DNA of 64,000 nucleotides from Hypanus sabinus (GCF_030144855.1 NC_082730.1:4092001-4156000); one strand, 5' to 3'. Shown: positions 1 through 64,000, counted from the stretch's first letter. Notes: generated by a model from the sequence alone, not told the origin. Made by a program: numbers and translations.

Positions 1-639
1 TCTGGAGGATACACCCGCCACATCCACAGAGGCGGAGTCAGGAGCCGGGAGGGATTGAACCAACAATGGGGAATCTCATGTGTCTGAGACTGAGGGAGCT
101 CAGCACACAGGGAGAATGGACTTGATGTGAATGGGCTGGACAGTCTGTATCTGTGGGTCTCAGTTGCACACTCTACCCCAGGTGAAAGGCCTGGTCTGTC
201 CTGTTCAGGGATCCCAGCTATCCCATCTGTTTAACAGGACACTGCTTGTTTATTCCCACAGACTGAGGTCTGAGCTCAGCAAAGTGTTTATTCCTCAGCC
301 TTCATGCTGTGCTGTGCTGAGTGAGACCCTGTGTATTCATTACACTGAATATAGTGTCCCAGTGAGTGACACATGGAGGGAAGGGAAATGGTTTTGTGAC
401 ACTTCCTCCTGTGTGTGTCCAGAACGTGGTGTGGGACATGGAGTGGTGGGAGTTGTGGATGTGGCAGTAGAGCAGAGCAAGGTGTTACTCAGGGAGAAAC
501 TGGTCAAAATATGTAAGAAAGAGGGAAGGGAGTGGAATGTAAGTCTGAGGATAGTGTAAACTAAGTGGGTAAAGTTACTCAAAGGTATTCTAAAGGACCA
601 AGCATAAAAAGTATTTGGATTGGGAGATAGTTGAAATGT

Positions 640-1585
640 CTCTCTAGATTTTTGAGGAGGCTATCGGAAAGTTGATGAAGGAAAAGCAGTTAAATTTGTC
701 TACATGGACTTTAACAATGTCCTGCATGGGATGTTGGTGAAGAATGTTTATTGCCTTGGCATTCAGGTTGAGGTTGCAAATTGTATTCGACATTGGATTT
801 GCAGGTGATCTACAAGATGGTTGTCTCTCTGATTGGAGGACTGTGATTAGTGAAATGCCTCAAGGATTGGTGCTGGGTCCTTATTTGTTATCTCTATCAG
901 CAATCTGGATGACAATGTGGTTAACTGGATCATCAAATTTGAGGATGACACTGATTGGGTGTACGGTAAGGAAGACTATCAAAGTCTTTAGCGGGATCTG
1001 GACCAGCAAGAATAATGAGCTGAAAATTGGCAGTTTCAATTTGATGCAGACGAGTACAAAGCCTTGACCCTTGGGAAGTAAACCAGGGTGGAACTTAAAT
1101 AATGACCAGTCAGGTACTGAAGAGTGTAGTAGAATAGAGAGATCTTGGAATACAGAACAATAAATTCTTGAAAGTGTTGTCACAGTCAGATAGGGTCATA
1201 AAAAAAGCTTCTGGCACGTTGCCATTCATAAATCAAAGGATTGAGTCCAGGAGTTGCAATGTTATGTTGAAATTTTATAAGACCTTGGAGAGGATTAATT
1301 TGGAGTATTTGTGCAATTCCTGTCACCTATGTACAGGAAAGGTATCAATTCGATTGAACGAGTGCAGAGTATCAGGACTTGAGGACCTGAGTTATAGGGG
1401 AAGGTGGGGGAATTTCAAGGTGCAGGTGGAAGTATTGGAACCAGGTTCAATTTCAATGTCTAACTGAAACTTGAATAAATATTGGGAGGGATGTTAAAGA
1501 CTTTGTCCAGATGTGGATCAATGGGGCTAGGTATAGACTAGATGGACTGAAGGATCTGTTTAGCCACTGCAATGCTCTATGATTC
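640..1585 (+). mobile_element. Decayed CR1 LINE RT/3' fragment in V-C2 intron (shared with copy B 35405-36370)
   Basis: Degenerate RT motifs (VYMDF, VPQGLVLGP, FADD-like) with many frameshifts. Present in both paralogs, so it predates the duplication. Confidence 0.8.
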
Positions 1586-2205
1586 AATGTAGTCTCATTG
1601 AAAGGACCAGGAAGCATAGATGTTGATCCACTGAAGGTGGAGACCAGTGGGGTCGAAGGAAAGGGCCAGAGGAAACATATCCTTGCTTTCGGTGGGAGAG
1701 GGTGTGAGAACAGAGACGTAAGAAATGGAACAGGTTCTCAGGGCCTCACACCTTCATCATAATCTGGGCAGGCAGAGTGGAGATTGACAGATTGCAGAAT
1801 AGAATGGGCTGTGTCTTGTGTTGGACCAGATTCAAGACAGCTCTGGGCTGGGGCTCACTCAGGTTTTAGGCTTTGCAGGGATTCAGGGACCACACAGAGG
1901 AGGAACAAAAGACATGGAAATGGAGAGAATTTCTGGAATAGAGCGCTATAAACAGGACATGATGGAGAGTTTGTAGATGAGTGTGGGTTGTGTTTGGGAA
2001 AGAGGGTGCAGCACGTGGGAACTTGCTTCAGCAGCAAGTGACTGAACAGAAGGATGAGGGAAGGTTTAAATCGTTTGGGTAAAAATGAGGTTGGATTGGC
2101 TTGAAGTTTACTCTGGACCGTTGGGGATGGGACGAGGGAGTTGGGGATCGAGCTGTCCACGATGATCTCCTTTACTCATCTTCTATCTCTCCCTCACACC
2201 CTCAG

Positions 2206-2493
2206 AGCCTGTGTCAGGAGCAAACATCACGGTTCAGAACATCACCGGGACCTGTAACCTCACCCTGACCTGTTCCGTGGCCTCTGGCAACCCCATCAGC
2301 TTCAGTTTGTGGAGAGGAGGAGAAGTTACAGGAGACAACAACAGCCATCACTTCTGGAGACACGAAGAGACGATACAGGTTCATTGCACAGCAGAGATGG
2401 AGGATGTGGTGTACGGGTGTAAGGCCAGCAACCCCATCAGTGAGGACACCGCACAGGTCCGGCTGGGGAACGTCTGTAATCTGGACACATGTC
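2206..2493 (+). CDS. Copy A exon: C2-set Ig domain (CD2/SLAM type)
   Basis: Acceptor 'ccctcag|ag', donor 'tgtc|gtgagt'; 288 nt, phase 1-1. Translates (E)PVSGANITVQNITGTCNLTLTCSV...YGCKASNPIS...VCNLDTC, matching the CD2-family CxxxLxC and YxCxAxNPxS pattern. Confidence 0.93.
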
Positions 2494-4238
2494 GTGAGTG
2501 TCAGAGGAAGGAGTTGGGATTTAGTTATCTCCCCATCCCAGGAGTCTGAGATGGGACAGCACAGAGGATCTTCACAAAACCATAAAAATTTACAGCAGAT
2601 GACAGACCTTTTGACCCACAATGTTGTGCTGACCATGTAACCTACTCTAAAACTGCCTAGAAATTCCCCATAGCACAGCCCTCGATTTTTCTAAGCTCCA
2701 TGCTCCTATCAAACAATCTCTTAAAAGACCCTATTGGATCTGTCTCTACCAGCATTGCTGGCAGTGCATTCCATGCACCCACCAGTCTCTGTGTGAAAAC
2801 TTACCTCTAACAGCCCCCTTGTACCTACTTCTAAGCATCTTAAAACAATGCCCCTATGTGTTAGCCATTTCAGTCCTTTGATACAGCCTCTGGCTAGCCA
2901 CGCGATCAATCCCTCTCATCATCTTACACACTTCTATCAGGTCACCTCTCATCCTCCTTTGCTCCAAGGAGAAAAGGCCAAGTTCACTCAACCTATTCTG
3001 GACAGGTACATTGGAGCTCAGAAAAATAGAGGGCTATGGGTAACCCTAGGTAATTTCCAAGGTAAAGACAAGTTCGGCATAGCTTTGTGGGCCGAAGGGT
3101 CTGTAACGTCCTGTAAGTTTTCTATGTTTGAGAAGATGAGCAATTACAGATTTGATTCCTCTACCATTTCATAAATTCCTGTCACAAACATTTCCCAAAT
3201 TGTCTGTCAACAGTATTGTTCTTTTGTGTACCAATGGGAGCACTGCAGAGTAGGAGGGGATAGAGGGGAGTGATGTGATAATGACTGTAGGAAATAGGGG
3301 ATGAGGGGATTGAGGTGTAGGTTGCAAGTCAGTGATGCGATGTTGATTATAGGGAATGGGGAAAGAAAGGACTGAGGGGTATCAGAGGGGAGGTGATGGG
3401 TTTGGAGGTCAATGATTTGATGGTGATTGGAGGAAATAGGGATTGTGGGATATTAGAGGGGAAGGGTTGGAGGGACTGAGGGTTATTGGAAGGGAGGGGA
3501 GTGGGGTGAAGAGGTGGGGGTTGGAAGGAATTTATGTGATGGGGATTGCAGGGTACTGAGGGACCATGTTGAGGTGACAGGGAGTTTTTTCCGACTGAGG
3601 AGGGATGGAGTGAATTCATCAATCCTGTGTCACTGGGAGGGTGAGGACTGGATTCATCAGGAAATCTTTTCTCCTCTGTGTTACAGCCCCTAAAACAACA
3701 GCGGTGCCGATTGCACTGACCCTGGTGTTCAGATTGTCAGTGGTGCTGATCCTCCTGATCTCTGCTCTCACTGCGATCCTCATGGTCACATGGAGGAGAA
3801 GACCTGAGGGAAGGGAAGTAACTTCAGAGACTGAAGGCAAGTGGAGCTGACACCCTGTCATTGAGTCTAGTATTTGGGAGAGGGAGAGAGAGGGGGTGGG
3901 CTGGGGTGGTGACAACAGGGGTGGGAGAGAAGAGTTAGATGGGGTAAAGTGGGAATGGTTTCAATACAGGCCCTGTCACCTCTGCTTTCTGTCCCACAGA
4001 CCCACTGGAGACAGGCATCATTGACACAGACCTTCAGAAGAATCGCTGTATCTGGCAGCCCCCTAGGGGGAATGACAGGGTAATGACGGACACCTTACAC
4101 CTGGAAAGAGGGCACCCAGGGACCACTCACAGTCCTTGGGGCAAACTGAACATAAGGCCTGCATGTAATCTGAACAATCCCAGAATCAACCACAGGTCCC
4201 TGTCACTGGGGATCGTTCCAACCACCACTGCATATTAA
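2206..4238 (+). CDS. Copy A: CD2/SLAM-family-like Ig receptor, partial (C2+TM+cytoplasmic exons), activating-type
   Basis: join(2206..2493,3687..3836,4000..4238 or 4079). All junctions are phase-compatible and the frame is open. TM has Arg (AGA 3731-3733). ITIM Tyr is replaced by Asp (GAC 4023-4025). The V exon is predicted about 130 bp left of the window by offset to copy B. Confidence 0.85.
2580..3129. mobile_element. Two fused CR1 3' fragments (minus 2580-2999, plus 3000-3129)
   Basis: Typical CR1 3' UTR/tail sequences in opposite orientations, fused by the deletion seen relative to copy B. Confidence 0.7.
3245..3610 (+). repeat. G/purine-rich low-complexity tract upstream of TM exon (paralog 38955-39400)
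   Basis: Dense GGG/GGGG runs and ggga/gagg motifs on the + strand, with very few C. Confidence 0.75.
3687..3836 (+). CDS. Copy A exon: transmembrane segment with Arg
   Basis: Acceptor 'tgttacag|cc', donor 'gaag|gcaagt' (GC). 150 nt; PKTTAVPIALTLVFRLSVVLILLISALTAILMVTWRRRPEGREVTSETE. Confidence 0.9.
4000..4238 (+). CDS. Copy A cytoplasmic exon (ITIM-dead); ends at donor 4079 or reads through to TAA 4236-4238
   Basis: Acceptor 'gtcccacag|ac'; (D)PLETGIIDTDLQKNRCIWQPPRGNDR|gtaatg. The frame stays open to TAA at 4236-4238. There is a 9-nt deletion relative to B. Confidence 0.8.
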
Positions 4239-5200
4239 TACTCTCAGTTACTCCAAAATCTGCTTCTGCAAACTCCAGTCTCATCAACAACATTGTGTGG
4301 GTAGTCATCAGTACTAAGCCCCCAAATCTCAAAGGCACTGAGTGGTATCAATGGTAAATGTGTCAGATACCGTTTGTAAATGGATCTATAAAGTAAAGTA
4401 AGTTGAGAACCTGTGTCAAGTATGGCCCGAGCAAAAATACCTTCAGTCCATTTGGACACACCAGAGTCTGGTCCCTCTAAACCTTCACGAATATTGTTTT
4501 GCACTTTAGTATTTCCCTTGATGCACTGATTGGAACGTATTCTGTCTGAGAATCCAGTCCATACCTATACAGTGTTCACCCGCAGTTTTGCATCTTTAGT
4601 TCTCTGATTGATTAACCGTGATTTACTTTCTGTAGATTTTCGTGTTACTCATAGTTTCACTTGAAATGTCTATCTTCTTCACAGTTGTTACAGAACTTCC
4701 AGGTTTGGTACGTTTTGTATTCAACTGAACAGGAGAGTTGGAATATTCTGATGCGGGAATAAAAATTGTGGTAAATGCTCTGTAAATGCTGCCCCATGCA
4801 AAGTTATCATTTTCCAGGGAATAACACCCTGCACCAGCAAAAAATAAAGTGGAGTTATATTTACTGATATTAAAACTTTAACAGTTAATAGAGGGAAAAG
4901 AAAAGGGTCCAGCACAGCTAAGCCAGTCTGAATGGGCAGATAAACGTTGGAGCTTTGATTTCTCACTTGCTGAACCCATGATCTGCATGGAAGACACCAG
5001 TCACCTTTGGAACTTCCCTTGAAAGCCATTTTGAATGAACTGGCTAACTCAGGAGCATTGGCTCTTCCTGCTGAGAACCATTTGGCTACACGAAGCACTT
5101 CTTGCAACAGTGACTCTCCCTTGAACAGTGTTCACTGAGCATCTTCGCTTGTGTTCTCCTCCACTGCTCCTGCCAACCAAACCTCCCCGGACTGGCTGAC
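4233..5200 (-). mobile_element. Probable Ty3/Gypsy LTR-retrotransposon remnant (aspartic protease fragment)
   Basis: ORF 4244-4504(-) contains ARAILDTGSQLTLL, a retropepsin D-T-G motif. The extent beyond about 4510 is uncertain. Confidence 0.5.
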
Positions 5201-6036
5201 ACAACATTCCCAGCCTGAGCAAGTAGTCCTTATCTCAGCCGAAACCAAAACACTAAGCTATGAGGCTTAACGATGAGAAAACATTGCATTTGCAGAAAAA
5301 CTGCTAAAATTAAAATACCTCACAGCATACCAGTAGAAACACAATAAAACATGTGCTTAACTTGGGAATGACACAGGCAAATTGTTTGAATGTGAGCAAT
5401 GACTCAATGGCAGCCATAGAGATGGAGGGCCAATGGGCCTGTTTCTGTGACTCCACCCTATTTGACTCCCTTCACCAACACATCACAGTTCAGAGTTCAA
5501 AGTATATTTTATTATCAAAGTGTGCATATATTATACAAGCTTGAGATTCATCTACTTATGGGCAGTCAGAACACAAGAATCTCAAAAGAACCCATGAAAA
5601 AAGAAAGTTAACAAACACCCAATGTGCAGAGAGAGAGAGAGAGAGAGACATCACACCAATCATGCAAACAATAAAAGCCAGCCAAAGCATTCAGGATGAA
5701 AGCGAGCCCATAGACACAAACCCTGGAGGATCCGGAGCAGGCCCACAGCCTCAGCTTCAGTTCATCACACAGCAGAGCAAAATGTCATGGAGCTGACACA
5801 CATGGACCCTGAGGCATCTGGAGCCAGCTCACAGCCTCAGTGTCAATATGCAGCAAACCAGCCAACACGCACGACCTTTTCAATCGATCTGGCTCAGGGT
5901 TTAAATCATCCACTATAACACCACACACAGTTCCAGTCACGGTCTGTGCCGATCAAAGTCCCAGGTCTGCTGCTCTTGGACCAGATTCAGACACGGTCTG
6001 GGCTGGGTCACACCCGGGTGTAGAAGGGAAACTGGG

Positions 6037-6720
6037 ACCATAAGACCATAAGATATAGGAGCAGAAGTAGGCCATTTGGCCCATCGAGTCTGCTCCACCA
6101 TTCAATCATGGGCTGATCCAATTTTTCCAGTCACACCCACTACCCTGCCTTCACCCAAACCCTTTGATGCCCTGGCTAATCAAGAACCTATCTATCTCTG
6201 CCTTAAGTACTCCCAATTACTTGGACTCCACAGCCACTTGGGGCAACAAATTCCACAGATTTATCTCCCTCTGATGAAAGTAATTTCTCTGCATCTCAGT
6301 TCTAAATGGACGTCCTTCAATCCTGAATTCATACCTTCTTGTCCTAGACCCCCCTACCATGGGAAATAACTCTGTTATATCTAACTTGTTCAGGCCTTTT
6401 AACATTTGGAATGTTTCTATGAGATCCCCCTCATTCTCCTGAACTCCAGGGAATACAACCCATGAACTGCCAAACATTCCTCATGCAGTAACCCTTTCAT
6501 TCCTGGAATCATTCTGTAAATATTCTCTGAACCTTCTCCAATGTTAGTATAGTATTTCCAAAATAATAAGTCCACAGCTGCACACAATCCTCCAAGTGTG
6601 GTCCCACGAGTGCCTTATAGAGCCTCAGCATCACATCCCACCTCTTATATTCTATACCTCTAGAAATGATCGCCAACATTGCATTCGCCTTCTTCCCAAC
6701 CAACTCAACCTGGAGGTTAC
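6037..6720 (-). mobile_element. CR1 LINE 3' fragment
   Basis: ORFs 6217-6477 and 6509-6778 resemble the CR1 ORF2 C-terminus (RGIEYK...LYKALVGPHLEDCVQLW); the (cttatggt)-type tail is at 6037. Confidence 0.85.
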
Positions 6721-8494
6721 ACTTACAATGGTGACAACATATGTGGGCCTGGAGAGGATTGCTGGGAATCAAAGCCATAAACAGGGAACTGTGGATTTTT
6801 TATGGATGTTGCGGGAAGTGGTTGGGAAAGTGGGAACTTACTCCAGCAATAACTGATGAAATGAAGGTTGAGGGAAGGGCTAAAGTGGTGTGTGGCAATG
6901 AGCTGGAATCAGCTTCAAGTTCACTTGGGACCATTGGGGATTGAATGCAGGAATCGGGGACCAATTTTCCTTAACTCATCTTTCACCATTACTGCTCAAC
7001 CTGAAATCCCATGTAAGGAACATAGATCATGGTCTATTCATTTTCAGAGATGCTGCTTGACCTGTTGAGATCCTACAGCATTTTGAGTGTGTTGCCCTTG
7101 GTTCTGAACATTACCGGGACCTTTGACCTCACCTGGTCCTGCTCCATGTCCTTAGGGTTCTTACCAGCTTCAAGTGGTGAAGGGGAGGAGACTCCAGCAT
7201 ACATCACCTCTGGAATCATGGAGAGATGGGTGAGGTTCATCACACAGATTAACCTGTGGATGGGCAGTGTGATGGGGCAGTGTAGGTGGCGCTTCACTTT
7301 ATGTCAAACATGTGCACATTTATTTGTTTTACAATAATCACACTGTTCTCAGTTCAATCTTGACAAATATTTATGCATTTAAAACATCAAATTAAATCAT
7401 GATCATCCTTGTCCAGGATGCAACCCAGCCCTTGTAATGCCTACTGCCATCTGAAAACATCCAAGATGTGAATGAAGAGTACGTACTCTCTTTCCAAAAC
7501 CAGATTGAACTGAGTTACTGACTCTCAGCTGACCTGCAGTGTCAGAGCCAGAGTCAGGTAGCAGTTTGTGGTGTCCTGCCATTTTTCAGTTGAGTAGCAG
7601 TGCACAGTATGAACTGTTCCCTAAAGCGAAAGACTACTCTGAGTGATCTCCTGAGGGGATGATCCCTCAGTAGGTACTTCTGTCTTTCATCAGTACTGTG
7701 GGTCTCTTAATTGTTGTCCAGCCTATAGTCGTTAAAGCCTTGTGCATTCTGTTTAATCTTGTCAAGCTTATTTTTCTACATCCTGTGATTATTTAAAGTG
7801 GACTCCCAATTAACACAAAATGGTGGGTCATTGAGTTCCGAAAATAATTTGTTTCACAGCGTCGCTCGCTCAGGCCACCAATGTTCTGTTGGAATTCCAA
7901 TGTATGAACTCATCTTCTATCTCCACATGGGAGTCTATCGCTCCTCTGCACCTGGGTTCAGTTGTCTCCCAGCACACACCGTGACACTGTCTGCTACAAT
8001 GCAGGTAGTCAACAGCTAGGTCCAGGTATGACTCTAAGCTGAGCAGATTCTTTTGAAATGTTTCACCTCAGACTTCTGCCTCTTGGTCGTGCTCTTCTTG
8101 TACACTTGATAAAAGTGATGGTGGTGAGTCTTACCCATGTCCCACCTAGACTTCAGAAAAGGGAATGTCCGGAACCTTTGGAATGAATCCTGGAGTCGGC
8201 CACCTTCCAGCAGCCAGTTGTTACAGAGCTTACGTGGACCCCACTCATGTGCACGTCAGGACGAACTCTGCCCATGCGAAGTGATCGATTGAGTATGAAA
8301 CTGGCCTCATAGTGAACATCAGACATGTTTGCTGCTCAAATTATAGATGGTCTCCTCCGTCAGCCCCCTTCAACTGTTACACCACTCCCACTGGAAATTA
8401 AAATGAAATGATTCATGTTGAGTTCCCCCCGCTGTCCCCCTGCATCCAAGAGACAGGTGGCTACAATTAAAATGGACTCCACGGGGTGTGGAGA

Positions 8495-8750
8495 TGTGGC
8501 ACAACCCCGGTGAGACTCACCATCTTTTATAGATGTACCATAGCAAGCATCCTATGTGGATGCATCACAGATTTGTATGGCTACTGCTCTGAATATGAAA
8601 TGGCAGAGAGTTGTGAATGCAGCCCAGTCTGTCACACAAAGCAACCTCCCATTCATGGACTGTGTCCTCACTTACCACCGGCTCAGGAAAGGAGACAACA
8701 CAATCAGAGAGCCTATCCACCACTGTCATTCTTTCTTCCCTCCCCAGTCT
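8495..8750 (+). mobile_element. Rex-Babar-like LINE C-terminal fragment
   Basis: LTIFYRCTIASILCGCIT...QRVVNAAQSVT...PIHHCHSFF resembles the post-RT region of Rex-Babar-type LINEs. Confidence 0.7.
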
Positions 8751-10204
8751 GCCCCGACACTATCCCACTGACCCACAAATCTGTCTTTCTCAGCCCAACA
8801 CCCGACCCCTCACCATGCCTTCCAACAACACTCTCCGCAAAGTCTCCACTTTGTCTCCCTTGTAAAGGCCGACTCCACAGTTCCTCCACCGTCCCCAGCA
8901 CACAGATGCACAGACACACACAGGATCAGGATGGAGACAGCAATCGGAGGGTGGGGAGGGGGTTGAGGACTGGGGTAGATCATCCACTGTCATATTCAAT
9001 GGTGCGAGAGGCTGGGTTGCTTGAGGGGCCAAAGCCAACTCCTGCTCTTATATCCCTCTTTGTGTGTGTCTGTTTGTACATGTGTGAGAGAGAGAAAGAG
9101 TGGGTGGGGAGATCTTCAGAACTGAGTGAAAATGCAGACTGAGAGGGAGAGACACAGACTAAGAAACCGAGAGAGGAATGTGAAAACAGTGACTTCTGAA
9201 GAGAAATGAAAGGTAAATTGAAAAAGATGTCCTCTCAGAGACTATGAGAAACAGGAGAATGAAAGGACAAGAGAGAGATGGGCAGAGAGGCTGTGGGTAA
9301 GGGTACAGAATCTGAGAGAGAGAGAGAGAGCTAGAGGTGGACAGGGACTGGTTGGAGATGTGGAGATGGTTAATGGGATGTGTTTGAGTTACAGCTTGTG
9401 CTCTGTGCCTGTTTGGAGTAGTATTGCCTCTTCCCCATCACAGTGTATTAGATAGCTGTGACATAGCCAGTTTCCACTGCTTTAGTTATTACCCATCGAC
9501 CATCAAGCTCTTGAGTAAATGTGGATACCTACCCTCACTGCCCCATCATTAAATGTCTTACACCAAAGATCTCACTTTAAGGATTCTTTATCTCATTATC
9601 TCATGTTCCCAGTATTCCTTGCTATTCATTTATATTTACATTTGCACAGTTTTTTTTGTTTTCACTCTGGAGGATCTTTCATTGATCCTGTTTTAGATAC
9701 TATTCTTTAGATTTGTTGAGCATTTCAAAGGAAAATAAATCTCAGGATTCTATATGGTGATATATATCTACTTTGATAATAAAGTTTACTTTGCTCACTT
9801 TGAAGTGTACCTGTTTCCAATGCTTGTTCACCAAGCACCAAATGAAGTTGCAAGTTTTAAGTTCAAGAACAAGTTTCAAGTTTAATTATCGTTCAATTAT
9901 ACACGAATAGAGGCAAACGACAAGGTGCAAAACACATACCAACAACATACAGCACACTTCACATAGCACATTGCACAAATAGCACGTTTGGTTATTCATC
10001 AGTACAGAACAACATACAGTCACAAAGAGAAATAAAAATATATCGCCCAAGTCTTGAGTGGTCCTGGTCCAGCTTGTTCTTTCACCAAGTGAACACTGGA
10101 GGGCAGCAGAGACAGGAGGGCTCAGACACCAACCCAGTATGAAATCTGATTTGGACAATCCACATATTATAGTGAGAATGGTTACAGGGACAGTGTATTC
10201 CGTG

Positions 10205-13200
10205 TGGTATGTGGGAAGTCTGGGACACCTCCAGTCTCCCAGATAAACACAACTGCACCAGGTGCACCGAGTTGCAGCTCCTGAGAGAACATATTAAGGA
10301 ACAGGAGCTCAACTCGATGACCTTTGACTCATGTGGGAGAATGAAAAAGAGATAGAAAAGAACTAGAGGGAGGTAGTTACCCCAGGATTACAGGAGTGAG
10401 GTAACTGAGAGACTGCCAGGAGAAGGAGGGGAAATGTACAACCAGTGCAGAGTACACCTGTGGCCATTCCCCTCAATAATAACTTTAGATACTATTGAGA
10501 GGGATGACCTAACAGGGAGGAGCCACAATGACCAGGTCTCTGGCACTGAGTTTGATGCTGTGTCTCAGATGAGCGGAGAGGTGAAGAGGACTGCAGTATT
10601 GGTAGGAGATTCCTTCATCGGAGGAAAAGAGAAAAGGTTCTGTGGGTGAGATAGAGACACACAAATTGTATCTTGCCTCCCTGATGCCAGGATCAGGGAT
10701 ATCTCGATTCTTGACCGTGGCATTCTCAAGGGCAAAGTTGAGCAGCTGAAGTTTTTGTACATATTGACACCATGACATGGGTAAATAATGTGATGAGGTC
10801 CTGAAGAGAGATTTTATGGAGCTAGGTAGAAAGCTGAGAAACAGGACCATCAGGATAGTGATCACTGGATTGTTGCCTGTGCCATGTGCCACTGAGGGAA
10901 AGAATAGGATGATTTGGCAGGTGAATATGTAGCTGAGGAACTGGAGCATGAGGCAAGGGTTGAAATTTATGGATCTTAGTGATCTCTCCTGGGGCAGCTA
11001 TGACCTGTACAATAAAAGACAGGCTACACCTGATCCCGAGGATCTCCAATATCCTTGTGGGCAGGTTGGTTTAAGTTGTTTGGGTGGGTTTAAACTAGCT
11101 CAGCAGGGGGTTGGGAACTGGAATGGTAATGCGGAGGATGAGCGCTATCAGATGTAAATAGATGTAATGTGTAGTGAGACTCCTAGCAGGCAGACCTATG
11201 CGATAGATAAAAATTGCAGTAAACCGGAAGAGCTGTAATGTAAAGGTGTTCAAAATTGAAAAAGGTGAATACAGAACTAAAGGTGTCATATTTGGCCGCG
11301 GGCGGTAATGGAATAAGTTCGATGAACTTGTAGTACAGATACAGATTGGCAAAGATGATGTAGGTATCACTGAATAGGCAGGAAGGCAGAGGGTCTGGCA
11401 TGGCACTGTTGATAAAAAATGAAATTAAATCATTCGAAAGAAGTGACATAAGGTCAGAAGATGTTGAATTGTTGTAGTTAGAGCTGAGGAACTGCAAGGG
11501 TAAAGAGACGCTGATGGGTGTTATCTACAGATGCCCAAACAGAGGTAAGGATGTGGTCTACAAATTGGAATGGGAGATGGGAATTGCCTGCCAAAAGGGC
11601 AATGTTACAGTACTCACAAGGTCCATCAATATACAAGTAGATTGGGAAAACCAGGTTGATGTGGGATTCGAAGAGGGGCAATTTCTAACTTATGGGATAT
11701 CTTTCTAGAACAGTTTGTGTTTGAGCCCTGTAGGGGTTAGCTATTCTAGATTGAGTGTTGTGCGATGAACCAGAATTGATCAGAGAGCTTAAAGTAAAAC
11801 AATCCTGAGGGGTAACTTATCATTATGTAGTCAAAATGACGCTGAAATTGGAGAAAGAGAAGCTAAAATCACATCTTACAGTATTACAGTGGAGTTAAAT
11901 ATATCACAGGGGCATGAGAGAGGAGGTGTCCAGTACTGATTCAAGAAAAAAATAACACAGGCAGGGATGATGGCAGAGATGCAATTGCTGCAATAACTGA
12001 AAGCAATTCAGATGACACAGGATTTATAAATTTCAAAGTGTAGGAAGTATACTAAGGGCAAGATGACACAACCATGGCTAACAAAGCAAGTCAAGGCCAA
12101 CATGAGGTCCAAAGTGAGGACATATAATAGAGCAGAAAATTGGCGAGATGTTAGGGGAGTGGGAAGCTTTTAAATACCAACAGAAGGCAACTAAATGTCA
12201 TTAAGTAGGTAAATGTTGAATAAATCTAGCCAATAATATTAAAGACAATACCAACAATTTCTTCAGGACCATAAAGTGTGAAAGAGAGGCAAGAGTGGAT
12301 TTTGGACCACTGGAAAATGATACTGTTATGGGGACAAGGAAATGGCAGAAAAGCTGGATAAGTATTTTGCATCAGTCATACTGTGGAAGAATCTAACAGT
12401 GTGGAGGAAGTTACAGGTATCAGGGGGTCATGTAATGTGTAAAGTTACCACTACTAGAGAGAAGGTGCTTGGGACATTGAAAGGTCTGATGATGGATAAC
12501 TCACCGGGAGCAGATGGTGTACACACCAAGATTCTGATAGAGGTGGTTGAACAGATTATGGAGGCATTAGTAATGACCTTTCAATAATCATTAGATTCTG
12601 TAAAGGTTCCTGAAGACTGGACAATTGCAAAAGGAACCCCACTCTTCAAGAAAAGAGAAAGGCAGAAGAAAGGAAATTAAAGGCCAATTAGTCTGACCTC
12701 AGTGGTCGGGAAGATGTTGGATTCAATTGTTAAGGATGTGTTTTCAAGGTTCTCAGATACACAAGATAAAATAGGCCATAGTCAGCATTGTTTTCTCAAA
12801 TGAAAATCCTGCCTGACATATCTGTTGGAATTTTTTGAAGATATAACAAGCAGGAATAGACAAAGGAGAATTGGTTAATGTTGCAAACTTGTGTAACACC
12901 CTGGGAAAGTGTTCACTGCTAACATAATGGTCTTTCTGTAGAAGCTGTGTTTGGAGTATTGTGAGCAGTTCTGGGCCCTTTATCTTGAAAAGGATGTGCT
13001 GAAACTGGAGAGAGAACAATGGAGGTTCATGAAAGTTATTCCAGGATAAATTGACTTGTCATATGAAGTGCGTTTGATTGTTCTGATCCTGTAATCAATG
13101 GAAATAAAAAGAATGAGAGATGACCTAATTGAAACCTACCAAAATTGTAAAAAGTCTTGATAGAGTGGCTGTGGAGAGGATGTTTTCTGCGGGTGGAGTT

Positions 13201-13465
13201 TTGAAGACCCAATAGATTGACATCTTCTTCGAACAGATTTGTGGAGGAACTTGTTTAGCTGGAGAGTGGTGAATCAGTGATATTTGTTGCTACAGGAAGC
13301 TGTGGAGGCCAATTCTTTATGTACATTTAAGGCAGAGGTTAATAGATTCTTGATTGATCACAGCATGAAGGGATACAGGGGGAAGGCAGGAGACTGGGGC
13401 TGAGAGGAAAACAGATTAGCCATGATGAAATGGCAGAGCAGATTCAATGGGCCAAATGGTCATTT
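10205..13465 (+). mobile_element. Long, heavily decayed CR1 LINE (ORF1 Zn-finger/esterase + ORF2 remnants + 3' UTR)
   Basis: C-x-x-C ORF1 start near 10205; AVLVGDSFIGG esterase-like block at 10590; NSPGADGVH RT block at 12500; CR1 3' UTR ending near 13465. Confidence 0.85.
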
Positions 13466-14224
13466 GGAAATCCAGCAGCACATCTTGTTCACACAACAAC
13501 TCAGTCAATGCAAATCCCCCGTCATTGGTCTCTGCAGAGAACGAGTAAACCAAACGCAGTATTTTTTTGTCCAACAGGGTCTTGTGATCACTACACTAAA
13601 TATCCAAAGCAATCAACCGTACTTTTTTAGGGCTGCGCACAGTCTGGGCACAAATGTACGCAACAAGTCCAGCTCCATCAATATCGAGCAAGTTGCTGCT
13701 GGGGTAGTCCTGCTGTCATTGATGTTCTGAATCTCCAGCAGTGACTTGCGGATGGAAAATAGACGTACAGGATGAGCAAATACACGGGAGTGGTCGCTGT
13801 GTCTGAGCACGCCGCCATCGTTCCAGAAGCAGATGTAGAGTCTCGATGTGGAGGGGCCCCTCCCTCCTCTGAGCTCTCTCATGTCTGCTTGGTGGGCAAG
13901 ACCAGTTGTAATGGGGAACTCTGAGTAGAGAGCAGTAACAAATATTTGAGACATGTTGAGTGGACGTGCAGACCCCTCATCCATTGTGGTCACTCCCGGG
14001 TTCTCTGCTTGTCCACATCCATGAAGCTCTTTGTCTCCTTCAGCGTCTCTGTCTGCTGCTCTCTCGGCTGCCCTGTCCATTCTCTGACTTCCTCTGCTGT
14101 CCATTGGGTCAAACAGCACAGAGATCGTCCCTTTGATCCACTGAGGGAACTCCAACCATCAAACACCACGTTACACCAATACCATTTCATTAATCCCATC
14201 ACCTCCCCCAGTTTCTACCACTCA

Positions 14225-14425
14225 CCCTCTCAGTGGGGGCAATTTATAGTGGACAAGTAACCTACCGCCATTGTATCATTGGAATCTGGGATGAAATAAT
14301 AGCACCCTGGGTAACCCGTGCCTTCACTGGGAGAACATGCAAACTCCACACAGCTGGAATCTAAAACCAGGATGAAATTAGGTTTGCTGTAGTTGTGAAG
14401 CAGCAGAACTTCCTGCTGCCCGTCT
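14225..14425 (-). mobile_element. V-SINE-like element
   Basis: The reverse complement contains the V-domain core 'tgtgtggagtttgcatgttctccc'. Confidence 0.7.
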
Positions 14426-15364
14426 GTATGTGATTTCTCTCTTAACTTCAGAGACAACTGGACTCCAGCACCATTTTCTGTTTCACAACCTCAAACACTT
14501 CCCGCCACCATGTTACAACTTTGCAAGTCTTTCATCAAGGTCCCACACACCTCGAGCTGCTGAAACCCTTCATTCGTATTCTTGTTGATCAATCTGTTGT
14601 GTTTTGTTGTCACTGGATCTGTTTCATCTGACTGACCTGTGCCAGACTCGCACTGGATCTGGCACAAGGCCACAAACAGTATTAATTTATTGCTCTTGCC
14701 CCATGTCTCTTCCTTTGTTCAACACTGTTCATCCAAACATGCAGCTCAGTCTTCGTCAGGTCACACATGCTGTTTTTTTGATAAGCCTGTCAGTCTGACA
14801 AAATCAAAAAGAGCTGTTTATTTGGAAATGATCGCTCATTTATCAGATTGTCGATCTCACTGCATCTACTTATCGCTGCTCTGATCTAACCATCCCCAGG
14901 GGGGAGCCAGCTCACAAAATGGTGGCTGTAGAGAACACACATAAAATGGCAGCCTCCATTCCTTCCACTACAAGAATGTATTTGCTTTTACTGCTTCCCC
15001 TGTCCCTGGCTCTTTCGGTGTTCTATAGTTTTTTAATCCCTTCATCACTGACAATCCACAGGATCAGCATTCAATCCCTCACTTTGTTGTACGAAAGCTT
15101 CAGAATTCGGGGAGATGAGATTGTTTGGTCAGGTAGGCAGAGGAAGAGGCAAATGGAGAATAGAATGGAGTTTGTGTTGGATCAATGTAAATTGATGTTC
15201 TCTATTTGGAGGCTGTGTTGTCTGGTCCTACACTCCTCCACCATAACAAGCATCCTCTCTGTTGAGGTCTTTTAGCATTCGATAGGTTTTACTGCTTCCG
15301 CTGTCCCTGGCTCATTCCGTGTTTTACATTCCTCCTCATATGCTCTAAAGATGAACTGTAGAAT

Positions 15365-15675
15365 ACTTGAAAGTGAGTCCATAGGTTGTGGAATCAATTC
15401 ATAGTTGCAGTGTGAGAAGTTACCCACGCTGGTTCAGGAGTCTGATGTATAACTGTTCCTGAAACTTGTGGTGTGGAACCTGAGATCCATACCTCTGTTC
15501 CAACAGCAGCAATAAAAGCAGATTATGGACTGGATGGTAGGTGTCCCTGATGATGCATGTTTGCTTTCTTGTAGCAGTGCTCCTTGAGATCTGCTTAGTG
15601 GTTGGGAGGGATTTTCTTGTGATGGACTGGACCGTATCCACCACTTCATGTTGGCTTTTCTGTTCCTTTGATCAG
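15365..15675 (-). mobile_element. Rex-Babar-like LINE 3' fragment
   Basis: VVDTVQSITRKSLPT...IIRDTYHPVHNL...TTSFRNSY on the minus strand. Confidence 0.7.
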
Positions 15676-15799
15676 GACTGTGGTGATGAGATAAAACTTC
15701 AGTCAGAGTTTCATTGAACGGGGGCAGGGACGAGGGTCCAAAAATCCTCCTGCTCTTATTGTTCTTATTTGGTGTGAGGTGACATTCTGACATCAGTCA

Positions 15800-15964
15800 G
15801 TCCGCATTTGACGTCGAGCGCTGTGGCTTTCTGCCTGTGATCACACCTCTGTATTTCACCTTTTGCACAACACGTACTTTCTTGTCGACTGCTCCTCACA
15901 ACATACTGACTAGGAGGGGAAGCTTTGTTCGGTCCATCAGCATCTATACTGTTCTGTGAGAACA
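15800..15964 (+). promoter_or_regulatory. Putative TATA-less promoter of copy B
   Basis: Lies directly upstream of the candidate leader ATG; contains TGACGTC (CRE-like), TGTGGC (RUNX-like) and AGGGGAAG (ETS/PU.1-like). These are motif matches only. Confidence 0.3.
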
Positions 15965-16019
15965 ATGAACACCAGGCATCTGCTGATCTCCTGCTGGCTA
16001 ACTCTCTGTGCCTCACGCT
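15965..16019 (+). CDS. Probable leader (signal peptide) exon of copy B
   Basis: aacaATG with A at -3; MNTRHLLISCWLTLCASR, then a phase-1 perfect donor T|GTAAGT. It joins in frame to the V exon at 32877, giving ...CASRSGTA|VPP. Confidence 0.65.
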
Positions 16020-19000
16020 GTAAGTTTGATTCAGAGCAAGTTTTTGTCTTTTAAAGTCCTTCTCTTCAGGTTCTCTGTTAATTTCTGGACTGGGGCATTT
16101 CTGGGTCCCACAATACCAGAGCAAGGAGAGTGTATGCTGGTCAGAATGAAGCACGGGTTTGATATAGAGAGCGAAAAAAGCTTGGTTACTGGTGGGCATT
16201 GGGACAGAGGATTGGCGCATTCTGTAGCCATAGACACATCCTGCTGCTAATTCTGTAAATGAAGCTTGAGAAAAAAGTATCAGTTGTTCACGGGATTGGG
16301 AAGGATTTATCAGGGATGTGGAACCCAGGAACTGGGATCTGATCCAGAGATGTTTCCAGGAAAAGTTCATGATGGGGAATCGTTGTAGGAATGATGGTTG
16401 GGGGGGGGGGGGACACTGAATGCAGAAAGAGAGGGGAAATTGTTAACAGTCATCTAACATTTTGGGATCTGAATGCTGGTTTCCTCTCTCTCTCTGTTAA
16501 CAGAGTGTCGATCTGTCAATAGCCCAAATCACAGAACCGGACATACAATCAGTGAGAGAGAATGATGAGGAAAATCCTGATATCATTGTCAGAAGCAGTT
16601 GTTAACCTGAAGAATGAGTCTTTTCTTTTTCAATCTTTTTATTAAGTTTCAAATTAGTAAACATAACAATAATGATAATGATACAAAGAGGTCGGGATTA
16701 CATTAATAACGGTTAACATGTACAAACACAGATTCCAAATAACAAATGTAGTTTAGCCTCCCAATCTCTTAGTAAATGCCCATGAAAAAAAAATTGATAA
16801 AGAGAGAATAAAAACCATAAACTAAAAAAAAACTGAACTAAAAAAACAAAGATTGGACTGCCATATTTCATTGGCTAAAATTATAATTTGTTGTTAACTC
16901 TGCTCCTCTATACCTGAGCAAAATATTAATAAAAATGGATTCAGAAAGGCTCAACTTACATCATATGAAAACAAATGGCCTCCAAGTTTCTTCAAATTTA
17001 ACCAAAGGATCCACAGAACTGCTCCTAATTTTTTCCAAGTTTAAACATGCTATCATTTGGTAAAATCATTGAAATGTGGTAGGGGGATTGGAATCTTTCC
17101 ATTTAAGTAAAATGTTTTTTCTGACTATTAATGTAACAAATGCAATTAAATGACAAGCTGATGAGGTTAAATGATTGTAGTCTATCACTGGTAATCCAAA
17201 AATTGCAGTAATCGGATGTGTTTGTAAATCAACCCACAGAACTACTGAAATAATATCAAAAATATCTTTCCAGTATTTTCCTCAAAGAAGGCAAGAACAG
17301 AACATAAGTGTCAAGGAAGCTACTTCAGAATTATATCTATCGCAAACAGGATTTATTTGGCAGTAAAAGTGAGCTAGCTTATCCTTGGACATATGAGCCC
17401 TATGAACCACCTTAAATTGTATCAAAGTGTTTCTGGCACACATTGAGGAAGTATTAACTAGTTGAAAAATTTTCTCCCATTTCTCTGTAGATAAAGATAA
17501 TTGAAGTTTTCTTTCCCACTCATTCTTAATTTTATCAGAAGTACTTAAGTGTATTTTTATAATTAAATCATAAATAACTGCTATTAAACTCTTCTGATAT
17601 GGATTTAAACTTAATTTTTTTTCTGTAACTTCAATTTGATGTGATATCTGAACGGTACCTAAAGTAGCGTTCAGAAAGTTTCTAATCTGTAAATATCTGA
17701 AAAAGTGTGATGTAGGCAAATTATATTTATTACACAATAAATGAAACATGAAACAATCATCCATGAATAAATCACTAAAACATGTTATTCTCTTTGTTTT
17801 CCATAAAATAAAAGCTTAATTAATTCTTGATGGTTGAAAGAAAAATATAGATATAATAGAACTTGGCAGGATAAATTTATTCAATCCAAAAAATTTACAA
17901 AATTGTAACCATATTCATATTGTATGTTTGATTATTGGCTTCTCATTTGTTTATTCAATTTAGTAAGTGCAAAGGGAAGCGCAGCTCCTAAAATAGAAGC
18001 CCATGAAAACACCTGTGCAGACTCCCACTCGAGGTTCATCCATCGTGGATATTGAGTTTCATCCAACTCTTGTGTCTGAAACATTAATTTTGAATATTAA
18101 TTGCCCAATAATAAAATCTAAGATTCGACAAAACCAAACGCCTTCCTGTTTTGATTTCTGTAAATATTTCTTACTTAACATAGGATTTCTTTTCTGCCAT
18201 ATATATGAAGAAATTTTAGAATCAATAATATCAAAAATGATTTAGGGATGAAAATTGATACTACCTGAAATAGATATAGAAATTTAGGTAAAATAATCAT
18301 CTTCATAGCATTAATTCAACCAATCAAAGATAGGGACAATGGGGACAATTTAGTAAACAGTTGTTTAACTTGATCAATTAAGGGTAAAAATGTGATTTTA
18401 AATAGAACCTTATACTTCTTAGTAATTTTAACACCCAAATAAATAAAATATTCAGTAACCAATCTAAATGGTGATTGCATATAAATTGGAACCTGCATAT
18501 TTAATGGGAAATACACATTCTTATTAAGATTCAATTTATGACCAGAAAATCTACTAAACTGAGCAAGTAGTGTTATTACTGCAGGAATGGGTATCTCTGG
18601 GTACAACATATGTAGTAATAGGTCAACTGCATGTAATGATACTTTATGCATCCCATTCTTACAATTAATGCCAAATATATTGGGTGAATCAAGAAGAGTG
18701 ACTGCCAAGGGCTCCAGGGCAATATCGAATAGTAAAGGGCTTAAAGGACAACCCTGTCTCGTACCTCAAAAAAGCCTACAAAAGGGGGATCTCTGATTAT
18801 TGGTAAATACAGCAGCCAAGGGTGTATGATATATCAATTGAATCTAAGGTAGAAATTTTGGGCTAAAATTAAATTTCTCAAGTATATTAAATAAATATTC
18901 CCATTCAAGTCTGTCAAATGTCTTCTCGGCATTAAGCGAAATAACGCATTCTGCAGTATTAGATAAAGTGGTGTATATAATGTTCATTAAACTCCTAACA

Positions 19001-19842
19001 TTAAAATGTGAATAACAATTTTTAATAAATCCTGTCCGATCCTCAGAGACAATTTGTGGCAATATCTTCTGTAATCAACTTGCTAATATTTTGGAAAAGA
19101 TTTTAGAATCAACATTCAACAAAGATATAGGTCTGTATGATGCATATTCATATCTTTGCCTTTTTTAGGAATTAAAGAAATAGATGCTTCATAAAAGGAT
19201 TGTGGTCATTTACCTACAAATAAAGCATATTTAAAAATTCTGCATAACAAAGCAGAATGTAAATCTGAAAAATAATATAAAAATTCATCTGTATACCTAT
19301 CCGGACTTTACCAGAGTTCATTGAAAAAATTGCTTTTATTTCCTCTTCAGTAATGGGTGCAGCTAATGGGTTAATCAGCTGGTAATTTTGGAATATTCAG
19401 TTTCCTTAAAAATTCATGCATTATGGTAGGATCATCAGGAAATTTTGATTGGTATAAATTGGTATAAAATTCTTGAAAAGATTTATTAATTTCATTGCGG
19501 TCAACCGTCAAAATACCATGCTGTCTATGAACTTTATTCATCTGACGTTTCACCAAAGCAGCCTTCATTTGGTTAGCCAATGATAGATTTGATTTATCAC
19601 CATGTATATAAAATTGACTCTTAGTTTTAAGTAATTGATTTTCAATTGAGGATGTTAATAACAAACTATGTCGCATCTGAAGTTCACCTCTCTCTTTATA
19701 AAGCTCCAGATTGGGAGCAATAGAATATTTTTTATTAATTTCTTTAACCTTATCAAGCAATGTATATATTTCACTATTAATCCATGTTTTCAATCCAGCA
19801 GAGTATGAAATAATTTGCCCACAGATATATACTCTTAAGGTA

Positions 19843-22794
19843 CAGGTGTCCCCCGTTTTTCAAATGTTCACTTTATGTCAACTCGCTGTTACAAAAGACC
19901 TACATTAGTTACCTGTTTTCACTGACAGAAGGTTCTTTCAATGTTAAGAGAAAAGGCAGCGCATACCCTGTGCAGCCAAGCTACTCCCCCAGAAATGCAT
20001 TCTCGCCAGCATTGCTTAAACGCGTGCCTGTGAGCATCTGTGCTTAATGTCAATTTATTTTCTGCATCGGTTAGCAATATGAGTTCTAAGGTATCAGAAA
20101 AGTCTAAAAGAGTGCATAAGGGTGTTACACTTAGTGTAAAACTAGAAAATTAAGCATTTTGATTGTTGTGAACAAAATAAGGATATAGTGAGTTTGGCTA
20201 AGGGCTTGTGGAAGTTGATGAAGATGATATTGAAGGGGTTTTGGCTTCCCATGACCAAGAACTGAGAGATGAAGAGCAGATGAAGAGGAAAAGATAACAA
20301 TTGAAACCGAACACAGTAGCAAAGTAGTGAAGTCATCCAGGAACTGAACATGAAGCAATAATGTGAGACTTTTATTGCGATTGGCAATGCTGCAATGGTT
20401 GCAGAAAAGTACGACTTTAATTTTTAAAAGGTACGTAGGTTTAGGGCATATTTGCTGGATGGTTTGAGTGCTTATGCAAATTTATGATGAAGGTCAACAG
20501 ATGCTTGATGCTCCAATTAACGAGCATGAAATTCAGAAAGCTATTTCATCAATGCAATCAGGTAAAGCTCCCAGACTTGATGGTTCTTCGGTGGGATTGG
20601 TCAAAAAAATTGAAAGATTAGTTTCTCCGTATCTTTTGGAAATATTTCATGAATCCTTTGAGAAAGGTAATTTACATTCTTCTTTTTATGAAGCATCTAT
20701 AGCCTTAATTCTTAAAAAAAGATAAAGATGCCGTTGAATGCCATAGACCTATTTCACTATTAAATGTGGATGCAAACATTCTTTCTAAAATAATGGCTAA
20801 CAACTTGGAAACTTTTTAAATTAAAATTATCTCTATGGACCAGATGGGCTTTATTAAAGACCGTTACTCTTTCTCTAATGTTTGGAGATTGATGAACATT
20901 ATTTATTCACCATTATCTAAGCAACCTCAATGTGTTATCTCTCTTGATGCAGAAAAGGCATTCGATAGAGTTGAGTGGCCATACTTGTTCACAGTATTAG
21001 AAAAATCTGGTTTTGGTAATAATTTTAATAGATGGATTCAAATGATCTATAAGAACCCTATTGCCATGGTCATTACTAGCAAATACAGGTCTTCTTTCTT
21101 TTCACTTTCTCGTGGTACTAGACAGGGACGTCCATTAAGCCCTTTATTATTTAATCTTGTATTGGAACCTTTAGCTATAACTTTATGGGAGGCCAAAAAC
21201 ATTCATGGTATTTCTATAAATGGAACCATACATAAGATTTCTCTTTATGCAGATGATCTTTTGATTTTTATTTCAAATCTTGAGGAATCAATTCCTAATC
21301 TTTTGGAAACACCTAAAGATTTTGGAAAATTTTCAGGATACCAACTTAGTTTGAATAAAAGTGAATTGTTTCCATTAAATGCTCCTGTTAGTATATATAA
21401 TTATATTCCTTTTAGAATTGTTAATACATTTAGATATTTAGGTATTATAATTACGAAAAAATATAAAGATCTTTATAAAGCTAATATAGTTCCTCTAGTA
21501 CACTCCATGAAATTACTATTTTCTAGATGGAATCCACTTACTCTTTCTTTAGTAGGTCATATCCATGCTGTTAAAATTATGATTTTATCTAGATTTTTAG
21601 ATATTTTCCAAAATATACCTATCTTTTTAACTAAAAAAATTTTGATCAAATTGACTCTCCTATTTCTTCCTTTATTTGGAACAAGAAGGGACCAAGAACT
21701 AACAAATACCATTTACAAAAACCCAAAAAAGATGGTGGACTTACACTTCCTAATTTAAGACTGTCTTATTGGGCTGTGAATATTAGATAATTATGTTTTT
21801 GGTTATATTGGCTTGATAAGATATCTAGATAATAGTTAAATGTATTACTTCCAGAGTTGATTCCTAATGGGGTTTTCTTTGTAGTTAATGTTTTTTTTTC
21901 TTAGTTAGATGGGGTTCTTTTTTTTTCCTTCTTTTTTCTATATATAATTTTTTTTTAATTTCTATATATTATGATTAGTTTTTTTCTTCAGCTTTATTAA
22001 TTGTATACTAATCAATTTGTTGAAGTTTTGTATTATTCAATAGTTGCAGAATATTATGTATTAATAAAATGATTCTAAAAATGAAAATGAAAATGAAACT
22101 GTATGATAGAAAAATGTGTGAGGCTAAGTGGTCAAGCATACTGTCATTTTTCAAGCCTTCCACATCAGCCAGAGCAGACAATGAAACTCGACCTTCGACA
22201 ACGAGGCAGGCAGATTTTGACGAAGGTGACCGACCTGTCCTGGAGGAAACAGACGGCGATGAGATGACATCCCTGTCTCCCAACACCCCAAGCTCTGACG
22301 ACTCAGCCAAACACACCAGTGTGCTCATTGTATTCCCAATTCTGATAAGGGGAATTACACTATACATACATTATTTCTACTTTATATAGGCTGTGTATTT
22401 TTATGTGTTACTTGGTAGCTTCATAGCTTAAAGATTACTGGAAAGAGTGCGTCTGCCGGGAGCGCTTGTGCCATGTGTTTTTGCTGCAAGAGCAGCCGAG
22501 AATGCTTGCGTGAGATTTTCGCTGCGGTGGACAGGCTGCAATAATTGCAGAGAAGTATTCCTACATTATATAGGCTGTGTATTTATCAGATCATTCCTGC
22601 TTTTACTATATGTTACTGTTATTTTAGGTTTTATGTGTTATTTGGCATGATTTGGTAGGTTATTTTTTGGGTCTGCGAATGCTCACAAATTTTTCCCATA
22701 TAAATAAATGGTAATTGCTTCTTCACTTTACAACATTCCAGCAAACAAACAAATTCATAGGAATTCTCTACCTTCGAATCGCGGGGGAAACCTG
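19843..22794 (+). mobile_element. Internally deleted Tigger/pogo-like DNA transposon nested in the L1
   Basis: Imperfect TIRs ta-caggtgtcccccg / cgggggaaacctg-aa at a TA target. Remnants resemble a CENP-B-like N-terminus (KGVTLSVKLE) and a Tigger C-terminus (LYDRKMCEAKWSSILSFFKPS). Confidence 0.75.
20474..22098 (+). mobile_element. 5'-truncated L1 (RT fragment) nested inside the Tigger-like element
   Basis: ORF 20835-21758 is an L1 RT (ISLDAEKAFDRVEWPYL, RGTRQGRPLSPLLF, ISLYADDLL), with an AATAAA/A-rich tail near 22070-22098. Confidence 0.9.
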
Positions 22795-23327
22795 AATCCC
22801 ATAATATCCCACTGGAAATTTCTTCCATTGAGATAGTTGAAAAGACAAAATGCAATCTTTTCTTTAATGAAATTATCAAAATTTAAATCATGAAGCAAAA
22901 TGGAGTTGAACCGCCATTATCTAGTACTAAAAGTTACATCAAATAATTTAATTGATAATTCAAAGGCGCATCTTCGGAAATGGCGATTGTATCACACTCA
23001 CAGGCAGTGACAGATGAAAATAATCGAGATTCAATAAATAAGTAATCAATTCTAGAGGAATTATGATATACCGGAGAAAAGAAAGGTTACTCTTTATCAT
23101 TGGGATTTAAAATCTCCGAATTTCTAAAATTCCTGCGTCAACTAAAAAGGAATTAATAAAAGTAGCAGATTTGTTTGGAAGTACCTGATTTGGTGCAGAC
23201 CTATCCATCATAGGGTTCAGAAAACAATTAAAATCTCTGCCCATTATTAACATATATTCATTTAAATTGGGAAGAGATACAAATAAATGCTTAGATAATT
23301 GAGGATAGACAGTATTTGGTGCATAAA

Positions 23328-23639
23328 CAGACAGACAGACAGACATACTTTATTGATCCCGAGGGAAATTGGGTTTCATTACAGCTGCACCAACCAAGAA
23401 TAGTGAAGAAATATAGCAATATGAAACCATAAATAATTAAATATTAATAAGTTATTCATGCCAAGTGCAAATAAAGTCCAGGACCAGTCTATTGGCTTAG
23501 GAGGTCTGACATTCGAGGGAGGAGTTGTAAAGTTTGATGCCCACAGGTAGGAATGACTTCCTATGACGCTTAGTGTTACATCTTGGTGGAATGAATCTCT
23601 GGCTGAATGTACTCCTGTGCCTAACCAGTACATTCTGGA
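23328..23639 (-). mobile_element. Rex1-like LINE 3' fragment inserted in L1
   Basis: (cagA)n tail at 23328; homologous to 53620-53910. The empty site 'gcataaatattaacc' is seen in the paralog near 52116. Confidence 0.85.
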
Positions 23640-25837
23640 CCAATATTAACCAAAACTACTTTTTGGTTATAAAGTAAACCAGTAATTAATAGCAATCTAC
23701 CATATGGGTCTGAGATTGTCTCATAATGATCAAATGAGATCGATGAGTCTAAATAAAAATGGATATGCCTTTCGCTTTGGTTGAAGAATTAGAATGAAAC
23801 TGTTGCACTTTCCAAAATCTAAAAACTGCTGATTATTATCCTTCCTCACATGAGACTCCTGCGCAAAAATAATCAGAGCATTCGATCTATGAAAAACTTT
23901 AAAAATCTTCTGTTTAATTGGGTGATTCAAACCATTCGTGTTCCATGAAACAAAGTTAATAATATTATCCATTGTCCTTAAATAAATGATATAGTATGTA
24001 AAGGGTTAACCATATTGCATTGGAAACTTATGAATCAGGAAGAAGGAAAAAAGTTTAAAGAGGAACCAGAAGTTACGACAATACAGACATTTTTGTAGTT
24101 TCAAATCAGCCCAAATGAAAAATACTGAAATAAAAATAGCTCCCCCCTACTGCGACAAAGACCCGAAACCTGGCCAATAGAAAGCCAGGGAACTACCTAA
24201 GAAGCTCCTTACCTCCATCTCTCTTGATGGCAAATCTCCAGATTTTAAAAAAAACACCCATAGTCAAAACATTGCAAAAGGAATGCCAAACATAAGTTAA
24301 GAAAAAAAAACAGCCATTTGCAGACCATTTCAAAAGACAAGGTCTTAAAAAATGAAGCAGAATACAATCTTAATAATATTTCAAGAAAAAACAAATGATC
24401 ATCAAGCCAGAGTCTTAATAACTTTCTAAAGCGAACAATTAAAAATAAAAAAGGAAAATAATAAAGGAAAAAGAAAGGAACTTTAACATAGAAACATAAC
24501 AAACCTCCGTACGCCAAAGCAAGGTACTAGAAGAATCAGCACAAGGGCAAAGTTCTACAAACTTAAAATGTTCGAATCTATAGGCTGGTTATTAATTAAT
24601 AAACCAGCTACATACAAACATAAAGGAACGGTAAATTTATTAAACATCTGAGCTCAAACTATGCTCCTCGAGAAATTGTTGTGTGTCATCTATGGATTTA
24701 AATCACTTAAACAATTTATCAGGCAGAACAACCCTTAAACGAATGGGGTATAGCAGAGCCGGTCGGAAATTCCTTTGATATAATTCTGACATCACTGATT
24801 TGAAAGTCAAGCTTTCTTGCATTGCCTCAGGACAATAATCTTTAACCAGATGAAACTTATGATTTTGATGTAAAATAATTCCTTTCTGATGAGTAATTCA
24901 AATTAAGCGCTCTTTAGTACTCACATAGTGAAATCGAAGAATCACAGGGCACGGTTTTAACTCTTTCAACAGTTTTGGTCTTAAATCCCGATGGTTATGG
25001 TCGAGTACCAGAGAAGAAGTAAAGACCACGGAGCCAAAGGCCTCCATTAAGAACTGAGAAAAAATTTTAGTAAGGTCCCTGCTCTCAACGTCTTCACTGA
25101 GTCCTATTATTCACAAGTTCTGTCTGCGACTACGACTCTCCAAATCAATAACCTTGACTTTATACTGCTCCAATGTATGAGCAGCTGAGGTTAGTTTCTT
25201 TTCCAAAGAATTCAGTCTGGAATCTCTGTTTTCCAGCTTCACTAAGCTCTGAAATTTGATGTTGCTGTTTTTCGTCCTCCTTTTTGAGTACTGCCAGTTT
25301 ACCTTCATTCTCCTTTAACATTACTTTCAAAGCACAGAATCTCTTATCAAGTTTTTCATCCAAAAGATTGGAGACAGCCAGCAAAGTGAGTTGAGGCTGT
25401 TTAGGTTGTTCGAAGACACCTTCTTTCTTCCCATTTCCATTACCTTGCCTTGGGCTAATGCCTTTCTTCCTTAGTAGTCATTTACGGCGATTAACATTCA
25501 GAATTCAAACATATAAAGCCGTTAAAAACACTTTGATATAGATAATAAAATGGTAGTAAGGAAATTGAAAAATGACCGGAGCAGAGCCAAAATGTGACCT
25601 AGTCCATCTAGCGCCACCAATAGAATCCAGAATGAGTCATAAGTCTGAGGATTGAGATTGATTACGAACACAGCAAAGGGTAACAGAAATATTGTTGAAG
25701 AAAGCAAAAATGGAAAATTGAAGGATATTAAGAACAGACTGTGAGAGCCAAAATCAGGAAATGAAACAAACATAGCAGCAGGTACAACTGTAGTTTCCTT
25801 ACAGACAGAGGTTGGTCTTTGCATTGGGGAATAAGGA

Positions 25838-28800
25838 CCAACGACATAGGCAGGAAGAGGGATGAGGTCCTGAAGTGTGAGTTTCGGGAACTAGGCAGAA
25901 GGCTGAAGAACAGGACCTCAAGGGTGGTGTTCTCAGGATAGCTGCCAGTGCTGCGTGATAGTGATGGTAAGAATTGGAGAAGATGGCAGTTGAATGCGTG
26001 GCTGAGGAGTTGGTGCAGAGGGCAGGGTTTTACCTTTTTGGATCATTGGGATCTCTTCTGGGGAAGGTGGGACCTGCAGAGATTGGATGGGTTGCACGTG
26101 AACTCAAGGGGGAGCAATATCCTTGCAGGTAGGTTTGCTTGCATGGTTCAGGAGGGTTTAAACTAATTTGCAAGGGGGCTAGGACCCGCAGCGATTGAGC
26201 AGTGAAAGAAGTGCATGGAGCAGCACCAGATCTAGCATATAGAGAGGATTTGAGGACAGAGAAACAGAAGAAAGGGTGTAAAGGTAGTAAGGTAGAAGGG
26301 CTAAAGTGTGTACTTCAATGCCAGAAACATCAGGAACAAAGGTGATGAACTGAGAGCTTGGGTACATACAATAGTGGTCATTACGGAGACTTGGCTGGCA
26401 CCAGGGCAGGAATGGATTCTCAAAATTCCTGGATCTCAGTGCTTTAAAAGGGACAGAGAGGGGGGGAAAGGGGAGAAGGGGTGGCATTACTGGTCAGGGT
26501 TACTATTACAGCTGCAGAAAGGGTGGGTAATGTAGCAGGATCTTCTTTTGATTCAGTATGGGTGTAAGTCAGAACAGGAAGGGAGCAGTTTGTCACAGTA
26601 TGTTGACAAGTCGACTAGGGGGAATTCCATACTAGATCTAGTATTTGGTATCGAACCGGGTCAGGTCACTGATGTCTCAGTGGGTGAGCATCTGGGGGAG
26701 AGTGATCACCGCTCGCTGGCCTTTAGTACTATCATGGAAAAGGATAGAATCAGAGAAGACAGGAAAATTTTTAAGTGGGAAAGGGCAAATTATGAGGATA
26801 TAAGGCTAGAAGTTGTGGGTGTGAATGAGATGATGTTTTTGCAGGGAAATTTACTATGGACATGGTCGATGCTTAAGGATCTCTTGCAGGATATTAGGGA
26901 AAAATTTGTCCCGATGAGGAAGATAAAGATTGGTAGGGTGAAGGAACCATGGGTGACAAGTGAAGTGGAATATCTAGTTCGGTGGAAGAAGGCAGCATAC
27001 ATGGGGTTTAGGAAGCAAGGATCAGATGGGTCTATTGAGGAATATAGGGTAGCAAGAAAGGAGCTTAAGAAGGGGCTGAGAAGAGCAAGAAGGGGGCATG
27101 AGAAGTCCTTAGCGAGTAGGGTAAAGGAAAACCCCAAGGCATTCTTCAATTATGTGAAGAAGAAAAGGATGACAGGAGTGAAGGTAGGGCTGATTAGAGA
27201 TAAAAGTGGGAAGATGTGCCTGGAGGCTGTGGAAGTGAGCAAGGTCATCAATGAATACTTCTCTTTGGTATTCACCACTGAGAGGGAACTTGATGACGGT
27301 GAGGACAATATGAGTGAGGTTGATATTCTGGAGCATGTTGATATTTAGGGAGAGGAGGTGTTGGAGTTGTTAAAATACATTTTGATGGATAAGTCCCCGG
27401 GGTCTGACAGAATATTCCCCAGGCTGCTCCACGAGGCAGGGGAAGAGATTGCTGAACCGCTGGCTAGGATTTTGATGTCCTGGTTGTCCACGGAAATGGT
27501 ACTAGAGGACTGGATGGAGGCGAATGTTGTCCCTTTGTTCAAAAAAGGTAGTAGGGATAGTCCAGGTAATTATAGACCAGTGAGCCTTATGTCTGTAGTG
27601 GGAAAGCTGTTGGAAAAGATTCTTAGAGATAGGATTTATGGGCATTTAGAGAATCATGGTCTAATCAGGAACAGTCAGCATGGCTTTGTGAAGGGCAGAT
27701 TGTGCCTAACAAGCCTGATAGATTTCTTTGAGGAGTTCAACAGGCATATAGATGAGGGTAGAACAGTGCATGTGATCTACATGGATTTTAGTAAGGCATT
27801 TGACAAGGTTCCACATGGTAGGCTTATTCAGAAAGTCAGAAGGCATGGGTCCAGGGAAGTTTGGCCAGGTGGATTCAGAATTGGCTTGCCTGCACAAGGC
27901 AGAGTGTTGTGGTGGAGGGAGTACTTTAGGATTGGAGGGGTGTGACTAGTGGTGTCCCACAAGGATCTGTTCTGGGACCTCTACTTTTTGTGATTGTTAT
28001 TGACGACCTGGATGTGTGGGTAGAGGGTGGGTTGGAAAGTTTGCAGATGACACAAAGGTTGGTGGTGTTGTAGATAGGGTAAAGGATTGTCGAAGATTGC
28101 AGAGACACATTGATAGGATGCAGAAGTGGGCTGACAATTGGCAGATGGAGTTCAATCCGGAGAAGTGTGAGGTGGTACACTTTGGAAGGACTAACTCCAA
28201 GGCATAGTACAAAGTAAATGGCAGGATACTTGGTAGTGTGGAGGAGCAGAGGGATCTAGTGGTACATGTCCACAGGACCCTGAAAGTTGCTTCACAGGAG
28301 ATAGAGTAGTTAAGATAGCTTATGGGGTGTTAGCTTTCATAAGTCAAGGAATAGAGATTAAGAGACGCGAAGTAATGTTGCAACTCTATAAAACTCTAGT
28401 TAGGCCACACTTGGAGTACTGTGTCCAGTTCTGGTCGCCTCACTATAGGAAGGATGTGGAAGCATTGGAAAGGGTATAGAGGAGATTTACCAGGATGCTG
28501 CCTGGTTTAGAGAGTATGGATTATGATCAAAGATTAAGGGAACTAGGGCTTTACTCTTTGGAGAGAAGGAAGATGAGAGGAGACATGATAGAGGTGTACA
28601 AGATATTAAGAGGAATAGACAGGGTGGACATCCAGCGCCTCTTCCCCAGGGCAGTGCTGCTAAGTACAAGAGGACATGGCTTTAAGATAAGGGGAGGGAA
28701 GTTCAAGCAGGATATTAGAGGAAGGTTTTTCACTCAGAGAGTGGTTGGTGCATGGAATGCACTGCCTGTGTCAGTGATGGAGGCAGATACAATAGTGAAG

Positions 28801-28924
28801 TTTAAGAGACTACTAGACAGGTATATGGAGGAATTGAAGTTCTTGGGTTATATGAGAGGCAGGGTTTGAGGGTTGGCACAACATTGTGGGCTGAAGGGCC
28901 TGCAATGTTCTGTACTATTCTATG
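25838..28924 (+). mobile_element. 5'-truncated CR1 LINE (ORF1 end + frameshifted ORF2), absent from the paralog
   Basis: ORFs 26308-28869 carry EN and RT motifs ([42 protein letters not shown]). The empty site is contiguous at about 55650. Confidence 0.95.
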
Positions 28925-28929
28925 AGCTG

Positions 28930-29350
28930 TAGAGGAAATAAACCGTGTCTTCTTGTGTGTCTTTGTGGAGGACACAAAAACCTGCCAGAAATACAGGATA
29001 GACAAGTGTTGAATACAAGTGTAGAAATAAAATCAGTCAGCATCAATGATGAAATAACATCATAAAAATGGATAACTGACACAGGCCTGTTGATCTCCAT
29101 CCCGGAGTTTGTGCCAAGATGTCAGTAGTGTTACTCAACTTTCCGGTTATCATCTGCCAAACTCTACAGTTTCAGGAATGGTTCCTTCAGCCTGTTTCAA
29201 AAAGGAGGGAGAGAGAGAAAACTGGGAACCACTCACCTCCCCAGCTGACACTGGGAGTGGGGGCAATGTTGGAATCTGTAATAATGGGTGTGAAATCATG
29301 CTGAAGAGGAATTATCACAAAAATTCAACAGACTGGTTTCTGATGTTGTG
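28930..29350 (+). mobile_element. Old CR1 RT fragment (shared with 55655-56090)
   Basis: Degenerate match to the CR1 region FQNS..SGMVP...FKKGGREKTGNYRP; present in both duplicates. Confidence 0.6.
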
Positions 29351-30049
29351 GGTCTGACATGTCACTAGCGTAGGAAATAGACTAGGCCTCTATTCAAATA
29401 GTTCAAAATAAGTTTTATTATCAAAGTGCATATCTGTCACCACATACAACCCTAAGATATTTTCTCTTCAGGTATACTTAGCAGATCTATAGAACAGTAA
29501 CTGTAAACAGGATCAATGGACAACAAACTGTGCAAATGGAAATATGAATGAATAGCAATAAACAACCTGTTCTTGGACCTGGTGGTGCAAGTCCTGAGTC
29601 ACTTGTACCTTCTACCTGATGATAGCAGTGAGAAAGAACTTGGCCTGGGTGGTGAGGATCTTTGATTATGTCGATGATTAATGTAGATGCTTTCAGTGGC
29701 TGGGGGGGATTTTATCCCCGATGTACTGGACTGAATTTGCTAAATTTTGTAGGACTTTCACTCAAATACATGGTTCCCATACCAGGCCATAATGAAACCA
29801 GCCAGCATACTGTGGGAAAACATTGGGATTCTCCCATGGGGAATTCTTCTTTCATTGATTGTTTTCTAGATATTAAAAAGATCAAGGAAACGGGGAGAAA
29901 AAGTTTTAGCCAGGATCAGTTGAATACGTTGTGTGGTTCAAAGGTAGCACGTCCGCTTCCTGATCCTGCTCGTCATGTTGACACGAGCTCGGCAAAGTGT
30001 TCGTGAACCCGGATCACACAATGGAACAACAGAGCAGCGAGTGTGAGTG

Positions 30050-30091
30050 TTTGCATGTGTGTGTGAGTGCACGCATGTGAGTAAGCATTGT

Positions 30092-30133
<42 letters not shown>
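30050..30133. repeat. (TG)n/(GA)n microsatellite (expanded paralog 56765-57020)
   Basis: Direct reading. Confidence 0.9.
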
Positions 30134-30135
<2 letters not shown>

Positions 30136-31091
30136 ACGTATCACACAATGGGAAACTTGAGTAAGTTGTATGTGTCACAACTATGAGTTGCTTTTAAAAA
30201 AGAGAGGGATTTTTTCAGTTCTATGTGCATTGTATTTTCCCAGTGTCACCTCATGGGCATGTAATGCTCCTTCGATTGTGAACTTTTCATGTCTAATTGC
30301 TTGTCTTTGCACAAAGTGGGTTTTCAGTTTGTGTTGTAAGTGTCTCATTTGGGATCACAAGGATTGTAAAACTCTCTTTGTATTGATCACTTTTATTCAA
30401 TTTGGTTTGACGTGCTTTCTCGATCACTATGTGAGTTGAACAGAGCAGGAGACTGTGCTGTTGATAAGGATGCCTGCTTCAAATCTGTCAACCATCTCTA
30501 CAGTAGCTGTTTCGATCAGGACAGGGTTGTGTACACACTCACACTTCCTTGGGTCAACAACTAGATCTTCTGTCTTGATTATGTTGAGGTCTGTGTTGTT
30601 CTGACACCATGACAAAAGCATCATGATCACTTTCCTGCAGAGTGAACTCACACATATGACCTTCAGTAGTTTGTTTAGATTTAGACAAGTTCAGTTTGTA
30701 CTCCTCCTGGTTATTGAGACCCCTCTCTGCTTCCTTGTTACTCCTCTTCAACCTTCCAGAGTTCCCTGCATTGGGGTCCTCCTCCCAACCCAGTTTTATC
30801 AAATTTAAAGCTCAGTCTACCTCCCTTGTGATTGGATTCAGTCTGATCACAGTCTGTCCTAGTGGAACTGTACTCACCTTCTCCAGTACTAATGCCAATC
30901 CCACAGGGACTAAAAGCCACAGCAGGGTCTGAGTAAGTCCTCGCTGATCCCATCAACTGTGTCATGATGTGGTTATGGGTTGGGTAATAATACAAAGATT
31001 AAGACGCTTGTGGTCATGTATGTGAATGTAACCCGGTTGCTCAGTGTCTGGGGAGATTTTACACATTGCAGCCATTTATTGATAACATCCT

Positions 31092-31572
31092 GTACCTAAC
31101 AAAGTGGCCGCTAAAGGTATGTTCCTGGTCTTCTGCTGATGTCATGCATCATGATCTGCTCCATCAGCACTGTTGTAACGTGTGGTAATTTGAGTTACTG
31201 TCACATTCCTGACAGCTTGAACCAGTCTGGCTATTCCCCTCTAGCCTCTCTTATAAACAAGGCACTTTTGCCCAAAGAAATGCAGCTCAATTTGTTTTTT
31301 AGTTTTAATCACCACTATCTGTAATATCTGGAGATAGATGTGTTGAAAATCCCAGGAGATCAGTCGTTTCTGAGATACTCAAACCATCCCATCCGGCATC
31401 AACAATCATTCCAGAGTCAAAGACACTTAGGTCACATTTCTGATGTTTGGTCTGAACCTCATGACAATGTCTGCATGCTTTATGCATTGAGTTGTTGCCA
31501 CTGTTGGCTGATTTGGTATTTGCATTAACGAGCAGATGTCCAGTTGTATCTAATAAAGTGAACATTGAGTGT
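31092..31572 (-). mobile_element. Non-autonomous Tc1-like element
   Basis: TIR-like 'gtacctaacaaagtggcc' and 'tatctaataaagtgaacattgagtgt'. The minus-strand remnant KCDLSVFDSGMIVDAGWDGLSISETTDLLGFS resembles a Tc1 transposase N-terminus. Paralog start at about 62172. Confidence 0.75.
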
Positions 31573-32876
31573 GTTCCAGCCACAGCCTTGCAGTGGATTC
31601 AGTGACCAGCATCTCAGTGTGGAGAAGCCATCGAAAGTGAGACAGAGAGAGATACTGTAGGGAAATCGTACCTTCAACCCATTGAGTCTCCATTAACCAA
31701 ACCACCTGTTTACACTCATCCTACATTAATGGTGTCTGGTCCAGATGGCATTCCTGGCCAAGTACTAAAGATCCGTGTGGTCCAACTAGCAGGAGTATTT
31801 AGTACTTGCTTCACTGTACAGCCGCACATGGCCGGGAAATGGGTTGGAACCAGAGAAGTTGTCCCAAACAAACTCTGATACATTTGTTAAAATCTCTTCA
31901 TCTCCATCATATGAGACCAGAGATAGAAGCAGTCAGCAGTTCAGGTCACATTGTGGAATGAGAAAAGAGCCAACATTTCAACGGATTCTGCCCGACCTGC
32001 TGAGTTCATCCAGGATATTAACCAGAATGTATAGATGTGAACAGGAAGCCTGTTCCGATAGGTCAGGTTGGACACCATCTCCACCACCACATCCAGCTAG
32101 ATTCTCTTACACCCTTCTTAAGCCAGTCACCCCTAGTGGGGCACAGGCTGTTGACAGCAGCTCACTAGAGACCTCTATCCATCTAAACAGGGAATTCTGA
32201 CTGTCCAGGACACCAGAAACCTGCCCAGAAACTGTAGCATTGGACTGTACACCATCTTTGCTCCAAGGTCTTATGAGAAGTGGCAGAGTCCTCAGAGACG
32301 GACCCTAACTGTGACTTCACACTCACCACCGGACACTGGAGATCCAGGCAACAGGTGAGGGTCGGACAGTGCAGTGTGTACAGGAGCAGCCGGTGCAAGG
32401 AACCCCCTGGGGATGGGAGGTGCTGCCGGTGGGACATTTCCCAGAGACGGCTGAATTTGTGCTGAACCAGCTCTGTAGGAGAGCTTGGGGACCCAGATCC
32501 AGTGACAATTCAGTCTGAGTGGTGGTCACCTTGAGTCCGATCAGTCGACCTCCTGACCCCTGCACACCCACAGTGAGGGTATCCCTGTGACAGATCTCAA
32601 ACCTCCATGAATATGTCTGTGACCACAACCCCCACCCGACCATTGATACCTGGCTGCAGGCTGAAACTTCATTTCTCCGGATTGGGTACACAGAGTCTTG
32701 AGTCCTGATGAAGGGTCTCAGCATGAAACAACAGGAACTTTGTCTTGCTTGTCTCACAGGGCTGGGAGCAACATGATGGGCCGAATGTCTTTCTCTGGTG
32801 TCTTTGATTTTCCCAGGTGTGATTCCTCTTCCTATCACTGACCTCACCTATGGACTGTCTTGTCTTGTCTCCTCAG

Positions 32877-33197
32877 CTGGGACTGCGGTTCCCCCAACCA
32901 CTGTGACCGGAACTCAGGGACACTCGGTCTCCTTACATCCTGGGATCCCAGTCGGACCGGACATTCCTGAGGTTCATTGGATTCGGGTATCGCCCAGAAA
33001 CAAGATTGTGAAGTACTCGAATGGGAAAATCACGTACTTCAGTTTCGATCAGTACAAGAACAGGATCACATTCCATCCCGGGAACCTCAGTCTGGAAATC
33101 CATGATCTACGGAGAAATGACTCTGGTGATTATGAGGTGATTTTTACAAGACATTCAGGACATGAAAATAAAACAAGAGTGCGACTGGAGGTGTACG
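32877..33197 (+). CDS. Copy B exon: IgV-set N-domain without cysteines (CD2/SLAM/CEACAM type)
   Basis: Acceptor 'tgtctcctcag|ct', donor 'tacg|gtgagt'; 321 nt, phase 1-1. ...SVSLHPG...EVHW...RITFHPGNLSLEIHDLRRNDSGDYEV...RLEVY. Confidence 0.93.
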
Positions 33198-34379
33198 GTG
33201 AGTGAGACCGGTCCCTGAAACACCGCTTATGGATGGGTGAGGGCAGATCCTGTGTGTTTCTCTGTTTACTGAACCCCACTGACTACCCGTGTCTGGGGCT
33301 GGGCTCACGGTTCCAGTGTAGTGAATCTGGAGGATACACCCGCCACATCCACTGAGGCGGAGTCAGGAGCCGGGAGGGATCGAACCAACAATGGGGAATC
33401 TCATGTGTCTGAGACTGAGGGAGCTCAGCACACAGGGAGAATGGACCTGGTGTGAATGGGCTGGACAGTCTGTATCTGTGGGTCTCAGTTACACACTCTA
33501 CCCCAGGTCAAAGGCCTGGTCTGTCATGTTCAGGGATCCCAGTTATCCCATCTGTTTCCCAGGACACTGCTTGATAATTCCCACAGACTGAGGTCTGAGC
33601 TCAGCAAGGTGTTTATTCCTCAGCCTTCATGCTGTGCTGTGCTGAGTGAGACCTTGTGTATTCATTATACTGAATATAGTGTCCCAGTGAGTGACACAGT
33701 ACACGGACACACAGCAATATGGTTCCTGACTCACTCTGACAGTAATATCACATTCACAATAATCTCACTCAGCAGCGTCTGACTGAGAAACCTTCTCTCC
33801 ACTGTTTGAGCGCATTGTGTAGTTAAGGAATATCACAAATATTAACCTCAGCAACAACCCATCTTCAGACATGAAGGTGGATTGCAGATTGAATGTAAAA
33901 TGCTTCTCTGAGCAGTAGTTTTCTTGCAGCTGTAGGCTGGAGTTCATTGCAAACCAGACAATTCCATTTAACATCCATTTTGTGTGTCTGGAGTGTGGGT
34001 GTGAAGAAGGGGGTGTGTAAAAACTATATGCAAGTCAAAGGAAGCATTGTAGATACATTAAATCTATACAATTATCCTGCATTTACCACTGACCTTTAGC
34101 ATATAAAAATATCATATAATATTGTGTCGGGAGGCCGTTTCCTCCAAGATTGTCTGAATATGATGCCTGCTGCTTATTCTTGTTGAATAAGACATTTCTA
34201 TATCCACCAGCTTTGGTGTCTCTCCAGTGAGTTCATGTTACAATATCCTCCATCCCAGTGTTAATGTTCACCATTAGAGGGAGGAGAACATCAGAACATG
34301 GGAAATAGAACACAGAAGATCGAAAGTCATGAACATGGGTTGAAGACAGAGACCTCCTCTGGGATCAAGTCGGGGGAAA

Positions 34380-34745
34380 GTAATTGAGGTTTACAAAATT
34401 ATGAGGGGGATAGACAGTGTAAATGCAAGCAGGCTTTTTCCACTGAGATTGGGCCAGAGCAGAGTTAGAGGTCATGGTTTAAGGGTGAAAGGTAAAATAT
34501 TTAAGAGGAACATGAGGAGGAACCTTCACAATGGGTGCTGAGCACACTGTATAGACTGCCAGCAGTCATGATGTATGTGAGTTTGGTTTGAAAATTTGAA
34601 AGAAATTTGAATAGGTACAGGTATGGAATGGTTCTGGTGGGCTATGGTTTTGGTGCAGGTTGAGTGACAAGGCAGATTAAGAAATCGACATAGACTAGAT
34701 GGGCTGAAGGGCCTGTTTCTGTTCTGTAGTTTTCTGGGACTCTAT
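34380..34745 (+). mobile_element. CR1 3' fragment within the segment deleted from copy A
   Basis: IEVYKIMRGIDSVN...LFP-like remnant followed by a CR1 3' UTR ending 'ctatgactct'. Confidence 0.7.
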
Positions 34746-36990
34746 GACTCTCTGAATCAGATAGTAGTCAATGAAACCTTTCAGCCAATTAACCTGTTCT
34801 ATACATCAGCTCTATGAAAGGATGGAGAACTGCAAGTTCTACATCAGATCCAGCTGGAGACGGGCCCTTGTCTATACACTGGTCTCCACTGGAATAGTGT
34901 CAGAAGTCAGAATCAGTGTATCAGAGTGGGAGCAGGATGGAGAATCAAAGTGACAGCCTCTAGAAATTCTGAGTCACAATGGTGCCTGAATTGAAACGTC
35001 CCTCAAGGTGGTCGGTGACACTGAGTCTGGTTTCTCAGTGGAGAGAAGGTCACCGTGTGAACACTGAGTGAGTTCACTGAATTGGGAGTATACGTCAATC
35101 TCTGTTTCATTCCTTTGGTGCCCTGCATGGAGGGAAGGGAAATGGTTTTGTGACACTTCCTCCTGTGGATGTCCAGAACGTGGTGTGGGACATGGAGTGA
35201 TGGGAGTTGTGGATGTGGCAGTAGAGCAGAGCAAGGTGTTACTCAGGGAGAAACTGGTCAAAATATGTAAGAAAGAGGGAAGGGAGTGGAATGTAAGTCT
35301 GAGGATAGTGTAAACTAAATGGGTAAAGTTACTCGAAGGTATTCTAAATGACCAAGCATAAAAGTATTTGGATTGGGAGATAGTTGAAATGTCTCTCTGT
35401 GTGGTAGGTTGTGTCTAGATTTTTGAGGAGGATATCGGAAATTTGATGAAGGAAAAGCAGTTAAATTTGTCTACATGGACTTTAACAATGTCCTGCATGG
35501 GATGTTGGTGAAAAATGTTTATTGCCTTGGCATTCAGGTTGAGGTTGCAAATTGGATTCGACATCGGCTTTGCAGGTGATCTACGAGATGGTTGTCTCTC
35601 TGATTGGAGGACCGTGATTAGTGATGTGCCTCAAGGATTGGTGTTGGGTCCTTATTTGTTATCTCTATCAGCAATCTGGATGACAATGTGGTTAACTGGA
35701 TCATCAGGTTTGTGGATGACACTGATTGGGGGTGTATAGGACAGTGAGGAAGACTATCAAAGCCTGTAGAGCAGGAATAATGAGCTGAAAATTAGCAGCT
35801 TGAATTTAATGCAGATGAGTATGAAACTTTGACCCTTGGGAAGTAAACCAGGCTGGAACTTAAATAACGACCAGTCAGGTACTGAAGTGTGTAGTAGAAT
35901 TGAGGGAACTGGGAATACAGAACCATAATTTCTTCAAAGTGGTGTCACAGGTAGATAGGGTCATAAAAAAAGCTTTTGGCACATTGGCCTTCATCAAATC
36001 AAGGGATTGAGTACAGGAGTTGCAATGTGATGTTGAAATTTTATAAGACCTTGGAGAGGACTAATTTGGAGTATTTGTGCAATTCTGGTCACCTATGTAC
36101 ATGAAAGGTATCAATTAGATTGAAAGAGTGCAGAGTATCAGGACTTGAGGACCTGAGTTATAGGGGAAGTTGGGGGAATTTCTTCACCCAGAGGGTGGAA
36201 CAAGGTGCAGGTGGAAGTGTTGGGACCAGGTTCGATTTCAATGTCTAAATGAGATTTGAATAAATATTGGGAGGGATGTGGAAGGCGATGTCCAGATGTA
36301 GGTCAGAGGGGCTAGTTATGGACTAGATGGACTGAAGGGCTTTTTTAGCCACTGCAATGCTCTATGATTCAATGCAGTCTCATTGAAAGGACCAGGAAGC
36401 ATAGATGTTGATCCACTGAAGTTGGAGACCAGTGGGGTTGAAGGAAATGGCCAGAGGAAACTTATCCTTGCTTTCGGTGGGAGAGGGTGTGAGAACAGAG
36501 ACGTAAGAAATGGAACAGGTTCTCAGGGTCTCACACCTTCATCATAATCTGGGCAGGCAGAGTGGAGATTGAGAGATTGCAGAATAGAATGGGCTGTGTC
36601 TTGTGTTGGACCAGATTCAAGGCAGCTCTGGGCTGGGGCTCACTCAGGTTTTAGGCTTTGAAGGGATGCAGAGACCACACAGAGGAGGAACAAAAGACAT
36701 GGAAATGGAGAGAATTTCTGGAATAGAGCGCTATAAACTGGACATGATGGAGAGTTTGTAGATGAGTGTGAGTTGTGTTTGGGAAAGAGGGTGCAGCATG
36801 TGGGAACTTCCTTCAGCAGCAAGTGACTGAACAGCAGGGTGAGGGAAGGTTTAAATCGTTTGGGTAAAAATGAGGTGGGATTGGTTTGAAGTTTACTCTG
36901 GACTGTTGGGGATGGGACGAGGGCGTTGAGGATCGAGCTGTCCACGATGATCTCCTTTACTCATCTTCTATCTCTCCCTCACGCCCTCAG

Positions 36991-37278
36991 AGCCTGTGTC
37001 AGGAGCAAACATCATGGTTCAGAACATCACCAGGACCTGTAGCCTCACCCTGACCTGCTCTGTGACCTCTGGCAACCACACCAGCTTCAGTTGGTGGAGA
37101 AGGGGAGATGTTACAGGACACAACGGCAGCCATCACTTCTGGAAACACGGAGAGACGATATAGGTTCATTGCACAGCAGAGATGGAGGATGTGGTGTACG
37201 GGTGTGAGGCCAGCAACCCCATCAGTGAGGACACCGCACAGGTCCGGCTGGGGAACGTCTGTAATCTGGACACATGTA
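36991..37278 (+). pseudogene. Copy B exon: C2-set Ig domain with in-frame TAG (37161-37163)
   Basis: 288 nt with the same splice sites as copy A. Codon 57 of the exon is TAG where A has CAG (2376-2378). Confidence 0.92.
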
Positions 37279-37364
37279 GTGAGTGTCAGAGGAAGGAGTT
37301 GGGATTTAGTTATCTCCCCATCCCAGGACTGTGAGATGGGACAGCTTAGAAGAGCTTAATAAAA

Positions 37365-38836
37365 ACATAAACATTTACAGCAGATTACAGACCCTTTGAC
37401 CCACAATGTTGTGCTAACCATGTAACCTACTCTAAAATCTGCCCAGAATTTCACTATAGCACAGCCCTTGAGTTTCCTAAGCTCCATGCTCCTATCGAAC
37501 AATCTCTTAAAAGACCCTATTGAATCTGTCTCTACCAGCATTGCTGGCAGTGCATTCCATGCACCCACCAGTCTCTGTGTGAAAACTTACCTCTAACAGC
37601 CCCCTTGTACCTACTTCCAAGCATCTTAAAACAATGCCCCTTTGTGTTGGCTATTTCAGTCCTTTGATACAGCCTCTGGCTAGCCACGCGATCAATGCCC
37701 CTCATCATCTTTTACACCTCCATCAGGTCACCTCGCATCCTCTTTTGCTCCAAGGAGTTCACTCAACCTATTCTCTTAAGGCATGCTCCCCAATCCAGGG
37801 AACATCCTTGTAAATCTCCTCGACACACTTTCTATGGTTTCCATATCCTCCCTGTAATGAGGTGATCAGAATGAGCACAGTACTCCAAGTGCGGCCTAAC
37901 TAAGTGTATCTCCACCTCCCTCACACTGGCCCTCAATAACCCCTCTACTCAAGCTCAGCCTCCACCTCCCTGACCACTGGGTATCTCAGCCATCCTAAAT
38001 AATCCTTCCCTCCAATCTAATCATTCCTTCACTCCAGCAAGATTGCACAGTTGTTTCAGTATGGACCATCTGCAAAATGCACTGCAGATCCTCACCCAGG
38101 CTATGCTGACAAATATGAGTGGAGGCTTAGTATAAAATACAAAATTGAAGGTTAACTACAAAGTAAACGGTCCTCTGCAATATCCTCTCAGACAGTGTCT
38201 GAGAGCAGAATACATACAAACTGAAGTTTTTAAGAAAGCACATGGTACATTGGCATTCATCAACCAGGGGATTGAGTTCAAGAGCCAAGAGGTAAAGTCA
38301 GACCCAACTTAGATTTCTGGTCTCCTCACTGCAGGAAGGATATGGAAACTATAGAAAGGTTTCAGAGGAGATTTACAAGGACGTTGCCTGGATTGGGGAG
38401 CATGCCTTATGAGAATAGTTTGAGTGAACTCGGCCTTTTCTCCTTGGTGTGGTGGATGATGTGATGTGACCTGATAGAGGCGTATAAGATGATAAGAGGC
38501 ATTGAACGTGTGGACAGTCAGAGGCTTTTTCCCAGGGCTGAAATGGCTAACATGAGAGGGCACAGTTTTAAGGTGCTTGGATGTAGGTACAGAGGAGATA
38601 TCAGGGGTAAGTTTTTTTAATGCAGAGAGTAGTGAATGAGTGGAATGGGCTGCTGGAAATGGTGGTGGAGGTGGATACAACAGGGTCTTTTAGGAGAATC
38701 CTGTATAGGCGCATTGGAGCTCAGAAAAATAGAGGGCTATGGGTAGCCCTAGGTAATTTCTAAGGTAGGGACATGCTCGGCTCAGCTTTGTGGGCTGAAG
38801 GGCCTGTATCGTGCTGTAGGTTTTCTATGTTTCTAT
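37365..38836. mobile_element. CR1 3' fragments (minus about 37365-37910; plus about 38220-38836)
   Basis: CR1 ORF2 C-terminal remnants and (ttctatgt)n tails. Confidence 0.7.
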
Positions 38837-39479
38837 GTTTGAGAAGATGGGCAATTTCAGTTTTGATTCTTCCACCATTTCCTTAATTCCTGTCACAACA
38901 TTTTCAAATGTCAACATTATTGTCCTTTTGTGTACCAATGGGAGCACCATACAGCAGGAGGAAATGGGGGGAGTGATGTGATAGTGACTGGAGGGAATAG
39001 AGGATGACGGGACTGAGGGGTATTGAAGGGGTGGAGTGCAGGTCAGTGATGTGATGTTGATTAGAGGGAATGGGGAAAGAGGGGACTGACGGGTATCAGA
39101 GGGGTGGTGATGGGTTTGGAGATGAGTGATTTGATGGAGAGAATTGGATGGAAAGATTGAGGGGTACTGGAGGGGAGGGGTGGGATGGAGGACAGTGAGG
39201 TGATAGTGATCGGAGGGAATCGGGACTCAGGGGACTGAGGGTTATTGGAGGGAAAAAGGTTGGAGGGACTGAGGGATGTTGGAAGGGAGGGGAGCAGGGT
39301 GGAGAGGTGGGGTTTGGAGGGGATTTATGTGATGGTGATTTCAGGGTACTGAGGGACTATGTTGAGGTGACAGGGAGTTTTCTCCGACTGAGGAGGGATG
39401 GAGTGAATTCATCAATCCTGTGTCACTGGGAATGTGAGGACTGGATTCATCAGGAAATCTTTTCTCCTCTGTGTTACAG

Positions 39480-39629
39480 CTTCTAAACCAACAGCGGTGC
39501 CGATTGCAGTGACCCTGGTGATTGGACTGTCAGTGGCGGGGACCCTCCTGATCTTTGCTCTCACTGTGATCCTCAGGGTCACACGGAGGAGAAGAGCTGA
39601 TGGAAGGGAAGGAACTTCAGGGACTGAAG
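39480..39629 (+). CDS. Copy B exon: uncharged transmembrane segment
   Basis: 150 nt, GC donor 'gaag|gcaagt'; SKPTAVPIAVTLVIGLSVAGTLLIFALTVILRVTRRRRADGREGTSGTE. Confidence 0.9.
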
Positions 39630-39771
39630 GCAAGTAGATCTGAAACCCTGTCATTGAGTCTAGTAATTGGGGGAGGGACAGAGATGGGGTGGGGCAGGGA
39701 GTTGACAACAGGATTGGAAGAGAGGAATAGTTTTAGTACAGACCCTGACACCTATGCTTTCTGTCCCACAG

Positions 39772-39860
39772 ACCAAGCGGAGACAGGCATCATTTACACA
39801 GATCTTCAGTGGATGCAGAAAAATCGCAGTGTCGGGCAGCCCCCCAAGGGAATTGACAGG
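39772..39860 (+). CDS. Copy B cytoplasmic exon 1 with ITIM (IIYTDL)
   Basis: Acceptor 'gtcccacag|ac'; (D)QAETGIIYTDLQWMQKNRSVGQPPKGIDR; phase-0 donor 'agg|gtaatg'. Confidence 0.85.
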
Positions 39861-40137
39861 GTAATGACAGACATTTTACCCCTGGAAAGGGGCCACTCAC
39901 CCTCATCGGGGCAGCCTGAACATAAGGCCTGCATGTAATCTGCACAATCCCAGAACCAACCACGGGTTCCTGACACCGGAAATTGTTCAAACTACCACTG
40001 CAGAACACAGCAGCGTACACACTGAGGCACAGCAAGATCACATTTACCACTGAGGAGTCAATTGAACTTTTACCTCAGTGAACTCCAAGCCTAGTTAGGC
40101 AGATCTAACAGCAATTGTACCCTCTGTGCACACAGTG

Positions 40138-40928
40138 TTAGTGGGTACACTGTCCCCACATACCCGGTCACTGGGTACACTGTCCCCCACATACCCGGTC
40201 ACTGGGTACACTGTCCCCACACACCCAGTCACTGGGACACACTGTCCCCACATACCCAGTCACTGGGATACACTGTTCCCACACGCCCAGTCACTGGGTA
40301 CACTGTCCCCACATACCTGGTCACTGGGTACACTGTCCCCACACACCCAGTCACAGGGTACACTGTCTCCACACACCCGGTCACTGGGTACACTGTCCCC
40401 ACATGCCCAGTCACAGGTTACACTGTCCCCCACTGTCCCCACATACCCAGTCACTGGGATACACTGTCCCCAAACACCCAGTCAGTGGGTACACTGTCCC
40501 CACATGCCCGGTCACTGGGTACACTGTCCCACACACACCCAGTCACTGGGTACACTGTCCCCATATACCCGGTCACTGGGTACACTGTCCCCACACACCT
40601 AGTCACTGGGTACACTGTCCCCACACACCTAGTCACTGGGACACACTGTCCCCACACACCCAGTCACTGGGATACACTGTCCCCACACGCCCAGTCACTG
40701 GGTACACTGTCCCCACATGCCCAGTCACAGGGTACACTGTCCCCCACACACCAAGTCACTGGGATACACTGTCCGCACAAACACAGTCACTGGGTACACT
40801 GTCCCCACATACCCAGTCACTGGGATACACTGAACCACACACCCAGTCACTGGGTACACTGTCCCCAAACACCCAGTCACTGTGATATCATGTCCCCACA
40901 CACCCACTCACTGGGTTCACTGTCCCTG
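40138..40928. repeat. 30-bp minisatellite, about 26 units, in the last intron of copy B
   Basis: Consensus about acacacccagtcactgggtacactgtcccc, tandem without spacers. Confidence 0.95.
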
Positions 40929-41159
40929 TACACGCAGTTATGCCCAGTAGTGTGTGCATTTCTTATGATAAGTCGTGGAGTTAATATTTGTGTTGATGGG
41001 CAGTTTGTGAGTACATTGTGAATGCACTGAGAATGAGGCCATGTTGATGCTGGGTTGCTACCATTGTTTATCAGTCGATTATTGCTGATCCGAATTTCCA
41101 TCATTGTGTATTGCTTTGTATGTCCAGGTCTTTTCTGTCCATTTGTCATGTGTTGTTGT

Positions 41160-41520
41160 GCCCAGTCTCAATGTCTCCCCTCTCCAGAGTCCTTGTCTCT
41201 GTATCCAGTCTCCATGTCCTATAACTAGGTCCTGGTCTATATCTCCCTGTCTTCGTGTCTTGCTTCCCAGTCCTGGTCCGTATTTCCTTGCCTCTGTGTA
41301 CTCATCTAGATCTCCCTGTCTCAGGGTCCTGGTCCGTATCTCCCTATGTTGATGCCCTATCTCTGGCTCCCAGTCTGTATCTCCTTGTTCCTGTGTCCTG
41401 TCTCCAGGTCCTCCCTCTGTGTTCTGGTCTGTACATCCCTTACTGGGTCCTGGGCTCTGTTTCCCTGTCTGTGTTTCCCAGTCTCCAAGACTTTCTGACG
41501 CAGTGTGTCCTATCTCTGTT
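41160..41520 (+). repeat. Degenerate pyrimidine-rich tandem repeat
   Basis: Recurring 'ggtcctggtccgtatctccct' / 'tctccctgtct' motifs. Confidence 0.55.
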
Positions 41521-41564
41521 TCCCTTACATCACCCAGAGCTGACAGGTTCTGTTACTTTTGTAG

Positions 41565-41687
41565 TGTGCTGGTCCGGAGGTCGTTGCCGAGACTACCCCC
41601 ACTGAGTACGCTGCGGTGATGTACCGTGCCAGTCCCTCCCGTGGATGGCCTGAGGACAGAGCCCCTGAACAGTATCCTGTAGTCTAG
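41565..41687 (+). CDS. Copy B terminal exon with ITSM (TEYAAV)
   Basis: Branch point CTGAC plus 'ttctgttacttttgtag|', phase 0; CAGPEVVAETTPTEYAAVMYRASPSRGWPEDRAPEQYPVV*. Not listed in the ORF track. Confidence 0.85.
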   Translation, partial: CAGPEVVAETTPTEYAAVMYRASPSRGWPEDRAPEQYPVV

Positions 41688-41973
41688 GATGGATCGTCCC
41701 TCCCTTGGCACTGGAACAAGGAGGGACAGACTCTCAGAGGGATCTGCATGTGGACTGATGGCTTGAAGATGCAGGTTTCCTCTCTGTCCCACTGTCGTGG
41801 TGGGGGGTGAGGACTATGGGACACGAGCATGGCTGCTCTTTCCTGCTGTACTTAGAAAGTGTTGAATGTTAGTTCAATAATAGTCACCAGTTTTGTCTGG
41901 TGGAAGAGATTTTGTCAGAACGTGCCCCTGTAGATTATCACCTTGATTAATCCTACTCAAACAGTAGTTAATA

Positions 41974-41979
41974 ATTAAA
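41974..41979 (+). terminator. Possible poly(A) signal (ATTAAA) for copy B
   Basis: Variant hexamer about 290 nt after the stop codon; motif match only. Confidence 0.25.
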
Positions 41980-42271
41980 TGAATAATGTGAGCCTGTGCC
42001 CAGTTTCCAAATGCTCACCACTCTCCCATCTTGAGTGATCAATTCTCGAACACAGGTTCACACTGATAGTGCAGAATTATCAGTGGGGAAAGATGGGGAT
42101 CCAGGAGACTCTGTCAACCTTCTGCCAGAAGTCAGGAAGGGAAAAAAGAGGGCGGAGGGGAGAAGATTTCAGAGTGACATTGGATTTATGAGGAATGGCT
42201 ATGAGGTGGGACTCAGTGGAGAACAGGGATTTAAGAGAGGGAGAAAAATGGAAAGGTTTAAGGGAGCAACA

Positions 42272-42392
42272 ACACACACGAAGTGCTGGAAGAACTCAGC
42301 ACGTCAGACAGCGTCTCTATCGGGGAATAATAGTTGACGATTCGGCTGACTGCTGCCCCAACTGCTAAGCTCCTCCAGCATGAAGTGTGTGT
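42272..42392. mobile_element. Short inverted-repeat (MITE/Penelope-terminus-like) element
   Basis: 'acacacacgaagtgctggaagaactcagca' vs 'tgctaagctcctccagcatgaagtgtgtgt' match about 23/30 as inverted repeats. Half-copies occur near 7050, 31990 and 49890. Confidence 0.6.
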
Positions 42393-43078
42393 TGCCCAAG
42401 ATTCCCAGTATCTGGTTGTGTCTCGGGTTTAAGGGAGAGTGAGTTTTTGGAAAGTGAGGAAAACGAGAGACAGGGATTTAATATAAGCGATGCAAGGATA
42501 CAGCATAGATGGGGCGATGGCCATGTTGTACAGGATCTAGCCATGTGATCTCATACACACCACATGACCATTCGAGTTCTCTACACCTCTCTAGGATGTG
42601 GAAGGCAAGTCCAGAAGTTTAACCTCCTGGGATCCAAGGCAAGTTGGTACATTGAGTACAAAGTGAGCTTGGTAATAGGAGGCAGAGAGTGATAGTGGAC
42701 TGTTGCTTTTGTGATTGGAAGCCTATGGCCACTTTCATCCCATAGGGGTCATTACTGGACCCTGTGTGTGCGTGTTGGATGCGGTGTTTCATTGATTTTA
42801 TTGTGTTTCTTGGATTTACTGAGTATGCCCTCAAGGGAATTAATCTCATGTTTCTATATGGTGACATATATGTACTTTAATAATAAATTTATTTTGAATT
42901 TTGAATGTACATTGTGATTTTCCATATGGATGTAGGAAAGATCCGAAGACGCTGATGGAGATCTACATTATTGCAGGCAGAATAGAGAAGGAGGTCTGTA
43001 CATTTTTCCTCAAGGCCTAGGTGTTCAAAGCCAGCCAAGGTATAAAGGTGGGGAATAGGAGGTTCAAGGGGACATTTA

Positions 43079-43407
43079 CCATATAACCATATAACCATCT
43101 AACAATCACAGCATGGAAACAGGCCATCTCGGCCCTCCTAGTCCGTGCCAAACTCTTAATCTCACCTAGTCCCACCTACCTGCACTCAGCCCATAACCCT
43201 CCACTCCTTTCCTGTCCATATACCTATCCAATTTTACCTGAAATGACACAACTGAACTGGCCTCTACTACTTCTACAGGAAGCTCATTCCACACAGCTAT
43301 CACTCTCTGAGTAAAGAAATACCCCCTCGTGTTTCCCTTAAACTTCTGCCCCCTAACTCTCAAATCATGTCTTCTCATTTGAATCTCCCCTACTCTCAAT
43401 GGAAACA
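43079..43407 (-). mobile_element. CR1 3' fragment
   Basis: ORF 43166-43489 ends RGYFFTQRVIAVWNELP...DRYMDRKGVEGYG; (ggttatat)n tail. Confidence 0.85.
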
Positions 43408-44764
43408 GGAGGTAAAAAATCTCCAACACTCTACCTGAGGGTATGGAGGTGGCAGAAATGCTCACAATATTTAAGAAGTGTCTGGACAAGCAACTGTGTT
43501 ACCAAGCAATGGAAAACTATAGACCAGCTGCAGTCAAGTGTAATCTGGTACTCAGAGATTGTCACAGATAATAAGGGTGTTTTTCTTTGTTGTGTGTCTC
43601 GATGACTCCATCGTATTCAACTCCTTTCACAAACACCTCGCAGTTCAAAGTACATTTATTATCAAAGTATGTATACGTGACACAACCTTGAGATTCATCT
43701 CCTTACAGACAGCCACAAAACAAGAAACACAAAAGAACCCATAAAGTTAAAAAGACCAACAAATGTGCAGAGAGAGAAAAAAACACTACTTGTAGAAACA
43801 ATAAGAGATGCAACAGCATTTAGAACGAAAGTGAGTCCACATACACAAAGTCTGGAGCACCTGGAACAGGCTGCAGCTTCAGCATTATCGCAGTGAAGAA
43901 CGGAGCAAATGTCACAGTGCAGTGAGCAGAACCGGCCTGTCCCTCACCTCCAGTCCCAACACCCTTTCCTCTTCAATCCACCTGGCCCAGCATTTAAATC
44001 ATCCAAACATCAGATCATTCCTCATTCTCAGATAGGGGCCTTGTTGCATCGATACGCTCTGTGCATGGATCCCGGTGCCACATTCTGGCCCGGACCTGAC
44101 CTTTCCCAAATGACCCAGTGCTTTGATCGATCAGGCCTTGCTCTCGGTTTAGGTGGACAGTCTCCAAAGCTCCTCCACTCCCACTTTTCTCCACTTCACG
44201 TGCCCTGGCTCCATCTTAACCATATCTCAACCTCATTCCCACCTCCTTTCCTCAAACTTCCCTCGACCTCGCTCTGACCTTGCATTGCAGCTGCACGCCT
44301 CAACCCTCGAGTCAGCCGCACCTTCTTTGTTTGTGGTAATCGTTTACCTAACAAATAAGACAGACAGCAGGAGTGCCCATGTCACACCACAGCCTTATGG
44401 CTGGGGAACCCTCCCCATTCCATACTCCGGCAGCCATTGTTGATGCGTCAATACATGGATGCCACCCACACAGGAAACAGGTTGTTGGTCTGAGCATGGT
44501 ATCGGCCTCGGAAACACAGAAGAGGTATATCTGACAATCAATCCGGGATCTCCTCCTCCTCCAGACATCCCCCCATCCCCAAGATTACAATTGAAACACA
44601 CATCCCCCTCCCCACTCCTCCCCCCAGGAAAAATCAGAAACTGTGGTAGATAAAGAGAGTGAATACTTCTTGAAACTATCGTATCTCATCACATCAGGCC
44701 TGAGGGACATACAGATTCACAAAGTGCGATGGCACACAGCAAGGTGAAACAAGTGACCTGGTAC

Positions 44765-45090
44765 AAGTGGAAGGTCAGAGGCTTTTTCCCGGGGCTGAAA
44801 TAGCCAGCACGAGAGGTCACAGTTTAAAGGTGCTTGGAAGTAGTTACAAAGGGGATGTCAGGGATAAGTTTTTTACACAGAGAGAGGTGAGTGTGTGGAA
44901 TAGGCTGCCAGTGACAGTGGTGGAGGCAAATACGAAAGGATTTTTTAAGAGACTCCTGCAGAGGTACATGGAGCTTAGTAAAATGGAGGGCTATGGGTAA
45001 CCCTGGGTAATTTCTAAAGTAAGTACATGTTTGGCACAGCATTGTGGGCCATGTGGCCTGTATAGTGCTGCAGGTTTTCTCTGCTTCTAT
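44765..45090 (+). mobile_element. CR1 3' fragment
   Basis: RLFPGAEIASTRGHSLKV...FFTQREVSVWNRLP followed by a 3' UTR. Confidence 0.85.
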
Positions 45091-47744
45091 GTACAATTTC
45101 CTGGAGTTTTAAACTCCCTGGCAGGAAAGAGGGGGCCAACAGCATGGAAGCTACATGGCCAGTGGAGCTGAGGTGTCTCGTGTAGACCCTCCAGAGGATG
45201 CACCTAGCATATCCTCTGCACCCACCACCTATGGAGTGGGATGGAGAAAAGGTAGCGGTACCATCTTGGTCCTTGCAGGTGTGGTACTGTGCACGGGCTG
45301 TGGTCCGGTAGACGTGGAGGGCCGTCCCTCGGATTCCTCCTCCCACAACGGTTGCATGAACAGCTGGCATCAGAGAGAGGAGAGGTAGTGGAGATCGAGC
45401 AGGACTGGGGTGATCCCAGCCTCATCTGCTCCAGAAAGTGCAGGTGTGGGGAAAAGAAACTGACCGAGATTGAAGGGCAGGACACTGGGAAGGATGACTC
45501 ACTGCACGATGATCTCAAGGATCCACAACAAGAAAAATCCTGTTAATAGACCAGAGACACTTCTCTCTGTCTTCTGGGAGACCAGACATCTGTGAGTCTG
45601 TGACAGCACCCAAAGGGATATGCTTGACACGTCCCTGTGTACAGATTTCACCAGCAATGTCATGTGAAAACAGCATCAGAGGGGGAGAGGTGTTCCATTG
45701 GCAGAAACAACCACAGCACAATGCAGTAACAGAAACACTGGGGTTGGCGAGATAAACTGAGGTGGGACGGGGAGAAGGGACTCACTTTGGCCTGATGGTG
45801 TTGAACTTCAGGAGAGTTGTTGGAGCCGCACTCACCCAGGTAAGCGGACACTGCTCCAGATGAACCTTGTGGAGTGCTGAAAGCCTTGGGGTGTGAGGAG
45901 GTGAGTCACTCCCCACAGGATTGCCAGCCTCTCACCTGCTCCTGTAGACTCGGTGTTGATGTCCAGTTGAGTCTCTGGTCAGTGGTGATTACCGGATTTT
46001 GATGGTGGGGACTGGACAATGGGAATATGAGAATGAGATTGTCAGAATCTCTTGTTGTCACAGCCTGCTACTTGTGTAGTGTGAATATCAGATCAGAAAG
46101 GTCATGGTGTCAGGACCAGAGGCGAGGGACAGGACGGTTCTACTTACTGTTCCATGATGTTTACTCGTCTCTGCACTGAACTGAGGCTGTCTCCTGCTCT
46201 CGCTGCAGTAAATACTGGCTTTGTCACCAACTTCAGCTCTGAATGTCATTTGCTTGCTTTCATTGTTTGCACCTTTTTCTCTGCACATTGGGTGTTTGAT
46301 TTCTCTTTGAGTGGTTTCTTTTGGGTTTCTTTGTGTTGCGGCTGCTTGCAAGGCGAGGAATCTGAAGTTCGTATTGTGGGTACACACCTTGAGAATTAAT
46401 GTCCATTGAAGTTCTCAACCCCTTTCTGAAAGTTGTCTGGATCTTGATGGAGTGGGCTACTTCACCTGCTGGGGTGGGAATGGAACTGAAGATCGTGCAA
46501 TCAGGAGTGAGTGTTCCCATTTCTGTCCTCAGGATCAAAGGAAAGTCACCGATGAAGGTGGGTGGGCCCAGGACGCTGCCCTGAGAAACTCCTGCACTGA
46601 TTACCTGGGGCTGGGGTGGGGGGGGGGGGGTTGTACAGAAACACATGAGTCCACAGTAGCAATCAACCACTGAGCCCATTCTGTGTGATCATATCTGATC
46701 CTCTGTCTGTGATCACACTTCCTACTGTCCTCGACGGACACTGCATCAAGAAACCAGACTCCTCAAGTTTATTCAACAGCTCATCCACAAGTCTCCGAGA
46801 ATTCCACAGCTCTGAGCGAAGAAATCACTCTACCTCAGTCTGACCTATCTTCCCTCTCTCCTGAGACTGGTACCACTTGTTCTAGACTTGTCAGTCAGGA
46901 CCCTGTGTCCATCACAGACTGGAACAGTTCAATGGATTCCACCCCCCCGACCCCCATTCCTCCAATGAACACAGGCCCTGTTAACCCAGACTCTTCTCAT
47001 ATAACAGGCCAAACACCTCTGGAACCGGGCAGGTGAATCTTTATGACAATTCTATCTGTTCTCAGGTAACGAGACCTTGGTAGGGCCAAAAGACCAGAGT
47101 CATTACAGAGAGACACAATTGCTCTGTACATATGATGAGGCCAACATACCATTTGCCCCTCAGCTGCTTGTTGTGCCAGGACCAGCTCCCTTTGGACATC
47201 ACCGTTTCCCATCCTTCAGCATTTCCTTAGTATTTTGCCTTGCTGTTCCCTTGCTAAAGTGGAGAACTTCACATTTACCCACATTATAGCACATATTTGC
47301 CCAATCAACGAGTCAAAAAGCATCTTGAGATTTCTTTGCATCCCTTCCTCAGCTCACAATCCCATCCAGTTTCATGTGTCAGCAACGTTTGGGAGATTAC
47401 ATTCAGGTAATCCTCCCTCATCCATTTCATTTTTGTACATTGTGAAAAGAACCAGAGAGTACAAGCACAGTCACACTGACCCTCCAAGTTCATGCAGTCC
47501 ATCAAGTCCCCATCCATTTGGGTCCCATTTACCATCACTTGGTCCATGTCCCTCAATGTTGTTGGAATATCTACATCCCCCTCCTACTCCAGCAGTGTGC
47601 TCCAGAATCCAAACATCTTCTGAGCGAAAATACTTTCTCCTCAGATCCACTGTGAACCTCCTTCTCTTACTTTCAATTAAACTATTGAGTTTCAGATATC
47701 TCCAGCCAACATAGCTCTCTGGGTCATTGAGGCACGCAAACCAG

Positions 47745-48710
47745 AAGCTCAGAGACCTGGGCCTTCACCTTGCCTTGTGCAGCTGGATCCTGGACTTCCT
47801 GTCAGAATGCCGGCAAGTGGTAAGAGTGGGCTCCCTCATTTTGCTCCTCTGACCCTCAACACAGGACCCCCCGAGGGCTCTGTCATAACCCCCACTCCTT
47901 TACTCTCTGTACACCCATGACTGTGTCACCACCCACAACTCAAATCTGCTAATTAAATTTGCAGATGATACTACACTGATTGGCCCAATCTCAAATAATA
48001 ATGAGAAGCCCTCACTCTGACACAGTGGTGCTAAGAAAACAACCTCTCCTTCAATGTCACAAAAGCGAAGGAGCTGGTTGTGGACCACAGGAGGAACAGA
48101 GATAAGCTCACCCCTGACAGCAATAGATCTGGGGTTGATAAGGTGAGCAGCTTTAAGTTCCTCGGTATACATATCACTGAAGATCTCACTTGGTCTGTAC
48201 ACACCGTTGTGTGGTGAAAAAGACACAACAGTGCCTCTTCCATCTCAGATGGTTGAAGGAGGTTGGCATGAGCTCCCAAATCCTAAGGACATTCTACAGG
48301 GGCACAATTGAGAGCATCCTGACTAGCTACATCAATCTGTACTGCTGTATTGTACTTTTCTCAACCGCAGGACTTTACAGAAAGTGGCATGGACAGGCCG
48401 GCACATCTGTGGACGTGAACTTCCCACTATCCAGGACATTTAAAGTGACAGGTGTGTAAAGGGGGCCCGAACCAATTGGCTCCAAGACAGCTTCTTCCCC
48501 CATGACATCAGACTGATTAATTCACGCCAACACAATTGTAATTCTAAGCTAAATTGACTGTTCTGTTGTACTTCTTACTGTACATACTATTTAGTACAAA
48601 TTACTATAATTTGCACTTTGTACATTCAGATGAAGACATAAAGTGAAGGTTTTTACTCATCAGGTGCGTGAAGGATGTGAAAAACAAAGTCAATTCAATT
48701 CAATTCATGA
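47745..48710 (+). mobile_element. Rex-Babar-like LINE RT fragment with 3' end
   Basis: LNTG.P.G....PLLYSLYTHDC...LIKFADDTTLIG, then KKTQQCLFHLRWLKEVG; (aattc)n tail near 48690. Confidence 0.8.
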
Positions 48711-49185
48711 GGATCCCCACAATCTCCAGTAAACTCTTGGAGGATGACAGCTGATACAGCCACTTGGGATTTATTGTCTGCCATTTCCACAACAGTTTTA
48801 ACCTGTACCACTGTCCTGTAGTTTTCTTTTTCTTTAGACCCTTGTTTCCCCAGTATACCTGGAAGTTAATTATAACCTCTCGGTGAAGGCCGAACCCAAG
48901 ATTTAGTTGACCTGCTGTGCATTGTTTTATTTCCCACTCACAAATCTTTTCACTTGATCAACAGAAGTATTCTGAACTTTTCCATTTCCTGTCACCTGTT
49001 GGCACAGTGCTTCATTAACACCTTAACCTGTGACAACTAGCTTATCGCATCTCAACAGCAGCCCTCATCCTGCACAGGAGCTCATGGTGTCAACTGGTGG
49101 CAGGAAATGAGAGAGACTCAGAACATGTCTGGTCAACAAGTGTTGAGATGTGTGAAGCAGAGAATGTAGCTGGACTCAGGGTGGG

Positions 49186-49233
<48 letters not shown>

Positions 49234-49888
49234 CACAACTAGGACCAAACACAAAAGCTGAGACAGATAGATCAGCAGGGAGAGACTGAATGTGCTGAAA
49301 GACCAGAAGACAACATGAATGAAGGGAAATAACAGGAACACAGAGAGAAAGGGTAAGAATGCTGATAGATAGAGAGACTGGACAGGGCCCAAGAATGGAG
49401 AATGTAGAACTGTACAGCACAGAAACAGGCCCTTCGGCCCACAGTGACCATGTCAATCAAAATTATTACCACCTGCCTATATCTGGTGCCTGTCCCTCCA
49501 TTCCCTGCATGATACCATGCCCGTCTAAACATTGTGATCAAATTTGCTTCCACCACTTCATCTGCTGCTCACTGTGCAGAAGAACTTGCCTCAGATCTCC
49601 TTAAAGACAGGTGACCCCAGTCATTATCAATACTCTTCAGAGATAATCTGCCTGATGTCAGTGATCAAATAACAAGAACTTATGATATGCAACAGCTGCT
49701 CATATGACCATCTACCACCTGCTCCCATGGCTTCAAGTGACCCTGATCAAGGGGCTAAGAAGGTGCTACACCTTGCCCAAGGGTGACCTGCCAGTTAGTG
49801 GAGAGAAGGAGCTCCCTACTTTTTTTTGGTAGAGTGGTATCTCCATCTTGCCATGAGAAATTCTGCCTAGGCTGGAAATCCAAATTAA

Positions 49889-50565
49889 CACACACAGAAT
49901 GCTGGAGGAACTCAACAGGTCAGTTATGCATCTATGTAAATGAACAAGCAGTAGATATTTTGAGTTGAGACCCTTCTTCGGGACTGGAAAGGAAGGGGGA
50001 AGACACCAGAGTTAAAAGGTGGGGAATGGGAGAAGGTGATAGATGAAGCTAGGTGGGTAGGAAAGGTAAAGGGCTGGAGAGGAAGGAATCTTGATAGGAC
50101 GGGAGAGTGGACTATAGGAGAAAGGAAAGGAAAAAGGGACCCAGTGGGAGGTGTTAGGTAGGTGAGAAGAGGTAAGGGACCAGAGTGGGGAAATAGAAGA
50201 AGAGGCAAGGAGGAAGAATTTTTTTTTACCAGATAGAGAAACTGATATTCATGTCATCAGGTTGGAGGCCATCCAGACAGAATACAAGGTGTTGGTCCTC
50301 GACCCTGAGTGTGGCCTCATCATGGCACAAGAGGAGGTCATGGACCAACATGTCAGAACGGGATTGGGAATTGAGCTACCAGGAAGTTCAGCTTTTGGCA
50401 GATGGAGCGGAGGTGCTGAACAAGGCTCACCAGTGTAGAGGAGACCACAACGGGAGTATTGGACACAATAGACGACCCCAGCAGATTCACAGGTGAAGGT
50501 CTGTCTGGGGGCCTGAATGGAGGTGAGGGAGGAGGTGAATGGGCAGGTGTAGCACTTTGGCAGCA
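49889..50565 (-). mobile_element. Penelope-like element (GIY-YIG endonuclease end)
   Basis: Minus-strand CYTCPFTSSLTSIQAP.QTFTCESAGVVYCVQYSRCGLLYTGE. Confidence 0.75.
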
Positions 50566-52077
50566 CATAGGGATCCTCTTCTGCCTCCTCTCCAAAGCCT
50601 CCACATCCTTCCTGTAATGTAGAGCCCAGAACTGTACACAGTACTCCAGATGTAAGCCAAGGAAAAGTCTACACAACTGAACATTCATACCCAGCACTCT
50701 GACTGCTGAAGACAAACAGACAGAATGTCTTCTTTACCCCCCCCCCCCACCCCATCCACCTGGGTTGGCACTTTCTGGGAGCTGTGGACCTGCAGTGCAT
50801 GAATACCCTGTATTCCAGTGCTCAGGACGATTGTGCCATTTATTGAATACTTTCCCCTTACATTTGACCCCATAAAGTGCAAAAACTGACACTTGTCTGG
50901 ATTAAACCATCTGCCATTTCTCAGCCCATATTTCTAACTGGTCTATATCCTGCTGAATCCATTAACAACTTTCCTCACCTTCCATAATTCCATCAACTTG
51001 CAAGCCTACAATTCAGCCCAACGACATTATGTATAAATCATTTATACATATCGCAAGCAACACAGATCCCATAAGTGATCCTTGCAGAACGCCACTGGTC
51101 ACAGGCCTCCAGTCAGGTGAACGCAGCTGAGCTCCCCATCTTATATCACCAAGCCAATTTTGAAACAGCAAGTTTGAGCAAAGAAGAGGAAAGAGATCAG
51201 TACAACCTGTTCCAGGGTGTGGAATAGCAGATGGACAGTGAATGATGAAGTCGGGTTGAGAGCATTGCACCCTATACTCTGGCACACATCGCTCTGCTCT
51301 AGATCCAGAGTCAATCACTAAAATCTGATGCTTTGCAATTTTGGGCTTAGTATATCTTCTCTCAATTGGTACAGTCTTACTTACTGACACCTGACCGCCA
51401 AAGCACAATCACCCTCCACCTGCCCAATTACCCCATCTGATTTGGTCTCACCCTGACACCGACGTTTCCTTTTTCATAGAAACATAGAAAACCTGCAGCA
51501 CAATACAGGCCCTTTGGCCCACAATGCAGTGCCGAACACGTCCTTACTTTAGAAATTACCTCGGTTTACCCATAGCCCTCTATTTACCTGTCCAGGAGTC
51601 TCTTAAAAGACCCTATCTTTTCCGCCTCCACCACCGTCCTCGGCAGCCCATTCCACGCACTCATCACACTCTGTGTAAAAACCTTACCCCTGACATCTCC
51701 TCTGTACATACTTCCAAGCAGCTTAAAACTATGCCCTCTCATGTTAGCTATTTCAGCCCTGGGAGAAAGCATCTGACTATCCACACGATCAATGCCTCTC
51801 GTCATCTTATACACCTCACCTCTATCAGGTCACCTCTCATCCTCCTTCCAAGGAGAAAAGGCCGAATTCATTCACCCTATTCTCATAAGGAATGCACCCC
51901 AATCCAGGCAAAATCCAAGCTAGATAGATATCTGATGGATAGGGGAATTAAGGGATATGGGGACAAGGCAGGGACTGGGTATTGATAGTGAATGATCAGC
52001 CATGATCTCAGAATGGTGGTGCAGACTCGAGGGGCCGAATGGTCTACTTCTGCTCCTATTGTCTATTGTCTATTGTC
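50566..52077. mobile_element. Cluster of CR1 fragments (minus 50566-51160 and 51476-51915; plus 3' end 51916-52077)
   Basis: LHLEYCVQFWALHYRKDVEALE and GVLQGSLMGSVL remnants; (ctattgt)n tail ending at 52077. Confidence 0.75.
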
Positions 52078-54928
52078 ATAAATGCTTGAAGAATTCAGGG
52101 TAGTCAGCATTTGGTGCATAAATATTAACCAAAGCTACTTTTTAGTTATAAAGTAAATATGGGTCTGAGATTGTCTCATAATGAACAAATGAGATCGAGG
52201 AGTTTATGTAAAAATGGATATGCCTTTTGCTTTGGTTGAAGAGTTAGAATGATACTGAGCGCTTTCCAAAACCTAAAAAAACTGCTGATTATCATCCTTC
52301 CTCACGTGAGTCTCCTGCACAAAAAGTAATCTGAGAATTCAATCTATGAAAAACTTTCAAAAATCTTCTTCTGTTCAATTGGGTAATGCAAACCATTCAT
52401 GTTCCATGAAACAAAGTTAATAATAAACCATATAGTGTGTAAAGGGTTAACCATATTGTTTTGGAAACTCATGAATCAGGAAGAGGGAAAAAAGTTTGAA
52501 GAGGAACCAGAAGTTATGACAATACAGACATTTTTGTAGTTTCAGATCAGCCCAAATGAAAAATACTGAACTAAAAATAGATCCCCTCCCGCCCACTCCC
52601 ACAAAGACCCGAAACCTGCCAATAGAAAGCCAGGGAACTATCTAAGAAGCTCCCTACCCCCAGCTCTCTTGACAGCAAGTCTCCAAAGTTTCTAAAAAAT
52701 AAAATAACCACCCAGAGTCAAAACATTGCGAAAGGAATGCCAAACAGAAGTTAAGAAAAAAACAACCATTTGAAGACCATTTTAAAAGAGGTCTTAAAAA
52801 ATGAAGCAGAATACAATCTTAATAATATTTCAAGAAAAAACAAGTAATCACCAAGCCAGAGTCTTAATAACTTTCTAAACTGAACAATTAAAAATAAAGT
52901 AAAATAATAAAAGAAAGGAACTTTAACATAGAAACATAATAAATCTCCGTACGCCAAAGCGAAGTACCAGAGGAATCAGCCCAAGGACAAAGTTCTACGA
53001 ACTTAAAATGTCCAAATCTATAGGCTGGTTATTAACTAATAAACCAGAAGTATACAAACATAAAGGAACGGTAAATTTATTAAACATCTGAGCTCAAACA
53101 ATGCTCCTCGAGAAATTGTTGTGTGTCATCTACGGATTTAAACCACTTAGACAGTTTATCAGGCAGAAAAAGCCTTAAATGAGTGGGGTATAGCACAGCC
53201 AGTCAGAATTTCCTTTGATATAATCCTGACATCACCAATTTAAATCTCAATCTTTCTTGCATTACCTCAGGACAATAATCTTTAACCTGATGAAACTTAA
53301 AATTTTGATGTTCAATAATTCCTTTCCGACGAGCAATTTGAAATAAGTGCTGCTTAGTACTCACATGATGGAATCGAGGAATCACAGGGCATGGTTTTAA
53401 CTCTTTCAATGGTTTTGGTCTTAAGCCCGATGATTACGGTCGATTATCGGAGAAGAAGAAAAGAACTCCGAGCCAAAGGCCTCCATTATGAAAAGAGAAA
53501 AAAATTTAGTAAGATCCTAACTCTCTACATCTTCACTGAGTCCTATTATTCACAAATTCTGTCTGTGACTACGACTCTCCAAATCAATAATCTTGACTTT
53601 ATACTGCTCCAATGTATGACAGACAGGTTATTGATCCCCAGGGAAATTCGGTTTTGTTACTGTTGCACCAACCAAGGATAGTGTATAAATATAGCAATAT
53701 AAAACCATAAATATTTAAATAATAATAAGTTAATGATGCCAAGTGGAAAGGAGTCCAGAACCAGCCTATTGGCTCAGGGTGTCTGACACTTCGAGGGAGG
53801 AGTTGTAAAGTTTGATGTCCACAGTTAGGAATGACTTCCTATGACACTCAGTGTTACATCTCGGTGGAATGAATCTCTGGCTGAATGTACTCCTATGCCT
53901 AACCAGTACATTATGGAGTGGATAGCAGACATTGTCCAAGATGGCATGCAACTTGGACAGCATCCTCTTTTCAGACACCACCGTCAGAGAGTCCAGTTCC
54001 ACCCCCACAACATCACTGGCCTTACGAATGAGTTTGTTGATTCTGTTGGTGTCTGCTACCCTCAGCTTGCTGCCCCAGCACACAACAGCAAACATGATAG
54101 CATTGGCAACCACAGCCTTGTAGAACATCCTCAGCATTGTCCTGCAGATGTTAAAGGACCTCAGTCTCTTTAGGAAATAGAGACAGCTCTGACCCTTCTT
54201 GTAGACAGCCTCAGTGTTCTTTAACCAGTCCAGTTTATTGTCAATTCATATCCCCAGGTATTTGTAATCCTCCACCATGTCCACAGTGACCCCTTGGATG
54301 GAAACAGGGGTCACTGGTGCCTTAGCCCTCCTCAGGTCCACCACCAGCTCCTTAGTCTTTTTCACATTAAGCTGCAGATGATTCTGCTCACACCATGTGA
54401 CAAAGTTTCCCACCGTAGCCCTGTACTCAGCCTCATCTCCCTTGCTGATTCATCCAACTATGGCAGAGTCATCAGAAAACTTCTGAAGATGGCAAGACTC
54501 CGTGTTGTAGTTGAAGTCCGAGGTGTAGATGGTGAAGAGAAAGGGAGACAAGACAGTCCCCTGTGGAGCCCCAGTGCTGCTGACCACTCTGTCTGACACA
54601 CAGTGTTGCAAGCCCACATACTGTGGTCTGCCAGTCAGGTAATCAATAATCCATGACACCAGGGAAGCATCCTCCTGCATCACTGTCAGCTTCTCCCCCA
54701 GCAGAGCAGGGTGGATGGTGTTGAACGCTCTGGAGAAGTCAAAAAACATGACCCTCACAGTGCTCGCCAATTTGTCCAGGTGGGCGTAGACACATTTCAG
54801 CAGGTAAAGTAGCCAAGGTTAGGTTCTTTTCCAAAGAAGTCAATCTGGAATCTCTCTGTTTCCCAGCTTCACTAAGCTCTGAAGTTTGCTGTTGCTGTTT
54901 CTCATTCTCCTTTTTCTTGAGTGCTGCC
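52078..54928 (-). mobile_element. Paralogous L1 fragment (ORF1 + start of EN)
   Basis: Colinear with 23283-25295; interrupted by Rex1 at 53620-54808. Confidence 0.9.
53620..54808 (-). mobile_element. Rex1 LINE, 5'-truncated (RT + C-terminus)
   Basis: VRVMFFDFSRAFNTI...STGAPQGTVLSPFLFTIYTSDF...LQKFSDDSAIVG. The empty site is at 25180/25181. Confidence 0.9.
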
Positions 54929-55450
54929 CGCTTCGCTGCCGCTGCTACTGTGCGGTCCGGAATCTCCGGAGGAGAAGGTCTCCGAGACCTCGGCTTTGCT
55001 CGTTTCGGCGGCCGGGACGAGGTCGAAGACGCTCGGCAGAGGAGGGCGCTCGGGAGGCTGTATCGGAGGGGCTGGTCGGAGGCTCGAAGTTTTCGGACGG
55101 ACTCAGAGTCTGCTGTGGTCGTTGCTTCCAAGGCATCAGATGTCAGTGCCTGGAAGTTTATGGTAGGGAGAGTTTCTCCCTTTTGCTGCCTGATATCAGG
55201 ACTATTGGAGTCGATCGGGACTTGTGACCTTTTTTAAAAACCGTGCCCATGGTCTGCTTTTATCAAATTACGGTATTGCTTTGCACTGCTGTAACTATAT
55301 GTTATAATTATGTGGTTATGTCAGTGTGAGTCCTTGCTTTGTCCTTTTTTTGTTTTGTGATATCACTCTGGAGGAACATTGTATCATTTCTTAATGCATG
55401 CATGCATTTCTAAATGACAAGAAAAGAGGACTGAGTGTCCTCATAATCTA
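54929..55450 (+). mobile_element. CpG-rich unclassified retroelement 3' end replacing the L1 5' end
   Basis: GC/CpG-rich 54929-55210, then an AT-rich segment ending 'cataatctaat'. Absent from the paralog. Confidence 0.55.
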
Positions 55451-57377
55451 ATAAGTCTGAGGATGGGGATTGATTATGAAAACAGCAAAGGGTAAGAGAA
55501 ATATTGTTGAAGAAAAGGAAAATGGACAATTGAAGGATATTAAGAACAGTCTGTGAGAGCAAGAATCAGGAAATGAAACAAATATAGCAGCAGGTACACC
55601 TGTGGTTCCCTTACAGACAGAGGTGGGTCTTTGCAGTGGGGAATGAAGGAACAGTGGAGGAAATAAACCATGGCTTCTTGTGTGCCTTTGTGGAAGACAC
55701 AAAAACCTGCCAGAAATACAGGATAGACAAGTGTTGAATGCAAGTGTAGAAATAAAATCAGTCAGCATCAATGATGAAATACCATCATGAAAATTGATAA
55801 CTGACACAGGCCTGATGAACTCCATCCCGGAGTTTGTGACAAGATGTCAGTAGTGTTACTCAACTTTCTGGTTATCATCTGCCAAACTCTACAGTTTCAG
55901 GAATGGTTCCTTCAGCCTGTTTCAAAAAGGAGGGAGAGAGAGAAAACTGGGAACCACTCACCTCCCCATCTGACACTGGGAGAGGGGACAATGTTGGAAT
56001 CTGTAATAATGGGTGTGAAATGCATGCTGAAGAGGAATTATCACAAAGATTCACCAGACTGGTTTCTGATGTGGTGGGTCTGACTTGTCAGGAATGTGAG
56101 AAATAGACTACACCTATATTCAAACAGTTCAAAGTAAGTTTTATTATCAGAGTACATTTCTGTCATCACATACAACCCTGAGATTATTTCTCTTCGGGCA
56201 TACTTAGCAAATCTATAGAACAGTAACTGTAAACAGGATCAATGGACAACAAACTGTGCAAATGCAAATATAAATAAATAGCAATCAACAACCTGTTCTT
56301 GGACATGGTGGTGCAAGTCCTGAGGCACTTGTACCTTTTGCTTGATGAGAGCAGTGAGAAAAGTGCATGGCCTGGGTGGTGAGGATCTTTGCTTATGGCA
56401 ATGATTCATGTAGGCACTTCCAGTGGCTGGAAGGGTTATATCCGTGATGTACTGGATTGAATTTGCCTCATTTTGTAGGATTTTCACTCAAATACACGGT
56501 GTACCCATAACAGGCCATAATGAAGCCAGCCAGCACACTGTGGTAAATCATTGGGATTCTCTGGTGAGGAATTCTTCTTTCATTGATTGTTTTCTAGATA
56601 TTAAAAAGATCAAGGAAATGGGGAGAAAAAGTTTTAGCCAGGATCAGTTGAATATGTTGTGTGGTTCAAAGGTAGCACGTCCGCTTCCTGCTCCTGCTCG
56701 TCATGTTGACACGAGCTCGGTAAAGTGTTTGTGAACCCCGATCACACAATGGAACTACAGAGAAGGGAGTGTGAGTGTTTGCGTGTAACTGTGTGAGTGA
56801 GTGAGAGTGAGAACCGTGGTGTGTGTCTGCGTGTGAGTTTGTGAGTGTGTTTGTCTGGGAATTGGGATCACACATGGAGCATACAGTGTCAGTGTTTGCA
56901 TGTGTGTGTGAGTGCATCTGTGTCTGTGAGTGTGAGTGTGTGCATGTGTGTAAGCATGAGCAATGTTCTCTATGTGTGCATGTTTCTCTGTGAGTGTGTG
57001 TGTATTAGAGAGAGAGAGATATGAACAGATCACACAATGAGAAACTTGAGTAAGGTTGTCACAACTATGTCTATGTGTCACAACTATGGGTTGTTTTTAA
57101 AGAAGAAAGGGATTTTCTCAATTTGTATGTAGATTGTATTTTCTCACTGTCACCTCATGGGCATGTAGTGTTCCTTCGATTGTGAACTTTTCATGTCTAA
57201 TTGTTTGTCTTTGCACAAAGTGGGTTTTCACTTCGTGTTGCAAGTGTCTCATTTAAGATCACGAGGATTGTTAAGATCTCTTTATATTGATCACTTTTAT
57301 TCAATTTGGTTTGACGTGCTTTCTTGATCACTGTGTGAGCTGGAAAGTTCCAGAGTCTATACTGTTGATAAGGATGC

Positions 57378-60300
57378 ATAGAAACATAGAAAACCTACAG
57401 CACAATACTGGTCTTCAGCCCACATGTCCCTACCATAGAAGTCAGTAGGCTTACCTATAGCCCTCTATTTTATTAAGCTCCATGTACCTATCTAAAGCCC
57501 CTATTGTATCTGCCTCCACCACTGTTGCTGGCAGCCCATTTCACGCACACACCACTCTGAGTAAAAACTTACCCCTGATATCTCTTCTGTACCTACTTCC
57601 CAGCACCCTAAACCTGTGTCCTCTTGTGGCAACCATTTCAGCCCTGGGAAAATGCATCTAACTATCCACATGATCAATGCCTCTCATCATCTTATACACC
57701 TCTATCAGGTCACCTCTCATCCTCTGTCACTCCAAGGAGAAAATGCCAAGTTGACTCATCCTGTTTTCATAAGGCATGCTCCCCGATCCAGGCAATACTC
57801 TTATAAATCTCCCCTGCACTCTTTTTATGGCTTCCACATCCTTCCTGTAGCGAGGCAACCAGAACTGAGCACAGTACTCCAAGTGGGGTCTGACCAGGGT
57901 CCTATATAGCTGCAACATTCCCTCTCGGCTCCTAAATTTAGTTCCACAATTGATGAAGGCCAATGCATTGTACGCCTTCTGAACCACAGAGTCGACCTGC
58001 GCAGATGCTTTGAACGTGCTATGGACTTGGACCCCAAGATCCCTCTGATCCTCCACACTGCCAGGAGTCTTACCATTAATACTATATGCTGCCATCATAT
58101 TTGACCTACCAAAATGAACCACTTCACACTTAACTGGGTTGAACTCCACCTGTTACTTCTCAGCCCAGATTTGCATCCAATCGATGTCCCGCTGTAACCT
58201 CTGACAGCCCGCCAAACTATCCACAACACCTCCAACCTTAGTGTCATCAGCAAACTTACTAACCCATCCTTCCATTTCCTCATCCAGGTCATTTATAAAA
58301 ATCACGAAGAGTAAGGGTCCCAGAACAGATCTCTGTGGCACTCCACTGGTGACTGACCTCCATGTAGAATATGACCCGTTTACAACCACTCTTTGCTTTC
58401 TGAGGGCATGCCAGTTCTGGATCCACAAAGCAATGTCCCCTTGGATCCCATGCCTCATTACTTTCTCAATAAGTCTTGCATGGGTACCTTATCAAATGCC
58501 TTGCTAAAATCCATATATACTACATCAACTGCTCTTCCTTCATTAATGTGTTTAGTCACATCTTCAAAAAATGCAATCAGGCTCGGAAGGCATGTCCTGC
58601 CCTTGACAAAGCCATTCTGACTACTCCTACTCATATTATACCTCTCCAAATGTTCATAAATCCTGCCTCTTAGGATCTTCTCCATCAACTTACCAATCAC
58701 TTAGGTAAGACACTGGTCTATAATTTCCTGGGCTGTCTCTACTTCCTTTCTTGAATAAAGGAACAGCATCCTTAAACCTCCAATCCTTCGGAACTTCTCC
58801 TGTCCCCATCGATGATGTAAAGATCATCGCCAGAGGCTCAGCAATCTCCTCTCTTGCCTCCCACAGCAGCCTGGGGTACATCTCTTCCAGTCACAGCAAC
58901 TTATCCAACTTGATGCTTTCCAAAAGCTCCAGCATATCCTCTTTCTTATTATCTACATGCTCAAGCTTTTCAGTCTGCTGCAAATCATCACTACAATCAC
59001 CAAGGTCCTTTTCTGTAGTGAAAACTGAAGTGAAGTATTCAGTAAATACCTCTGCTATTTCCTTTGGTTCCATATACACTTTCCCACTGTCACACTTGAT
59101 AGGTTCTATTCTTTCATGACTTATCCTCTTGCTCTTTTCATTCTCGTAGAATGCCTTGGGCTTTTTCTTTATCCAGCCTGCCAAGGACTTCTCATGGCCC
59201 CTTCTGGCTCTCCTAATTTACTTCTTAAGCTTCCTAGTTGCCTTATAACCTTAACCTTCTAGAACTCTAACATTACCTAGCTCTCTGAATCATTTGTAAG
59301 CTTTTCTTTTCTTCTTGACTAGATTTAATACAGCTTTTGTACACCATGATTCCTGTACCCTACCATAACTTCCCTGTCTCATTGGAATGTACCTATACAG
59401 AACTCCACACAAATATCACCCGAATATTTGCCAGATTTCTTCCGTACTTTACCCGGAGAACATCGTTTTTTCAATTTAAGCCTGCAATTTCTTGCATGAT
59501 AGTCCCATAATTCCCCTTATTCCAATTAAATTCTTTTCTAACTTGTCTGTTCCTATCTCTCTCCAATGCTATTGTAAAGGAGACAGAATTATGATCACTA
59601 TCTCCAAAATGCTCTCCTACTGAGAGATCTGACACCGAACCAGGTTCATTTCCTAACACCAAATCAAGTACCACCTCTCCTCTTGTAGGCTTATCTACAC
59701 TTTGTACATACTGTGTCAAGAAACCTTCCTGAACACTCCTAAAAAACTCCCCCCCCCCCATCAAAACCCATTGCTCTAGGGAGATGCCAATCGATATTTG
59801 GGAAATTAAAATCTCCCATCACGACAACTCTGTTATTATTACACCTTTCCAGGATCTCTTTCCCTATCTGCTCCTCGATATACCTGTTAATATTGGGCAG
59901 CCTATTAAAATAAAAACCAGTAACATTATTGACCCCATCTTGTTCCTAAACTGTACCCACAGAGATTTTGTAAACAATCCCTCCATGGCGTCCACCTTTT
60001 CTGCAGCTGCGACACTATCTCTGATCAGCAGTGCCGTACCCTGACTTCTTTGGCCTCCCTCCCTCTCCTTTCTGACACATTCCAAACCCGGCACTTGAAG
60101 TAACCATTCCTATTCCGGAGTCATCCAAGTCTCTGTAATGGCCACCACATCATATCTCCAGGTACTGATCCATGCTCTAAGATCATCTGCTTTGTTCACA
60201 ACACTCCTAGACACTAAAATAGACACATATCAAACCTTCAGTCTGAACGTGTCCCTTCTCTAACACCTGCCTACTCTCCCTCTTGCACGGTCTACAAGCT

Positions 60301-61575
60301 GTCTCTATTTGTGAGTCAATCTCCTCTTCCCCAGTCTCTTCTGTTTGGTTTCCACCCCCCAACAATTCTAGTTTAAACTCTCCCCAGTATCCTTAGCAAA
60401 CCTCCCCTCCAGGATATTAGTCCCCCTGGGATTCAAGTGCAACCCACTTTTTGTACAGGTCACACCTACCACAAAAGAGGTCCCAATGATCCAGAAATCT
60501 AAATCCCTGCCCCTTGCTCCAATCCCTCAGCCACGCATTTATCCTCCACCTCATTCTATCCCTATTTTTGCTGCTGTGTGGCACAGGCAGTAATTCCCAG
60601 ATTACTACCTTTGCAGTCCTGCTTCTCAACTTCTTTTGTAACAACCTGTCGTCTTTTCTCAGGACCTCTTAACTTTTCTTACCTACGTCATTGTGTATGT
60701 CAATGTGTACCACGACCTCTGACTGTTCTCCCTCCCACTGCAGGATATCTTGGATGTGATCAGAACCATCCCAGACTCTGGCACCAGTGAGGCAAACTAC
60801 CATCCAAGTTTCTTTCCTGCATCCACAGAGACACCTGTCTGACCCACTAACTATAGAGTCCCCTATCACTACTGCCTTCCTCTTCCTTTCCCTACCCTTC
60901 TGAGCCACAGGACCGGACTCTGTGCCAGAGGCACGGCCACTGCCATTTCCCCCAGGTAGGTTGCCCCCCCCAACAGTACTCAAACAGGAGTACTTATTTC
61001 AAGGGGTACAGCCACAGGGGTACTCTCTAGTACCTGACTCTTTCCCTTCCCCTTCCTGACTGTGACCCACTTGTCTGCGTCCCGTGGCCCTGGTGTGACC
61101 ACCTGCCTATAATTCCACTCTATCAGCTCCTCGCCCTCCTTGACTAGGCGAGGGTCATCGAGCTGCTTCTCCAGTTCCCTAACTCAGTCCCTCAGGAGCT
61201 GCAGCTCAACACACCTGGTGTGAATATGGCCGTCCAGGAAGCTGGGAGACTCCAGGACCCCCCACATCTGACACCAAGCACCGAAAACTGGGCTCGCACA
61301 CATACTACCTCCTTCCAGCAGTTATCACAGTTAAACCTACCCCGCCTCGACCTGTTACTGCCTAAGCCCATCGAGCTAAAGCCCTAGCACTCTGCTGCCT
61401 CTCACTCCGCTGCCCGCTGGATATGGCTGCCTTCTTTTTAAACCTTTCACACTGTACTGGTTGAAGCCTCGTGCCTGCGCAGTCTCGCCTCTCTTTTAAC
61501 CCGAGTAGTAAAAAACTCCCTTCGCTCCAAAAATTCAGCCGTTCACTCACAGCCATCTTGCTCCGAATCAAGAAG
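57378..61575 (-). mobile_element. Near-full-length CR1 LINE (5' UTR, ORF1 Zn-finger/esterase, ORF2), absent from the paralog
   Basis: (ttctatgt)n tail at 57378; RT ([19 protein letters not shown]); esterase (AVVIGDSIV); ORF1 start near 61300. Empty site 'aaggatgcctgcttc' at about 30467. Confidence 0.93.
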
Positions 61576-62264
61576 GCCTGCTTCAAATCTGTCAACAATC
61601 TCTACAGTAGCTGTTTCAATCAAGACAGGGTTGTGTACACATTCTGTCTTGATTATGTTGAGGTCTGTGTTGTTCTGACACCATGACAAAAGCATCATGA
61701 TCACTTTCCTGCAGAGTGAACTCACACATATGACCTTCAGTAGTTTGTTTAGATTTAGTCAAGTTCAGTTTGTACTCCTCCTGGTTATTGACACCCCTCT
61801 CTGCTTCCTTGTTGCACCTCTTCAGCCTTCCAGATTTCCCGGTATTGGGGTCCTCCTCCCAACCCAGTTTTATCAAATTTGAAGCTCAGTCTACCTCCCT
61901 TGTGATTGGATTCTTTGGGAGTCTGATCACAGTCTGTCCTAGTGGAACTGTACTCACCTTCTCCAGTACTAATGCCAATCCCACAGGGACTAAAAGCCAT
62001 AGCAGGGTCTGAGTAACTCCTCCCCGATCCCATTAACTCTGTCATGATGTGTTTGTGGGTTGGGCAATAATACAAAGATTGAGACGTTTGTGGTCATGTT
62101 TGTGAATGTAACCCCGGTTGCTCAGTGTCTGGGGAGATTTGACACTCTGCGGCCATTTTGTTGATAACATCCTGTAACTAATAAATTGGCCACTAAGGGT
62201 GTGTTCGTGGTCTTCTGCTGCTGTTGCCCATCCACTTCAAGGTTCAAGGTGTTCTCAGAGATGA

Positions 62265-64000
62265 TAAGGTGAATGAGCTTAGAGCATGGACTGGGACAAT
62301 TTGTTTTATGGGAAGGATGTAATACAGAAATGGAGGTTATTTAAAGGTGAACTTTTAAGGATATAGAATCTTTATGTTCCTGTTACGTTGAAAGGAAAGG
62401 TTAAAAGTTTGAGAGAGCCATGGTTTTCAAGGGATATTGGAAACTTGGTTAGGAAAAAGAGAGAGATCTACAATAAAGATGGGCAGCATGGAGTAAATAA
62501 GGTGCTTGAGGAATATAAAGAATGGAAAAGGAATCTTCAGAAAGAAATTAGAAAAGCTAAAAGAAGTTATGAGGACGCTTTGATAGGAAAGGTGAAAATA
62601 AATCCAAAGGGTTTCTACAGTTATATTAATAGCAAATGAATAGTGAGGGATAAAATTGGTCCCTTAGAGAATCAGAGTGGACAGTTATGTGTGGAGCCAA
62701 AAGAGATGGGGGAGTTTTTGAACAATTTCTTTTCTTTGGTATTCACTAAGTAGAAGGATATTGAATTGTGTAAGGTAAGGGAAACAAGTAGGGTGGTTAT
62801 GGAAACTATGATGATTAAAGAAGAGGAAGTACTGGTGCTTTTAAAGAATATGAAAGTGGATAAGTCTCCAGGTCCTGACAGGATATCCACAGGACCTTGA
62901 GGGAAGTTAATGTAGAAATAGCAGGGGCTCTGACAGAAATATTTCAAACGTCATTATAAATGGGGATGGTGCCAGAGGATTGGCATATTGCTCATGTTGT
63001 TCCATTGTTTTAAAAGGGTTCTAAGAGTAAACCTAGCAAGTAAGTTTTACATCAGTGGTGGGTAAATTAATGGAAATTATTCTTAGAGATGGTATATATA
63101 ATTATCTGAATAGACAGGGTCTGATTACAAACAGTCAACATGAACTTGTGTGTGGAATGTCATGTTTGACAAATCTTATTGAATTTTTTGAAGAGGTTGC
63201 AAGGAAAGTTGATGATGGTAAAGCAGTGGATGTTTTCTATATGGACTTCAGTAAGGCCTTTGACAAGGTTCCGCACGGAAGGTTAGTTAAGAAAGTTCAA
63301 TCGCTAGGTAGTAATATTGAAGTAGTGGAATGGATTCAACAGTGGCTAGATGGGAGATGCCAGAGAGTAGTGGTGGATAACTGTTTGTCAGGTTGGAGGC
63401 CAGTGACTATTGGTGTACCTCCAGGATCTGTATTGGGTCCAAAGTTGTTTGTCATATACATTAATAATCTGGATGATGGGGTGGTATATTGGATTAGTAA
63501 GTATGCAAATGATAATAAGATAGGTGGCGTTGTGGATAATGAAGTAGGTTTTCAAAGCTTGCAGAGAGATTTAGGCCAGTTAGAAGGGTGGGCTGAAGTA
63601 TGGCAGATGGAGTTTAATGCTGATAAGTGTGAGGTGCTTCATTTTGGTAGGACTAATCAAAATAGGACATACATGGTAAATGGTAGGGCATTGAGGAATG
63701 CAGTAGAACAGTGTGATCTAGGAATAATGGTGCATAGTTCCTTGAAGGTGGAATCTCATGTGGATACGGTGGTGAAGAAAGCTTTTGGTATGCTGGCCTT
63801 TATAAATCAGAGCACTGAGTATAGGAGTTGGGATGTAATGTTAAAATTGTACAAGGCATTGATGAGGCCAAATTTGGAGTATTGTGTACAGTTCTGGTCG
63901 CTGAATTATAGGAAAGATGACAACAAAATAGAGAGAGTACAGAGGAGATTTACGACAATGTTACCTGGGTTTCAGCACCTAAGTTACAGAGAAAGGTTGA
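62265..64000 (+). mobile_element. 5'-truncated CR1 LINE running off the window
   Basis: [20 protein letters not shown] and GVPPGSVLGP remnants with stops. Confidence 0.9.

Follow-up and report, generated by a model that had tools for sequence, protein, structure and literature searches.

Candidate paired receptors of CD2/SLAM-like fold in the ray Hypanus sabinus

Two receptor gene copies in the window

We examined a 64-kb window of Hypanus sabinus DNA (the whole stretch of 64,000 nucleotides analyzed), which holds no host genes other than members of one receptor family. Two copies, A and B, are described here, and all of their exons lie on the plus strand. Copy A is present as a 3′ gene fragment, with its leader and V exon upstream of position 1. 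Its C2-set Ig exon (2206..2493, 288 nt, phase 1-1) is an open frame flanked by an acceptor (AG) and a donor (GTGAGT), encodes the four conserved C2 cysteines (C-x5-C...C...C), and matches the C2 exon of the H. sabinus P0157 gene (locus L002) at 287 of 288 nt. The transmembrane (TM) exon follows at 3687..3836 and ends in a GC donor, AAG/GCAAGT; read-through past this donor yields ...TEGKWS and a stop at 3848-3850. The first cytoplasmic exon survives as a relic (4000..4079, PLETGIIDTDL) that retains its donor, AGG/GTAATG, and is 9 nt shorter than its counterpart in copy B through a deletion. Homology between the copies ends at 4232, beyond which copy A has no terminal exon; the H. sabinus P0008 gene (L001) is truncated at its 3′ end in the same way. 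All splice sites of copy A are intact, and none of its candidate splice forms, namely read-through past the TM exon, use of the Y>D exon, or a transcript lacking the lost terminal exon, gives a tyrosine motif.

Copy B displays the default architecture of the family: leader, V, C2, TM, ITIM-type exon, and ITSM exon. The leader exon, MNTRHLLISCWLTLCASR (15965..16019), has a phase-1 GTAAGT donor and is 94% identical to the P0008 leader by tblastn and 89% identical to the L001 and L003 leader regions by blastn. It is followed by a V-set Ig exon (32877..33197), which lacks the canonical Cys pair and shares 81% identity with the closest protein in the databases, and by a C2 exon (36991..37278). The TM exon (39480..39629) has the same GC donor, AAG/GCAAGT, and shares 98% nucleotide identity with the L002 TM exon. 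The first cytoplasmic exon (39772..39860, QAETGIIYTDL) carries the ITIM-type motif IIYTDL and is 96.6% identical to that of L002. The terminal exon (41565..41687) is phase-compatible and encodes the ITSM TEYAAV (41601-41618), a further QYPVV, and a stop at 41685-41687; its boundaries are those of RefSeq model P0157, whose L002 terminal exon it matches at 99% identity. The spliced model remains in frame with the leader included. The C2 exon contains an in-frame TAG at 37161-37163, where copy A reads CAG, and because of this codon copy B is a pseudogene or null allele in this assembly. Judged from sequence, the likely partner of copy A is the intact P0157-type paralogue and not copy B.

The initial annotation had proposed three coordinated differences between the copies, and all three hold as sequence differences when read at their coordinates. 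The TM codon at 3731-3733 is AGA (Arg) in copy A, compared with GGA (Gly) at 39524-39526 in copy B. In the first cytoplasmic exon, copy A has GAC at 4023-4025, giving IIDTDL, where copy B has TAC at 39795-39797, giving IIYTDL. The TEYAAV exon is present in copy B, and tblastn and blastn searches across 4000-16000 found no relic of it for copy A. At the inner end of the TM segment, copy A does have Met and Trp where copy B has two Arg residues, but the changes had been assigned the wrong direction: Met/Thr and Trp are the usual family states, so it is the Arg residues of copy B that are derived, and these sites are not coordinated changes of copy A. The ITIM plus ITSM tail is no special addition but one form of the two-motif SLAM tail that members of the family have by default.

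The similarity of the two copies is the one observation that would fit their being misassembled alleles of a single locus. We consider this highly improbable, as identity between them is only 82-92% with large indels (about 87% at the amino-acid level in C2), they are separated by the leader exon and some 28 kb of distinct sequence, and additional paralogous units with this structure occur about 480 kb apart on the H. sabinus chromosome record CM057998.1, the sequence closest to the window.

Family assignment

The closest relatives come from rays (Hypanus, Hemitrygon, Mobula, and Pristis) and are RefSeq models named SLAMF5/8/9-like, CD48-like, or Ly-9-like, in agreement with the cartilaginous-fish origin that had been suggested. 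The copy B V exon matched Pfam V-set (E = 2e-9) and scored 21.6 bits for Receptor_2B4 against a cutoff of 21; searched alone, its best PDB sequence matches were CD48 and CD2. Cys is absent from both the B-strand and the F-strand position of this V domain (SVSLHP, GDYEVI), and the same is true of 32 aligned family members. Four C2-domain cysteines (C143, C149, C198, and C217, numbered as in P0008) show conservation of at least 90% across the family alignment. A four-Cys, two-disulfide C2 domain is the CD2-family pattern, unlike the CEACAM IgC domain. The SLAM-type ITSM TEYAAV (TxYxx[V/I]) is found in copy B, P0157, P0215, and others.

For fold comparison, an AF2 model of the homologue P0008 (pLDDT 78.5) was searched with Foldseek. 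Against Swiss-Prot models, SLAMF5, SLAMF8, SLAM, CD2, CD48, SLAMF9, and 2B4 ranked top; against the PDB, the top seven rows were chains of four entries, NTB-A, CD48, CD2, and CD58. The modeled fold thus places the family as CD2/SLAM-like, in line with the scaffold originally proposed.

A CEACAM-like family, in which the tail and the pairing would simply reflect the known CEACAM1-type pattern, is improbable on these data. The family profile was equivocal, scoring PDB sequences of CEA (2.1e-18) and CEACAM1 (2.1e-17) about level with CD48/CD2 (5.3e-17), CD2, and SLAMF6; one Pristis paralogue carries the name CEACAM5-like, and CEACAM members have been reported from cartilaginous fish (PMC5112662). 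CD2/SLAM members nevertheless led every structure search, with CEACAM1 appearing only at rank 12 in the PDB and absent from the top 30 Swiss-Prot matches. The V-exon matches, the near-invariant C2 cysteines, and the predominance of SLAM, CD48, or Ly-9 among RefSeq names likewise argue for a CD2/SLAM identity.

The transmembrane arginine and its association with tyrosine-less tails

We then considered how the TM Arg is distributed across the family. Among 26 proteins in the databases whose TM exon is homologous, Arg occupied this position in 6 of the 9 that lack tail tyrosines and in 0 of the 17 with Tyr motifs, an association beyond chance (Fisher p = 3.6e-4, relatedness ignored; about two to three lineages underlie the count). 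Two subfamilies, and three species or more, have Arg at this exact position, in Tyr-less members only. The second Arg-type group (P0023, P0198, P0214, P0024, and P0206) has Tyr-less tails and Arg at the same position, 20 residues ahead of a conserved Trp, and lies on another chromosome in Mobula and Hemitrygon. Charge alone is no class marker, since the Mobula inhibitory partners carry an outer-TM Lys two residues further out. Short-tail members without a TM charge also exist (P0008 and P0158); P0008 has a tail truncated as in copy A, yet Gly at the Arg position.

Receptor pairs with matching ectodomains are already present, unnamed as such, in annotated ray genomes. In Mobula hypostoma, the ectodomains of P0159 and P0215 are identical at 220 of 220 residues. 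P0159 has the TM sequence ...VIRLF... and a short Tyr-free tail ending ...GTEGKSI, whereas the P0215 tail contains IIYTDL plus TEYAAV. The recorded gene spans of the two differ (15.2 kb and 12.8 kb), which indicates separate genes. P0218 and P0217 are similarly close, with 216 of 219 ectodomain residues identical. The initial annotation's view of paired receptors is therefore upheld insofar as charged-TM, Tyr-less and ITIM plus ITSM types with near-identical ectodomains coexist, but not in its choice of copy B, which is not intact. The Mobula Arg-type genes have the same GC donor, and farther downstream their IIYT[ND]L and terminal exons are still intact, so their short tail depends on these exons not being spliced in, and an Arg-plus-ITIM isoform may be conceivable.

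Copy A shares its AGA codon, a silent TTG, and two more linked sites with the Mobula Arg-type genes (L003 and L004), forming an AGA-TTG...GTG haplotype in place of the GGA/GTA-CTG of Gly and Val types. On account of these shared sites, silent ones included, the Arg lineage looks old, with copy A as a member. The Arg tract reads TLVFRLS in copy A and ILVIRLF or TLVIRLF in the Mobula Arg types, and the TM exon encoding it shares homology with the uncharged TM exons of the family itself and is not an imported subtype. Neither copy A nor the Mobula Arg types have Asn at -3, and the likeness drawn earlier to the FcRγ-type TMs of LILRA, OSCAR, GPVI, FcαRI, and NCR1 does not extend to an NxxR motif in copy A.

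The depth of the copy A Arg in the membrane is ambiguous from sequence. Between 7 and 9 hydrophobic residues precede it, and 20 hydrophobic residues and then RRR follow; the best 19-21-residue hydrophobic window begins directly after the Arg, so that the helix could begin past it and leave Arg at the interface. In that case, copy A and its fellow short-tailed members of the Arg type may be non-signaling decoys or ligands that engage no adaptor, after the model of mammalian SLAMF8, SLAMF9, and CD48, with the ectodomain displayed without inhibitory motifs. The uncharged short-tail members, the many family models named SLAMF8/9-like in RefSeq, and the missing NxxR motif are all compatible with such a role. 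It is nonetheless unlikely in our estimation, given that the Arg position is kept in two subfamilies among Tyr-less members only, that the copy A and Mobula tracts agree down to silent sites, and that the hydrophobic residues ahead of the copy A Arg would give it an outer-leaflet depth similar to that generally known for the Arg of FcαRI, LILRA, and OSCAR.

Different parts of copy A have different affinities. Relative to the P0157 gene, copy A is 99-100% identical through positions 1-1600 and for the full length of the C2 exon, and about 87% identical from 2800 on, and its 3′ end clusters with the short-tail P0008 gene. Comparing copies A and B, dN/dS was 3.8 in the TM exon (49 codons) and 1.4 in C2; across paralogues, V-exon values were 0.7-2.0. 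The TM value is also compatible with relaxed constraint and, being at least 1, would fit copy A as a decaying fragment, its tail cut by a rearrangement or retroelement and its TM and Y>D changes being neutral drift devoid of function. The abrupt end of homology at 4232 with loss of the terminal exon, the Y>D change and 9-nt deletion in the first cytoplasmic exon, and the finding that no annotated database protein matches the copy A TM exon fit this reading as well. Against it, the C2 exon is intact and nearly identical to that of an annotated gene, every splice site is preserved, and the Arg haplotype recurs in annotated Mobula genes. The four TM replacements peculiar to copy A (V>L, I>F, G>L, and T>I) all introduce hydrophobic residues, with no stop or frameshift, and the segment is still a good TM. 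We therefore regard decay as a distinctly unlikely account of copy A.

A paired-receptor model and its parallels

Taken together, we favor a KIR-type paired-receptor system of Arg-type and Tyr-motif members as the most likely working model, and one that is probably correct. The window would come from a myliobatiform ray and cover part of a large tandem array of CD2/SLAM-like receptor genes. Receptors of the copy B type would inhibit or switch signaling by recruiting SH2 phosphatases or SAP-type adaptors. Copy A, presumably transcribed, would belong to the older Arg-type lineage, its ectodomain held near-identical to those of intact inhibitory paralogues by gene conversion. With Arg in the outer TM helix and no Tyr motif, Arg-type members would be unable to inhibit and would probably couple, through an Arg buried in the membrane, to a putative Asp-bearing ITAM adaptor, leaving inhibition to the Tyr-motif members.

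Activating KIR, themselves derived from inhibitory KIR, offer a close parallel. Their TMs are much like those of the inhibitory forms save for one basic residue, together with loss or truncation of the ITIM tail (PMC6557307). Ectodomains are homogenized between partners in both KIR and ray. The scaffolds differ, being LRC in KIR and CD2/SLAM in the ray, as does the charge: the KIR Lys lies mid-membrane and pairs with DAP12, whereas the ray Arg is placed toward the outer side and its adaptor is putative. Pairs of the CEACAM1/CEACAM3 type, including Xenopus CEACAM (PMC5112662, PMC2832619), share with the ray family an N-terminal V domain without a disulfide, an ITIM plus ITSM tail on the inhibitory member, and gene conversion that keeps ligand-binding exons similar across partners of opposite signaling. 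Activating CEACAMs differ in having ITAM or ITAM-like tails and not a charged TM, and structure searches put the ray family closer to CD2/SLAM.

The mammalian SLAM family resembles the ray family in fold, in domain order, in the TxYxx[VI] motif (TEYAAV in the ray), in the use of one small exon per Tyr motif, and in having short-tail members. Mammalian SLAMF1-7 carry ITSMs, and SLAMF8 and SLAMF9 are short-tailed; mammalian members are not known to form pairs of a charged-TM and an ITIM receptor that share near-identical ectodomains. The first tail motif in the copy B subfamily is ITIM-type (IIYTDL) and not an ITSM, although sister ray subfamilies have an ITSM (TVYANI) at this site.

Xenopus has an expanded SLAM-like family with FcRγ-type TMs (Guselnikov et al. 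2011, Immunogenetics 63:679, as quoted in PMC6557307 and PMC4536121), and the idea that such an organization is without precedent in the SLAM family has to be given up on the strength of those quotations. As described there, the Xenopus and ray families are alike in a lineage-specific V-C2 expansion in which some members have a positively charged TM and do not rely on ITSM tails. In the quoted Xenopus members, the TM is of a conserved NxxR type shared with LRC and FCRL receptors. The ray Arg, by contrast, is encoded in a TM exon native to the family, differs by a single base from the Gly codon of its paralogues, and lacks Asn at -3.

More tentatively, and at less than even chances, we suggest that myliobatiform rays may possess an ancient activating SLAM lineage older than the split between the manta and stingray families. 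Arg would have arisen within the TM exon native to the family (Gly/Val to Arg), and the tail would have been lost through an unspliced weak GC donor or by truncation. Gene conversion with ITIM/ITSM partners would be continual, and coupling to an ITAM adaptor would take place without NxxR. If this is true, the lineage would be the cartilaginous-fish counterpart of KIR, Ly49, or NITR, with SLAM as its scaffold.

Exon structure of the two stingray copies

All six exons of the downstream paralog, copy B, lie inside the window, and the spliced model is in frame over 341 codons, with the exon boundaries of RefSeq model P0157, an H. sabinus protein encoded at locus L002. A leader exon (15965-16019; MNTRHLLISCWLTLCASR), homologous to the leaders of the Mobula genes and of P0008, a short-tailed H. 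sabinus protein, is followed by a V exon (32877-33197), a C2 exon (36991-37278), a transmembrane (TM) exon (39480-39629; translation SKPTAVPIAVTLVIGLSVAGTLLIFALTVILRVTRRRRADG...), a first cytoplasmic exon (39772-39860), and a terminal exon (41565-41687). At 37161-37163 the C2 exon is interrupted by an in-frame TAG in place of the CAG present in copy A, the P0008 gene (locus L001), and L002, and copy B as assembled is therefore a pseudogene or null allele. Hypothetically, the frame would be kept if this C2 exon (288 nt, phase 1-1) were skipped. Of the upstream paralog, copy A, the window holds the 3ʹ part only: a C2 exon (2206-2493), a TM exon (3687-3836; translation PKTTAVPIALTLVFRLSVVLILLISALTAILMVTWRRRPEG...), and what remains of the first cytoplasmic exon (4000-4079), with homology to copy B ending at 4232. 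Extrapolating from that homology, its V exon is expected outside the window, a few hundred bases 5ʹ of position 1.

The initial annotation had described copies A and B as activating and inhibitory members of a receptor pair, and all three of the sequence differences that it listed were recovered. Copy A has Arg in the TM region (AGA, 3731-3733) where copy B has Gly (GGA, 39524-39526), and the ITIM-type motif of copy B (QAETGIIYTDL; TAC, 39795-39797) is lost in copy A (PLETGIIDTDL; GAC, 4023-4025). The phase-0 terminal exon at 41565-41687, which bears the ITSM (...TPTEYAAVMYRAS...EQYPVV and a stop), was specific to copy B, and no relic of it was found within 12 kb downstream of copy A. The possibility that A and B are misassembled alleles was ruled out by their 8-18% divergence, the intervening leader exon, and further paralogous units in H. 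sabinus.

Several other features were observed around the two copies. A decayed C2-like exon relic (7101-7246, plus strand; VLNITGTFDLTWSCS...HHLWNHGE), disrupted by a stop and a frameshift, sits between copy A and the leader of copy B, and a similar stretch (80% identity) is present upstream of the L001 leader. The last intron of copy B, between the ITIM and ITSM exons, contains a minisatellite (40142-40926; 30-bp unit repeated 25.5 times, 84% matches) that is also found in L002. A second duplicated block (23350-31142 vs 52157-62224, 85-93% identity) corresponds to intron-1-type sequence belonging to the next tandem unit, and intron 1 of the P0008 gene matches it too (93-94%); the 64-kb window did not yield a second leader exon. 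LINE-type open reading frames (ORFs) fill the long first intron of copy B and the intergenic space, with Pfam RVT_1 (reverse transcriptase) matches on the plus strand at 20820-21755, 27349-27942, and 63037-63999, and LINE-like ORFs called from translation alone on the minus strand at 58156-58700. Also on the minus strand, an ORF at 53769-54245 matched Pfam ALKBH8_N, and a Pfam scan of the ORF at 4247-4564, a supposed Gypsy-like junction, returned no family.

Assignment to the CD2/SLAM family

The CD2/SLAM-like scaffold proposed in the initial annotation held up. The V exon of copy B matched Pfam V-set, barely passed the Receptor_2B4 cutoff, and found CD48 and CD2 as its best PDB sequence matches; the C2 exon alone gave only generic, uninformative Ig matches (contactin, titin). 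A search of 1.8 billion representative proteins yielded 68 matches below 1e-10, the best being ray RefSeq models from Hypanus sabinus, Hemitrygon akajei, Mobula birostris, M. hypostoma, Pristis pectinata, Narcine, and skates, named SLAMF5/7/8/9-like, CD48-like, or Ly-9-like. Four Cys are near-invariant in the C2 domain, fitting the two disulfides of this domain in the CD2 family. When the AlphaFold2 model of P0008, a close homologue (pLDDT 78.5), was compared with Swiss-Prot models, SLAMF5, SLAMF8, SLAM, CD2, CD48, SLAMF9, and 2B4 ranked first. A profile of 32 members scored CEA/CEACAM1 and CD48/CD2/SLAMF6 about equally, and a CEACAM-like rather than CD2/SLAM-like assignment therefore stays as a minor alternative, though against the PDB the P0008 model matched NTB-A, CD48, CD2, and CD58 first, with CEACAM1 at rank 12.

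The transmembrane arginine and the tails

In copy A, 7-9 hydrophobic residues precede the Arg, and a further 20 lie between it and an RRR triplet. These surroundings would fit an Arg in the outer leaflet, where it lies in FcalphaRI, LILRA, and OSCAR, or an interfacial Arg without a partner, as expected under the main alternative to a paired system, in which Arg-type members are non-signalling decoys. As the NxxR motif is absent from the copy A TM and both depths fit, we give Arg-dependent coupling of copy A to a putative ITAM adaptor a roughly even chance. The coordinated inner-end changes (R>M and R>W) that had been attributed to copy A did not survive codon comparison with four other genes, which indicated that the Arg residues of copy B are the derived ones; the family usually has Met or Thr at one site and Trp at the other (P0157, P0008, P0159, and many others). 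Four TM replacements are truly specific to copy A (V>L, I>F, G>L, and T>I); each is hydrophobic and lies beside the Arg. Values of dN/dS were 0.7-2.0 for V exons, 1.4 for C2 (A vs B), and 3.8 for TM (A vs B), which fit a fast-evolving immune receptor family, although the exons are short.

Within an 18-nt tract (3728-3745), four diagnostic bases are common to copy A and both Mobula Arg-type genes (loci L003 and L004), among them the Arg codon AGA and a synonymous TTG for the next Leu; copy B, L001, and L002 have GGA or GTA, then CTG. Since selection for Arg cannot account for silent sites, the Arg-bearing tract probably predates the divergence of the manta and stingray families and was later redistributed by conversion. 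A tree built on ~800 bp spanning the TM exon region was star-like, with support of 81/87 for (A, L001), 100 for (B, L002), and 100 for (L003, L004). L001 and L002 lie ~480 kb apart on H. sabinus CM057998.1; both align with the window in blocks at 87-100% identity, and neither overlaps it. Mosaic identity was seen between window positions 1-2971 and L002 11391-14378: 99-100% over 1-1600, a mismatch-free tract of ~294 nt (2198-2493) covering nearly the whole C2 exon, flanked by 94-97% identity before it and 94-95% after it, and ~87% beyond 2800. Such tracts are the expected product of recent gene conversion within one genome, and the mosaic looks like nested recent tracts of this kind, exchanged between one gene of the Arg type and one of the ITIM/ITSM type.

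The TM exon is followed by an unusual GC donor, AAG/GCAAGT in copy A (3834-3842), copy B (39627-39635), L002, and L003, GCGAGT in L004, and AAA/GCAAGT in the P0008 gene (L001). The GC donor is kept in A, B, and three of the four compared loci, spanning H. sabinus and both Mobula species. It is spliced in RefSeq model P0157, and read-through yields short tails (ending ...GKWS, ...SKWM, or ...GKSI before the stop); how efficiently this weak donor is spliced may therefore determine the tail type. In the Mobula Arg-type genes, the IIYT[ND]L and terminal exons are still intact 3ʹ of the same donor, so that the short tail hinges on not splicing and an Arg-plus-ITIM isoform may be possible. The P0008 gene has the same truncated 3ʹ end as copy A, with Gly at the Arg position, and tail loss and Arg are therefore separable traits. 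Tails of sister subfamilies carry TVYANI and T[VE]YAAV; the two-motif tail is the family default, and in the subfamily of copy B the first ITSM became the ITIM-type IIYTDL.

Pairs in other rays and a candidate paired-receptor system

Other rays supplied the strongest support for the pairing. In M. hypostoma, the ectodomains of P0159 (279 aa) and P0215 (333 aa) are identical at 220/220 positions. Beyond the ectodomain, P0159 continues as ...AVILVIRLFVVGTLLIF...RRRRPEGREVTSGTEGKSI and a stop, with Arg at the position of the copy A Arg and a tail from GC-donor read-through, whereas P0215 has a TM without Arg at that position, then IIYTDL and TEYAAV. The gene spans recorded for the two are different, as would be expected of two genes. 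The same pattern recurs in M. birostris, where P0218 and P0217 are identical at 216/219 positions. A second subfamily on another chromosome (P0023, P0198, P0214, P0024, P0212, P0213, and P0206), present in both Mobula species and H. akajei, has Arg in the same register, 20 residues ahead of a conserved Trp; its tails are homologues of the long tail that lack any Tyr. Across 26 proteins with a homologous TM exon, Arg at the TM site occurred in 6 of 9 with Tyr-less tails and 0 of 17 with Tyr-bearing tails (Fisher p = 3.6e-4; the test ignores relatedness, and realistically only two or three lineages underlie it, each maintained in more than one species). A search with the P0159 TM region returned Mobula proteins only and no additional Arg-type members.

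The Mobula inhibitory partners (P0215, P0217, and P0163) have an outer-TM Lys (AVILKIVL), two residues before the Arg position of their short-tail partners, so TM charge also occurs outside the Tyr-less type. The proposal of a paired-receptor system is borne out in part: the Mobula pairs with near-identical ectodomains and the association of Arg with Tyr-less tails speak for it, and the TAG that breaks copy B and the Lys in the inhibitory partners speak against it. Another short-tail class (P0175, P0176, P0178, P0181, P0189, P0194, P0195, P0013, P0040, and P0207) was observed in rays, skates, and sharks. The TM sequence of this class is ...CRLRAT-(hydrophobic)-TVxVHxIS, which places a His within the helix; its tail has 16 residues in most members, 17 in P0189, and 43 in shark P0040 and P0207.

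The best-supported model is a KIR-like paired receptor system. Members with Tyr motifs would inhibit, or switch, via SH2 phosphatases or SAP-type adaptors; Arg-type members would have no inhibitory capacity and probably pair with an Asp-bearing ITAM adaptor. The activating form could arise by a single-base substitution (Gly>Arg) in the native TM exon, by loss of the tail through intron retention or truncation, and by gene conversion of the ectodomain.

Paired activating and inhibitory receptors arose repeatedly (KIR, Ly49, LILR, CEACAM, NITR, and Xenopus FCRL/SLAM) and are interpreted as traces left by arms races, either host-pathogen or self/non-self; the innate lymphocyte receptors of elasmobranchs are poorly known. 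In Xenopus, the SLAM-like family has expanded to at least 70 genes, some of which encode an FcRgamma-type NxxR TM (PMC6557307; PMC4536121), so there is a precedent in principle for SLAM-like receptors with a charged TM. The ray version differs in its origin by a point change within the native TM exon, a route described for KIR (PMC6557307), and in its lack of NxxR. CEACAM families share the gene-converted pair logic of the ray genes but have ITAM tails (PMC5112662). No description of SLAM-family pairs in cartilaginous fish was found in the literature searched, which is weak evidence of absence. RefSeq already contains the ray genes, with automatic names that mislead (SLAMF8/9-like, CD48-like, hemicentin-like), and in their sequences the origin of the activating form is readable base by base. 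If the model is true, SLAM-scaffold pairs in rays would extend the convergence of paired receptors to the oldest jawed vertebrates and provide a candidate NK-like receptor family for elasmobranchs.
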